From assembly GCA_965603825.1 (NCBI GenBank), contig CBFDEM010000045.1, positions 1 through 64,000 on the forward strand: DNA of 64,000 bases, read 5' to 3'. Of this stretch, positions 1-64,000 are shown one piece after another. This stretch comes from Blepharisma stoltei ATCC 30299 (Eukaryota > Protista > Ciliophora). The translations under genes were made by a program, and so were the position numbers. A model generated the notes under the pieces. The model saw only the letters and a list, made by a program, of their open reading frames with translations. It had not been told where the DNA came from and did no database searches. The first letter of the stretch is position 1. The number at the start of each line of letters is the position of its first letter.

Positions 1-1766
1 AACACCCTAACACCCTAACACCCTAACACCCTAACACCCTAACACCTAACCCCTAACCCCACACCCTAACACCCTAACACCCTAACACCCTAACACCCTA
101 ACACCCTAACACCCTAACACCCTAACACCCTAACACCCTAACACCCTAACACCCTAACACCCTAACACCCTAACACCCTAACACCCTAACACCCTAACAC
201 CCTAACACCCTAACACCCTAACACCCTAACACCCTAACACCCTAACACCCTAACACCCTAACACCCTAACACCCTAACACCCTAACAACCCTAACACCCT
301 AACACCCTAACACCCTAACACCCTAACACCCTAACACCCTAACACCCTAACACCCTAACACCCTAACACCCTACCTAACACCCTAACACCCTAACACCCT
401 AACACCCTAACACCCTAACACCCTAACACCCTAACACCCTAACACCCTAACACCCTAACACCCTAACACCCTAACACCCTAACACCCTAACACCCTAACA
501 CCCTAACACCCTAACACCCTAACACCCTAACACCCTAACACCCTAACACCCTAACACCCTAACACCCTAACACCCTAACACCCTAACACCCTAACACCCT
601 AACACCCTAACACCCTAACACCCTAACACCCTAACACCCTAACACCCTAACACCCTAACACCCTAACACCCTAACACCCTAACACCCTAACACCCTAACA
701 CCCTAACACCCTAACACCCTAACACCCTAACACCCTAACACCCTAACACCCTAACACCCTAACACCCTAACACCCTAACACCCTAACACCCTAACACCCT
801 AACACCCTAACACCCTAACACCCTAACCCCTAACACCCTAACACCCTAACACCCTAACACCCTAACACCCTAACACCCTAACACCCTAACACCCTAACAC
901 CCTAACACCCTAACACCCTAACACCCTAACACCCTAACACCCTAACACCCTAACACCCTAACACCCTAACACCCTAACACCCTAACACCCTAACACCCTA
1001 ACACCTAACACCCTAACACCCTAACACCCTAACACCCTAACACCCTAACACCCTAACACCCTAACACCCTAACACCCTAACACCCTAACACCCTAACACC
1101 CTAACACCCTAACACCCTAACACCCTAACACCCTAACACCCTAACACCCTAACACCCTAACACCCTAACACCCTAACACCCTAACACCCTAACACCCTAA
1201 CACCCTAACACCCTAACACCCTAACACCCTAACACCCTAACACCCTAACACCCTAACACCCTAACACCCTAACACCCTAACACCCTAACACCCTAACACC
1301 CTAACACCCTAACACCCTAACACCCTAACACCCTAACACCCTAACACCCTAACACCCTAACACCCTAACACCCTAACACCCTAACCCTAACACCCTAACA
1401 CCTAACACCCTAACACCCTAACACCCTAACACCCTAACACCCTAACACCCTAACACCCTAACACCCTAACACCCTAACACCCTAACACCCTAACACCCTA
1501 ACACCCTAACACCCTAACACCCTAACACCCTAACACCCTAACACCCTAACACCCTAACACCCTAACACCCTAACACCCTAACACCCTAACACCCTAACAC
1601 CCTAACACCCTAACACCCTAACACCCTAACACCCTAACACCCTAACACCCTAACACCCTAACACCCTAACACCCTAACACCTAACACCTAACACCCTAAC
1701 ACCCTAACACCCTAACACCCTAACACCCTAACACCCTAACACCCTAACACCCTAACACCCTAACAC
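1..1766 (+). repeat. Telomeric repeat tract (CCCTAACA)n, left chromosome end
   Basis: About 220 tandem copies of the 8-mer CCCTAACA (G-strand TGTTAGGG) from position 1, with a few single-unit indels, ending abruptly at ...CCCTAACAC|TAAAATCT. This unit is the known macronuclear telomere of the heterotrichs Stentor and Blepharisma. Confidence 0.98.
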
Positions 1767-2283
1767 TAAAATCTATAGATACTGAAAAAATATGTCTATG
1801 ATTTCTGTATAAATGAAAAATCCTTCACAGACATTGCAAATTGTGTTTGTATCTTTATGAGCCCAGCCTTAACGAGTCCTGCTGTTTTATTCTTAAGAAA
1901 CTCTTTCAGATAGGCTCAGGCGGCTTTTTTTAAATCATATAAAATAAAGCATTTTACCTTTTACTGAAGCATATTATTCGCATTCTAACTTTGCTAGACT
2001 TCTTTAACTGGCGGGATTATTAAATATATCGATTAGTCAAGCTCAAATTTATTTTACCACATAAAAATGCTATTATAAAAATTAATCTAAAGCTAGTTTA
2101 TTTTCATAGCATGCTTATTTTGAGGGTTAATTAAATAAAATAAACAATTTTGATTGATAATTAGATTCAATTTAAATACAAAAATCTAAAATAATTTGAA
2201 TAAAGATTGAATAAAAAGTATTTTTTCCAATAAATTCATTCCTTATTATAAAGATAATTATAAAATCTCAGATATTTATTACA

Positions 2284-3033
2284 ATGGAGATCGTATCAAA
2301 AGAGACAAACAAAGTAATGCTTTTAAAGCTACCTGATTATCTTTATCAAACATTTCTAAGCAACTCTGACTTGGCGGCAAGCATAAAATTCGATCCGAAG
2401 ACTTATCAACTCGAAATCGATCTTCCAAAATCAGTCGAAAGCTCTTCATATGGAGTCTTAACTTTTAAATCAAAAATAGAGCCAATAGATGAAGCTGATT
2501 TACATGTCTTTACAGTTGACCAGCAAAGAAAAGCTACATTAAAATCCCAAGTAGCTTACAAAGGGAATCTACTGCCTGAAAGGAATGATCATTATATTAA
2601 ATTAATCCAAAAGCAAAGCGAGCAAGTTAGCGACTTCAGCATCACAACTGCAGAGCCAAGGAGAGACGACAATAAAATCCAGCCAAGAATTTTTAGCTTG
2701 CATGAAGATCACAAGTATTTTGTGATGGCAAATCCAGAACAGGCAAGAGAATCTAGTATCAGAAAGATGCATAAAGAAAAAAGAGTTAGGGAAGATCCAG
2801 AAAAAGTTAAAGCAATGCTTTTTGATTTATTTTCAACGCAAAGATTTTGGAAATTAAAAACTTTGGCTGAGCATACTAGTCAGCCTGAATCGTATTTAGC
2901 TGACATACTTAGGGAAATCGGGGAAAAAGGACCTCCTGGGCAGTATAAAAGCCAGTGGCAGCTGAAAAGTGAATTTAGAGGGGCAGATGAAGGTGAAGAG
3001 GGCGGGCCAACTAAAAAACCAAAAATAGTTTAA
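2284..3033 (+). CDS. TFG2: Transcription initiation factor IIF beta subunit (RAP30/Tfg2), 249 aa
   Basis: N-terminal 'VMLLKLPDYL' matches the RAP30 'VWLVKVPKYL' strand. The C-terminal winged helix 'RVREDPEKVKAMLFDLFSTQRFWKLKTLAEHTSQPESYLADILREIG...YKSQWQLKSEFR' is typical of TFIIF-beta. Ends in TAA. Confidence 0.9.
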   Translation: MEIVSKETNKVMLLKLPDYLYQTFLSNSDLAASIKFDPKTYQLEIDLPKSVESSSYGVLTFKSKIEPIDEADLHVFTVDQQRKATLKSQVAYKGNLLPERNDHYIKLIQKQSEQVSDFSITTAEPRRDDNKIQPRIFSLHEDHKYFVMANPEQARESSIRKMHKEKRVREDPEKVKAMLFDLFSTQRFWKLKTLAEHTSQPESYLADILREIGEKGPPGQYKSQWQLKSEFRGADEGEEGGPTKKPKIV

Positions 3034-3103
3034 GTTAAAGCTAGCATAATTGCTCATCTGAAAATTTAGAAGTATAGTCTAATTAAAAATAACTTATCTC
3101 CAG

Positions 3104-4258
3104 TTATATAAAATAAGCTATTAAGATTGCAATAATAATTGGAATCGCCACGATAATTATGCCCATATTTGCTTTTCGTTGAGTTGGCTGGACTATTGGA
3201 ATATCTCTTGGGTTCATTTGTGCAATTATTTCAAGTTCTTCCCCATTCCCTGGATCTGTACCAAAAAGATATTTAAGTCTTTCTTGAGAATCTGCAATGC
3301 TTTCGTCAGAACAAATCATATCAGTTACGGGAATTTCATTTTTTAAATTGAAGTAAATCCTTCTTGGCAGAGTGTATTCAAAAGGCTCTGCAATTTTTTT
3401 GCTTAGATCTTTATTAGGCCATGAAGTTTTTTCACTCAACAGATCGTATCTTATTCTCATGCTACTAATTAAATCCTCTTTGATTCATTCTGCAACTCTC
3501 GGGGTAATTTTGGAGTTTTCTTGGCAAAGGGCAAAGCATTCTAGAAGTCCGCTTAGTCTGACCGCTTTAGTTATATCTCTTACATTTCCATATTTTAACG
3601 ACTTTGAGAAAATTTCACAGCTTTCCCCATTGGTTTTGACTGTAAAAGTTTGAGCCAATTTGGTTCAATTCGTTATTAGATCTTTGATATCATTCAATGG
3701 ATTTTCAGTAAGTTCTTTTTCAGCATAAAATCTTACTTTTGCCCTAACTGTTCTTAAAATTGGTAGTTCAGCTATCTCTATCTTCATAACATTACTTTTG
3801 AAATTTTTGATATCAATTAATTTGCAGATCCTTTCTTCAGAATATATTTGTAAGTGCAAATGAATAAGCTGATCTGACTTCGAATATTCATCATTCCTAA
3901 GAGCTGCAAGCAAATTATTAACTTCTTTTACTGCAGGGCTTACTAATTTTGTGTTTAAAAATTCTTTGTCTTCAGAAACAGTAAAAAATCCAATAATCGA
4001 AATTCCTCCAGGGAGCAGCCGTGAAACCTGCCTTGCATGCTCCAAAATTCAATCTTTGTATTTCCCTTCTTCTGATTCTATATTAGAGTTTAACAGAGGA
4101 ACAATAGGCAATGAATAATCGACTTTTATTTCTGGAGTTTCTACAAGCTGATATCCATAGGTGTTTTCTCCATCAATCAGCCCAATAATAAGTCCAGTGA
4201 AATTTTCATCTGAGTTTTGGAATAGCTGATATATAGGGTTCAGGCAAAACCTCATCAT
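3104..4258 (-). CDS. ODR4: ODR-4 homologue (tail-anchored ER membrane protein), 384 aa, three TGA=Trp codons
   Basis: Track ORFs 4049-4288, 3665-4045 and 3104-3460 share one frame and are separated only by TGA. The joined protein reads 'FTGLIIG...VETP...D[W]ILEHARQVSRLLPGGISIIGFF' (ODR-4 signature WxxxHAxQVxRMLPGG), later 'AE[W]IKEDLISSMRIRY...LPRRIYF', and ends in one hydrophobic anchor. Start taken as ATG 4258 (4255 is an alternative). Confidence 0.85.
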
Positions 4259-4271
4259 ATTAATGGAATTA

Positions 4272-5156
4272 TTATTTAAGATTGCCAATATTCAAAGTAA
4301 TTGCTCTCTTTTTGATTAATTTTTGGGGACTGTCTCCCATGCCGTCGTCATCGCTAATCATGGCCATCTCGTCTCCAGCTTCTATTAGCCCTGACATTTC
4401 TTTGATAAATCCGTCCACGTTATTTTCAATGACTTCCAGCTTGTCTCTTAAATTTTGGTTTTCTCTTTCCAGCTCTCTAAGGACAAGCTCATTTTTAGAT
4501 TTCTCTATTTTCTGCTCCGGGACTGCAGCCTTTAGCTCAGTGATGGCTTCCTTATACTTTTTTTCCCTTGCCAATTGTGAGTTTATTTGCTTTTCCAGCT
4601 CGCACTGCTTGCTTATCAGCTGAGAAACCATTCTATTCATCTGTGCAAGCTTAGCTTGATGTGCTTCTTCTTGCCGAATTTTATTGGTTTCCAGTTTTAA
4701 TAGTTGGGATTTCGCTTTTGATTTCAAAGCCCAGTCAAAAAATGCTTTCCTCTTTATAAAAATCCTAGAGTTTCGGTATTGGTTTATCAGCAAAACAATT
4801 TTATTTTTGATTTTCCCTTTAATTTCATTTTTCTTTAGTTTTTCTGCTGCATATGCACTATTGGCCCTTATTTTCCACTTCATAAACCCTCCAAGCAAGG
4901 TACCTTTCTTGGCTTTTTTAAGCGTCCTTGAGATCTGCACAATTAAAGACTGCAGCATATGACCGGCAAAAGTTTGGGTGTTCCTTTTGAATTCTTCTTG
5001 TTTTGCTTTATTTAGCTTAGTTTTAGGAGTTGTAGACAGCGCAAAAGGCGAAGACTGAAAGGTCTCTACTGGGGTTGCTGGCTTCTGCTCTTTACTTGGC
5101 GAAGAAGAGCCTGCCATAAATAATTCGTCGTCAATGAACATCGGGCTTTCAGACAT
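4272..5156 (-). CDS. Coiled-coil protein of unknown function, 294 aa, with two Sfi1/POC5-like 'FxxW' segments
   Basis: ATG-to-TAA ORF with K/E-rich heptads in the C-terminal half. 'LLGGFMKWK' and 'KRKAFFDWA' weakly resemble centrin-binding repeats. Confidence 0.7.
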   Translation of the reverse strand: MSESPMFIDDELFMAGSSSPSKEQKPATPVETFQSSPFALSTTPKTKLNKAKQEEFKRNTQTFAGHMLQSLIVQISRTLKKAKKGTLLGGFMKWKIRANSAYAAEKLKKNEIKGKIKNKIVLLINQYRNSRIFIKRKAFFDWALKSKAKSQLLKLETNKIRQEEAHQAKLAQMNRMVSQLISKQCELEKQINSQLAREKKYKEAITELKAAVPEQKIEKSKNELVLRELERENQNLRDKLEVIENNVDGFIKEMSGLIEAGDEMAMISDDDGMGDSPQKLIKKRAITLNIGNLK

Positions 5157-5193
5157 TTCTTTGAATTTATATTAAGAAACTATTTATTCCAAT

Positions 5194-5991
5194 TTAATCT
5201 CTATTGAAAGTCAAGACTCGTCCTTGAGGAATCGGGGTTTTGGCCACTTTTCTGTCAGTAGAAGGCTCACTGCGCGTTTTGAATAATTGAGGACTTAGCA
5301 TGTTTATCGGCTCTGTCGAAATTGACGTAATATTTAGCTCCAAATTTTGATTATTGCAGTCCTCCAGCTTTTCTTTGGTTTCAAAGACTTTTGGTTTCAA
5401 ATTTAGTGACGATTTTTTAAGTAAAACCTTTTCTCTTGTTAGTTTTTTTGACGTTTTCCCAATCTCTTTGCTTGCACACTCAATATCTCTTTTCTCGACC
5501 TGCAGCTTTTGCCGTTCCTGCTTTAATTTTGCAAAATCATGGCTTAACTGCGCCTTCAGCTTCATAAGGTCTTCTTTTTCGTGCTCAATCTGCTCTTTTT
5601 CGTGCATTACTTCTATTTCTTCCATCTGCAGGCTCTGCTCTCTTCGTTTCAAGCTTTCCCTGCACCTCTGGAGTTCTTCTTTGGCTTTTCTTAATTTCGT
5701 ACTTTCTTTCTTGGCCCTTTCAAACAGATTTTTTAAATGCTCTTCTTTGTCCCGCAGCTTGGAGTTTTCAGTGGCTAGGTCTTTTCGGATTTTCTCAGTG
5801 CTTTCTTCGTTATTGGCGAAGCACTGGGATTTGTGCTTCCTGGCACTGGGAAATTGAATATGCAGCAAATCTTTGTTTGCTTCTAAATCCACTTGTGAAG
5901 AAGTATCAACTTCGCTTTTTAGACTCTCATAGGAATTTAAAGCAAAATCGCCATCATAGGCTTCCTCGATGCTGTCCCACATCTGTTCCAT
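5194..5991 (-). CDS. Coiled-coil protein of unknown function, 265 aa
   Basis: ATG-to-TAA ORF with a long E/K/Q/L-rich heptad region (about aa 65-190) and a low-complexity S/T/P tail. Confidence 0.75.
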   Translation of the reverse strand: MEQMWDSIEEAYDGDFALNSYESLKSEVDTSSQVDLEANKDLLHIQFPSARKHKSQCFANNEESTEKIRKDLATENSKLRDKEEHLKNLFERAKKESTKLRKAKEELQRCRESLKRREQSLQMEEIEVMHEKEQIEHEKEDLMKLKAQLSHDFAKLKQERQKLQVEKRDIECASKEIGKTSKKLTREKVLLKKSSLNLKPKVFETKEKLEDCNNQNLELNITSISTEPINMLSPQLFKTRSEPSTDRKVAKTPIPQGRVLTFNRD

Positions 5992-6061
5992 CGTGTCACT
6001 TTTTATTTAAATGGAATTAAAATTAAAGAAAAATTGGGATAATTCGGAAGTAATTTTTAAT
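5992..6061. promoter_or_regulatory. Very short AT-rich divergent spacer (candidate bidirectional promoter)
   Basis: Head-to-head ATGs at 5991 (-) and 6062 (+) are 70 bp apart. An in-frame upstream ATG at 6011 would leave only 19 bp. Confidence 0.5.
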
Positions 6062-8326
6062 ATGGACGAAGTAAACAAAAATTCGAAACCTGGAAACACT
6101 TCAAAAGTAAAGAGCCCTGAAACTAAAGATGCTGGGCTTGAAAAACATATGAACAGCAAGCTTTTTCAAAGATTTCTCAAAAAAGAAGGGGTCAAATTAC
6201 AAGACCCGTCATTGCGAGCAGTCACAAAAACAGATGAGAGGCCTATAAAACCTGCGAATAAGACTAATCCTGCCCCAAAAGTAGAGGAAAACCTTCAAAA
6301 ATCAATTGAAGACGATCCTCCAAATTTTACATATCAGGACAAGTTCAGAGATCCAGATCCAAAATTGAAATCTCCAGAGCCACCTATTATGGAAGAGGAC
6401 GAAGAAGAGCATTATTCAGACAAGCCAAGCCCACGATATGATCGGTATCCTCCACCACTAGAGCCTTTCGATAACTATGAAAAAGAGGAAGACCCGTACG
6501 ACAAGATGTTTGAGCACCCTATCTTTTCCCCAAAAGAGAAGCCAGGAGAGCTTAAAAAGATCCCTGGGAATAAGTATTTCTCTAGAGAGCAGTCTTCTGA
6601 AGAACTGTCTCCTTATGCTTCACAGAATTTTGAAAAAAATGAATATCAGGGAAGAGATCAGCAAAGAAATCTTACTTCGGGGTCTGGGAGATATCAAAGA
6701 GATGAGGACGAAATTGACTTCAGCCCAGAAGAGCACATTGCAGATGGCACTGGGAAGTTTACAAACCCTGACTATGAGCTTAAAGGATACTCAGAACACC
6801 TGAATCCTGGAGAAAGCTATGCTTACTATGATGAGCCCTCAATCCGAAAACAAAACACCAAGTCTGCAAATATCCCTCCTACAAATATTCCTCCTGCACA
6901 GGTCCCTCAGCTTCCTCAAGTCATGCCTCAATACCCAATGCCCCCTCACCCTTATATGGGATATTTTCCTATGTATTACAACCCAGGGATGCCTGGCCCT
7001 GATTTTAAACCTTATGAGTCTGGACCTGAGACTCGGCGAAAAGACGAAACCGAGAAGCTTAAAAGTGACTACGAAGAATTGCTCAGTAAAAAAGATGAAG
7101 AAATCAAAAAACTGAACCGGCATTTGGAAAATGCAAGGCTGGACTATGATGAGCTAGAAGAAAGAATGAACTCAGGTGGAGACTTAGAAAGGAGATTTAC
7201 CAACATGAAGGTAGAAAGAGACATGCTCGACAGAAAACTAAGGACTGCTGAAGAAGAAAATGATAATTTAAGACATCAGCTAGACAATGCAAAAGAGGAT
7301 CTTGAAGTCTTTAGAAGTCAAAATGAAGACGCAGAAAGGAATATCAAGAACAAGACACAAGACCTTGAAAGAGAGCTGAGGGCGTCTAAAGATACAATTG
7401 ACGACCTAGACAGGCAGCTCATTAAAGAAAAAGAAAAAAATATCAACATGACCAGGAAGCTAGCCAAGAAAAAAGACAAACTTTATCAACTGGAAAATGA
7501 TTTAAAAAGAAGTGAGGCGACAATTCAGAGATTGGAAAGAGACTTGGAGTCTGCAAGAGACCAAGCAACTTATGACGCTCGGCAACAAAGACGGGAGATT
7601 GAATCCCTTCGTAGACAGGTGGATTCTTTGTCAAAAGAGCTTGAGAACGCTGATGCTGATACAAGAAGAGAGGTAAGGAGCTCTAAGGTTTCAAGGAGTG
7701 CTAGAAATGAGATAACAAGGTATGCAAAAGAAGAAAAACCACTAAATGAGGACTGGTATAAAGAAGAAAAGCCGGCAAAGTGGGATGAAAAACCACTGTC
7801 TGACCAATGATATAAAGAAGAAAAACCAGCCAAACGTGAAGAGCAGAAGCTGTCTGAAGCTTGGTACAGAGACGAGAAGCCAGCAAGGAGGGATTTTAGA
7901 GAAGATAGGCCTAAAAGTCCACTTAATAGCTATGATGATGCCCAGCCACCTCCAAATCAGTCAAAAAAGATTTCCGAGCAAGTAAAGGCCAGAATTGGGG
8001 CTACTGTTTCTACATCTGTCAGCAGTGCTTTATCATGGGAAACCAACCAAACAGCCCCTCCTCCACCTGTAAAAACCAAAAATGTGAGAGACCCAAACAA
8101 AGAGCAGACTTTTAGAAACGAAGACTCCATTCAAAACTTAGAAGACAAGCTACTAAACTTGCAAATAGACAAAAAGAAGCTGGAAGAAGAGTTCTCAAAG
8201 CTTCCTGAGCACGCAAAGAAGATTTCAATCATAAGGCGAAGAGAAGAAGTTGAGCAGGAGCTGAATCTCCTAAACTCAAACATCGTCACAATTAAAAATA
8301 AAATAAGGCAGCTGCAGTACCCATAA
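6062..8326 (+). CDS. Large coiled-coil protein, 754 aa, with enkurin/MPHOSPH9-like C-terminal helical hairpin; one TGA=Trp
   Basis: Track ORFs 6011-7810 and 8084-8326 are in one frame, open across TGA 7808. Disordered P-rich N-terminus and long coiled coil. The C-terminal 'LEDKLLNLQIDKKKLEEEFSKLP...IRRREEVEQELNLLNSNIVTIKNKIRQL' resembles enkurin-domain/MPHOSPH9 ends of centriolar and ciliary proteins. Start could be 6011. Confidence 0.8.
7754..7888 (+). repeat. Three 54-nt (18-aa) coding repeats, W-Y-K/R-E/D-E-K-P-A-K/R
   Basis: TGG TAT AAA GAA GAA AAG CCG GCA AAG (7754), TGA TAT AAA GAA GAA AAA CCA GCC AAA (7808), TGG TAC AGA GAC GAG AAG CCA GCA AGG (7862). Confidence 0.9.
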
Positions 8327-8387
8327 CAATAATTTAATATCCCTTTATGCTGTTCATGTCTAAATGATAAATTAATAAACATTACAC

Positions 8388-9287
8388 ATGGAAACTTGGA
8401 GAGAAAAATTTGAGAACCGCATTACAACAATCATCCTCTCTACCCTTGCTGTCGAACTTCTACTGCTCGTCGTAATGATCGCTCTTATTTATAACGAAAT
8501 GTCAGCGAAATATATTTTTTATGTTTTTTCAATCGTGGTCTTGATAGCGAGCACAATCTATTTTGCTTGGCATTCCTTAATAAAAGAAAACGCATTCGAG
8601 CTGATTGCCTTTTTAATCATGTCCTCGATACTCAATTTCCACGGGATCTATATGGCGGTTCTTCATGGAAAACCTTTGCTGTTCACAGCTATTTCATCGC
8701 TGATTTTATCAGTCTGCCAGCTGTTTTATTATTTTACCTTTTATTTCGCGTATCGTAAATTTGGATGAAGGATTGTAAACGCAATTAAGAACACTGACGC
8801 CAAAGTGATAACGGCTTTTAAGGTATATGAAACTTTTATATCGGTAATCAAGCTGGATTTTTTATTATACACACTCACTGTAGCCACTTTTATTTATTAT
8901 ATAGCAGTGAATTGGAATAGCTTTATTTTAGGAGGGATGGTGATTTCCTTAATTTTTTATGCTTTTATGATTTCTTATTCAATTTTAGGAGTTTTTGGTG
9001 TAAAAGTTATGTAGGTGACAAAAGAAAATAGATGTCTTCTATTCTCGTTTTTAGGGCTCTTGCCGATTCTAGCAGGTGTGAAGCTGTTTTTATTAGTAGC
9101 AATAGCAGCAGCTCCTGGGAAAAATATTGACCGTTTTATTTTAAGCCAAGCAATTGTGATTGCTATTGTTGATTTAATAATCGCCTGTACGATGGAAGTC
9201 CTCGGAGTTATTTGCTCTCAATCCTTTGGGTTGGGGCTTGGCGCGATTCTTAGAAGAAATAGTGAGGTCTTGAAAACTTTTATATAA
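8388..9287 (+). CDS. Multi-pass (about 7 TM) membrane protein, UPF0658 Golgi membrane protein-like; join(8388..8999,9015..9287), 294 aa
   Basis: Three track ORFs lie in one frame, joined by TGA 8766 (giving 'YRKFG[W]RIV') and a 15-nt intron. Motifs 'ENAFELIAF', 'KFGWRI', 'YETFISVIKLDF', 'GVTKENRCLL' and 'SFGLGL' match the fungal/protist UPF0658 pattern. Confidence 0.8.
9000..9014 (+). other. 15-nt spliceosomal intron GTAAAAGTTATGTAG
   Basis: GT...TAG, exactly 15 nt, with A at position 10 (the heterotrich branch-point position). It carries the only in-frame TAG, and removing it restores 'LGVFG|VTKENR'. Confidence 0.9.
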
Positions 9288-9345
9288 TCGCATCAGGAGT
9301 ATACAACTTTATTTATTAAATTAAATTCGATTATGTATATTTATA

Positions 9346-12300
9346 TTATCTTGCTGAAATAAGCGAGCTACTTACGTCGACGTTTGACGAATTCTCAATG
9401 CAGCTATATTTTGCTGAGGCCTCTATGCCTGCCTCTAATGGTGATTTTACTGAAAGTTGAAATCTGAATAGCTTTGTTATATAGTCTCCTTTTATACTGC
9501 TTTCTAAAAATGATGGTAAATATTTTGCCTGATATATAATCCCTATAACCCAAATCGTAATCCATCCGATTCCAATCAGATATTGCGCCAATAGATTATT
9601 TATATTAGCAAAACCACAGCAAATTCAAAGCCAGATACAAGAAAATAAAAAAGCAATAAACCACAGTGATGCTCTTTGATAGTTATAGGACTGTGAAAAT
9701 AAGGAAACGAAAATAAAAATAGCTATGAAGTTTATACAGCTGACATGAAAAATCTCCTCTGAGGACTGATAAACAATCGTTTTAAGTGAGATCAGCAGAA
9801 TTTGAAAAATAGTCTTATAAAATGCATGAATAGGCTGCTGCCAAAAGTGAAAAGTTGAGTAGACTGTCTCATCATCTCATATAAGCCTATAGTATAGAAA
9901 ACATGGCAAATAAACAAAGAGGGCAACTGACGAAATTGCTACATAGTATACATGCTTATCTTGCCAACAAAATACATAGCAGTCCTGACTGTGAAAGCTC
10001 TCTTTAAAGCTGTCTTCAGTGCTATCTGTACACTGAAATGTCAGGAATAAAAATAGAGTGATGGGAGTAAATAAAAATTCTCCTATAATAGGAAATAAGC
10101 ACTTTCAGATTTCACTTGATATTGTTGCTGATATAATTTTGGAATCACTGCCTACGCTAAATATCCTTTGCAAGCTCAAAAAGAATCAAACAAATGATAA
10201 AGCAGCTGCCATTTCAATTTCTTCCCAAATATTCCAATCTCAGTCTCTAAAATCAAGAATTGCTAGCTTGGCTAACTGTGAAACCTGAGGCAAAATTTCA
10301 GAGAAACCAGGGCCTAAAGCCATATATTGCAGAGATTCTACTGCAATGAGGGTATCGGATAAAATGTCAAGCCAGTTCTCTTTTTCTTTAGCTTCAAGCA
10401 TTGGGAATTGCTTTGATAAGATCGACTCATAATTTTTATATAAATAATATATGGTAATGCCAAAAGGAATGATAGCTATAAATAGCATTATTAAATAACC
10501 ATATATAAAAGATTGGGTTTCACTTGCTTTAAAGGGGCAAGATCAGCCAGTTCTAATCATGTCACTTGGGATCTTGCCATCTACTAGCCATGATAAGCTT
10601 TCTAAAGTTTGATAAAGAACTGGTAAGCTTGGAGTATAGATCCCACATAATACCGTTTCTCACTTATTTTCCTTTTGAATTAAATTATAAACCCCAACTG
10701 CGATAGTTGAAGCGTCATTTCCATAAGAAGCAACCTTGATATTCCCTGAGCATCCAGTAAATTTGACTTTTCTGGCCCATTCTTCAATCGTTTGTGTATT
10801 CAAACTGATTCCATTTGTTATCATTTGATCAAAAGTATAAGCTCCTAAATAGACTGCATCATAGAATAAGCACATATAATCATCTGCATAGCCATGAGCA
10901 GCCATAAATTTCTCTCTTATTTTTTTTCCAAATTCTTTGTAATATGACAAAAATGTAACATGGACCAAACCTTCCATGATTTCGCTGCGCTTTTGGTATA
11001 AATCTTTGTTTATAAATTTTGGGTCTAGCTCTGAGCTGTTTAGCGAAATGTCTCCAATAATGAGGTAGATGTCTCCTTTTCTCATACCTAAGTCATAAAA
11101 GTTCTCAATGACAGAGTAGAGTTCTGGCTCTGCCACTTCGAGAACCACAAATCTGGTTTGCAATTGGACGATTTCTTTGACTATTTCTAAGCCAGTTCCA
11201 TCATATCCAATAGGGATAATTTGCTTGTGATTCAGGATTTCAATATTATAGTATTTTGCATGCATGATAAACTGTTTTTTGAAGTCTATAGTCCATGAGC
11301 TATTTGAATGCAAGAACGAGCATTTAGAAATCCCAAGAAAGCTGAGAAATAAAGCAACTGTGGCACCATTGTATATGCTAGGATACGTGAGCCTGAAATA
11401 TTGAGGGTAGTAGACAATATCACTTAGGGCGGAAGAGGATTGAACTCCTAAAATTGGAGTCGAAATATTTAGGTCTTTGAATACTCAGAATGTCCCTTGG
11501 GCCATTTCTGAAGTAGCTGGGGCAATGTGAAAATAGCCTATATCATAAGAATGTGCTTTAAAACAATTATAGGCGTAATCATAATCAAAGAAAGAAGCCC
11601 CACAGTCTGAAATATTAAATGCTGATATCTCAAAATTACTCAAAATATTTGACTCCGTGTTAATTTCATTTACTGCGAAAACAGATCCAAACTGCGATAA
11701 AGCATTTTCAAAATATAAAGAACCATCAGGATTAGAAATCCCTCCCTCAAAACTCATTGGGAGCTTTATTCTAGAATTGTCAGGGATTGCTGATGAATCC
11801 CCAGGGAAAGTGACATCAGCTCAAATATCAATTTTATTATCAATCACTGATCCAACAAGATTTGTTTGATTATTTTTAATATTGAACACTCACAGCATAG
11901 TTGTCCAAATAATGTTTCTTTTTTCATAATTATTAAAGGTGTATCCTGAATATACCCCTTGAGTCCTATCAATATTTGCCATCATTAGAAAAAACGAGGT
12001 AGCTATACTCACAAGACGGCCTGCATGATCTTCCATGCTATGAGCGATGTAATTATTAAGCTCACTAATTAGAATTGATCCATCCAAATAAGCAGTTCAA
12101 GCGCTTTGATGGAGAAAAATGAAGGCATAACCTTTTGTATGCATATCAGCCTCAACAATGGCTCTCTGTATTAGGAGAGTAGTCTCACAGTTAGTTGCGA
12201 TGATAATAACTCTAACTCCTAAAGGCTTAACTTGTTTAGATATAATAAGATATATTGTTTCGTAAGGGGTGGAATTAGGAATCGTAGTTTGAAAAGCAAT

Positions 12301-12792
12301 ATCGACATCTGCATTGCTTTGAAAATCATATGATATTAATTCAGGGCTGTAAATAGCAGTTGCTCTTTTTCAGTCAAAGTATTTAATTAAAGATACTATA
12401 GAGTCTCTAAATTGTGAAAATGAGTACGCAGAAAAATATATATTGTCTCTAAGACTCTTCGGATCATAGCCATATACAAGCTGGATAAATCCTCCGATAA
12501 TAGCATATCTGTTTAATTGTGCAGTGATGCTTAATGAAAAAGTGCAATCGTAGAGAAGTTCAAAGTCTATAGATGATCCAAGATTTTCAATATCTTGTGC
12601 CTGCTCTATTTCAATGGGAATATAAAAAATATCATAATTGGAATTGCATTTGGGAAAATTAAGGTTTGGGCAATTATAAGAGGATAGAATGAATTCTTTA
12701 AACTTGCTTGGGGTGAATCGGCTGTAAAGAATAGGAACATTGATAAATTGGCTTGAAGCAAGTGCAAGCCACAGAATAAGTGAATTTATCAT
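9346..12792 (-). CDS. Tandem Venus-flytrap (ANF-receptor-like) multi-pass membrane receptor, copy 1, 1148 aa
   Basis: All minus-strand track fragments between 9346 and 12792 share one frame and are broken only by TGA. Signal peptide MINSLILWLALASSQ; VFT motifs 'AVNEINTESNILSNFEI', 'LSDIVYYPQYFRL', 'FYDAVY', 'VKFTGCSGNI'; TM region; TAA stop. Confidence 0.85.
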
Positions 12793-12948
12793 GAGAAATT
12801 ATAACTCCATTCAAAGACTTTTTTTTATAGTTAACTCACAAATGACTGTTTATAAAAATTTAGAGGAAATAATTTGAAAAAATAAAATAGAAAAAGTTGC
12901 ATATAAAACTTAAGATGGCTCAAAAATAATTATAAGACAAAATAACTA

Positions 12949-15900
12949 CTATACACAAGATTGATCACTGCTTTTCATATCTTCTTTTTGTATTGGTTCT
13001 ACGTATTGATATTTAACTGATTTATCGATTCCAGCTTCAGAAGGTGTTCTCCTAGACAATTGGAATCTGAACAACCTGAGGATGTCTTGGCCTTTCGGGC
13101 GAATTAAAAGTGAAGGTAAATATTTTTTCTGAAACCATATTCCAGCTGCTAAAGAGAAAACTCATCCAACCCCTAAAAGACATTCCGCAAGAATTAAATT
13201 CAGCTGAGAGATTTCACGGCAAGTTCAAAATCAGAGGCAATCAGTCAAGCAAATAGAGTATCACATTGATGCTCGATGATAATTATAGGGCCGCTTTATA
13301 AACCATGAAGCAAGCGTAAATAATAAGATTATGGTAAAGCAACATGCATTATAGCTTATTTGAGACGCAGGAAATAGAATGACCCTTAATACAATCAAGA
13401 GAATCTGCCAAAAACTCTTCATGACTGAGTGAAATGGCTGCTCTCTGATATGAAACACTAGATCTTCAGTTTCATCTTGCCACATAGGCCGAGAGTATAA
13501 ACTAGCTGGTAAATAGGATAGAAGAACTATGGAAGAGATGATCACGTATTTCATATGCATCCCTTGCCAGCAAAATACAGTGCAGTCTTGATCATGATAG
13601 CTGTCCTTGAACTCATTCCCAATACTATTCGTGCACTGGAAAGTAATAAGCAAAAAATTGACGATTGGTATAAACAAAAGGTCTCCAATAATCGGCAAAC
13701 AATATTTTCCAAGCTCGTCCATTGCAGTAAGTAATGAAATCTTTCACTTCTCTCCAATATGAAAAACTCTCTGAATAAGTAAAATGATTCAAAAGGCTGC
13801 GATGATATCAATTAGCTTTATTTGATCTCATATAGATCAATCACTATCCTTGGTCGGGCCCATGATATCAAGCATGGCAAACTTAGTGAATTTAGAAAAC
13901 TCAGACATAAATCCAGTGAAATCTGGCCCTATTGCCATATACTGCAGGCTTTCTATTATCATTTCAATATAAATTCATATGTCAATAAGAGTCTCTTCTT
14001 GAGCTTTTTCAAGCATAGGGAATTTTCTTGTAAATATGGAACCAGAATACTTTACTGCCAAAAAGACTCCCATTAGTAGAGGAATTGCTCCGATCCCTGT
14101 CAATAGCAAATATCCATATAAAAATGACTTGCTTTGATTCGATCTAAATGGACACTCGTGATCTTCCCCAATAATAGCATTAGGCAGAACTCCTTCATTT
14201 TCGTAGAACCATGAAATAGAATGAACTTGCTCATAAAATTTCGCACCATCAGGATTGTAGATCCCACATAGTCTCATTGTTCATGTAGAATTTACTTGCA
14301 CTAGGTTGTAAATACCAAATCTTATTGTTGATCTGTCATTTCCATACTTATTGATCTGAATTTTCCCGGTACATCCTGTAAATTTTATTCATCGTATTGC
14401 CTTTGCAATTGTAGTGCTGTTTAAATTGATTCCTTGCGAAATTAAGGAACCCAAAGCACGAGCTCCTAAATAAGTTGCATCGTAATATAAGCACATTATA
14501 TCAGGCGCAAGCCCATAGGTGCTCATGAAATCTTTTTTAAGCTTTTCTCCAATAGAGCCGTAATAAGTTAGGACCCCAAAATACAGCAGCCCATCCATCA
14601 ATTCTTTACGCTTTTTATATGCCTCATGTCCAATCTCAGCTTTGTTCAGATTGGCAACGTCAATTACTAAATCTCCAATAAATAAATATAAGTCTCCTTT
14701 TCTAACTCCTGCATCATAGAAAGTTTCAATCACACTAAGCACATCAGGGGAAGTGACTTCCATTACAAGGTATCTTGACTTCAAATATATGATTTCTTCA
14801 ATAAATGATGTATCAGTCCCATTATATCCACTAGGAACTAGTCTATTTTCGTTTAATATTTCAATGCGGTATTGCGCACACTGCTTTTCGAACTGTGTTT
14901 TAAAATCAGTACCTCAAGTAGAGTTTGTGCATAAAAGAGAGACTTTTTTAATTCCGAATGAGTTGAGTATTATAGCAGCAATTAGTCCAGTGATTATATT
15001 TGAATATGAAACTCGAGCATACTGAGGATAATAAGCAGAATCACTTAAGGATGCTGTTGTCTGAATTCCTAAAACAGGGATTGATAAGTTAAAACTGCGG
15101 AAAATTTGGATTGTGCCTTGAGCTATTACAGTCTCTAAGCCAGATAAATGAAAATAGCCAATATCTTTTAAGTGTGCTTTGAGACAGTCATAGCAATAGT
15201 CATATTCGAAGATAGATGCACCACAATCTGATATATTAAAAATTGAGAGCTCAAAGTTAGCCAATATATCAGACTTATCATTGATATCATATGCAGCATA
15301 CATAGCTCCAGTTAATGCTAATGCATTTTCTACATAATACGTTCCATCTGGATTTGATGCTCCTCCATAAGCACTAATAGAAATATTTATTTTTTCATTA
15401 TCAGGAGCAGTGATTGAATTTCCTGGAAAAATAAAAGGCGAGCTAACTTCTATGATATTTCCGTTAATAGACCCGCAAAGAACATTACTATGTTTTTGGA
15501 TATTATACAGATATGATGTAGAGTTTATTTCGGCAGCAGTCTTCATGTAATCATTGAGTATATAAGATGAAAAAGATCCATGAATTTGGCTGCTACTCAT
15601 GAAAAATACCAAATAAAGTGAAAATGAGTCTACGAGATACTCGAGATAATCTTCTTCACTTTTAGGGATGTATTCATCATCTGCAATCAAAATTGATCCT
15701 TCTAAATATGCTGCTCATACACTATGGTGGAGAAAAATAAATGCGTAATCTGCTTTATTCATGTCTGTTTCAACAATTGCTTTTTGAATCAGCACTGCTG
15801 TTTCTTGATTTGTAGCGATGACGATGACCTTGGTCCCAAGAGGCTTGATTTGATGTGCGAAAATAAGACGAATCGCCTCATAAGAAATTAATGATGGGAC

Positions 15901-16407
15901 AATCGATTGTAAGGCAATCTCAATTTCATCATTTACCCGAAAATCCATACTTTGGAATTCCTGACCTAAAATGACCACCACTTTCTGTCATCCATGCGAG
16001 TCAATAAATGATAAAGCTGTGTCTCTTAAAGAAATGTAAGAAGACTCAGAATAATAAACAAAATCATGGGTGGTGTTTGGGCTGTAGCCATACACGAGAT
16101 TAACAAATTCATATGACCTCGCATAATCGCTAATAATAGACGTCACGCTAAGTGAAAAAGTGCCATCAAAAGAGAAAGAAAAGTCAAGCTCTGATATCAA
16201 GATTTCAATGTCAAGAGGGCTATTAACTTCATATAAAACATAATATACGCCTGAATTTTTGCATTTCATAGAGTTGATTTTGGGGCAATTATAGCTTCTT
16301 GAGAATGATTCTACTACTGAGTTTGGAGTGAATTTACTGTACAGTATAGGAATAGTAATATATTGGCTTGCCACAAAATAGAATAAGGCAGAAATGAGAA
16401 ATTTCAT
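12949..16407 (-). CDS. Tandem Venus-flytrap multi-pass membrane receptor, copy 2, 1152 aa
   Basis: One frame from ATG 16407 to TAG 12951-12949 (followed by a second TAG), with at least 14 in-frame TGA at Trp-compatible positions. Collinear with copies 3 and 4. Confidence 0.88.
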
Positions 16408-16454
16408 GCAAAATTTATTTTTAAGACAATAAAAAAATTTAAATGCTATTTTAA

Positions 16455-16740
16455 GTTAAAGCTAATTTCCACATTAGCATCTTCAGTGCCAAAAATTTGA
16501 AGAAGTTATTTCAATCTCCACAGGGACTTGCATGGCTATATTTTTTGAATACTTCCAGAATGCTTCGGTCATTGATACTAGTAGAGATAGATATAATAGT
16601 ATTGATATATAACTCGAACAGAGACAAAAACTGGTCAGCGAAGTTTAATTTCTCAAATTTTGGCTATAATGCAGCATGCTTGCAACTCTAAACTGACAGA
16701 AAAGCATACTGAATAGCACTTAGATATCGGTGGTAATTAA
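16455..16740 (-). pseudogene. Decayed 3' remnant of a receptor paralogue (copy-5-like C-terminus)
   Basis: Collinear similarity to 27010-27330: 'taatttccacattagcatcttcagtgcc' vs 'taatttctatatcaacatcttcaatgcc'; 'tgatatataactcgaacagaga' vs 'tgatatataagaccaatagaga'; 'tcggtggtaatt' vs 'tcggtgataatt'. The frame is disrupted. Confidence 0.65.
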
Positions 16741-17102
16741 AATTCAGCCTAAACTGTAATAAAACGCTTAAAAAATTATACGAGCAAAAATTTTACATTA
16801 CTAAATTAATAGCATTAAATTTGAATTTCAGAGATTTGAGAAATTATTATAAAACTTAATCAGCTTTATTAAATGGCTCAAGATGAATTCACTGAGCAGA
16901 GCAGGAATGCTGATAAATATTATGATGCATTGCCAACGCAAATTCAGAATATTTTCATTGAAAATATATAATTCCATTTCTATAAGTAAATGTGCAAAAA
17001 AAAGGATTATTTTTTATATTTTCTGTGAAATGCATAGCTTATAAAAGAAGAAAATTCTATAGGAAATATAAACAAAATTATAAAAATAATAGAATAGGGC
17101 AA

Positions 17103-20100
17103 CTACTCTAAATAAGAATAATCGCTGCTTTTCAGATCTTCTTTTTGAACTCCTTCTACATATTTGTATTTTACTGAATTATCAATTCCAGCTTGAGATG
17201 GAGTTCTCCGGGATAATTGAAATTTAAACAATTTGTGAATATCTTGGCCTTTTGGGCGAACTAAAAGTGATGGGAGATATTTCTTCTGGAGACAAATTCC
17301 AGCTACCACAGAGAATACTCAGCCAAACGCTAAAAGACACTGAGCAGCAGTTATATCTAGCTGAGAAAAGATTTGGCATATTCAAAGTCAGAGGCAGTCT
17401 GTCAAGCAAATCAAGTATCACATTGATGCACGATGATAATTATAAGGCTTTTTAATAAATCATAAGCCTGCAAATAAGGATATTATTACAAAACAGCATA
17501 TGTTGTAGCTTATTTCTGATGCCGGCAATAAAATAATATGCAATTCAATCAAGAGAATCTGTCAAAAACTCTTTATAACTGAGTGAAATGGCTGCTCTCT
17601 AATATGAAATACTAAATCTTCAGTTTCATCTTTTCACATAGGGCGAAAGTATAAGCTAGCTGGCAAATATAATAATAGAATGATAGAAGAACTGACCGCA
17701 TATTTAAGATGCGTCTCTCGCCAACAAAAAACATTGCAGTCTTGATTATGATAGCTGTCCTTAAGCTCATCCCCAATGCTGTTTGTGCACTGGAAAGTCA
17801 TAAGCAAAAAATTAACAAAAGGTATAAATAAAAGGTCTCCAATGGTAGGCAGGCAGTATTTTTCTAGCTCATCTATTGCAGAAATTGATAAAATCTTACA
17901 CTTCTCTCGAATATTGAAAATTCTTTGGATTAGTAAAATTACCCATATCGCGGCTATTATATATATAAGCAATATCTGATCTCAAAAATCTTTTGTTGAG
18001 CCTCTGATATCAAAAATAGAAAACTTAATAAATTCGGAGAAATCAGGCAACAGCCCAGTAAAATCTGGTCCGATTGCTATATACTGTAAGCCTTCTATTA
18101 TCATCGAGATATAAATTCATGTATCGAGAAGGGTTTCTTCTTGTTCTGAGTCAAGCATAGGAAAATCTCTCATAAATATAAAATTAAAATACTTTATTGC
18201 TAAAAAGGTTCCAAAAATTAGTGGAAATGTTCCAATTCCAGCCAACAGCAAATAGCCATATAGAAACGATTTGCTTTCTCTCTGCTTGAATGGACAGTTA
18301 AAATCTGCCCCAACAATATCACTTGGCAAAATTCCATTATTTTCATAGAACCATGAAAAAGAATAAATAATTTGATATATAGCAACATTATAAGGGTCAT
18401 AAATCCCACATAATCTCATTGTTCATGAAGAATTTACTTGGACTAAGTTATAAATGCCAAATACTATGGAGGATCTATCATTTCCATATTTATCGATTTG
18501 GACCTTCCCGGAACACCCTGTGAACTTGATATTTCTTATTGTTTTTGAAATCATTGAACTATTTAGATTAATTCCTAATGAAATTAAGGTATCCAAAGCA
18601 TTAGCTCCTAAATAAGTCGCGTCATAATATAAGCACATTATGTCTGAAGCAGCTCCATAGGTTTGAAATAGCTTGGTCTTCAGTCTTTCTCCAACAGAGC
18701 CATAATAGGTAAGGACTTCGAAATATAACAGTCCATTCATTAGTTCTTTTCGCTTTATATATACCTCTGTTCCAATTTCAGTCTCATTTAGATGTGAAAA
18801 ATCAATTACTAAATCTGCAAGATATAAATATAGATCTCCTTTTCTAACTCCTACATCATAAAAAGCTTCAATTACACTGAGATAGTCAGGAGAGATAACT
18901 TCCATCACAAGATACCTTGACTTCACGTCTATGATTTCTTGGATAAATGATTTATCAATTCCGTTGTAGCCAAGAGGAACCAGCCTTTTTAGGTTTAGAA
19001 TTTTCATGTTGAATTGTTTGCTCTGGCTTTCGAACTGCTCTTTGAAATCTGTGCCTCATGTAGCATTTGTGCATAAAAGTGAGACTTTTGTAATGCCTAA
19101 GGAGTATAGCATCCAAGCAATATATGACCCAGAAACTGTATTAGGATAGGAAACTCGTGCGTACTGAGGGTAATAGGTTAGATTACTCATAGAAGCTGCT
19201 GTTTGGATACCTAAAACAGGGGTTGATAAATTTAAGCTTCGAAAAATTTCTATTGTACCTTGAGTTATTACAGTCTTCAAATCAGTCAGATGAAAATAGC
19301 CAATATTTTCTGACTGGGCTTTCAAACAGTCATAGCAATAGTCATACTCGAAGATAGATGCTCCACAATTTGAAATATTCAGGATCGAAAGCTCAAAATT
19401 CGATAGTATTTCATGTTTTTCATTAATATCATATACAGCATATATAGCTCCCGTTAATGATAATGCATTTTCTACATAATAAGTGCCATCTGGATTTGAC
19501 GCTCCTCCATAAGCACTAATAGGGATTTTTATTTTTGTATTATCTGGAGCAGTCATTGAATTTCCAGGAAAAATAAATGGCAAATTCACTTGCACGCTGT
19601 TTCCGTTCATATACCCACAAAGAACTTTTTTACTGTTTTTAATGTTGTACAGATAAGACTTAGAGTTTTTCTTTACAACATTATTCATATAATTATTGAT
19701 TGCACAGCCTGAAAAAGCTCCTTGAATTTTGTTAACATACATCAAAGATTTTATTAAAAGGGAAAAGCTATCTATAAGATATTCCAAATAGTTTTCTTCA
19801 CTGCTAGCGACATAATTATCGTCTGAGATTAATATTGATCCTTCTAAATATGCAGTCCAAACGCTATGGTTTATAAATATAAAAGCATAGTCAGCTTTAT
19901 TCATTTCCGCCTCAACAATTGCTCTTTGCACTAGAATTGTTGTGTTTTCATTTGTAGCAATAATAATGATTTTGACCCCAAGTGGTTTGATTTGTTTCGC
20001 AAAAATCAGGAGGATTGCGTCATAAGAAATTAAATTCGGGACTATGCATTGTAAGGATATGTATATTTCATTATTTACTTGAAAATCCATACCTTGGAAT

Positions 20101-20552
20101 TCCTGGCCTAAAAGAGCAACAGCTTTCTGTCATCCGCTGGACTTAATAAACGATAAGGCGGTGTCTCTGATAGAAATATAAGAAGGTTCAGAGTAGTGAA
20201 CAAAATTTTGGCTTTTTTCTGGATTGTAACCATACACAAGATGAACGAATTCATATGATTTCGCATAATCGCTAATAAGAGATGCCATACTTAGCGAAAA
20301 TGTACCATCAAAAGCAAAGGCAAAGTCTAAAGCCGCGATCAATGCTTCTATATCAGCATGACTATTTACTTCATATAAAACATAATATACACCTGATTCT
20401 GCAGTACATTTCTGAGAGCTGATTTCAAGGCAATTATAATTTTTTGAAAATGCGTTTCTTATTAGTTCTGGGGTAAATTTACTATACAGGATTGGAACAG
20501 TAGTGTATTGGCTTGCCACTAAACAAAATAAAACAGACATCAGATAAGTCAT
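17103..20552 (-). CDS. Tandem Venus-flytrap multi-pass membrane receptor, copy 3, 1149 aa
   Basis: One frame from ATG 20552 to TAG 17105-17103, interrupted only by TGA. Same motifs as copies 2 and 4. Confidence 0.88.
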
Positions 20553-21134
20553 ATAGCTATTAATTATTTAGCAGAAATAAAATAAACAATTAGGCAATTT
20601 TTTGATTAAAAATCTTATTTACTTGAAAAATTAGGATTAATTTTTATGTTAATATATTGAATGCAATCAAATTGTAAACAGCATGATTATTTTCTCTTAC
20701 ATTGAGTGCTTTCTCTAAATTAGAAACGAAAATATTGTGGCTTGCAAAAAATAAAGTTGCTATCTAAAGCCAATCGAGAGCAAAGCTGGCTAGACAGACC
20801 ATGCATTAATTTTGCTTTGAATTTTACTAACTTGGCTTTTGTTGATTGCTGTAATCGTAAATGACAATATAAAAAACTGGGCAGCATTCCTTAACAAATT
20901 ATGGATAATTTTTAGTGCTTGGAGCTTGTTTTAATTAGACTGGAAAGAAAACATATTAAAGCATAACTTGCATTTAAGAGAATTGAGATTTTAAAAATGA
21001 TAAACTGGCTTTGAGAATTAAATTTATAGAAAAGGAAGATAATATTCGCCTGAACAATTGCAAATAGCGCAAACTCAAATATTTTTTGTTAAAAATTTAA
21101 AATAAAGGACTAACCAGAACAGAATGCACATTTA

Positions 21135-21445
21135 TAATCGAGTAATAGCTACTATTCATAGCGGCGATCCTGCTTTTATATCTATGTTTTCATATTTACT
21201 GACTTACCAACTCCAGCTTGACAGATTGAGAGGGATTTCTTCTAGTTAATTGAAATCTGAATAGCTCGTGAATGTCTTGGCTTGTGGAAGACTAAAAGGG
21301 ACAAAAAAAATTGTTTAAAGCCCAAATTTAGCTGCTAGTGAAAATAATTATCCAAACCCTTAAGAAAGCCAGAATAATATCCAGTTTAGCAAAGATTTGA
21401 CAAATTCAAACCAGGGGTAGTCATTAGTTAAATTGAATACCATTG
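21135..21445 (-). pseudogene. Frameshifted 3' remnant of a receptor paralogue (copy-2/3/4-like C-terminus)
   Basis: The minus strand encodes 'QDIHELFRFQLTRRNPSQ' and 'QAGVGKSV', matching 'QDIHKLFKFQLSRRTPSQAGIDNSV' of copy 3, flanked by stops and indels. It lies just downstream of the copy 4 stop. Confidence 0.8.
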
Positions 21446-21524
21446 CGATTATTATATGATTTCTTCTAAATCTGCATAGAGATATATAATAAAAAAAATT
21501 AAAATTACAAAAATGATAAACAGA

Positions 21525-24500
21525 CTATTCTAAATAAGAGTGGTCGCTACTTTTCAGATCTTCTTTGTGAATTCCTTCCACATATTTATATTTCACCGAT
21601 TTATCGATACCAGCTTGTGAGGGAGTTCTTCGGGATAATTCAAATCTAAATAACTTACGAATGTCTTGGCCTTTTGGACGAACTAGAAGAGATGGCAGAT
21701 ATTTTTTCTGAAATCAAATTCCAACTGCCACGAAAAATACTCATCCACCTCCTAAAAGACACTGAGCAAGAATTATATTTAGCTGAGAAAAGAGATTGCA
21801 AATCCAAAGTCAGAGGCAATTAGTCAGGCAGATGGAATATCACATTGACGCTCGGTGATAATTATAAGGCTTTTTAATAAACGAGCCAAATACAAATAAG
21901 GATATTATGACAAAGCAGCATATGTTATAGCTTAATTCTGATTCAGGTAAAAGAACAATGCGCAAAACAATTAGAAGCAACTGCCAAAAACTCTTTATAA
22001 CTGAGTGAAATGGCTGTTCTCTGAAATGAAACACGAGATCTTCAGTTTCGTCTTGCCACATAGGACGAAAGTACAAGCTAGTTGGCAAATATAGCAATAA
22101 AATGATAGAAGAAACGATCACATATTCTAGATGATTCCCTTGTCAGCAGAAAACAGAACAGTCTTGGTCATGATAGCTGTCCTTAAACTCATCCCCAATG
22201 CTGTGAGTACATTGAAAAGTCATAAGCAGAAAATTCACAATTGGTATAAATAAAAGGTCTCCAATAATTGGCAAACAATATTTTCCTAGCTCATCCATTG
22301 CTGTAAGCAATAAAATCTTGCACTTCTCTTCAACATGTAAAAGTCTTTGGACAAGTAAAATAATTCAAAAAACAGCTATAATATCCATAAGCTCGATCTG
22401 ATCCCAAATATTTCAATGGCTTTCTTTTGTTGAGCCTCTGATATCAAGCATCGAAAACTTAGTTAAATTAGAAAGTTCAAGTAAGAACCCATTGAAGTCT
22501 GGCCCGATCGCTATATATTGCACACCTTCTATTATCATAGCAATATAAATTCATGTATCGATAAGTGTTTCTTCTTGCACTGAGTCAAGCATAGGAAATT
22601 CTCTGGTAAATATATAATTAAAATACTTTATTCCCAAAAAGGCTCCTAAAAGAAGTGGAAGTGTCCCAATTCCAGCCAACAGCAAATAGCCATCCAGAAA
22701 TGGCTTGCTTTCGCTCGGCTTGAACGGGCATTCAAGATCTGCTCCAACAATATCGCTTGGTAGGACTCCTTTATTTTCATCGAACCACGACATAGAGTGA
22801 ACAGTTTGATAAAAATTCACAGCATCCGGGTCATAAATGCCACACAGCCTCATTGTTCATGTAGAATTTATTTGAACTAAATTATAGATGCCAAATACTA
22901 CGGTTGATCTGTCATTTGCATTTTTATCGATCTGGATTTTCCCAGTGCACCCTGTGAACTTGATATTTCTTATTGCTTTAGAAATCATTGTGCTGTTAAG
23001 ATTGATTCCTAATGAAATTAAAGTATCCAACCCATGAGCTCCTAGATAAGCAGCATCATAATATAAGCACATTATATCAGGAGCCATCCCATAGGTGCTC
23101 AGTAACTCAGTTTTCAGTCTTTCTCCAACGGAGCCATAATAAGTTAGGCTTCCAAAATATAACAGTCCATCCATTAGTTCTTTTCGCTTTAAAAATGCCT
23201 TATGTCCAACCTCAGTCTCATTTAGGTATCCAACATCAATAACTAAGTCTGCAAGAAATAAATACAGATCTCCTTTTCTGACTCCTGCGTCGTAAAAAGC
23301 TTCAATCACATACAGATCGTCAGGAGCGGTGACTTCCATTACGAGATACCTTGACTTCACGTCTATGATTTCTTGGATAAATGATTTATCAGTTCCGTTG
23401 TATCCATAAGGAACTAGCCTTTTTTCGTTTAAAATTTCAATGTTATATTGCTTACTCTGGCTTTCGAACTGCTCTTTGAAATCTGTGCCTCACGTAGCAT
23501 TTGTGCATAAAAGCGAAACTTTTCTAATACCAAAAGAGTATAAAATGATGGCGATAATTGACCCAGAAATTGTGTTAGGATAGGAAACTCGTGCGTATTG
23601 GGGATAATAGATTTGATTGCTCATAGAAGCTGTTGTCTGGATTCCTATTACAGGAGTTGATAAGTTTAAGCTGCGAAAAATTTCTATTGTACCTTGCGTT
23701 ATTATGGTTTGCAAGCCGGTTAGATGAAAATAGCCAATATTTTCTAAGTGTGATTGCAAACAGTCATAACAGTATTTATACTCGAAGATTGATGCCCCAC
23801 AATCTGAAATATTAAAAATTGAGAGCTCAAAATTGGATAATATTTCTGATTTACTGTTAATGTCATATACAGCATGCATAGCTCCAGTTAAAGCTAATGC
23901 ATTTTCAGTATAGTAAGTGCCATCTGGATTTGACACTCCTCCATATGCACTAATAGAAATTGTTATTTTTGTGTTATCCGGAGCAGCTATGGAGCCTCCA
24001 GGGAAAATAAAAGGTGAGTCCACTTGCACCTCATTACCATTCATATACCCACAAATAACTTTTTGGCTGTTTTGAATGTTATACAAATAGGACTTGGAGT
24101 ATCCTTCAATAACGGTTTTCATATAATTATTGACTGTGTAGGCTGAATAAGCTCCTTGAATTTCACTAGCTTCCATCAAATATCTTATAAAATTAGAAAA
24201 GTTGTCAATAAGATACTCCAGATAATCTTCTTCACTGCTAGCGACATAATCATCGTCTGAGATTAATATTGATCCTTCTAGATATGCAGCCCAGATACTA
24301 TGATTTATGAAGATAAATGCATAGTCTGCTTTATTCATGTCTGCCTCAATAATTGCTTTTTGCACTAAAACTGTCGTGTCCTCGCTTGCGGCAATAATGA
24401 TAATCCTTACCCCAAGCGGCTTGATTTGCTTCGCCAAAATAAGGAGAATTGCATCGTAAGAAATTAATGTTGGGACTATGACTTGGAAAGCTATATCAAT

Positions 24501-24986
24501 TTCATTATTTACTTGAAAATCCATGCCTTGGAATTCCTGACCTAAAAGAACAACAGCTTTTTGCCATCCACGCGATTTAATAAATGATAAAGCGGTGTCT
24601 CTGATAGAAACATAAGAAGGCTCAGAGTAGTAAACAAAATCTTGAATAGTTTCTGGGTCATAACTATACACAAAATGCACAAATTCATATGATTTCGCAT
24701 AATCGCTAATAAGAGAAGTAATACTTAGAGAAAAAGTGCCATCAAAAACGAAAGTAAAGTCCAATGCTGATATCAAAGATTCTATGTCAAAATAGCTATT
24801 AACTTCATATAAAACATAATATACGTTTGAATCTGCAGCACATTTCTGAGATTTGATTTCAAGACAACTATAATTTTTTGAAAAAGCATTCCTTATTGAT
24901 TCTGGGGTGAACTTACTGTATAAAATAGGAATAATAGTATGTTGGCTTGCCGTTAAAAAAATCAAAACAGATATCAGAAAATTCAT
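21525..24986 (-). CDS. Tandem Venus-flytrap multi-pass membrane receptor, copy 4, 1153 aa
   Basis: One frame from ATG 24986 to TAG 21527-21525. It has TGG at 'GWQK' where copies 2 and 3 have TGA. Confidence 0.88.
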
Positions 24987-25589
24987 GCAGCTAATAATAA
25001 TTATTATTCCAACTTTGAGCGAGAAAACCTATTGAGAAATATTTTTATACATAATTATCATTTATATTATCAAGCTAGTTATATTACATTTTATAAGTTT
25101 CAAAATTGTTTTTTGACCAAAATTAATTAAATTAAAGTTTTTGCAACTTTTTTTTGCCTCCTTACGCTTTCGGATAGTGTGGCCCATAAAAGGAGGGAAT
25201 TCTAGCTCTATTTTAGAAGAATTGTCTGCTTTGAGGATAACGCTGGCATTGAGACCCAAGGGTCCCAACCATTCGAAAGACTTTTCCTCATTCGCCATCA
25301 CATGAGGAGCAGTTACACTAGGAAAAAGAAGCACATCCTATAGAGCTGTAAGGGAAAAGGCTGTAGCTCAATCCGCCTGGATAAGTAATACTTGGTCATT
25401 GAGTCGCCACAAGCTCCTTCCCAAAGACTAGCCATACCATGCAGCCGCTCAAAGCAAGTTAATTGCTAAAGTTAACAAGGTTTTTATAAAACAATTCTAA
25501 CATAAAAAAGGTTTTTCGCTCTCCAAGAGGAATTAGTATAAATAAAATTAATAATAGACGATAGAAAGATATCAAAAATCTATTTGATC

Positions 25590-26420
25590 GAAGTTAAATC
25601 AATTTCCACATTAGCATCTGAAAAGTTGCATTATTCTTACTTACGCTGAGAATTTTTTTGGAGATTCTGAGCGTAATAATTAGGGAATTTTTATTTTCAA
25701 AGATCCTAATGCATGATGATATACTTATCTGCTGATATATAAGCCGAATAGAGAGAACAAATAGCTGATCAAAACGAGTATAATTGCGCGTGAACTAATA
25801 AAATAAAAGAAAATTATAAAAAGAAGAATATTGAACAAGAAATGACAAAGATTTTCAATATATTGGGTTACTTCATATCAAAGAAAACTTGAATTTATTA
25901 TTAGAGAATTGAGATATGCATTAATACAATAAGACTCGGCAAGCATTATAAACAGTCAATGGTTGATTATCTGCATAGAAAAGAAATGCTGATAAGTTTG
26001 CCTTAAATTCACAAACATTTATCGCTGATGCATATCGCTGATGCATATCGTTAAATTAAAAAAATTATTTAAGATTACTATTATAATAAATGAAAATAGA
26101 ATAGATAATATAAAATTAAGAAGTGTAAAAAAGGATAAATATTTAAGCGAGTAATTGCTATTTTAACTCTCGCAAATATAATATCCTCAATGCTTGTAAC
26201 TAAAAAGGCTTCAAAAAGAAGTGGAATTATTCCGATCGCAGCCGATATAAATATCCATGCAGAAACTATTTGCATAAATATGCATCTGTGATCTTTGGCA
26301 ACAAAAACACTTGGCAAATTGCTTTGCTTTTGCAATACCATTAGATAAGTTATTTCTTTATTATCCAGATTATAAATTACACAGAGTCTTATTTTTCATA
26401 TAGCTCTATAGATTTCGATA
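25590..26420 (-). pseudogene. Heavily decayed receptor paralogue fragments
   Basis: 26190-26400 translates as 'SNLPSVFVAKDHRCIF...AAIGIIPLLFEAFLV' (compare 'GVLPNAIIGEDHECPF...TGIGAIPLLMGVFLA'). 25600-25780 resembles the receptor 3' end and the 16460 remnant ('aatttccacattagcatct', 'gctgatatataagccgaatagaga'). Confidence 0.65.
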
Positions 26421-26994
26421 GAGAGCCACTAAGATAGACTGTTGAAGATTCTTCTCATTTATTGAGAAAATAAAGAGCCAGAAGCAAACTTCTGTGAAAT
26501 GGTGCTGCATGGCCTTCAATTTAAAAATTAATGGATCGCGGATAATGCAAATTCTCAACACTAATGGTTTAATTTTATTAGCTTCAAGAATTATTAAGCT
26601 TAAATATTTGAAGTTTCAGAAAAATAATTTTAATTGCTGAATTTAAATAAATAAAGATATAATAGCATATAAATAAAAAATCTAAACTTAATTTCGATAC
26701 AAATTCATGAAATTAAATGGCAATCTTTTATTTAAATATTATTTTGTAAATAGTAGTGAGTTTTCTCAAAGGTTTGATGCCGTAAAAGAAATAAAGTTAG
26801 AAGGCTATCATAAATAAGCTCATGTCTGAATTATATAATTATTTAGAAAATTATTAATTAAATTTAAATTATAGGTTTGAATTACAGAATAGGAATAACA
26901 ATGTTTGGCTTGCCATAAAATAAATAGAGCTAAATTTAGAATATTCATATTATAGCAATTATTTTAAAAAATAAAAAAATCTTCAAATTAAAAT

Positions 26995-29900
26995 TTATCG
27001 ACTTGAAGAATAAGAGTTAATTTCTATATCAACATCTTCAATGCCAGCCAAATTGTAACCAGTGTGCTTAACTATTCCTGCTTCTACTGGAGACTTGTTA
27101 GATAATTGGAACCTAAATAATTTGAGAATGTCTTGGCCTTTAGGCCCTACTAGCAGAGATGGCAAATAGAGCTGCTGATATATAAGACCAATAGAGAGTA
27201 AAATTGCTCAGCCAAATCCAAGCACTAATTGAGCAGCTAACTTGCTAATTTTAGCTATACAGCAACAAATTCATAATCATAAACTGAGCGAAATAAATAC
27301 TACATATCACAAAGATGCTCGGTGATAATTATAAGGAAGCCTAATCATAGAAAAAACAATTATAAAGATTAGCACAGCAATCCCGCAGCCAATAAACATA
27401 TATTCTGAAGCAGGGTAGACTGCAGTGTAAAGTATCATTAAAATTAGCTGGCAAAAACTCTTATTTACTGTATGTATAGGCTGTTCTCGAAAATTAAATA
27501 AGGCTTGCTCAAGATGATCTTGCCAAGTTGGTCGATGATATATGCTAGCAGGCAAATATAAAAAAATCGCGACTGAAGACAAACCCACAAAAATTGTATG
27601 TTTACCCTGCCAACAAGAAGTCCAGCAGTCTTGATGATGAAAACTGTCTTGGAAGCCATCTCCAGTGCTGCTTATGCACTGAAAAGTAAGCCACAAGAAC
27701 AAGTTCATAGGCAAAAACAAGGCATCTCCAATATAAGGCAGAAAATACTCGCTCATTTCGTTTATGATTCTAAGGAAAAATATCTTTGATGTCTTTCCCC
27801 ACTCAAAAGTCCTCAGCATTAGTAAGATAAATCAAATTAGCGATATGAACTCAATCATTCCTATTTGGTTTCAAATTGTTCAATGGGCGTTTTTATTCCA
27901 TCCTCGGACATCAAGCATAGAGATCCTTGTAAGCACTGACAATTTTGGGAAAAAGGTTGTAAAATCTGGACCAACTGCCATGTACTGCAAGGACTCTACT
28001 ACCATGATGAGATAAGCACAAGCGTCCAAAATCGTTTCTTTTTTAACTGAAATCAGCAACGGAAATTCGCGTCTAATCAAAAAATCATAGCAGATAGCTA
28101 CAAAAGCGATGAGAAACAGCAGAGGAGCAATTTCTATAGTAGCTATAATTATATATCCAAATATAAAAGGAGAAGCAGCATCTTCTTTAAAAGGACAGTC
28201 AAGATCAGCACCAATTATGTCGCTGGGGACTTTTCCATCACTTTTAACTCATGAAATCGTAGAATCAAGCTTCAGCATGACTTCAAGATTCGGGTTATAA
28301 ATCCCACGATATTTCATAGTCCAAGTAGAATTTATTTGCAGTAAGTTATAAATCCCAAGCCTAATTGTCAGTCTATCATTTCCATATCTGCTTATTTTGA
28401 CTAAGCCTGAGCAGCCATCAAAAGTGACACTCCTTGATAGGTCTTCTATGGTTGAGCTGTTCAAGTTTGTGCCTTGGCTTAACAAAGCATCAATTGTATG
28501 GGCTCCGAGATAGACGGCATCGTAAAACAGACACATGTAGTCGTAGGCAAGCCCATACTTTTCTAGTAAAGATGCCTTAACTCTTTTCCCTATATCTCCA
28601 TAAAATGCTAAAAAACTGATATAGATGAGACCGTCCATGATCTCTATTCTCTTTGCATAAGATTCAGCTCCGATCTGTTTTTCGTCCATGTCATAGATAC
28701 TAACTGTGCCATCTCCCACTATAAGAAAGATATCTCCTTTCCTCATTCCCAAGTCATAAAGTGCTTCTATTACATAAAACACATCTGGCTGGTTCAGCTC
28801 AAGCACCACATATCTGCTTTTTGTGTCAATAATTTCTTGGATTATTGCTTTATCTGCTCCTACGTATCCAGGATTAAGCGCCCGATTTTTATTTAAAATC
28901 TCGATCCCATAAGATTTAGCTTGGCTTACAAATTGGACATTATAATCGTTTCCTCAAGTTGAGTTTGAATACAGCAGAGAACATTTTGAAACTCCTAATA
29001 CGGACAGCAATAAAGCTGCAGCAGATCCTGTATATGAATTTGGAAAGGAAACCCTGGCGTACTGAGGATAGTAATTAAGATTGCTCATTGCGCTTGATGT
29101 TTGTGTCCCAAAAAGGGGCGTTGAAATATTGGCTGCTTGGAAAACTTGGACAGTCCCTTTAGCGATAGAAGTTTGCAGTCCTGGGATATGAAAATATCCT
29201 AAGTCTTCTGTGTGATTTTTAAAGCAGTTATAAGAAAAATTATAATCGAAATAATAGCTCCCGCAGTCAGAAATGTTATAAGCCGCCATATCAAAATTCT
29301 CCAAAAGCCCGTCCATAGAATTAAGTTCGTTTACAGCAAGAACAGACCCCATTTGATTAATAGCATTTCTGGGATACACGAAGCCATTTGAGTTCGAAAC
29401 GCCTCCATTGATGCTGAAAGGAATTTTAAACTTCTCATTGTCTGGAGCTTCTCAGCTTCCTCCTGGAAATAATAAAGGTGTATTTATATTAACCACATTT
29501 TTCGAAATAGTTCCCACCTTTGGTCTCGTTCCGTCCTGCAGCACATTATAAATCGAAAAATCAGCAGACCATGTGAGACCAATTTCTACGTATTTATTGA
29601 AATAATAAGCTGAATAGGACCCTTGATATTGATTATCACTCGTCATAGATACTAATAAAGAAGTAGTCCATTGGATAATTGTATTCAAATAATCAATTAT
29701 CCCAGTATTAGAAATAGACTTCCCTTCAACTAAAATTGCTCCTTCTAGGTTTGCAGCCCAAGCACTCTGCTGAACAAAAATGTAGGCATAGCCGCGTTTA
29801 TACATTTCAGCCTCAATTAATGCTTTTTGTATAGAAACGGAAACGCTTTCATTTGTCATTATCAGCATCAGCTTTACGCCTAAAGGTTTTATTTCTTTTG

Positions 29901-30459
29901 TGATCATCAGCAAGATCGATTCATACGATGCAGCTGCTGACACGACATACTGCTGCACGATTTTTATGTCCTTGCTGGCTGTAAAGTTAACTCCAATGAA
30001 TTCTGTACTCAAAACTGCGACGGCTTTTTGCATTCCGTAATACTTCGCAAGTGAAATAACTGCTTCTCTATACTTATCAAAAGGAAAATCTGAATAATAA
30101 ATATTTTTTGTGGGATTATCAGGGGAGTACGCATAGACAAATTGAATAAAACCGTAAAATCGTGCGTATTCGCTGATTAGAGTGGTCATGCTTAATGAGT
30201 AAGTTCCGTCGAGAACAAACGTAAAGTCAGAATCTTCAAAAAAATTTTGAAAATCAGCTAGATCGTTCACCTCATATAGAATATAAAATACAGGAGAGTT
30301 AGGCTGGCATCCAGGGGCATTCGCATAAGGACAATTATAGTAAGTTTTAAAAAAAGCAACTATCTCTTTAGGGGTAAATTGACTGTACATTATTGGGATC
30401 GTGACGAATTGGCTTGCGACTTTAAAAAAAACACATATCAAGATGAGGAGAATGGCCAT
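26995..30459 (-). CDS. Tandem Venus-flytrap multi-pass membrane receptor, copy 5, 1154 aa (more diverged subfamily)
   Basis: One frame from ATG 30459 to TAA 26997-26995 with TGA=Trp. Motifs 'AVNELNSMDGLLENFDM', 'MSNLNYYPQYARVSFPN', 'QDCWTSCWQGKH', 'PYNYHRASLW'. Confidence 0.88.
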
Positions 30460-31610
30460 TTGTAATCTTTAATTTTTTACGCCTGAGATTAATGAATGAT
30501 TTATTAATAATCAGATATATAATACAATTAAGCTAGTGTTTGAAGAGACGCGTTTTTGAGTTCTTAGAAAATTTACATTAGAAATGAGGCTGGCTTAAGA
30601 ATTTTGATGAAGAGATATTCAATATAGTTATATAGAAAACATAAAAAAATTGTGTTGTAATCTCTTGCCGATTTGAGCACGCCACGTAAAGAATTTAATT
30701 TTATGTGGATATTTCAAATATAGAGACTTGGCATGTAAAATTCTATTTCGCATGTCTTAATTCTTTCATAAAAATGATAATAGATATCGCATCATTGCAC
30801 GAGTGCTGGAGATGTTGCTATTTAGCTATTGCTTAAGAATGCTCATCGAGCTAATCCGAAAATTATAAATATGAAGTGCTAATAGTCTATGGTTTAAAAA
30901 TGAATTCTAGCTGTGTCAAAAATTCTTAAAATGCCAGCTCGGAAAGCACTGCGGATGTATTCTTAATTAAATATCAGAAAAAGAGATTTAAGCAAGAAAA
31001 AATATTAAGAAACCATAATAATTGATCTTAATGATTTGAGATTTTTATTAATGTAAGTGTAGTAAAATTACACCTTCTTTCTTATGAATCGAGAGTATAA
31101 TAATTTTTTGATGAGAATTTCAAGTAAATCTTTGCTAATTCGAGGAATAAATTTTATATTTCTCCTCTTCGTGTGATGGATTTCTTTGAGGGAACTGATT
31201 AAGTGGCATTTCTCTTTTATTAATACTTCAATCTCAAGAATTAGCACCAGGGCACTTGTATTTTTTAAATTGTTAAATCGCTAAATGATTCAACGAAATA
31301 TTAAGTGTGAGAAATTATCATTCATATTTCTCTAAGATTACAGCTAAGGCTATTTAATTATTTATTAATAAAATTGACATATGGAAATTTTTAAGATTTC
31401 GCAGTTTTGAATTTTTTTGTATTTAAAAATTATTAATCGAAAATATCAATAAATTATTTAATTTAAGACTATAAATCAAATTGAAACAATTTATCAATTT
31501 TTAATTATTTATAAAGTTTGCAGGAATAAACAATTAGGAGAGAATTTTATATCATATAAACACATGAGATAAGCTATAATAATAGCATTGATTTATTAAA
31601 GACTAAATTA

Positions 31611-34600
31611 TTAATAAAATGTGTTAGCTTCTATCCATCCCTTCTCTCCCGTTCCTCTAAGCCTAGCTTTTTCTCTTCTCAAAAGAAACTTTCTTGATTC
31701 ATCATAGATAATAAGTAAGATAAATGAAGGAATTGCAGGAAATCCCCAATGCAAATACGGCAACGGCCTTCCTCCTAGTGCAGAATTAATTCCAGGGACA
31801 TAGCAAAGTATCACCGCAAGAGCAGTTTCCAAAACCATACTCCAATTTAATATCCAATTATGCAAGCCCTGATCAATAAGACTCTGCTCTCTAGTCCTTA
31901 CAATGTGCAAATTTGCCCACTGTGTCACAACAATTGCTACAAAAAATGCACATTGCGCATAATGCAGCGCCTCGCTTGTATAACAAATATGATGGTCTGT
32001 GACTGGTGAGGTCAGCTCTTTATATTTGCAGTCAGACCACGCATCATCTGAATAATTATAAAACCATATGCGGAGATCATAATCCCCGTCCCCATCTGTC
32101 AAATAATCAACAGTTTTGTGCTCATACTCCTTAACCCCTATATGGGTATTCCCTTTATATTCTGATTTTGGATTATATACATCATCTTCTGCAGGCTTAG
32201 TCCCTGAATCTGCATTGGCAAAAAACCAAAGTGTGGCTGGCTCAAAGCCAAAATCATATAAAACTCCAAAATAAGCCAAAAATCCTCCAAGCGCTTCAAT
32301 CATTCCTGTCTGCATATAAGCGAAGAATAAAAGCTGATAACTCATAAGGTGGTCCACCTGGGCGTTTCTGGGCTTTCTTTTCATAATATCAAGCTCAGGA
32401 TCTTCATAGGCAAGAGAAACAGCAGGGACCATATCAGTCCCTAAATCAATCGCAAGCATTAATATTGTGGTAAGAGGGAGAGGGATCTGGAACGTCACAA
32501 AAGCCAAAAATGGCAGAATCTCAGGAATATTTGACGCTAAAACATAAGCAATTGTACGCTTTAAGTTGTCAAAAATGACACGTCCTTGCATGACTCCATT
32601 GATTATTGATGCAAAATTATCATCAAGTAGCAGCATATCTGCTGCATCTTTTGCGATATCACTGCCAACTATTCCCATTGCGATGCCAATATCAGCTTTT
32701 TTAATGGCAGGACTGTCATTAACCCCATCTCCAGTGACAGCTACAACATGGTTCAGTTTTTGGTTTGCGTCAACAATCATGTATTTTTGTGCTGGGGAGG
32801 TTCTTGCGAATACAATTTCTTTTTTCTGCAGCCATTTTGTCAATCTTTGTTTCCTGAAAGGGAGCTCTGAGTCTTCTGTGTGAGCTTTTGTAAGCATATC
32901 ACCGTGGATTACAATTGCGTCACTTTGCTTCATGGCCCTATTTCAGGATATCCCTTCATCGACTAAATCGTTGACTGTTTTTGGGACTGTTATGATATTT
33001 ACTTGTCGAGCAATAGCAGCAGCTGTCAAAGGCTGGTCTCCTGTCACCATGATTACTTTGATTCCTGCATCTTTGGCACACATAACAGCTTCTTTTACAC
33101 CTTTTTTGGGAGGGTCCATTAGGGCTGTGAGACCAATGAATGTTAAATTAGTCAGCGGGAAATTCGGGCAGTCTTTATGATTTGGGTCAAAGACGTAATC
33201 GGCAGGGAAATCATTTTTAGAAAGCCAAGTAAAAGCAAATCCAAGGACTCTTTGGCCTTTACTTCCGAAATATTTATTGGCTGCATGGAAGTTTTCAGTT
33301 GCTTCTTCATCAATAAGCTGATGGCCATGGGGCGTAAGGATTTCTGAGCATCTCCCCCATAACTGCTCTGGCGCTCCTTTCATGAATAAAATGCAGTCGT
33401 TCTCATGCTTTTGAGTTGCCCAACTTACAGGTCCGTGTATAGTCACAGCATATTTGTTGGCTGAGTTAAAAGGAATTTCAGCCCTCACCCCTTTTCTAGT
33501 TAAGACTGGGGAGTTTTTTCTATAGTCAGCAATTTCAGAAATAGGATTAAAAAACTTAATCAACGCGATTTCAGAGGCATCTCCTCCAATTGTGGGCGTT
33601 TCCTCAATTGATTTCTGCTTAAGCAGTTCTTTATAGCTTGTTTTTATTCTAAAAATCATAGAATCTCTAAAAGAAAACCCGTGATCGTCATGAAGCAAAA
33701 CTGATGGAGGCTCGTAAGTGAATTGAGCTCGATTGTTTAAAACTGCGCATCTTAAAAGCATCCAAAATGTAGAATCTCCTAAATCGTATCCAAGCTGTTC
33801 TCCTTCTTCTCTTTCTTCATAGTTTATTACGTCTCTTACCTTATTATCGTACCACATGCTTACCACTTTCATCTTGTTTTCTGTCAAAGTCCCAGTTTTG
33901 TCAGAGCATACACATGTGGTCGACCCAAGGGTTTCAACAGCTTCTAGGTTTTTTACTAGGACATTTTTGTCAGCCATCCTTTTAGAAGTCAGAGAAAGGG
34001 CAACTGTCACCTCAGCTAAAAGGCCTTCAGGGACATTAGCTACAATGATTCCGATAGCATTTACAATATTTATTAGTAAAGGATATTGAAAAGCAAAGCC
34101 TAGGAAAAAGAAAGTGATGCCGAGACAGATAGCGACACAACTGATGATTTTTACAAAAAACTGGAGCTCCTTGTTAAGCGGAGTCTGCTCACTTGTAGTT
34201 GTGATGGCTAGGCCTGCGATTTTCCCCATAACTGTACCATCGCCAGTAAAAATTACAATCCCTTTTCCTTCTCCAGAGCTACATAAAGTTCCAAAGAACG
34301 CCAAGTTTTCAGTTTCAAGGGGGTTTGCCTCATTGGTGCACTCTACAGTCCTTAATTGAGGCTCACTTTCCCCTGTCAAAGAAGAATTGTCTACCTTCAT
34401 GTAATTAGATTCTAGTATCCTAATATCAGCTGGAATTTTAGCCCCCTGCTTAATTACAACAATATCGCCAGGCACAAGTTTGACTGATTCAATTTCTTTT
34501 TTCTGTCCTTCTCTAATAACCATACATTTTGGAGGAATCAGATTTTTGAAGCCAGCCATAATTGCTTCTGACTTAGCCTGCTGAAAATAGCTGAAGCAGC

Positions 34601-35036
34601 CAGTCAATAAAACGGTAACGACAAGAGAAGTGCCTAGATAGAAATTGGAAGGATCTTCTGGGCTCATACCATAGGCTACATAACATAATCCTGCACCTGC
34701 CCACAAGAGGAGAGAAAAAAGGCCAGTCAGTTGCTTTATAAATTTGCAGTACCAAGGCAGCCCTTTCTTTTCAGAGAGCTTATTTTCTCCAAAGACCTTT
34801 AATTTGGCACGGGCTGATGACTCATTAAGGCCAGAATCATAGTCTGTTTCAAGCTTTCCAGCAAGTTCTCTCAATGGAATTTTATGCTCGACCATTTCTC
34901 TGAAAGCTTCAGAATTTTTGATGGCGGCGTCAGTTTTGGAGCTTGAGGTCTCTTTTGAAAGTCTTACTTCTGGAGCTGTTTGACTTAAAAGCTTCTCCTT
35001 ATAAGGTGATGTGCTTGGTCTGAATGCTTTAGACAT
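31611..35036 (-). CDS. ATP1A: P2C-type (Na+/K+-ATPase-like) P-type ATPase alpha subunit, 1141 aa, one TGA=Trp
   Basis: Two track ORFs in one frame joined at TGA 32945-32943. Motifs KVDNSSLTGESEPQ, IGIIVANVPEGLL, CSDKTGTLT, MKGAPE, MVTGD, FARTSPAQK, TGDGVNDSPAIKKADIG, SNIPEI, IDLGTDMVPAVSLAYE, and a C-terminal ...NTFY. Confidence 0.95.
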
Positions 35037-35774
35037 AAATCTCTAATAAATTGTAAAGCATCATGTTTTGGGATAAATCTTTAAATTTCCGGTAAAAAAT
35101 GACTGGCTATTTATTGTTATGATAAGGAGATTTAACCATTTTTAATGCAAGAATTAAAAAGGATTAATTTTCATTGCTAAGGTAGGATGAGCCATGAGCA
35201 AGAGTTTCTATAGATAAACTTTCACGACCCAATAACCTTTTATTCATAATTATCAATTTTCCAATTTTTTTTATTTTTTGCAATTGCTATATTTTAGGCT
35301 ATAAAACACTATTCATGTTCCACAAAAAGAAATCCTTAAATAGCTTTTGAATAAGCAATGCATATATAAAAAAATATAAAATTATTATAAAAGATTTTAA
35401 TTAGCTTATAGTTTTCGAATTTTGTAGGTAAGCTATATTGAATTTTTGCTCCCCTTATTAGAATGAACAAAACATACTAAAAGCTCTAATGACTCTGTAA
35501 ATTCTATTGGAAGAGCTAGAAAATGTCTTATATACCAATTCAAGCCTAAAATATCGAACCCTAAAATTCCATTTTAATAAAAATTTAATTTCCGTAATTT
35601 TAAAATAAAAGAATTAAAATAATTTATTTGCTTCAAAATTTGTAACAGATTTAATGCTCAATTTTTATCTAAAAATAATCAAGACTTTAGCCTAATTTTA
35701 TAAAATTATAATACAAAATTCTTTTTACCTAAAAATATTTAACTCTAATCTTGCATTGATAACAAACCTTTATA
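35037..35774. promoter_or_regulatory. AT-rich divergent spacer shared by the ATPase and the giant surface-protein gene
   Basis: 738-bp non-coding, AT-rich interval between head-to-head ATGs at 35036 (-) and 35775 (+). No specific motif identified. Confidence 0.4.
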
Positions 35775-38700
35775 ATGTTAATAATCATCCTTTCCATTAT
35801 CGCTCTGTCGTCCTGCGCATATGGAGGAAGCATCGATCCAGATCTTTCAAATCCAATCCAACTTCTTTGAAACAATGCAGGCGACACTACAAGATACATT
35901 TTTAATTTCCAGCTTACAACTCAAATTCTTTCTGATGCCACATTGACAATTGATTTCCCTTCTCAATACGCAGCGAATTTAGGAATAACCAGCTGTTCAG
36001 CTTTCGAAATTTCCAACAGTTCTCCTACCACGCTCGCTTGTTCAGTTTCAAACCGAAGGGTTACTTTCCAATTCGGCAAAATTACAGCTGGCCAAAAATC
36101 AATAAAATTGCTTGGAGTTCAAAATCCAGCTACCTCCCAAGGCACAGGAGTGTTCGGGATCCGAACTTGAAAGAGTGCAACAATAATAGACGAGAACGCC
36201 CTGTACCCTCCTCTTGGAATTGCTACAGCTCCTAGTGCTCTTACAGTCTCATTAATCTACGAAGGAGCATTGTTAGCTAACTACTCTCCTTTATATAAAT
36301 TCGTAATCACTGTAACTTCAGCGTTCCCTGCTGGGTCCTGACTGAGGATTTTGCTGCCATCTACTTATACATTTGGGGAAAACCCAACTTGCTATGTGGA
36401 GAATTGGAAGACGTGAGTGAATTGTTCACAATTCGAAGATACCTCACATTTATATTTCTCGTCCTTAGAACAAGAACTGGAATCAGGAAAATATAATATT
36501 AGTGTCTATGAAATTTATAACCCTGCTGTCACAGGAAACCCTGGGACAATCACTTTAGAAATTTTACAAGAAAATACTTTTACTGTCTTATCAAGGAATT
36601 CAGCAATTGCAACTCCAACAATTCTGGCTGGGACAATAAGCAAAGTTACCATTTCAGCGACCCCCCTGATACAAAACTCTCCAGCCAACTATACTTTTAT
36701 TTTTCTGCCTTATAATACGATTCCTCAAGGAGGGTCTATACAGATTCAGTTTCCTTCCACTTATAATGGGATTATTTCAGGAACCTGCTTTGCAGTTTCT
36801 GGGCTAATGCCAGTCTCAGGATCTCAACTAGTTTCCTGTTCGTCTACCACATCGATAGTAACCTTTGCCGGCTTTCAAGCAGTTTCCCATCAATATTTGA
36901 CACTTTTTGTAGCAGCTAGCAATCCAAGCAGCTCGGGAAACACTCCACAATTCAGTATTTTTACATATGATAGCAATGGGATACTTATTGACCAAAACTT
37001 AAAAGCAGGTTATGTGACTATTTCGACAGTGCAATACCCTGAAGGTTTCGACATTGACATGTTTTATGCAAAATCTGATAACCCTATAGGAAGCTACGGC
37101 CCAATTGACATTTTTCTGCACCCCAGAAACTACGTCCCTTGCACAGTCCCACCTTCTACTTATTTAGACATTTCTATTGACCTGCCCGGCTCATTGATTT
37201 TGCAAAGTGGCTCGCTTTATTGCACATTTGGCTCAGATCAAGTGCCAGCCTCAAGCTGTGTTTATACATCAGGGTCACCAAATGTAATTACCATTAGAAC
37301 ACCAACCAGCACAGCTGTAGACTGCTGCCCTCTTTCAATTAAAATTACTACAGTCGGCGCAGTTCCTGGAGGCTTTATGATCCCTTCTAATTCCTATGGA
37401 AACCAAATTTTTACTGCCAAAGTTTACGATTCCTCAGGGACACAGCTTGAAGAAGCCCAATTTATCTTCCAAACCCGTCCATCCACTTTTTCGTCCTATA
37501 CTTTAGATTACCTTCACCATACAAGAGATGCGTGGAACGTCATAAGATTGACCTTTACAAATACTGTGGATATCCCTTCTAATGGTATGCTAGAATTTGA
37601 GTTCGTGACTGCAGGACATAGCTTCCCAAGAGACTTGGGCTGGGGACTGGAGTCTTTTGTAACCCATCAGTTTTCGTGCATTTATCAGTCTAATTGGCCG
37701 GATTCTCCATCAGGGAGTATGTATTGCGACTTAACGACTGGGACAACGGTGACTTCTGCTTTTGTAAGATTGCAAGGGTTTACTTCAACAGTAACTGCAG
37801 GAACAAGCCGTTGGGTTACTCTGTCTAATGTGAGAAATGCTTTATATGCAGGATTTGTGCCAACTGTGATAGTCCGGACAAAGGATTCAAACGGAATTGT
37901 GCTTCAAGAGCAGACTACTAATTTGCCGGCACTTGTAGAGTTGCCGACTGCTTCTACATCAGGGACTGTTACTACAAGTTCTACTACATTAGATGACTCC
38001 GACGTCGAAATGGACTTCAGTTTGCCTATGTCAGCAACAATTTCTAATAGTGGGGAAGTGTACTTTGTCTTCCCATATGGCTACAAGTGGAATTATCCGA
38101 ATCCTCAAGGAGGATCTATTGGGACTTGCTCTTCTTCTACCTTGTATGGTGGGACAAGCAGATATAAGAAATTTACTCAATGGCAAGCAGCTGGGATGCT
38201 ATATACCCAGGTGTCAGGAGACAGTGCTTCTTCTCCTTTTAACACTTGCTTTCTAGCTGACCATCAGTCTTTATGGATCCAGACACCTACGATTACAGCT
38301 TATGTAGTCGCTAACAAAGTGGTGCAGGATTATTATTTGATTTCTCATCCTTCTATTACCCATACAGCCTCTGCAAGCTTTACTGGAGCAATGGAACAGA
38401 CAGGACAATACGACAAAAACACCAAAAACTTGTGGGTGTTTACTTTTACTACAAGCCAACGCATAACTCCAGGCGGAAGCGTCCAGGCAACCCTCCCAAT
38501 TACTTATTTTTCAAGCATAAGCACCACTTGCTATAAAGTCGTAAATAGTGGAGTCACTTGTAAAGGGCAGCCAAATTGGTCTTCAAGTTACCATAGAATT
38601 TTGATTTCAAATGTAGCCTCCTCCAGCACTCTTTCTCCTTCAGTCACTTTTGAAATTTGGATCTATGCGACTACTAGTGGTACTACTGGGATTGCCGATG

Positions 38701-41700
38701 TAGATCTCTATTCTGAAGATGAGGACACAAATTCTAATAAGAAAATCGAAGACTTAGTCGTGTCGCTTACGATAGATGACTATGAACCACCTGCGTATAT
38801 AACGATGGATTCCTTAACTTCAAATCTTATAGAAGCTTATGGGTCAACTGCTTTGTATGATGAGTATGGCACAATTTTATTGATATTCCAGCCTAATAAT
38901 ATTTTCCCTGAAGCTACAACTTTGTATGATACTCTTGTTACTATCACATTTCCATATGATGGAACGACCCAGTTTTTCCCTAAAAACTCTGCAGGGCTGA
39001 TTCAGTGCAGAATGCAAAAATATCCACCGTTTATGCAGTATGGGTATTTTGGAAGGCTATGTGAATGGACAGCTGGGCCACCTGACGTAGTAACTTTTTA
39101 TGTCCCCAAAGAACTCCGAGTAGACCCTGCCTTAGGGCAATTTCAAATAGAACTCTCCACAATTGGTGTTGTCCCTCCTATAGAAAATGGCTTTTTATAT
39201 CCCCAGCCTTGGGGCTACTATAGATTCATAATAAACCTAGACAAAAATTCTGGCGCCAACATAGAGCAAGCTGAGCCACTTCTCTATTTATCAGGAAACC
39301 GTCCAACTGTACTATATACCACTTCAGAGCACAAAGGTGCAGGACTCTGGAACGTCATGATGTTTAACTTCAAAGCGACCACCTCAATTCCCCCTTCAAA
39401 TGACCCTACAACCCCTGGTTATATTTTTATAAAGTTCCCATTTGACTACTTTTCAACAGGGAAAGGGTGGAAATCAGATCTTGGGATGAATATGGCAGAC
39501 GGCTCAAAAATTTCTTGCTTACAAGACTCTACTCTCCATACAGCTCCAGCTATGGATTGCTATTTAATGTATGGTTATGCGACTTATGTAACCATAAAAG
39601 TTACTTTTACGTCAACTGTGAATGCTGGAGACTATATAAATTTGTACTTTGCATCAATAGAAAACCCGTCGGCAAATTTGTATGATTTTGCGATTGAAAT
39701 AAGCAGCCAATATGAAGATTTATCAGCGTATGAGGACCCACAGTGGGTGATGCTAGACAGAAAAGTCAATAGGTATGTGGAGACTTCATGGACGATTTCT
39801 CCTTCTACAGGACAAAATTTCCCCAGCTTTGACATATACTCAACTGTTGTCGATCCAGTACAGTTTGTCCCAGGAGACTCGCTGACAGTCGAATTCTCTA
39901 TATTCAATTCTCAAAACATTGCAAGCGGCGAATATATTTGGCTAAAAATTCCTGACGAGTTTACAGTCCCTACCACTTTAGCGACTCTGGAGATTATTAA
40001 AGGAAGCCAAGGAGGATCTACAGACTCTTCCTGCATACCTGCTACACCTTACTATGTGTGGCCAGAAAACAGATTCATTTCAATGAAAAATTGCCACGGC
40101 CCACTAACAGTGCGCACTTTTAATAGGCCGTCTCCAGCTGCGCAAGACACTCCTAATAGAATTAGAGTTTCCTTATTAACATTGCCAAATTGGCCAACAG
40201 CTGACGGAGAGTTCACAGTTTACCATTTAGTAGACAGAAAAGCGCAGCTAGCCCGCCTATCCACTTTTCCTTGAAGCTATATGATCCCAACAGGTACTTG
40301 CACAGTAAATTATATTGGAACTACTGTATATGGCGACTATGGGGCAACTGAAGACTATAATTTCCAATTTAGCTGTGATGACGCCATTCCTGTTGGAGGA
40401 GACATTGTGATCACTTTTCCTTCAGTTTTTAATACTAATTCAGCGTCCATAAGCGCCTCTGGATGCACTTTTGGAGGTGGCTCAGCAGTGACTACAGCTG
40501 GAGGGGCTAGCTGTACATTGGTAAGAGGAATAGAGCTACACATAAATGGGTTTACGACAGCTGTTTCTGCAAATTCACTTATTGATGTGACAGTTAGCGT
40601 CCAAAACCCTACTCAAGGGTCCTATTCGAGCCCTTACAAAGCTTACCAATATACGATTGCGACATATGATAGCACTACTACAACTCCAGGAAGTTTTAAT
40701 GTAATTGATTTAGTGACTTCTGCTGACTATGCGTGGCTGACTGTATCCTCTCCCAGGTCTATCAGACCTCCAGTGATCTCCACAGACACCAATCTAATTT
40801 TATACTACTTGCAAGATCCTCTTATTGACCCAGGCCTCGGCCCAATTACATTCACCATTACGACTCCTACCCAAATAACCCAAAAGACTGGCTACATGAC
40901 CATTTCTACCACAAAAACCATATCTTTGCTAAATAATGCCCAAATCCGCTGTGTCTGGATAACAGGAACTACAGAGCTTCTAGCAGACCAATGCACCTTT
41001 ACCTCTGGATCCCCAAACACAATAAAGATGTATGCTCCTACATATAATAATATTCCGGTTGCTACTAAATACACGATATACATCACTACAGTTTTTTCTG
41101 ATGGAGGCTTAGAAGGAATCAGCTTTGGTAGTGGGCTGGTCAAATACCCCTTCTTTGTAGATGTCCATGCAGCAGGTGGATCTTCTACATCTGGATCAAT
41201 GGGTTATTTAGAACAAGTCGCTGTCCCTTTCCCTTACTTGGACGTTATTTCTGACTGCTGGACACAAAACGAATACACTAGACTCCGAGTTATTTTCCAG
41301 GTTTCTTCTTCTACATCTATAGCTGCTAGCTCTTCTAGTACCAGAATTGTAATTGAACTACCTACTAATAGTGGACTTTTCCCAACTGACTTAGGCCTTG
41401 GAATTAGCGAGAACGGAAAAGTTCCATGTGAAAGTCAGCAAAGCACAAGCGGGACTTTGACCTGCTACTTCTTCCCTGGGACGACAACTCCGGCTACTCC
41501 TGACAAAATCGTAGTTTCTGGATATAGTAGTATGAGCTCGTCTACCAGCTATTATCAGCTTGACTTCCCTAAAATCTATAACCCATCCACTGGAGGCGAC
41601 GATAAAATAGTAGACGTCGTGGTTTATGCTTTAGATATAAGCTCTGGATGGCCAGGAACTTTCATATATTGGAGGACTATAAAAAATGTGTCAAGAATCA

Positions 41701-44700
41701 AGACAAATACTGTGAGCACACTGACTTCTACTAATCAGGTTACAGTGTCAGGAACTACAGCTGGGAGCACAGGCGACTATACTTTTCCTGTAGATGTGAC
41801 CTTGATAGCTAATGACTATTTTGTGATAGAATTGCCTAGCCTTGTGTCTATGAGTTCTTCGACCCCAACCTGCGAGTCCGACTCAGGAGCGGCCTTAACC
41901 TGCTATTATTACAAAGATACAAATACAGTCTTCGTAACGGCGACAGGAGCGCATACTTCAATTACGATTTACTCGATTAACAACCCTCCGTATGCACTTA
42001 TTACAGCTCAATATCTTCAATTTTATGCTGAGTGGTGGAGCGAGTTCGAGAAAAAGACGAGAATTACTTATCCTGTTCTAAACGAGTCTTTTGGAACTCC
42101 AGGAGGCACAATAACAGTCACTGTTCCAGATAAGCCAAGCAATAAGTACTATAAAAGTGATGTTACAGAGTACAGAATTGATATATCAGTAGGCTATCCT
42201 ATTCCTGTTGGAGGCTGCATTGCTTTTGATTTTCCTTCAGAGTATCCTAATCTTCCTGAGAGCACCTGCCAGCACTATCACCAAGGCACAATTTCGATGC
42301 TGACTGGGACTGTAACTTGTTCAGTTTCCAGCCTCAGAGTAGTCCTTACAGGGTTTAACGCAGTTTCGATCAGCACAGTAGTCTCCATAAAAGTGCTAGT
42401 GGAGCACCCATCAAGTGCTTTGACGACCTCAAGTGGGATTGTGTATAGCTCTTACAGCTCCAACTCTCCAATTGCTGCAAATCTCCTCGAATCTGTGACA
42501 TCCTCCACTTTTACTATTACAAACACCCTTGCGCCTTCTTATTACTCTTTTCCACGCCAAATGATGGAATCTGTAGTTATAGAGGCTGGCAAATATGGCC
42601 CTATAAGGATGTCTCTATCAGGCTTAGGCACAATTATAGCCAATACAGGTTTTTTAAAAATAACTCTGTCAAGTTCGTTCGGAAGTATAGCTACTGGCAG
42701 TCAACTTGTATGCTTATGGAATAGCAGAATGAGCAGATGCTCCGTTTCAGGGTCAGTTTTCACTGTGTATGCTCCTGAAAACGCTAACTGGTCAACTTAT
42801 CCATTTCTATTGACTCTTACCACCACAAATGCGGACTCTATTGACCAAGTAGGAATTCAGCACCCAAGCACAGCTGGTGAATATGGTATCCAAGTCAGCG
42901 CTGACTGTAACGGCGATGGTTCATTAATTAAAGAAGCAATTGACTATGTCCACGTCTTTCCCACCTCGCATTTGTCAACATTTTCGGTGAATCCTTCACA
43001 CTATACAGCAAGTGCTATCAATTTATTCAAAATAACTATAACTCCAACTAATAGTATCCCTCAAGGCGGCTATGTAAGAGTCTATTTTCCAACTGCAGAT
43101 TACTGGGGAAATACACTATTTGCGGATGATCTTGGAACTGGACTGTCAGATGGTGAGTATATTTCTTGTCAAGAATTTCCTTCTGATCCGAATTTAGTTC
43201 CAGTATCAGGCCAGACCATTAAATGCAAACTTTACCTTGGAAGTTCAAGCATTGCTAAGCCAGCATATGTAGAAATGACTAATTTCCAAGCTGTCAGTGG
43301 AGTTTTCACATTTGTAATTTTTGGTGTCGAGAATCCTCCAAACACATATGCAGATGCAATAAATGTTGGGTTCATAGCTCTGACTCTAGACGCAAGCTAT
43401 GCCGATTTAGACTACTTAGATCTAACCTGGGTGTATACAGTCCTTGATGCAATTTCTTCAGACCCTGGAACTCCTTCTTCACCTAATGATAAGCCTTATG
43501 CAACTTCAGGCCAAGATGTGCTTGGGAGCACTGTGGAGATAAATATTCCTATGATGGACAATGTGGTAGCTATATCATCAGGAACGACTTATCTTATTGG
43601 AGTGCCTTCTGTAATTCCTCTGACAGGTGTTAGTATATCAGACTGCTATGTGTACGAAACCATTGGAATTATTGAGTACTACTCTCCTCCATCTGGATCT
43701 GCAGGCAGCTACCCTCTGTTAACCTTTACAACAACAGTAAAAATAAATAAAAACTGGTCAAGCCCAGTCCTCAGCTGTATTCAAATACTAAACAAAGTAT
43801 GCCAGAGGGAAGACGATTATAATGGAATGGCCAGTTTAAATACACATGCCCTGACAATAGGAACTGTGACATTTTCTACAATAAAGAATCAAGATTTGAT
43901 AGGCACGCTTTCTATAACCACAGGAGTAATAATACCTGTTAATGGTCTTATTATGGTAACTTATCCTACTGACTATACTATTGAAGGCAGCGATTGCGAA
44001 ATTTCAGGACTTTCTACTATGACAAACTTCAAATGTACAGTCTCTGGACAGTCTGCAAGTATACAGGTCTATGAGTCTATTGCCAGCGGGACTACTTTGA
44101 CTATTAAGGCATACCTTTTATCATTGGCAGAAGATAGCAGCAGCATGACAATAAGCACTTATTATGATTCAGCCGGGACAAGTATGCTGGAGACTGGCAC
44201 GAGCACTCCTACAGCGATATCTTCTACTACGCCATGGCCTAACGCTTTCCAAGCCCCGCCCCAGTCAGTCACACTAACTTCTGCTTCAATTAACAAGTAC
44301 GCTCAGATCAGGTTTAAGCTAAAAACTAGCCTGACAATTTCCTATTCTAGCTCAAAATATATCCAAGTCACTTTGGCTACAGGATTCCAAGGCAAAAGCT
44401 CCAACGCCAATCTTTACTGTACTGTTGACAATAACCGAGTTCCATGTTCAGAAACCACCGCAAATAAAGTCTACCAAATTTTTGCGTCCAGCACATATAG
44501 TATTTCCTCCAATGTGTGGCACGAAATCATCATATACACAAATGGAGCTGACGGTGATGCCAATGGGCTTCAGCTGTCTTCAAGCTTTTTCACTGAGTCT
44601 ATAACTGTGATATCATATGACGGCTCCAGCTCTGAGACTGAAACAAGGCAGCTTTCAGTGCCTTCAGCAATTTTTCCCCAATTGACTATTACTTATTTGC

Positions 44701-47700
44701 ATACGACAGTTGACCAGTTTAATGTATTTTCGTTTTCTTTTGTGACGAGCGTCGCTGTTGATGGGCCAAATGGAGATACCTTTACTGTAGAGTTCCCAAT
44801 GGAAGATTATAACCAAAATACGCTATTTAGATATGACTTAGGGACTGGAAGGATTTCAGGGGACACTTTTTTCTGTGACAATTTGTCGTTGACTGCTTCT
44901 CCAAAGATTTATTGCTATTTTACTCAAGGAGACACGACTTATAACAAGCCAGCCAAAGTGACCATTTCAGGGTTCAGCTATGTTAATACAGGGACTACCG
45001 TCACATTTGACATCCCGAAAGTAAAAAATCCTCAAACTTCTGGAGTATCAGTAAATGTGTCTCTAAGAGTTGCATCAGTTAAGAGCACAGGTGTAATAAT
45101 GGAAGAAAGAACAGTCGATTATCTGTTATTAGTCACCTCAAACACAGTCTCTTCTTCATGCTCTCTTACTCAGCCTATCCTTGGATCTTATCTGACCTAT
45201 ACCACAACAACGACCACTATGCAATTTTACTGCTGTGCAGCCCAAGATCTACCTTCAGCCACAGGAAATTACTATATTCTAGAAATTCCATTAAAATACC
45301 CATTCCCCTCTTCTACATCTCTAAATGCAGGAGGCGATTTTACAACAATCGTAAAGAAATACGCATCAGTAGGCTGGATGCTTTTAAAGTCTACTTCAAC
45401 TGCTAATTGTAAGACAAACAGTATATCGTCTACTTTTGACCCAGTCAAGAACCCAACCTCCACTGTTTCTGCTAACACCTTAACATTTAAAGGCTACGCA
45501 ATTTATCAGAGCCAAATGACTGATTTAGTTACTTATGGGTCCATTTCTACAGCAATAACAGTGGCTTCTACAACTCCTTTGTCCTGCACAATGACATCTT
45601 CATCAATTTCAATGCAAGAGTACAATATAGACGCAGTCAACCTGATTGACGTAACTTTTACATGTACTGGGACTGATATCCCAGTAGGAGGCTATTTATA
45701 CCTTGAAGTGCTATCTGGAGGCAGCAGCGTGACCACTGACCCTTATTATTTTACGATCTACAAAGGCTTGGGAACTGTCTGACACTATACTTTAAGCGGG
45801 TCTAAGTACACAATTAAAGACTGGACATCAGCCATCACTTCAGGGACTCAAATGCGATTTTTAATCCCAGTCAAAAATCCCAGCTCAACAGGCGCTACAA
45901 TCACTATAACAGCTTCTGCATATGATAATAATAACAACCAAATGGGCTCATATACTGCCACAACCCCAGCCTTAACAAATGCAGGATACTCTTCTGTTTA
46001 TTCTTTACAAAGCCATTATTTGCAATTTAACAGTCTCAACTCATGACTGAGCACCGAAATGACGCTTTATTTAAATCTCCCTCACTCTCTCACAACAACA
46101 TATTCTTATGTAACGATCGATTTTACCGGCGGAATTCAGGCTCAGTCTACTAATAGAGATGATAGGTATGGATATTTTGATGGATCTCAATGCGAGCAAA
46201 GCTATAGCGGCTGAGGAGTTTACAACAATTATTATTGTTATGAAGCCAAATGGACAACGAGTACTAAGCTTCAATATACACTTGTTAATACATTCACCGT
46301 TTCATCTGGTGTCCACAAATTTAATTTTGCTGGCTCTTGGTGAACTTACTTGGAGCTTGAATCTTCCAACTCAGGGGTACACTTAATAAAGGTGACTGTT
46401 ACATCGTCTGTTACTGAATACTACACCTTTTTGTACAGAACACCCACGAGTAAAGAGAACACAAGCTCTGACTGGTATGGACTGATCGTGAATTATGAAA
46501 ATGCTCAACACGAGAGTAAAACCACAAGCAACTATGTGCACTATCTACTTATTGAGTATCCAGTTGCTTTTGGGTCACTGAATGGGTTTTCGAGTGACCT
46601 CGGTTTTGGGGTTACTGATGGTTATCAGATCCCTGGATTGGTTGTATACAGCTCACTGGCGCTAAGGGACTGCATACTAAGACAGTCTGTCTTCGACAAC
46701 AGGGCTGGAATTCTGTGCAGGTCTCCATCAACGAACAATAACCCAGATCTATATATTCTTTTAATTAAGAGTCCTGCTAGCGCGGTTACAGTCTTATATA
46801 GCATTATGGCTTTATATCAAGATGATACTTCAAGATATACTTGGCATTCAATGGCTGTGTCCAGTCAGGCTTTTCAAAGTGGCTCAGTGACTACAACTAC
46901 TGGAACGATTGCTATTACCAACCCAGCAGCCCAAAGCACAGCTACATGAGACTTCACAAATATGATTAACACAGGCAATCTTGGCTCTTCAGGCTATAAT
47001 ATGCTGATACAACTTACCAACTATCAGAGCGCCTACCAACTGGGCACATACTCAATAGTAAACTCAATCAATACTGCTTATTTTCTTTATTCTGGCTATA
47101 TCCTTGCACAAGTAAACGGTGCAGACACCCCCCAAATCCAATTCAGCAATCCTTTATTTTCTCGTTCTGATTTTGCAGTTAAGGCTTGGACATTTGGAAG
47201 CAGTAATACTCTAAATACAATAAAAACAACGAGCACACTGACAATTACCACTGGGACTTTGTCTTCAAAATCTATTATAGCAGGCTCGACCCTTATAGCT
47301 GGCTATACCTCCAGTTTGACTTTAAAATTCACCTATGCAGATATAGTCCCAGCTGGTGGACAAATCCAAATTGTTTTCCCTACGACATACTTTTCAGCGA
47401 TAGACTGTTCAATATGTACGTCAGACTACACAGACCAAGACGCAAGTAACCAGGTTACTTATACAGTTACCACAGGGTCAGATATTATTTTGACGATAAC
47501 TAAATTCCAGAAGATCACTGCCGGCACTTATAACATTTATGGTGTCCATGCAACCTTTTCCTCAGCAGGGATTGCAGGTATTGATATAAATACTTATTAT
47601 GACACGTCTACATCTTATCCTATTGATGAGGACACTGTATCCTTGACAATCAGCGCAGCTCCGACTGTTAATCCTGTGATATCTTTGTATCCTAGGCTGT

Positions 47701-50700
47701 CATTTATGACTGGGTTTATTAATCCGACAGCAGGGTCGTATTCAGACTTAGTTCTTTATTTTAACCCTACTGTAGATGTAGACCCATCTACCACTGGGAC
47801 TGTCAAGCTAACAATGCCGAGCTCTTCTCATTGGTTTAATACTGATGGAGTCAGCAGCCTTTACTGCCTTGTGAATGGAGACTTAACTACAATTACAACT
47901 ACCAGCACATATTATACAATAACACCTAACTCAGCCCTCAGTGCAGGAACCCTTTATACTATCATTATTTCTGCAAGAAATGGCAAATATGATGGATTAT
48001 CTACAGCTACTACGACTTCTTCAAATCTGATAACTCTAGAAGGATACACAGGCGCTACTCTTACCCAACAAGCTACTTACTATATAAAAGTGAGCCCTAT
48101 TTTCACTGAGTTATATATAAACCCATACGTAAAAGGGTCAGGCTCAGATACCCTTTATCAATTAAATATTAAAACAGCTACAACAGTGACTGGCTCAAAT
48201 AATGGAGCTTTTGTGGTGGAGTGGCCAGTCTACTCGCTGTCTTCTGCTATGGCAATTTTCTCAAGCACTGTGGGGAGTACTCAGGTTTCTGGGACGTATT
48301 TCCCTTGTGAACTGTTCTCGACAGGAAGCAGTAAATATATCCCTATGACTGGAATTACTTGTATGCTGATTAAAGGATATACGATTTCTTCACAAAGGAC
48401 TTCACCGACTAAAATTGTTGTACTGCTAGGGACCAATACAATAAGCTCAGGGACTTCAATAGTAATAGGGTTCCCAGGAGTGACTGTTCCAACAACTTCT
48501 AGAGGTCCAGATTTATATATATACAGCAGAGAGATTTCTAGTGGCTCTGAGGTGGTTAAGGATTATTTGAATTACAAATATGTCAGCTTTGCTCACTCTC
48601 TTAATAGCCCCACTTCAATTACTAAGAATTTCCAATCTAGCTTTAGCAACTCAGTTCTCATGTCAACAGCTGTCTCATTTTCTATCAGTTTGCAGCCCGT
48701 AGCCGCAATTTCTACCTCAGACTACCTAGTTTTCACCTATGACCCTACCATGATATCAGTCACCACAGGATCAGCAGCCTTGTCATCACCTTCCTATTCG
48801 GCACTTTTTTACTACACTACAGTCGGATGAATTGTAATTCAGCCTTCCTCTGCAATAGGAACTGGCTCAGCGACCACATTTACCTTTGCAGGGATGAATA
48901 ATCCAAGCTACATTTCTGGATCTTCAAAAGACTATATTTCTGCTAGACAATGGGACAGCTTTTCGAACAGTTTTACTCCAGGGACATGGGACTACACCTA
49001 TGAGTTTTCAGGGTCTACTCCAAGTCCTCTCTATACTTTAGGCACAGTGACTCCTAGCTCATTAGGGTCTTCATTTGGCTGCCTTACCTGTGCTAGCTCA
49101 GGGACAAGTGTTCTTTCCAGCCAATATATCATGTATAAGCTTACATTCCAATACAGCTTAAACCTCCCTTCAGGGGCTATATTTGAGCTTATTTTCCCTA
49201 AGTCTACAAATGAGTACCAAAGCATCGCTTATAATTGTGAAGCCTCATCCTCTGGATTTTCTACCCCAAATTCTGTTTACTGCTCTGCATACTCAACCCA
49301 AACTCTCAGGATTTATTCATTTGGGACTTACACAAAAAATACAAACGTTGTAGTCTATATCAAGGCCTTGAATCCGCCCATAGCTTTTTCGCCGACTTCT
49401 GGGTTTACTATAAATGTGTATTATGACTCTTCAGGGACTTATAACATAGGCACAGACAGCACTAATAAATTTACAGTGACAGGCTTAAGCTCAGTTCCAG
49501 TCGGGACAATGAAAATTTATATACCATTTTCAAGTGAGTATATATCAGCTAGAACGACGTCAAATGCACCGCTTATCTTTATATTCAAAACAAGTGCCAC
49601 AATAACAAAAAATTCAGGCACTGTGGCCGTAACAGTATCTTCAGGGACTTTTGCCCAAGCTTCAGGAGGCACATTGATATGTTATTTCATTGATCCGACC
49701 AATAGTAACCTGAAATACATTGCAAAATCCTGCACTTATTCATCTGATGTATATACCATTACAGCACCAATCTACACCAATATAGCGAGTGGCCAGAATT
49801 GGATAGTCAGCATATCAACGTATGGAGCTACAAGCAATGGCCTTACGTATCCATCGGCTGGAGCAACTTTTATCAATGTGGATTTAAATAGTGTGGAGAT
49901 GTTTGACTATAATTATTATGTGGTTCCTTCAGCATTGACGATCGCAAAAGTCATTTCTTATTGTAGGACGACGAGTTTTTCTAATGTTTTTCAAGTCTAT
50001 GTCAATGCTGGGACTATTGGTACATTCTCGTCTGGGATGAGAATTGAGGCTGAGTTTGATGTGGCTCAGTTTGCAAGTGATTTGGGGACAGGGATTAGTG
50101 ATGGAAATGCAATGGATTGTATGAGTGATATGGCAATGGAAACTTCTACTACACTGCAGTGCTCTTTGCATTATGGGAACTCTGGGTCTTATCCTTATCG
50201 CCCTCTGATGACTAAAGCAAGAGAACATAACCAAGACACTAATTCTGGCAAATATTATTTATCCTTAGCAAACGTGATAAATCCAAGCAGTAGTGGTCAA
50301 AATGTTGCTATAAGAGTCAAATACTTCGACATCTCAAGTGGCTCAGAAGTCTTCACTGGTGACGAAATGATATATTTTGTACTTGGCTCAGTCTCAAACT
50401 CCTACACAACTGACAACGAAAACTCTTACATCAACTCTATGAACACCAAAGCAGTTGCAGCTACAAGTGTGACCTTCAGCGCGGTTACAAATGTAGGATA
50501 CTACGCATTAATCTCTTCAAGCTACGTTTTCTGGAGATTCCCATACGGAATCAGCACTTCTACAACAGAGACTCAAAGTCCTTCAGGAAATTCCCAGACA
50601 ATTGATGGGATTTTAGGTACCTCTGTGGCTGGAGACGGTCTCCTAGTCTCATCTCCTCCTTCTTCAGCTTCCTATACAGGTACTATTACATGGAATTTCG

Positions 50701-53700
50701 CTAACTTTGTGAATCCTCCCTATATCCCGGCTTCCTACCCAATCCTGACAGCAGATATAGTAGTCCAAGGCTTTTATGTAGTCAAAGTTGTTTTTGATCA
50801 AAACCTAGCAAACCATGTAGCAGCTACAGTAACTGTAAGCCACATTTGGGCTGGGGATGCTACAAATTATGGCTATTTAGGAGGAAGGATTGATATGGAC
50901 ATTTTGTTTACTATGTCAAGCTCACTTTCAAGCAGTTTTACAATAGAAATCACCTTTCCGTCTACCTGGACTACAGACGACCACTGCACATTTTTAGGGA
51001 CTTTGCAGTCTCCAATGAATAAAGACTGGATCGAGTGCAACCAGGTCAGCACCAATGGATTTCTTATAACAAATATAAACGCTTATACCAAAAATGATAA
51101 TGTAAATATCAATGGCTGGGTAACTTTGCCAAACGCAGTAGGACCTCATACAGTGACTGTAACTTTTTACTATACTTATCCTACACAGATTATTGCGACT
51201 GGCACTGGGACTTATACATTGAACAATGTGGCTTATCATAGTCAATTTTCAATGGGAAGATTTATATATAACGCTGCTGATATTTTTGTGCCTGCAAATG
51301 GAGTTTCACCATTTTATCTGTCTGTTCCTGTGCCTTCCACATTGACGATGAACGCTGGGTATGTAAATATTGATTATCCTGCATCAAGTTGGACGACTAC
51401 GCTGCCTTTAGTATGTGTTTGGGAAGGAACTAGCATATGGCAAGCAAGCACATGCAGCATTTCTGGGAATACTGTAACTATTGTAGCACCTGAATATAAT
51501 GATATTACTGCAGGCACCTGGAAAATCACTGTCAATACTTTCCAAGGGATCGACTACAACGGCATCACTTTTCCTCCTACAACTGAGGTGTGGACTTTAT
51601 CTACAAGCTATTCTGATGACGGCATAGCAGGCCCTAACACTATTTCTAGCACGATTTATATAAAAGTTCCACTAGAGCAGTTTGCAACTGATTATGTGTT
51701 CACATTTAGTAATATCAAAAATACCCACATTTTATTAGAAGTGGATTTTTCCTGCACTAATTCATATACTAAAGGTGTCCCTCAGCCTACTGGAAGATCC
51801 TATCTTATAGTAAGATACCCAACCAAGGTCAACGGAAATACTATTTTGCAAGACGATTTCGGAAGAGGCTTTAGTGATAAAAAGCAAATCCCTTGTTTCC
51901 CTCTGACCTCTTTTACAGCTGAAGACTGCTATCTAATATGGGGAAGTGGTAGCTCCTCAGTAGATGGAAAACTCTATATAAATAACTACACCCCTGCGTT
52001 ATCTACAAGCTCACAGTCCTTTTATATCCCATGGCTAGTCAATCCAGCTACCCAAGACAGAATATTGCAATTAACAATAGAACTCTGGGAATTAAATTCA
52101 GCATTAAAATATGAGCTAATGGAATATAAAGAAATCAAATACATTTACGCTGTCCTAAGCACTACGATTTCTACCACAAATCCAGGAACTTTAACTTACC
52201 ATAACACAAATATAAATCAGCAAGGAGACATAGACTTTACTTTTGTGTTGCCTAATAGTCTGACAGGGACAGCTGATGAAGCTGTGGTATGGACACTGAC
52301 TGAGACAATGCCTACTTGGAGCTCTAGTATGTGCCCCAGCTCTCAGACGTGTGAAGACATTCTGTCAGAACATTTAATATTTATGAGACATCCGTCAGGG
52401 TCTGGGACTATTAATAATGGCGACATTATTACTCTGCAAAATGTAATGAATCCAGAAGACCCTTATATGACTCAAACCTGGACAATTTGGATCTATAAAG
52501 GCTATACCATCCAAAAGAAAATCATTTATAACGCCAATATTCCATTTACCTATCCTACCCCGAGCGATTTTAACTACGTTACGTGAAGGTTTGCAGACTA
52601 TAACGTTCCGAATCCTCTGACAAGCCGATATGACCAATATACATTGAGGTTTAGGATTTCCCATACGATATACTCTGGGTATACAATTGAATTTGTGTTC
52701 CCTACCAGTCCTGCCTCTTCTGGAACTAGCTTTGTGGTTGACCATGACTGCGACTGAATCCATGGACTCTCAGGCAGTGGCTTAAGATGTGCAGCAATAA
52801 GCTCCTCAACTATTCAGTGCACTGGGTTTAATACGTATTTTCCTGATTACCCAGCTATTGTGATGACCTGTATGGCTACCAATCCTCCAGTATCTGGCAC
52901 TTCTAATGATTTTGAGCTGTACGTTTATGATGCCTCATCGACCCTCGTGTACTCAGACGTCGCAATACAAACCTTTGTGATAACTTCAGCCCCAACTTTA
53001 TTAAACAAGTATAGTGTAGGCGGCCCTTGGAGAACTAGAGAGCCTGCTTGTGAGAATACTAACTATGCAGATATTACCATATATTTCACAGGCCAGAGGA
53101 CTGATATTACTTATCAATTTAAGGACAGATTCAGCTTTTATTTGCCGACTGGTGTAAGTCTGGCTACTCTCCCGTCACCTGACGGTGCTATTGAGTGTAC
53201 ATTTAATGACATGGCCAACCAGACACCTGGCGAGTATTGTACACTTACTGGGAGTAGAATTGATGTAGGGATTACTGACCAGCAAGGACTTGTGGCAGGA
53301 ACTAATTATGTGATTCATGTATATACAAGAGATGCGACAGCAGGGCTAGGGTATAATGGATTTGTGCTGCCGACTTTTCCTGAGTGGGAAAGCTGATATG
53401 TCCAGGCTTCAACTGGTAGCAGTGGTGAGTCTTCCAAAGTGGTGGTTGAAGACTGTCCTGTTCCTTTTACTTCTTTATCTCTAACACCTTATTCTTATAC
53501 AGTTCAAAAGTGAAATATTTATGACCTGACTTTTCAGCCCAGCAGAAATGTCCCTGTTGGTGGAGGAATTGCAATAGAATTCACCACCTATAACGAAATT
53601 GATCAAGTTTTCGACTTAGATTTAGGCCTTAATATGGCCCCACTAGTTCCTAGTCAAGATTTCAGCTGTATAGTAGAAAGTGGGTTTGGCAGCCCATCTC

Positions 53701-56700
53701 CAGGGACTATTAAATGCACAGTTTACAAGTCAAGCACAGTTTCCTATACAACTCCAGTACTCGTCACAATAACGGGGCATACCACAGCAATTTCTTCAAG
53801 CTCTTCTCATTCAATCAGGCTTGCAAAGCTCTGGAATCCAATCCAGTCAACGTCTCCCATCCTCAATGAATCTCTCAGGGTCCATTTCAAGATTTATTCC
53901 TTTAATATAAACACAAACTCGTTTACAACTGACAGGGCTAAGTACAATTTGCAGACTCTTTTAAGTGTTTATGACCCATGGGGTTCATCTAAATTGACAA
54001 ATCCTTCTCCGACTATTATAGATCCAGAGCCTCAGCCAACTACTACAGTAACAAATACGTATTCAGTGTTCACAAGCTCATTACAAACACAAATTGACTT
54101 AGGTGTTACCTTAGACACGTCTACAGGCTTCGTGATTTATGAGTTTGATAATGCCTTTATTCTCCCCACGACGGGATCTACTAGTGTCAAATGTAACGGG
54201 TCTACGTCTTTATGTGAAGTCTATAAAGAAGCTCAATGAATTGCGTGGAGGACGAATCAGTCCCCAAGTTCTTCGTTTTCTATTAGTTTTCTGGATGCTG
54301 GCACGAATACTTTTAAGACGCCTAATTATTATGCGACAAGCTATACTTTGTCAGCTTATATAATAGAAGCTGGACATTGGGAAGAGGAGCATTACTTTAC
54401 CAATATGGACTCTTTTGCAGCTGGGACTTTAGGTGTTTCTTTTTCGCATAGACTTTCGAGCTACCATCGGCTTACTTATGATGTTTGGACTATTACAATT
54501 ACGCCATCATTAGGCTCTACTATTGTTAAAAGGATTGATATCTATTTCCCAAGCGAGTTCAGCTGGATTGACGCTACATGCAAAACTACTGGATTGACTC
54601 AGATTTCGACAAACTCAAACCCTATCAGCTGCATTTCTGACTGCTCACAAGAGACCTGCACAAATCATATAACCATTACTAATTATGATCCACTATCAGC
54701 TGTCAATACTATTTCGGTTATTATTGGTGCAATGAATCCTAAGAACGCGGTTACAACCTCCAATTTTAACATTTACTATTACGCCTCAACTACTGATACA
54801 ACCCAAATCATAGAAAAATACTCAGGAAACTCTTTGACAATTGACAGTATCATCTACCCATACGATTTCTGGGTTGAGTTGCCTACTTTGAGTATTTATG
54901 ACAGAGGAATCCAACAAGGAGCTTATGGAGAAATATGGATAAGAACCAGAAGCAGAGTGACGCTCCCTGCTAATACTGGGTGGTATAAGGTTGTATTGCC
55001 TAACAACTTTGACATTGCTGCAGCAGCTACTCCAAAATGCACTATTGTACATACTGATGTACCATTCCAGAACTGGCCTGACAGATCCTCTGACTATTAT
55101 AACCACATTGTGGTGCCAAATTGTATTTATAGCAATGGCGTGCTCAACATTATGTTCCCTGGGACCATTTTACGTCAATTTTATGGGGTTAAACCTGGGA
55201 TTTGCACATACCTAGTCCTTACAACTTACCCATCTCCTGTCTCAGGACAGTCTGGCTTCCGTGCTCCTTTACTTTCAGGATGCTCTCAGTTCCAATTTTA
55301 CGCTATGGACGGTGCAACAGTCCTTGAAGAATCCATTACAAATCTCTGTATTAATGGAAACACTCCTACAAACCTGCAGATTTACCCAAGCACTATTGAC
55401 ACTGACACAAATTCCATTTACATGTTCTCCTTCACCACAAGTTCCTATGTCCCCAACTCTTATTTCTACTATTCTGGCACATACCCAGGCCCTCAGTCTG
55501 CTATACAAATTTCTTTTGAAAGCTACGAAAGTTTCCAATTTGACTTAGCTGGGCAGTATGACTCTTATATGCAGGTATTCTGCCAACAAATAACAGGGAT
55601 TTCTCCACCTTCTGGTGAATATTTATCCTGCAAGCTTACTTTGGGCTCAACGACGTCTTCTCCTACATTTACGCATTATCCAGCAATAATTACTATTACA
55701 AACTTTAATAGTATTCCTCTAGGCACCCAAGTATCATTCCATTTGCCTGTTATAAGAAATCCAAACACAGACGGTTGGGTCCCACAGATTACGGTAGGAA
55801 TATACCAAGTGGATTATTTAGGCTTGAAGTCTTGGATAGAAGCCGAACAAACAATAGACCTTACAGCAGTGACAGCATCAACAGCCTTATCTGTTGTAAG
55901 TGTATGCACAGCTCCTACAACGGATTGTTGGGTTACTAATAAAGCAGTCAAGTCAAAAACTACGCTTAACTTGTATTTCAAAGCACAATCAATTACTCTG
56001 AATGGAGGGTCTATGATTGTGATACAGTTCCCTAGCCAGTATGAAGATATTCCTATTAGTGGAGTTAGTGCATATATACAGAGAAACCCTGTGAGCAGTA
56101 CCACAACTGATACTTTTATAATACAAGGGCTCACAGTGGTGACTTATCCACTAGCCAAAATGGTAGCTTTGACAACTCCTTCAGGAAGCGCTATCTATGT
56201 AAATCAGGACTGCACGATTTCTCTATTGAACTTTATAAACCCATCATATATAGACTCTTGCTCTAACTGCAAGATAAACTATTACTCCATTTCTCCAGCA
56301 CAAAAAATAGTAGACCAATACCAAACAGATGACATTTATAATATTTTTGGATTCACAACGGTCGCTTTTTCATTAAGTCCTATCTCTTTATCCTCAGTCT
56401 TTGCAAACTCAGCGGATGTGACTCAGACCTACACATTTTCCCCTCTTTCCACTTTGCCATCAGGTTCACAGACCAAGATTGTGATGCCAACAACTTTTCC
56501 AGACGTTTCAGCTTTAACCCCAGTGCCAACTTGTTCTCTTAATATAACTGCGACTTGTGCGGTTTCCTCATATTCAGTTATAATAACAGGATACTCAGAC
56601 ATTTCTGCAGGCACTAAAGTCCAGCTTAAGCTTTCTGGAACCTTAAACCCTACTTCAGCTTTATTAACGACACAGTCTCCAAGTGGCTTTTATATACAGT

Positions 56701-59700
56701 CCCAAAATTCTAATGGTAAGCAAATAGCCTATTCTGAGTTCCCAGTTCTTCGTATCAATGGTCCAAATCCTGTCACTAGAATCCAAGTAAAAATAATCAC
56801 GACCTTCCCTAACTCTAAAGCCTTATCAGCTTATACATTTAGCATAAACTCAATGCAAGGAATTCCTAAAGGCTCTGATATCGTCATAACTTTCCCTTCA
56901 GAATACTCTTCTCTTCCTACAAATGAGCGCTGCTTTGTGTCAGGGAAATTGATATCATATACATCCTGCTCAATAAGTGGGCTGACAATGACAATTTCTA
57001 CGAATGAGGATATAGCAAGATATGAGAGTTTAAATATAACGATTCCTGGAGTACTGAACCCTACAATAACGACCGCAGACAGCAATGGAGGGCAATATAC
57101 CTCAGCTTTTACAGTCAATACTTACTTTGCGGGACAGCTTATTGATGAAATCGACCCAAGTGACAGTGATGCAAAGGTTTATATTAAAGCAGCCCCAGGA
57201 AGCTTGATAATTACTCAGACTGAGCTTATGCCTCAGTCTGAAGGGGAGATGGCTTTATATTCCTTCTGGGTAACCAATCCTGTCTATATTTCCAATAATG
57301 ATGACATTTCGATGATTTTCCAGTTTCCTATAGAATACAGCTACCAATTGACGTCTTCTTATATTGACTTATTCTGCTATAGTTCTCCTGACTACGAATC
57401 TTGTAACTTAAATTTCCCTCGTATGATAGAATTCCGCACCCTTTCTCCTTATACAGTCCAGCTGGCCATGCTTTTCAAGATTTTCGCTATCACAAATCCA
57501 GTCCAGGGCACTACAAATCCAATAGGTATTTATCTATACAACAATAAAGAAAAAACTTTAATTGGCTACAATAATACTATAACTTTTGTAACAAAGGCAA
57601 TTCCTTCTATTCTCAGTATGTATTCAGTAGAGTCCTCATCATTGATTACCCATACTTATGCAAACTATAAGTTTAACTTTACTATTACTGATAAAGGCAT
57701 CGACGACGATGGAGGAATTTATGTGGATTGGCCTGGAAATTACTATAAGCTGTTTTATGAGCCGAATTATACTTGTAGCTATATATACCCAACTGACCAA
57801 ATTTTGACGTCCCCGACTTGTCTATTTTTGCTACCCACTGGGTATCGTAGAACTGCAGTTTCTATAGCTACCCCAATTCCTACCAATTATGGAGATATGA
57901 GTGTTGAGTTTAATAATGTCCCTACATTACAGCAGGAAGGCTTATCAGGCAGCTTTATTATGAGGATTTTTGATGATGACATATATGCAGTTACGGCGAG
58001 ATCTTATCCAAACCTTACCCCTTACTCTAATTTATATTTCCAAAATATAGGCTACAGGATTTTTGTGAATACTACAGTCGTTTATGTCTATAAAGGAAGC
58101 TACTCCTACCCTATAAAGCTTACCTTAGAAAAGCCTTGCCAAACAGGACTACAAGTTATCCCGAATATTGTGGAAGGAACTGTTGGTGTCGACCCGAAAA
58201 TACTGTATTTCCAATATGAGTACACAAAAACGCTGACTTTTAGGGTTTATGCCCCTATGACTGCAAATACTACGACCTATACCTTGCACTTCGAGAAAAA
58301 TGAGACGTCAACTGACCCAGCGCTAAGAGAATATAAGCCTATGATAGATATCCCTGTCATAGTTTTAGAGCCTATTAACAATATAGGGGTCTATACAGAA
58401 GATATTTCTCATATCCCTCTTTCAGGTACAAGCTTGCCTGTAAGAATGTGGCTGGATAAGCCAGCATATGATGAGCTAAACGTAACTTTATCGACATCTA
58501 CTCCAGAGCAGCCAGATTATGTATTTTTCAACCCAAGCGTCATTACCTTCAAAAATGGAAAACAAGCTGACTATTTTACAGTGACTTTGGTAGAAGGTGC
58601 TATAAGTGGCTATATAAAGTTTACCTTATCTGGAAATGCTTCTGCCAGCTATAAGCTGATTAGGCAGTCTATCACTTTCCAAACTCTTCCTTTAGATGTC
58701 TCTAGCCCTGTCATAAAATCAGCTAGATTATATTCTATTGCAAGGACTTCAGCTTCTGTTTATATCCAGTCTTCTAAGGTTGGCCTAGTCCATTATATCT
58801 ATACAGCTGCAGGGACATCTCCTCCTATTATGCAAATGCTTGTAAATGGTGATACTATGTGGTGTGATGCTTTACAGGTATATGGAAAGGTTTGGACAGA
58901 CACAGATAAAGGAGTAGCGATAATCCCAATGACAGGCCTTACTGATAACACTGCTTATACGTTGTATTACACTGTGCAGTCGAGGTCAAATCATACCACA
59001 GTCAATGTAGAAACTTATAATTTTAAGACCTTGCCTACACATTTGCCTGCGAAATTCAGGATTTATGTAACTGCGCTGTCATCAGTAGAAGAAGTCAACG
59101 TTGGGGTTGCGAAAGCTTTAGCATTCCCATTGGCAAATGTCCTGGCGACAGGAATTGATCCAGCATTAGGCATTACGAGAAGAATGCTGCTGCAAAACAA
59201 GCAGCTGTACTATGAGTTTACGCTGTTTGTAAACAGAGACTCTTCAATGGATAAGCCAATTACGTATGTCAATAATCTTGATAATAATATAGACAGACTT
59301 ACAAAGTACGTCCCCAGTTTCAATACTTCTTCAACTGTTTCTGCGCACTCAAGTGAGTATTCTTATCTTAATGCTCAGTTTACTAATGAAATTACTGTGG
59401 TTTCAGACGCTAATGGCACACTTAATGCATCTACAATACTAAATGTGGCAGGAACTGTTTATGGAGTTTTATTGGGATCAGATAAAAAAGCGCCAAGTAG
59501 TGTCCAGATACGAAATGGGCTGGATGCTCATAATGTAAAGGTAAAAGAAGGAAGATATTCTTATATGAATGTTGAGTATGGCCAAACGGCTTATTTGAAC
59601 TTTACCGGGCTTATAAATCATGCTGAAATGGTTTTGTATTTAACAGCTGAAAATGCATTGCCTGGAAATCCCGATTTGATGGAAGATGAATTTACGATAG

Positions 59701-59813
59701 CTAAATCGGTTGTAGTTGGGAGTGCATTGGACACGACTTATGTTTATATCTTCAAATATCTGAATTCAGCCGCTTTTATATCAATTTCAATGATATTAGT
59801 CTTAATAATCTAA
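35775..59813 (+). CDS. Giant (8012 aa) secreted S/T-rich beta-sandwich repeat surface protein, probably GPI-anchored
   Basis: All long plus-strand track ORFs from 35943 to 59813 are in the same frame. I read each gap and found 16 TGA and no TAA/TAG. Signal peptide MLIIILSIIALSSCAYG; recurring 'IPxGGxIxIxFP..Y', 'C...C' and 'xNP' modules; the protein ends in a hydrophobic stretch with no cytoplasmic tail (NSAAFISISMILVLII*). Confidence 0.9.
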
Positions 59814-60292
59814 GCTTTTATTCTAAAATTGCATTTTAAATCATTGTAAATTATGAAAAAATGTTGAATAACATAATATAAATAAATCAATTTAAGTATG
59901 ATAATAAAACTTTTTATAATGTTTTATATAAAATAATATTTTTGAAAATAGCTTCTTAATTGCCTTAATTACTAAATTTTAATTGTCTTTTAGATATTGT
60001 TATTCTATATTACTTTTAATTCTCTCACTCCGCAGATTTTTAAATGCAGAAGTTTTAAAGTGAAATAAACAGCTAATTATATAATTTAATTAAATTTGCT
60101 AAAAATTTATTAAAAGATTACATATAATTTTTTCTCCATGAAAGGAATAAGCAGGAACTTTTCATAATAGAACTTAATTATAGGAAAATTTTAATTATTA
60201 ACTCTCAATCATCTCCTTGATGGGCACTCTAACCAATAGAATTTATAATATCTTGCAATAAACTTACTGTAATTTTTTTTATCTAAGGCAGA

Positions 60293-63200
60293 TTATCTAA
60301 TAAATTTACTATTTTCGGGATTTTCTTCATCCTTTTCGTTTTTATCACTTTTAATATAAGCATATTCAGCATGCCTGCCAATTCCAGCATCTTCAATCCT
60401 GGTTGATGACAATTGAAATCGAAACAAATTAAAAATATTTTTGTCTTTTTCTGATATCAAAAGGCATGGAAGATACTTTTTTTGGAAAAATATGCCAAAT
60501 AATCCGAGTATTGCTCATCCTGCTAGCAGAATTATAAGCGCAGCAGCTTTACTTCATTTTGATATACCACAGCAAATTCAAAATAAGAGGCTGCACGTCA
60601 AAAAAATACTATATCACATTGAAGCCCTATCATAATTAAATGGCTTTTTGTATGTTGAAATCATAGCATATGCAAAAAACAGGGCAATGCATAGCCCTAT
60701 ATAAGCATATTCAGAAGCTGGGTAAACAACTGTATATAGAATAATATCAATGTGTTTATAGCTTCACCTCACGGAGGGGGGGGGGTCAGGAGGATAAAAC
60801 GACATAGTAGATATGCTTATCTTTCCAACAAAATGTTGAACAGTCTTGGTTATGAAAACTTTCGGTAAAACTATCTCCAATGCTACTAGTGCATTGAAAA
60901 CTTTGAAATAAATTCAAGCAGACAGGTAAAAATAGTGAATCGCCAAGAAAAGGCAATAAATACATATTAAAGTCATTTATTCCTATGGTTATACAATTCT
61001 TAGAATTTTCTCCAATTTTATATTTTTTTCAAAAAATCAGAAAAAATCACGCAAAAGAAATCCCTTCAAAAAATAGTAATTGATTTCAGAATGTAAAATG
61101 GCCATTACTCAAGCCAGTTATATCAAGAACCACAAATTTAGTTAAATCCGACAGCTGAGGGAAAAAACTATTTGTCTCATCTCCTGTATACATATATTGT
61201 AAACACTCAATAAGCACAATAATATATGAAAAAGAGTCAAGAAAATTTTCTTTTTCAACATCCATAAGCTTTTGTATAGAAAAATTAAAAACAAAGTCCG
61301 AAAATTTAATAACAAAGCCAGTCCCAATTATTATTGGGATAACTTCAATTGCTATCAAAATAAAGTAGCCTTTTATGAAAGATTGAACTTGCCTTTCCTT
61401 GAAAGGGCATTTTTGGTCTTCTCCTATAATATCGCTAGGGATATGACCTTCAGTAGACTGCCAAAAAGATTGTTTAATTTGAAGCACAATCAGTTGGCTT
61501 GGGTCATAGAGTCCACAAAGGCTCATTTTTCAGGTCGAGTTAGCTTGAATTAAATTATAAATCCCTAAAACTGTTGTCAGTCTGTCATTCCCATCTTGGG
61601 CGATTTGGACTACTCCTGAGCAGCCTGTGAATTTTACATCTCTCATAGCTTTTTGAGTTTTTGAGCTTTCTAAGTTTATTCCTCGATTAATTAAAGAGTT
61701 TATAGCATAAATTCCAAGATATGCCGCATCATAAAATAGGCACATATTATCATATGCAAATCCAAAACGAGATAAAAAATTATTTTTGATATTTAATCCT
61801 ATTTGATTCTGAAATGCTAAAGAACTGACATAGATGAGCCCATTCATGATTTCTTTTCGTTTTTTATATAAATCTGCATTAACCCTCTTTTCATCCAAAT
61901 CGGATATGCTTAGCATTCCATCTCCTGCAATAAGAAAAATATCAGTCTCTCTCATTCCCAAATCATAAAATGCTTCAATTACATACAAAATATCTGGCTG
62001 CTGAATTTCTAAAACGATATATCTGCTTTTAAGATCAATAATTTCCTGAATCATTATATTGTTTGTGCCGTTAAATCCTAAAGGAACAACTCTGATTTTA
62101 TTTAAAATTGTTAGGCCATATGAGTTAGTCTGATTGATGAACTGAGAATTGAAATCTCTTCCTCATTGTGAGTCTGAATATAATAGTGAGCACTTAGATA
62201 TTCCAAAGATACTCAAAACTAAGGCTACTGCAGAAGATGTAATTGAATTTGGATAAGAAACTCTTAAATATTGAGGATAATATTTATGAATACTCATTTT
62301 AATTGATGTTTCGGCGCCTAGAACTGGTATCGATACATTTATTGATTGAAAAAAATCGACAGTTTCTTCAGTAATCTTTGTATCTGCTTTTGGTAGATGA
62401 AAATACCCTAAATCTGCTGTATGATTTAAAAAACAGCTATATACTGAATTATTATCAAAATCACAAGTGATATTGTTCATTATAATATGAAAATTTGGCA
62501 ATAAAACTGCTTCACTTTTAATTGTTTCTACTGCAAAACTAGCACCATATTGGTTCACACTATTTTCTCCATTTATACTTATAGGAATTTTAATTTTTTC
62601 GTTATTCGGGGCTTCATAAGTCTTTCCTGGAAACATCAATTTATCATACAGTTGCAACCCTTTTCCATTTATTAGTCCTACTGCTGCCAAACTCCCATCG
62701 CTCTGTATATTTCAAATACTGCATGCAATTGTATCAATAGTAAAAATTTTCTGCACATATTTATTCAATGCATAAGCTGAATACGACCCTTGTATATTAT
62801 TATCTGCAACAATTTGATATAGGAGCAAAGATGTATTATAAATTAATTTTTCAATAAAATCATGAAGTCCAGTGCTATGATAGGATCTTGCCTCAAATAA
62901 AATTGAGCCTTTTAAATAAGCACTTCAGGCTGCTTCCTGCAAATAAATATAAGTATATCCTTCTTTGTCCATATCAGCTTCTACTAAGGCTTGCTGAATT
63001 AAATAAGAAATCGCTGCATTTGTTTGAAAGAAAAGCCATTTAACGCCAAATGGCTTGATTTCTCTTGAAATTAATGAAAAAATGTATTCGTAAGGGACTG
63101 ATTCAGGAATTGTGTATTGGGCTACAATTTCTATTCCTTTGTCATTAGTAAAATCCATCCCAATAAAATCACTTGTAATAATAGCGATTACTTTTGTGAT

Positions 63201-63620
63201 TCCATAGATTTTGGCAAAATTTATTGCAAAATCGCGGTATTGACTAAATGAATAGTCGGTATAGAAAACATAAGGTAAAGAATTTTCTGGTGTATTGCCA
63301 TAAATGAAGTGTATGAACCCATATTCTATTGCGTATTGGCTTACTAATGAAGACATGCTAAGAGACCAAGTTGAGTCATATACAAATAAATAGTCAGAAT
63401 TTGAAAAAGCTTGCTCTATATCTGAAACACCATTGATTTCAATAGCTTGATATTGATAAGGCCTAGATAAGTCGCAGCCTGCTAAATTGTTTAATGAGCA
63501 ATCCAAAGTCTTTACAAAATAGTCAATAATTCAGGTATCAGTGTTTTGACTATATAAAATAGGAATTGTAAAAATCTGACTCTTAACAGAGTATAGGAGC
63601 AGGCAAAAAAAAATAATCAT
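60293..63620 (-). pseudogene. Tandem Venus-flytrap multi-pass receptor, copy 6, disrupted by a ~100-nt deletion and frameshift at about 60755-60790 (pseudogene or assembly error)
   Basis: Open from ATG 63620 (MIIFFCLLLYSVKSQ) with TGA=Trp through 'QDCSTFCWKDKHIYYVVLSS', then a C10 run and TAA at 60758-60756. The homologous 'ILYTVVYPASEY...PFNYDRASMW...LFRFQLS' continues in another frame to TAA 60295-60293. Confidence 0.8.
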
Positions 63621-64000
63621 TCAAAAGGAATAATAAATTATTAAATTAATTGCCAAAATTGTATTCAAAGAAAAGCTAAGCATAATTTTGAGTAAAATTT
63701 TAAAGAATTTGAAACAAAAGTATTTAGACATGCTAGAAATAATTTGGTGAAATTTATTAATCGTTTTAGAAAAAAATCGAATAATTATAATAATAGCAAA
63801 TAAAATAATAGAAAATTTTGAATATAAAGGATTGAATTATTAAGAATTAAAATTAATTTCTAATACATCAATTGAATTCTTTAAAAACATAATTATTGAT
63901 TATTTTATATCAAATATAGCCTATTGGATCTTTTTGGTCACAAGTTAAATAGCTTAGTAGCATAGCCAGTCTCCTATTACAGCAGTCTTCTATCTGAAAA

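Follow-up and report, generated by a model that had tools for sequence, protein, structure and literature searches.

Ciliates swim toward or away from chemicals by changing their membrane potential, and to our knowledge their chemoreceptors are essentially unknown. One end of a Blepharisma stoltei contig raises the question of whether such receptors are encoded there. The stretch of DNA that we analyzed, the window, comprises 64,000 nucleotides (strain ATCC 30299, assembly GCA_965603825.1, contig CBFDEM010000045.1, positions 1 to 64,000). An initial annotation, made from the letters alone, had read a set of its genes as a candidate ciliate chemosensory system in which two Venus flytraps (VFT1 and VFT2) precede a membrane bundle. 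We asked what these genes encode, what their membrane domain is related to, and which function suits them best.

Five intact paralogues and one broken copy lie at a contig end

The telomere repeat CCCTAACA fills positions 1 to 1765 of the window. All translations were made with genetic code 4 (TGA = Trp), which yields long open reading frames (ORFs) in the window. Five intact members of the family, R1 to R5, with lengths of 1,148 to 1,154 amino acids (aa), are encoded on the minus strand within 9346-30459. The features are as follows.

9346-12792, minus strand: R1, intact, 1148 aa, with 12 in-frame TGA codons read as Trp (code-4 ORF and alignment). VFT1, 11764-12747; VFT2, 10567-11763; nine-helix membrane domain, 9481-10566; cytosolic tail, 9349-9480.
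12949-16407, minus strand: R2, intact, 1152 aa; public protein P0152 is identical. VFT1, 15385-16362; VFT2, 14182-15384; membrane domain, 13084-14181; tail, 12952-13083.
17103-20552, minus strand: R3, intact, 1149 aa; public protein P0156 is identical. VFT1, 19527-20507; VFT2, 18324-19526; membrane domain, 17241-18323; tail, 17106-17240.
21525-24986, minus strand: R4, intact, 1153 aa. VFT1, 23961-24941; VFT2, 22758-23960; membrane domain, 21663-22757; tail, 21528-21662.
26995-30459, minus strand: R5, intact, 1154 aa; public protein P0001 is identical; no intron seen. VFT1, 29425-30408; VFT2, 28225-29424; membrane domain, 27130-28224; tail, 26998-27129.
31614-35042: P-type cation ATPase, unrelated to the receptor family.
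35763-59810: ORF of 8,016 codons, unrelated to the receptor family.
60293-63620, minus strand: R6, broken copy; main frame from 63620 to 60789, C-terminal part in another frame at 60296-60742.

The initial annotation had treated 9346-63620 as one block of six paralogues of about 1150 aa. Six members do lie in that interval, but so do the ATPase and the 8,016-codon ORF, and R6 is not intact. Its frame is lost after 'VVLSS' at 60789, adjoining a run of ten G residues at 60776-60785, and about 45 aa are missing, from late in helix 5 to early in helix 6. Its VFT2 also has gaps of 11 aa and 4 aa. Misassembly of the homopolymer might account for the frameshift, though not for the lost residues. R6 is probably a pseudogene. 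In the alignment, R2, R3, and R4 are 70-78% identical to one another, and the remaining pairs are 39-48% identical. For R4, the public gene model (P0149, 999 aa) takes an internal Met as its start and omits the signal peptide together with the first half of VFT1. The deposited proteins carry the automatic name 'Receptor ligand binding region domain-containing protein'.

The ectodomain consists of two flytraps in tandem

Each paralogue had been credited with a signal peptide followed by two successive domains like periplasmic binding proteins of type I (PBP-I). We found a hydrophobic leader at the N terminus, and the call of a signal peptide is that of a hydropathy scan only. The second domain was readily recognized: VFT2 of R5 (aa 346-745) matched Pfam ANF_receptor (PF01094) with an E value of 8.6e-25 and 87.9 bits (cut-off, 25.4) over profile positions 8-349 of 353. 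The same outcome was obtained for all eight relatives scanned, and a piece of R1 (aa 439-712) matched at an E value of 3.8e-20. A profile of the VFT2 family matched the flytraps of T1R, mGluR, CaSR, GABA-B, and GLR3.4 with E values of 1e-16 to 4e-19. The cleft loops of VFT2 are variable while its scaffold motifs are conserved: at the sites aligned with the mGluR3 ligand-binding residues, which we take to be Ser151 and Thr174, S or T occurs in 39-57% of members.

VFT1 of R5 (aa 18-345) scored 15.6 bits with Pfam ANF_receptor alone, which is under the cut-off. A profile built from 81 VFT1 sequences matched the GluN1 amino-terminal domain (E 8.3e-13). The AF2 model of VFT1, made from the R5 copy, had a pLDDT of 93.3, and Foldseek aligned it to the NMDA amino-terminal domain, GABA-B, and AtGLR3.4 (E 3e-14, probability 1.0). 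Thus, both halves of the ectodomain are real flytraps of the LIVBP/PBP-I type, arranged in tandem, as the initial annotation had proposed. Its description of the first flytrap as degenerate holds insofar as VFT1 is strongly divergent, with a mean column identity of 22%; VFT1 is not decaying, given a dN/dS of 0.15-0.23 that resembles that of the other domains.

The membrane domain has nine helices and belongs to none of the familiar receptor classes

The AlphaFold model of the membrane domain, also from R5, has nine long helices (pLDDT 93.6, pTM 0.90), in agreement with the eight to nine segments predicted earlier. The topology places the N terminus outside and the C terminus inside. A short linker with a single invariant Cys ('CPF') joins the flytraps to the bundle, and the extracellular loop between helices 4 and 5 carries three invariant Cys in the motif F.C..(15)..DC...CW...H. 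Helix 9 is followed by a cytosolic tail, conserved and about 45 aa long, with 'QDI..LF.FQLS'. The invariant residues of the membrane domain are C11, D68, C184, C201, and C205, and W206, H210, and R303 are nearly so. All of the sequence motifs quoted in the initial annotation are present in the family alignment.

That annotation had also seen no 7tm_3 signature, ionotropic glutamate receptor (iGluR) pore, cyclase, or kinase, and Pfam and profile searches likewise found none. The 7tm_3 model (PF00003) matched none of 78 membrane domains, even at E values up to 10, and it does find three other loci in the B. stoltei genome. The NCD3G linker (PF07562) was absent by Pfam from the window pieces and from eight full-length relatives. 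We considered whether the proteins could still be very divergent class C G-protein-coupled receptors (GPCRs), with a flytrap on a seven-helix core plus two extra helices, signaling through heterotrimeric G proteins. By profile, the flytraps nearest to VFT2 are those of class C (such as T1R1 and mGluR3), as this explanation would have it. However, besides the lack of 7tm_3 and NCD3G, neither Foldseek nor VIA, searched with the membrane-domain model, placed any GPCR above noise, nine helices were modeled, and the homology that we did find is to a different group, described below. We regard this explanation as very improbable.

An iGluR is rejected as well: Pfam found no Lig_chan (PF00060), and both clamshells are of PBP-I type and precede the entire membrane domain. 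A receptor guanylyl or adenylyl cyclase or a kinase is rejected too, as the tail is only about 45 aa long and has no Pfam match.

The membrane domain is probably a distant relative of PF06011 through an intermediate group

The bundle had been likened to the protist TRP type (PF06011). No direct match bore this out: all 78 membrane domains lacked a match to Pfam TRP (PF06011; cut-off, 28.5 bits), the PF06011 model matched 17 other loci in the B. stoltei genome and none in the flytrap family, and a Pfam search with the membrane pieces and the 78 membrane domains at E values up to 10 gave nothing consistent. A remote relationship was nevertheless found by profile alignment. With hhalign, the membrane domain aligned to that of nine Blepharisma Chlam_PMP/Ephrin_rec_like multi-pass proteins with a probability of 93.4% and an E value of 2.5e-7 over 239 collinear columns, versus 0.2% for the reversed control. 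These proteins in turn match PF06011 with an E value of 7e-5, under the cut-off. Only one Blepharisma group, the furin-like C43 proteins, passes the PF06011 cut-off; hhalign of the flytrap family to it was insignificant (1.2-1.4%), and hhalign of the Chlam_PMP/Ephrin_rec_like group to it gave 49.5%. Therefore, the link from the flytrap family to PF06011 runs by way of an intermediate group that is itself only modestly connected to PF06011.

Comparisons of predicted shape point the same way. An ESM-Atlas model matched with a TM score of 0.62 over 303 residues (rmsd 4.6 A); in its cluster, 72% of members have Ephrin_rec_like and 11% have PF06011. Megaviridae proteins account for the top two BFVD matches (E 4.7e-4 and 0.054), and the lower-ranked one (probability 0.98) is named 'Transient receptor potential ion channel'. 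A feature search of a protein atlas gave weak leads only (at most 0.86). The membrane-domain profile had zero matches among PDB sequences at E values up to 10, the best Foldseek E value against PDB was 0.19, and the best Z of VIA-align over 48,161 chains was 6.4, under the noise level for helical bundles, with no PF06011 structure in the PDB for comparison. From profile alignments and models, the membrane domain thus appears to be a divergent, distant relative of the PF06011 'TRP-like' domain by way of the intermediate Blepharisma group. The proposed link between this family's membrane domain and PF06011 is what the present analysis adds.

The weak top Foldseek rows against PDB are transporters, which bears on a different explanation: that the proteins are nutrient transporters or 'transceptors' whose flytraps hand amino acids or other solutes over to a nine-helix permease for uptake or uptake-coupled sensing. 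Bacterial ABC importers of amino acids use LIVBP-type domains as their substrate-binding proteins, one metagenomic member of the family is automatically named as such a protein, the bundle has conserved membrane-embedded polar residues (D68, Q81, H210, and R303), and the yeast Flc proteins were originally described as flavin carriers (PMC6727746, PMC9600462). However, the Foldseek rows do not rise above noise (E at least 0.19, TM 0.14-0.22), neither sequence searches nor VIA matched a transporter family, no inverted repeat or ATPase module is evident, and more than 150 diversified copies suit sensing better than uptake. We consider transport unlikely.

The family is large, transcribed, and under purifying selection

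The window holds a small part of the family. In the B. stoltei genome, the membrane domain gave at least 150 matches (210 candidates) and VFT1 at least 114, with copies arranged in tandem arrays. The initial annotation had called the family subtelomeric. Copies are indeed about twofold enriched near contig ends, as 42 of 142 mapped copies lie within 50 kb of an end (20.8 expected), but about 45% of the 142 sit more than 110 kb from any end.

A search of 1.84 billion proteins was made with R4 as the query. Among 30 sampled homologue matches, every named one is from B. stoltei; the others are records from MMETSP, metagenomes, and Logan that carry no taxon. A word-index protein search with the R5 membrane region and a full-length profile returned close B. 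stoltei paralogues only, and the membrane-domain profile had no match among proteins of 210-667 aa. The initial annotation's suggestion that the architecture was undescribed agrees with our literature searches on Blepharisma ANF_receptor proteins, gamone receptors, ciliate flytraps, and tandem flytraps, which found no description of the family. Full-length MMETSP transcripts of family members exist. In four runs of one study, contigs covering the R5 locus end at about 26962-30530 and the flanks are bare. R5 is transcribed; we infer from these contig boundaries that the four runs are RNA.

The size of the family bears on whether R1 to R6 specifically are receptors for gamone 2 (blepharismone), a speculation of the initial annotation. 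Flytraps bind amino-acid-like ligands. Gamone 2 is derived from tryptophan, and ATCC 30299 is of mating type 1, the type that has to sense gamone 2 (PMC9942806). With at least 150 paralogues, however, the prior for any given copy is low, and our literature search found no paper connecting the family with gamone 2. We give this assignment very little credence.

The family is under purifying selection. The dN/dS ratio was 0.12-0.23 across VFT1, VFT2, and the membrane domain (0.12-0.19 for the membrane domain by itself) and 0.06-0.11 for the tail. These values speak to a further explanation, in which the proteins are non-signaling surface proteins for adhesion or for recognition of self, mates, or prey, with flytraps that bind protein or glycan and a nine-helix domain that serves only for anchoring or trafficking. 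The mating-type proteins of ciliates are surface proteins of the multi-pass kind, VFT1 is very divergent, and the homologous membrane domain bears cysteine-rich or beta-helix ectodomains in other Blepharisma families, as a generic carrier module would. However, the membrane domain and tail are constrained as strongly as the ectodomain or more so, and the invariant polar residues within the membrane would be needless in a passive anchor. Such a role seems improbable to us.

The proteins are candidate chemical sensors

Double flytraps combined with a nine-helix membrane domain probably distantly akin to the fungal Flc/Pkd2 channels lead us to infer that members of the family are strong candidates for ciliate chemical sensors. 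The explanation that we favor, and consider somewhat likely to be correct, is that R1 to R5 are cell-surface receptors of a large, lineage-restricted ciliate family in which flytraps act on a PF06011-related bundle. A small ligand, such as an amino-acid-like cue from food or the environment, would close VFT2 and possibly VFT1. This movement would pass by way of the linker, with its Cys, and the extracellular Cys loop into the nine-helix bundle, which would most likely shift its permeability to cations (Ca2+), by analogy with reconstituted Schizosaccharomyces pombe Pkd2, which passes Ca2+ upon membrane stretch (PMC9727806). The shift in permeability would alter the membrane potential and then ciliary beating. 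Tandem duplication and variable cleft loops could have produced a range of specificities, much as in the chemoreceptor families of animals.

A bolder version is that the proteins form a new class of ligand-gated cation channels, in which tandem flytraps gate a PF06011-type pore, and that Blepharisma and its ciliate relatives rely on the 150-plus genes as their main set of chemoreceptors. As far as we know, channel activity has been established in only a few fungal members, and gating there is mechanical rather than by ligand. We hold this version to be possible but doubtful. If true, it would mean ionotropic taste or smell in ciliates and a gating mode for the poorly understood Flc/Pkd2 domain.

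The only studied proteins to which the family's membrane domain is probably related, as far as we know, are fungal Ca2+-permeable proteins. Here, a large, expressed, and constrained family couples the flytrap, the best-understood small-molecule sensor of eukaryotes, to a putatively PF06011-related membrane domain. A survey of 27 species did not find class C GPCRs in ciliates (PMC9960496). If the flytraps gate the membrane domain, this would be a class of ionotropic chemoreceptors that evolved independently of the animal iGluR/IR and class C receptors. It would open a practical route to studying how the PF06011 fold is built and works, and supply a list of candidates for the sensing of food, toxins, and perhaps pheromones in Blepharisma.

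Comparison with known systems

The fungal Flc/Pkd2 proteins (S. pombe Pkd2, Saccharomyces cerevisiae Flc1-3, and Aspergillus nidulans TrpR) have the same overall layout as the flytrap family: a signal peptide, an extracellular ligand-binding domain, a multi-helix membrane domain, and a cytosolic tail (PMC6727746). Their membrane domain appears similar in fold and remotely homologous by way of the intermediate group, with no direct PF06011 match. Their ectodomain is an ML-like TRP_N domain in place of two flytraps, and they have a C-terminal coiled coil that the flytrap family lacks. A feature that distinguishes the flytrap family from them is the Cys-rich loop joining helices 4 and 5 (F.C...CW..H), which also characterizes protist surface proteins.

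Those protist proteins are cysteine-rich and multi-pass, combining Ephrin_rec_like, Chlam_PMP, or DUF7630 with a PF06011-like domain (B. stoltei contigs C39, C35, and C30), and their membrane domain is homologous to that of the flytrap family. The two share the collinear motifs IE..Q ~ IKIF.NYLQ, F.C...CW..H, and PY....LN. Their ectodomain is made of cysteine-rich repeats or a beta-helix instead of flytraps, and the proteins are themselves uncharacterized.

Class C GPCRs (mGluR, CaSR, T1R, and GABA-B) also sense through a LIVBP-type flytrap, the closest profile match of VFT2, and the V2R and OlfC chemoreceptors of this class have likewise expanded in tandem arrays. Unlike them, the flytrap family has two flytraps per chain, no NCD3G, no 7tm_3, and nine helices of another fold. 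The iGluRs and plant GLRs also carry two extracellular clamshells per chain above a membrane domain, and VFT1 is closest to the amino-terminal domain of NMDA GluN1 and to AtGLR3.4. Closure of a clamshell gates a cation path in these receptors, the same logic that we propose for the flytrap family. Their second clamshell, however, is of PBP-II type and split by the pore, whereas that of the flytrap family is PBP-I and followed by a wholly C-terminal membrane domain without Lig_chan.

Tandem flytraps are also found in the trypanosomatid receptor-type adenylate cyclases and in the bacterial sensors BvgS/EvgS and CdgH (PMC6027212, PMC5573083, PMC5431781). In these proteins, output runs through a single-pass helix to a cyclase, histidine kinase, or diguanylate cyclase, whereas the flytrap family has no enzymatic domain and ends in a nine-helix bundle with a short tail.

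Five intact genes and one broken copy beside a telomere

Proteins encoded in the window were letter-for-letter identical to deposited Blepharisma stoltei proteins, and long ORFs appeared only when TGA was read as Trp. At the contig end (1-1765) lie about 220 copies, with occasional variants, of CCCTAACA, which is the telomere repeat of Blepharisma (PMC9942806). Some 450 bp beyond the repeats comes the first gene, a 272-aa ORF (2215-3030, plus strand) that encodes a TFIIF beta-subunit HTH domain (E 1.4e-19). On the minus strand we found six related ORFs, R1 to R6:

9346-12792, minus: R1
12949-16407, minus: R2
17103-20552, minus: R3
21525-24986, minus: R4
26995-30459, minus: R5
31614-35042, minus: P-type cation ATPase (Pfam Cation_ATPase_N, E1-E2_ATPase, Cation_ATPase, Hydrolase and Cation_ATPase_C), with one in-frame TGA
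35763-59810, plus: 8,016-codon ORF (code 4), unrelated to the receptor family
60293-63620, minus: R6
60776-60789: R6 break at a G10 homopolymer (C10 on the coding strand)

The initial annotation had counted six paralogues of about 1150 aa. This held for R1 to R5 (9346-30459), which are intact, encode 1148-1154 aa and are spaced 0.15-2 kb apart, but not for R6, whose frame stops after 'VVLSS' at 60789, adjoining the G10 run. About 45 residues across helices 5 and 6 are missing from R6, and the remainder lies in another frame at 60296-60742. R2, R3 and R4 are mutually 70-78% identical, and every other pair is 39-48% identical. The public gene model for R4 (P0149, 999 aa) begins at an internal Met and omits the leader and about 154 aa; the omitted part is continuous with the R4 reading frame, and every paralogue conserves it.

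The interval 9346-63620, given for the family, also contains the ATPase gene and the 8,016-codon ORF, neither of which is related to it. The product of this ORF begins with a hydrophobic leader, ends in a hydrophobic tail, shows nothing else that resembles a TM segment and is 24.5% Thr+Ser. A Pfam scan of 6,228 aa of it found no match to E 1e-3, and BLAST at 1e-5 found no internal repeats. The product looks like a giant beta-rich protein, secreted or surface-anchored. Every motif quoted for the receptors was present in the six-paralogue alignment, and the original observation was confirmed overall, with corrections.

Two flytraps in tandem

The ectodomain had been proposed to contain two successive PBP-I-like domains, the first of them degenerate. 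For the second Venus flytrap (VFT2, residues ~346-745), Pfam ANF_receptor matched over the entire model in full-length R5 (P0001) and seven relatives (E 1e-17 to 3e-37), and an 83-sequence profile matched solved flytraps of T1R1, mGluR3/5/7/8, CaSR, GABA-B and AtGLR3.4 (E 4e-19 to 1e-15). The first flytrap (VFT1, the first ~330 residues) scored 15.6 bits alone, under the Pfam cut-off. Its 81-sequence profile matched the GluN1 amino-terminal domain (E 8e-13). In the AlphaFold model of VFT1 (pLDDT 93.3, pTM 0.91), beta strands and alpha helices alternate as in a two-lobed clamshell, and Foldseek matched it to NMDA-ATD, GABA-B and GLR3.4 flytraps (E 3e-14, probability 1.0). The ectodomain is thus indeed a tandem of two PBP-I flytraps, in agreement with the proposal. 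VFT1 is the most variable domain, with a mean column identity of 22% (VFT2, 35%; membrane domain, 34%), but "degenerate" goes too far, as it is still under purifying selection (dN/dS 0.15-0.23 among R2-R4).

The VFT2 scaffold motifs (P, L-S, Y-P-x-F-x-R) are almost invariant. The two VFT2 loops aligned with the ligand-contacting mGluR3 residues Ser151 and Thr174 carry Ser/Thr in only 39-57% of members. Variable loops on a fixed scaffold would be the pattern expected of a repertoire with diversified ligands. That the family is specifically a gamone-2 receptor is very improbable in our estimate.

A nine-helix membrane domain with no Pfam or PDB match

Hydropathy gave 8-9 segments in the membrane part, as annotated, and the AlphaFold model of R5 745-1125 (78 sequences; pLDDT 93.6, pTM 0.90) has nine long helices and, after them, a short amphipathic one. 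Read from the sequence, the positive-inside rule is satisfied at every membrane loop if the ectodomain is outside, which would place the Cys-rich helix 4-5 loop outside and the tail inside. Numbered within the membrane domain, C11 (in 'CPF' just before helix 1), D68, C184, C201 and C205 are invariant in the 78 members; at least 90% of them retain Q81, P87, F171, P173, D200, W206, H210 and R303. The four invariant extracellular Cys suggest two disulfides, predicted to link the flytrap-membrane linker to the helix 4-5 loop.

With thresholds as loose as E 10, none of the 78 membrane domains matched any Pfam family, 7tm_3, Lig_chan and TRP included. Thus, the earlier statement that there is no 7tm_3 or iGluR pore stands. 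Elsewhere in the B. stoltei genome the 7tm_3 model had three matches and the TRP model 17, all of them outside the receptor family. We regard a divergent GPCR as highly unlikely. The 7tm_3 loci (L008, C57:710934-711596; L009 on contig C3) are ORFs of about 430 aa without a flytrap, one of which scored above the cut-off (37.3 bits). The membrane-domain profile had no match at E up to 10 among 177,635 PDB sequences, and Foldseek of the model against the PDB gave a best E of only 0.19. The best score of an exhaustive VIA-align run over 48,161 chains, Z 6.4, came from fragments of about 100 residues and lies under the stated helical-bundle noise level.

A probable relationship to PF06011-like domains

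PF06011 (Pfam TRP) is the membrane domain of fungal Flc/Pkd2 "TRP-like" proteins. An ESM-Atlas shape search put one cluster far ahead (TM 0.62 by query, 303 residues, rmsd 4.6 A), with Ephrin_rec_like in 72% and PF06011 TRP in 11% of its members. The sole BFVD match with E below 1e-3 was a Megaviridae protein (E 4.7e-4, probability 1.0), followed at rank 2 by a Megaviridae 'Transient receptor potential ion channel' (E 0.054, probability 0.98). A language-model neighbour search listed a PF06011 cluster, but weakly (0.82).

The PF06011-matching loci of Blepharisma fall into two groups. The C43/C33 group (L004-L007, L010, L011) has furin-like Cys repeats and one member above the PF06011 cut-off; the C39/C35/C30 group (L012-L021) has Chlam_PMP, Ephrin_rec_like and DUF7630 ectodomains, with PF06011 under the cut-off (E 7e-5). 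The latter shares hallmark motifs with the flytrap family in the same order: IKIF.NYLQ versus IE..Q, F.C...(15)...CW...H in common, and PY....LN versus KPYNY.R.NLW. By hhalign, the 78-sequence membrane alignment matched nine proteins of this group with a probability of 93.4% (E 2.5e-7, 239 collinear columns). The reversed control gave 0.2%, and four of five block-shuffled controls reached 15-18%, aligning just the CW..H block; the remaining one, with some blocks left in order, gave 70.9% over 78 columns. The match to the C43 group was insignificant (1.2-1.4%), and the two Blepharisma groups matched each other at 49.5%. Since the ESM-Atlas, BFVD, hhalign/motif and language-model lines converge, while the C43 and intergroup links are weak, we describe the membrane domain as a probable, divergent relative of the PF06011-like domain found in cysteine-rich surface proteins of protists, and do not assign it to PF06011 itself. 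The guess of a TRP-type CW..H...PY bundle was right in substance.

Both PF06011-like groups are multigene families of proteins of at least 1,000 aa and appear as uncharacterised as the flytrap family. The two BFVD matches, A0A5J6VI06 and A0A5J6VHI1 (Megaviridae environmental sample), are the best viral structural matches of the nine-helix domain, and Nucleocytoviricota is among the few taxon records of the top ESM-Atlas cluster. These matches suggest that the domain passes between protists and their giant viruses.

Family size, location and range

We searched the 41.46-Mb B. stoltei assembly (64 contigs; window, C45:1-64000). The R5 membrane piece was found at 150 or more genomic places (from 210 candidates, under a scoring cap) and the VFT1 piece at 114 or more. 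Most sit in tandem arrays, each of 3-25 genes with a spacing of about 4.3 kb. The close subfamily (at least 35% identity) has about 24 genes, on C45 (9-107 kb), C58 (10-17 kb), C34 (46-62 and 382-385 kb) and C18 (846-862 kb). The family had been called subtelomeric. Copies are in excess near contig ends: of 142 mapped, 42 lie within 50 kb, where 20.8 would be expected, and 77 within 110 kb, against an expected 43.4. Copies of one array are not independent of one another, and many arrays are internal. Because internal telomere addition, at thousands of sites, also occurs in Blepharisma (PMC9942806), "subtelomeric" has limited meaning here.

An exhaustive phmmer search with R4 residues 15-512 against 1.84 billion representative proteins (E up to 1e-3) returned only 143 proteins, most of 1,100-1,190 aa and aligning from the N-terminus; class C, iGluR and natriuretic receptors of the ordinary kind were absent. 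Among 30 sampled matches, the 17 with names were all from B. stoltei ('Receptor ligand binding region domain-containing protein'), and the other 13 were MMETSP transcripts, metagenome or Logan contigs. Ciliary and kinase genes flank the family member on one activated-sludge contig, and three tandem members occur on one GROS21 metagenome scaffold. Thus, the family is present in further ciliate-like eukaryotes.

Constraint and transcription

Comparison of R2-R4 gave dN/dS values of 0.12-0.23 across the two flytraps and the membrane domain; the cytosolic tail was lower still, at 0.06-0.11. Contigs from four runs of one 2022 study, whose RNA label is a guess, spanned R5 without a joint, between about 26962 and 30530, and left the flanking intergenic DNA bare. 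Because DNA coverage would not end at the edges of the gene, we read R5 as a transcribed intronless gene with short UTRs. In the R4-R5 spacer, a contig of about 340 nt (25137-25483) was present in all four runs and in one extended into 255 nt without a match here; a short ORF lies at 25065-25298 (minus strand). The spacer contig may represent a small transcribed gene or exon.

Proposed function and comparison with known systems

Our results establish the parts and their order, a topology-compatible model, constraint, the structure of the repertoire and, as read from the contig boundaries, transcription of R5. By analogy with all characterised PBP-I sensors, ligand would bind in the flytrap clefts. 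The signal would pass via the Cys-bearing linker and loop to the bundle. We lean, by a modest degree, toward a ligand-sensing receptor working through the PF06011-like bundle, and the original interpretation is supported in part. A transporter or transceptor and a non-signalling recognition protein are less likely alternatives, about equally so. Ciliate chemoresponses act through membrane potential, so an ionotropic sensor would fit ciliates. The output may be ionotropic by analogy with Schizosaccharomyces pombe Pkd2, which when reconstituted passes Ca2+ under stretch (PMC9727806). That the family is specifically a ligand-gated channel is a more tentative proposal.

The family proteins are already public under automatic names only. 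The B. stoltei genome paper makes no mention of receptors (PMC9942806), a GPCR survey of 27 ciliates, Blepharisma not among them, found no family C (PMC9960496), and a recent GPCR survey handled ciliates through 7TM models only. We found no description in the literature of two PBP-I flytraps on a PF06011-like domain. The new element here is the probable homology of the membrane domain to the PF06011-like group. We see the family as candidate flytrap-coupled receptors with a new membrane partner. The known tandem-flytrap sensors (trypanosome adenylate cyclases, BvgS/EvgS and CdgH) all differ from the R proteins in their outputs. S. pombe Pkd2 has the same layout as the R proteins: a signal peptide, an extracellular binding domain, a TRP-like membrane domain and a cytosolic tail (PMC6727746).

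Follow-up and report, generated by a model that had tools for sequence, protein, structure and literature searches.

A single 24-kb open reading frame of Blepharisma stoltei encodes a predicted giant surface protein of eleven Ig-like cassettes

Giant surface rods made of tandem Ig-like domains are familiar from both bacteria and animals. The bacterial giant repeat adhesins (Bap, SiiE, LapA/MpIBP, antigen I/II, and PrgB) line up dozens of such domains in a stalk, which holds a terminal region out from the cell surface. Among the ciliates, the immobilisation antigens of Paramecium and Tetrahymena are large secreted proteins whose ends are conserved and whose centre is repeated. They have a GPI-type C-terminus and are encoded by multigene families with a bias toward chromosome ends. 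To our knowledge, very little molecular work has addressed the heterotrich cell surface. The gene described here lies in a window of 64,000 nucleotides from B. stoltei ATCC 30299 (the whole stretch of DNA that was analyzed), in which CCCTAACA telomere repeats occupy positions 1-1765.

An open-frame scan of the window reveals one frame on the plus strand (35763-59813) that runs without TAA or TAG across 24,048 nt, or 8,016 codons; none of the remaining frames is open for more than 3.5 kb. The first ATG is found at 35775 and the TAA stop at 59811-59813, which yields a coding sequence (35775-59813, plus strand) of 8,012 codons plus stop. It harbors 16 in-frame TGA codons (35868, 36168, 36339, 36414, 40272, 45780, 46044, 46212, 46341, 46947, 48828, 52584, 52755, 53394, 53511, and 54237) beside 84 TGG codons. 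In B. stoltei ATCC 30299, UGA encodes Trp and introns are 15-16 nt long (PMC9942806). The preliminary description of the locus had called the ORF hidden, which applies under the standard code only; in the organism’s own code it is an ordinary ORF. The standard or bacterial code splits the region into 17 pieces, as fits several genes or a decaying pseudogene with TGA as a stop and the long frame as a readthrough artefact. This reading is extremely improbable and was rejected, as it is contradicted by the open frame of 8,016 codons, by the exchange of TGA with TGG, by the presence of only one signal peptide and one tail, and by the published assignment of UGA to Trp (PMC9942806).

The exchange of the two codons is seen both between species and within the population. 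The orthologue is covered by two contigs, L010 and L011, with a mutual overlap of 671 aa (99%), and it is 58.6% identical to the giant protein and colinear over residues 19-8016. The same frame is open in both contigs through their own TGAs. TGA faces TGG at 28 aligned sites (in either direction) and TGA at three. Of 24 natural variants in the giant frame, 18 are synonymous, among them a TGA>TGG change at 45782, and the synonymous excess continues on both sides of the TGA codons. In the cassette alignment, the TGA codons sit in Trp-enriched columns, and the adjoining P-type ATPase gene likewise reads through one TGA. Another frame of ~24 kb stays open in a paralogue of the same genome (G000:C21:392597-416428), which encodes 7,934 aa and is colinear over its full length at 25-33% identity. 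Within the 8,012 aa of the giant protein, hydrophobic 19-residue windows occur only twice, once at each end, and homology to the head and to the tail is found once each, which argues for one protein rather than several. Introns were not detected, neither as joints in the contigs aligned to 45000-50999 nor as 5-aa insertions relative to the orthologue. Four sequencing runs, presumed to be RNA, contain the stretch in the form of contigs. As had been proposed, the giant gene is a single gene with UGA as Trp; it is intact and apparently intronless, and purifying selection acts on its single frame.

The protein of 8,012 residues has a calculated mass of 874.4 kDa (0.85-0.9 MDa had been predicted). 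Its self-BLASTP offsets cluster at multiples of ~580-600 aa, and a cassette HMM detects exactly 11 full units between residues 566 and 7130 of the open frame, which bears out the ~600-aa periodicity that had been claimed. The HMM scores its own building units at E 1e-126 to 1e-174 and independently recovers units of the paralogue at E 1e-28 to 1e-42. According to the HMM and a module scan, the eleven cassettes of ~590 aa span 37458-57152 (plus strand) and start at 37458, 39282, 41199, 42945, 44649, 46398, 48078, 49908, 51648, 53442, and 55344. Each cassette takes on the order M1-M2-M3-M4 (44 modules altogether), with every module being a ~140-aa β-sandwich. M1 is related to M3 and M3 to M4 (hhalign probabilities of 97% and 83%, respectively). 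The four β-rich modules of the preliminary description are present in each unit, but the paired cysteines assigned to them are conserved in only three of the four: three Cys pairs per cassette, or six conserved Cys columns in 588 positions. Similarly, the F-x-x-D-L-G-x-G motif listed at 11 sites is strict at six (37623, 41379, 43119, 44826, 46587, and 50070) and degenerate at the other five, and it sits mid-module, off the unit boundaries. The cassettes are old and diverged, with a mutual identity of 18-26%. Within the gene, blastn returned no non-self HSPs at E<=1e-3, and the repeats are indeed too diverged to be seen at the DNA level.

As had been suggested, a single unit was modeled with AlphaFold and compared by Foldseek. 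The AF2 model of cassette 3 is all-β (pLDDT 77) and resembles tandem Ig-like arrays; these matches are generic tandem β-sandwich arrays with low TM-scores and carry no functional information. With pTM values of 0.50 and 0.63, the inter-domain geometry of the AF2 models is unreliable. The 48 repeat modules and ~7 tail domains that were counted add up to ~55 Ig-like domains in one chain, near the ~50 first estimated.

The array is flanked by a head and a tail, and a hydrophobic segment lies at each end of the protein. The signal-peptide-like N-terminal segment (MLIIILSIIALSSCAYG, 35775-35825, plus strand) coincides with a hydrophobic 19-residue window, and the paralogue and members of a family of ~2,000-aa proteins begin with a similar signal-like segment. 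Both this segment and the GPI signal were assessed by eye and by hydropathy. The head (35829-37457, plus strand) consists of four β-sandwich modules in the order M3-M3-M3-M4 (module HMM scan). It is 70% identical to that of the orthologue, and the ~2,000-aa family members have a homologous region in their first ~560 aa.

The tail of ~880 aa combines Ig-like domains, two FN3 domains, and a small α/β domain in its AF2 model (pLDDT 86), all on the plus strand. Its first part (57153-58022) adds two more repeat-type modules: jackhmmer aligns the first ~285 tail residues with head modules, and model residues 16-150 match the Ig-type sandwiches YcnI and YweA (VIA Z 10.2 and 9.7, respectively). The second part (58035-58682) comprises two Ig-like β-sandwich domains, of which model residues 300-406 resemble the Ig-like domains of pilus chaperones (Z about 10, rmsd 2.3). 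FN3-like domain a (58695-59042) matches Dscam FNIII1 (VIA Z 11.7, rmsd 2.1 Å over 92 residues of the predicted model), and many further FN3 chains at Z 10-11; profile hits to FN3 chains are weak. For FN3-like domain b (59385-59723), two-domain FN3 chains align over model residues 517-857, and a partial profile match to Dscam FN3 (E 4.8e-7) is the best FN3 match among the profile-to-PDB hits. In the predicted model, these two tail domains alone show the FN3 fold. Pfam fn3 had no match on the tail piece, and its sole match was a repeat module outside the tail (15.4 bits, under the cutoff of 25). In the five pieces that cover most of the giant protein, Pfam gave nothing above cutoff.

Between the two FN3-like domains lies the small α/β domain (59049-59357), which is predicted by AF2 as strand-helix-strand-strand-helix-strand and carries an RR[L/M] motif in one of its loops. 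No other part is as well conserved relative to the orthologue (74.5%), and the domain is without a match in Pfam, PDB, and ESM Atlas. The motif occurs in 22 of 36 family members, and in ~17 it lies in the loop at the position that aligns. The GPI-signal-like C-terminus (59760-59810, plus strand, by hydropathy) has the small residues L-N-S-A-A followed by a run that stays hydrophobic to the last residue, with a short stretch of ~15 residues beyond the candidate omega site. About 33 of 36 family tails share a hydrophobic end preceded by small residues, and the orthologue terminates in ...YLNSGTSLVISLFSILLI.

N-x-S/T sequons are depleted threefold in the giant protein (34 observed versus 104 +/- 9 expected) and in the paralogue (33 versus 110 expected). 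The reversed motif is not depleted, nor are sequons in 24 other ORFs (113 versus 98.5), and the depletion is milder in the ~2,000-aa relatives. The Ser/Thr content of the giant protein is 24.5%. From the signal peptide, the GPI-type C-terminus, and the sequon depletion, we infer that the protein is secreted, anchored, and located on the cell surface, to which it is probably attached through its tail. The conserved Cys pairs also speak for the secretory route. The best Foldseek E-values of the tail model belong to ciliary central-pair proteins (7som_D and 9ijj chains), which could point to an intracellular axonemal or cortical giant of ASH/Ig-like domains, similar to hydin. However, the TM-scores of 0.1-0.14 mark this similarity as that of a generic β-sandwich array, and the signal peptide, the conserved Cys pairs, the sequon depletion, the hydrophobic C-terminal anchor, and the lack of Pfam matches to hydin or ASH families in the five pieces make a hydin-like protein most improbable.

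Secretion without a membrane tether is less easily dismissed, albeit rather unlikely. The protein would then belong to a cyst wall, to the content of extrusomes or pigment granules, or to mucus or another matrix, and its hydrophobic end would be cut away or serve in sorting alone. The signal peptide, sequon depletion, Cys pairs, Ser/Thr content, and tandem β-sandwiches would fit this equally well. Foldseek also matches the Chlamydomonas mastigoneme filament, and the ectodomain could be released by processing at the RR[L/M] motif, which lies in the membrane-proximal α/β domain. Only around half of the members carry the motif where it aligns, however, and a hydrophobic end after small residues in ~33 of 36 is hard to explain without a role in anchoring or GPI transfer.

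With moderate confidence, we favor an extended surface rod tethered by GPI or a helix, in which the cassette array is the length-setting stalk. Following cleavage of the signal peptide, the 8,012-residue protein would enter the secretory route, and its Ig-type modules would be stapled by disulfides within the cassettes. A GPI anchor or the terminal helix would attach the tail to the exterior of the plasma membrane or the ciliary membrane. At ~4 nm for each of the ~55 domains, the chain would form a rod on the order of 200 nm that keeps the conserved head distant from the membrane, with the cassette array setting its length. The extended shape is an extrapolation; a chain that folds back on itself, or one that is packed into a wall or matrix, is also conceivable. 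The most likely role would be that of a ~200-nm surface tether or coat fibre. In favor of the stalk, the ~2,000-aa relatives carry the head and tail of the giant protein with one cassette, the count of 11 cassettes is kept in both orthologue and paralogue, and the ends (~70% identity to the orthologue) are more conserved than the middle cassettes 5-6 (41-46%).

The paralogue shares the head, the 11 cassettes, the tail, the signal peptide, the hydrophobic end, and the threefold sequon depletion. It differs by its 37 in-frame TGA codons (16 in the giant gene), by a mid-contig position instead of one near a telomere, and by middle cassettes that are too diverged for the cassette HMM. Its public record (CAG9318836.1 / A0AAU9JDM9, “unnamed protein product”) spans only the last 4,985 residues; as this gene model is truncated, such genes are probably under-annotated in genomes with UGA as Trp.

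The ~2,000-aa family, which is represented by B. stoltei CAG9324854.1 (2,001 aa) and by many metagenomic and SRA-derived proteins, has a homologous head of ~560 aa, cassette, and ~880-aa tail, as well as the signal-like start and GPI-like end. The difference is a single cassette instead of eleven, which gives these members a predicted reach of about a quarter of that of the giant protein. The cassette profile retrieves 751 proteins at E<=1e-3, of which 58 reach E<=1e-30; all 751 are unnamed. Full-length matches to the head were obtained by jackhmmer in at least 40 family proteins (E down to 1e-147), and the tail profile matches the B. stoltei genome (41.46 Mb, 64 contigs) at no fewer than 28 places, with the tail of the giant gene at E 1.7e-216. 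The giant protein displays all three family features, namely the four-module head, the cassette with three Cys pairs, and the hydrophobic-ended tail of ~880 aa. The giant gene is the expanded form of this head, one-cassette, and tail family. No description of the family was found in the literature, and it has neither a Pfam model nor a named member.

In 19 of 28 cases, the distance from a family tail to a contig end is at most 100 kb (7.8 +/- 2.4 expected), and the giant gene is 34-58 kb from the telomere. Together with the multigene family of at least 28 full tails and its GPI-type ends, this would suit a variable surface-coat system, in which ~28 genes are expressed in a mutually exclusive or condition-dependent manner and the giant protein is a very long serotype-like coat. 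In Paramecium, mutual exclusion is restricted to subtelomeric surface-antigen genes (PMC4235209). Nevertheless, such a system appears improbable here. Tandem clusters inflate the count, which is 14 of 23 by locus, and “subtelomeric” is ill-defined in Blepharisma because its somatic genome has many alternative telomere-addition sites (PMC9942806). Moreover, no relation to the Paramecium antigens was detected in sequence (five pieces covering most of the protein, Pfam) or in Cys periodicity, and the one-to-one conservation of orthologue and paralogue favors a fixed function over rapid diversification. A more speculative and likewise doubtful proposal is that the head-cassette-tail genes are the selectively expressed heterotrich counterpart of variable surface antigens, comprising ~28 GPI-anchored, chromosome-end-enriched genes built on a ciliate-specific Ig-type module. 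The two ~8,000-aa members might then form an outer layer of conserved length, ~200 nm out, or might tether cells to one another, as in the adhesion of mating pairs.

The giant gene offers a clean natural experiment on what determines and maintains the length of a surface protein, with eleven cassettes one-to-one between species (59%) and paralogues (28%) and sister genes that carry one cassette. The sequon depletion and the contig-end bias provide concrete hypotheses on the heterotrich cell surface, and the family appears to be undescribed despite its 751 public relatives and a copy number of at least 28 in this genome.

Among eukaryotic Ig/FN3 surface fibres, the Chlamydomonas mastigoneme protein Mst1 is extracellular, cilium-associated, and built of tandem β-sandwich domains. 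The Foldseek matches to 9b4h and 8wa2 (TM 0.1-0.2) are at the level of the fold only, and neither polyproline nor EGF-like parts were seen in the giant protein. The top Foldseek matches of the cassette model are the bacterial giant repeat adhesins, again by fold and without sequence homology; of the BIg/Big_x, Cadherin-like, and RTX Pfam domains, only Big_8 was hit in the five pieces, below threshold (E 0.31, 11.7 bits versus a cutoff of 22.9). The secretion route would be eukaryotic and the anchor C-terminal and of the lipid type. Furthermore, adhesin repeats are near-identical, whereas those of the giant protein are old (18-26% identity). The immobilisation antigens share with the giant protein the overall layout outlined at the outset, in which the putative GPI signal of the giant protein is the conserved pattern of small residues before a terminal hydrophobic stretch, but a high Cys content with a regular 8-residue periodicity is the defining feature of these antigens (PMC4235209). 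The five pieces covering most of the giant protein had no match to surface-antigen Pfam families at E<=1. In agreement with the distinction drawn in the preliminary description, its Cys content is 1.5% (123/8,012), with three pairs per 590 aa and no 8-residue periodicity, and it is ~3 times longer and composed of ~140-aa Ig-type sandwiches.

A frame free of TAA and TAG runs for 24,048 nt on the forward strand (35763-59813, +), with its first ATG at 35775 and a TAA stop at 59811. The giant gene comprises 8,012 codons, including 16 in-frame TGA and 84 TGG codons, and agrees with the preliminary description of a single giant frame in which TGA encodes tryptophan. TAA and TAG are expected at ~4-5% of random codons given the composition of the window, so a frame that is open by chance can be dismissed.

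The window is the terminal part of the macronuclear contig C45 (583 kb); its first ~1.76 kb (1-1765) are CCCTAACA telomere repeats, interspersed with occasional variants. In the published description of the Blepharisma stoltei ATCC 30299 somatic genome, telomeres consist of CCCTAACA, UGA is reassigned to tryptophan, and introns are tiny, at 15-16 nt (PMC9942806). When only TAA and TAG are taken as stops, long frames appear on both strands of the window, and frames bounded by TGA are short; the window itself thus identifies TGA as a sense codon. The gene for a P-type cation ATPase (31611-35042, -) harbors a single in-frame TGA at 32940-32942. Its Pfam domains are E1-E2_ATPase, Cation_ATPase_N/C, and Hydrolase, of which the N- and C-terminal ones flank the TGA. 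The ATPase gene and the giant gene are divergent and separated by a spacer of ~730 bp. Adjoining the telomere, a small gene (2284-3033, +) encodes a TFIIF beta-subunit HTH domain (E 1e-19). Five tandem frames of equal size, ~3.45 kb (~1,150 aa) each, occupy 9346-30468 (-), and a sixth lies past the giant gene (60756-63836, -). Both pieces of this set that were scanned (23493-24986 and 61533-62054) match Pfam ANF_receptor, the Venus-flytrap ligand-binding region; by these matches, the set looks like a tandem receptor array.

The alternative that the frame combines several genes ending at internal TGA codons is contradicted by six independent lines of evidence, all of which concur on one gene. 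The first comes from natural variants in public contigs, assembled from four runs of one study (RNA by guess only), which cover 45000-50999 without gaps or joints. Eighteen of the 24 variants are synonymous third-position changes in the giant frame and fall on both sides of TGA codons; a TGA>TGG exchange at 45782 is among them. Secondly, an orthologue from a related organism is represented by two SRA-derived contigs (L010 and L011; mutual overlap 671 aa at 99%) that stay open through their own TGA codons over 11.3 and 14.6 kb. It is colinear with residues 19-8016 at 58.6% identity. Across both alignments, TGA stands opposite TGG 28 times, opposite TGA three times, and opposite another residue 12 times, five of which are aromatic. 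Thirdly, a paralogue on contig 21 of the same genome (392597-416428, -) encodes 7,934 aa with 37 TGA codons and is colinear over its full length at 25-33% identity. The TGA codons also fall into Trp-enriched columns of the cassette alignment (Trp 5% vs 1% at random positions). Only the first and the last 19-residue windows of the 8,012 residues are strongly hydrophobic, and the head and tail homologies occur once each, at opposite ends of the protein.

No sign of introns was found in the giant gene by candidate search, contig joints, or orthologue alignment. Only five tiny-intron candidates of the form GTA-N9/10-TAG are present; at 49538, the sole candidate within 45000-50999, the public contigs show no joint, and alignment with the orthologue revealed no extra 5-aa segment in the giant protein. 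Database queries were made with TGA-free pieces, and TGA was translated to Trp in local scripts.

The giant protein is built from a repeating cassette. In a self-BLASTP of 300-aa tiles, the offsets cluster at multiples of ~580-600 aa and reach 5,300 aa, and a unit-derived profile detects exactly eleven full cassettes in open-frame residues 566-7130. Both results bear out the proposed ~600-aa periodicity with eleven units. The F-x-x-D-L-G-x-G motif, through which these units had been recognized, is strict at only six of the eleven proposed positions and degenerate at the other five, and it is located within a module rather than at a cassette boundary. The DNA shows no self-similarity at all, as had been anticipated, and protein identity from cassette to cassette is 15-26%. 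Module profiles resolve a signal-like start MLIIILSIIALSSCAYG, a four-module head (M3-M3-M3-M4), eleven M1-M2-M3-M4 cassettes, and a tail of ~880 aa. Head and cassettes together contain 48 modules of ~140 aa each. Profile comparison with hhalign shows clear homology between M1 and M3 (probability 97%) and probable homology between M3 and M4 (83%); M2 has diverged most. Three cysteine pairs, with partners 13-16 residues apart, are conserved per cassette. The calculated mass of 874 kDa (pI 4.8) falls inside the predicted 0.85-0.9 MDa.

Conservation varies along the protein. Cassettes 5-6 (44649-48077, +) evolve fastest, with 41-46% identity to the orthologue vs 58-70% elsewhere and ~70% at the protein ends. 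Of the gene's 16 TGA codons, cassette 5 alone has four and the two cassettes together have five. Their counterparts in the paralogue are barely detected by the HMM.

The fold assignments, Ig-type as well as FN3, all come from predicted models. An AlphaFold2 model of cassette 3, based on a 32-row cassette alignment, is all-beta with a mean pLDDT of 77. Foldseek relates it to tandem Ig-like arrays, namely PrgB, antigen I/II C123, integrin alpha legs, Bap, and a Chlamydomonas mastigoneme, with good E-values and low TM-scores; the latter are expected of flexibly strung domains. The tail model (pLDDT 86, 36 homologues) is composed of two modules, two Ig-like sandwiches, an FN3 domain, an alpha/beta domain of ~100 aa, a further FN3 domain, and a terminal helix. 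Comparison of structures by a method independent of Foldseek confirms FN3 in the tail model (Z 11.7, rmsd 2.1 Å over 92 residues) and places the predicted repeat module near the Ig-type sandwiches YcnI and YweA (Z ~10). In Pfam, five TGA-free pieces gave sub-threshold noise only (DUF2808, Big_8, DUF5991, fn3). The ESM Atlas feature search with the tail returned no usable match, and the shape search returned one ciliate "hypothetical" cluster that matches a single module (TM 0.66).

Relative to the orthologue, conservation peaks at 74.5% in the alpha/beta domain of the tail model (59049-59357, +), which would lie next to the membrane. The domain has no Pfam or PDB sequence match, and its ESM Atlas scores are all <0.85. 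Given the order of its predicted secondary-structure elements, a SEA-like or Notch-HD-like domain was considered but is not claimed. An RR[L/M] motif is found in a variable loop of this domain in 22 of the 36 family members, at the aligned position in ~17. The loop could be a dibasic processing site; if so, the protein might instead be a released matrix or wall component.

The conserved cysteine pairs, the signal-like start, and the sequon content all point to the secretory route. The giant protein contains 34 N-x-S/T sequons, where shuffled sequences predict 104 ± 9, and is thus depleted threefold; the paralogue has 33 vs 110 expected. The reversed motif is not depleted, nor are sequons in 24 other ORFs of the same genome (113 vs 98.5). 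Other giants of the family are strongly depleted as well, the ~2,000-aa members less so. Selection against sequons would make sense only if the protein encounters the glycosylation machinery of the ER. The N-terminal segment is, by its pattern, a candidate signal peptide. In the C-terminus, ...YLNSAAFISISMILVLII, small residues give way to a hydrophobic stretch up to the last residue, a classical layout for a candidate GPI signal. Similar GPI-like endings are present in the orthologue and in ~33 of the 36 aligned family tails.

Cassette copy number is kept between species and between paralogues. Judged by architecture, the protein is most simply read as a rod tethered to the membrane: the cassette array lies between a conserved head and a conserved tail, and as a spacer it would determine how far the head extends. 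At ~4 nm for each of ~55 domains, a fully extended rod would extrapolate to the order of 200 nm. An axonemal protein, by comparison, is contradicted by the data presented here.

In a library of 1.84 billion proteins, the cassette profile matches 751 at E<=1e-3, of which 58 reach E<=1e-30. No representative of the giant protein itself was recovered, and the top match is the public model of the paralogue, which is limited to the last 4,985 residues of that protein. The 30 clusters checked are without functional names: all but one are labeled "unnamed" or "hypothetical", and the exception, "histone deacetylase 6" on a metagenome entry, is unsupported by anything observed. Many matches are ~2,000 aa long and combine a signal-like start, head, one cassette, tail, and GPI-like end (e.g., B. 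stoltei CAG9324854.1). Metagenomes contain further giants, such as a 6,875-aa protein that has both head and tail, and Tetrahymena utriculariae contributes a weaker relative. With eleven cassettes vs one in these relatives, the giant gene is a hyper-expanded form within a sizeable ciliate family. Word-index searches with the public paralogue model and a 2,013-aa relative matched almost only the queries themselves and therefore carry no information on taxonomy.

Two groups of matches bear non-ciliate labels. Cluster P0020 (MDD4985375.1, MDD5501063.1, and others) contains relatives of up to 4,341 aa annotated as "partial hypothetical proteins" of Dehalococcoidales/Omnitrophota MAGs. Their contigs are short, hold little else, and are probably eukaryotic (ciliate-like) and misbinned. 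Protein P0015 (EukProt, 6,738 aa), labeled as the cryptophyte Hanusia phi, matches the cassette profile at E 5.7e-59, has no BLAST similarity to the giant protein, and is enriched in sequons (105 vs 57). It may reflect a module range beyond ciliates or a contaminated sample.

With the tail profile, at least 28 full copies are detected across the B. stoltei genome, 19 of 28 within 100 kb of a contig end vs 7.8 ± 2.4 expected (14 of 23 as independent loci). Small tandem clusters of family genes are located on contigs C50, C7, and C6. The chromosome-end bias would fit a selectively expressed coat family, analogous to the surface antigens of Paramecium, a reading that is worth testing beside the membrane-tethered rod. 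Another set of heterotrich giants, the giant spasmin-binding proteins of Spirostomum, belongs to intracellular contractile fibres (PMC9946354).
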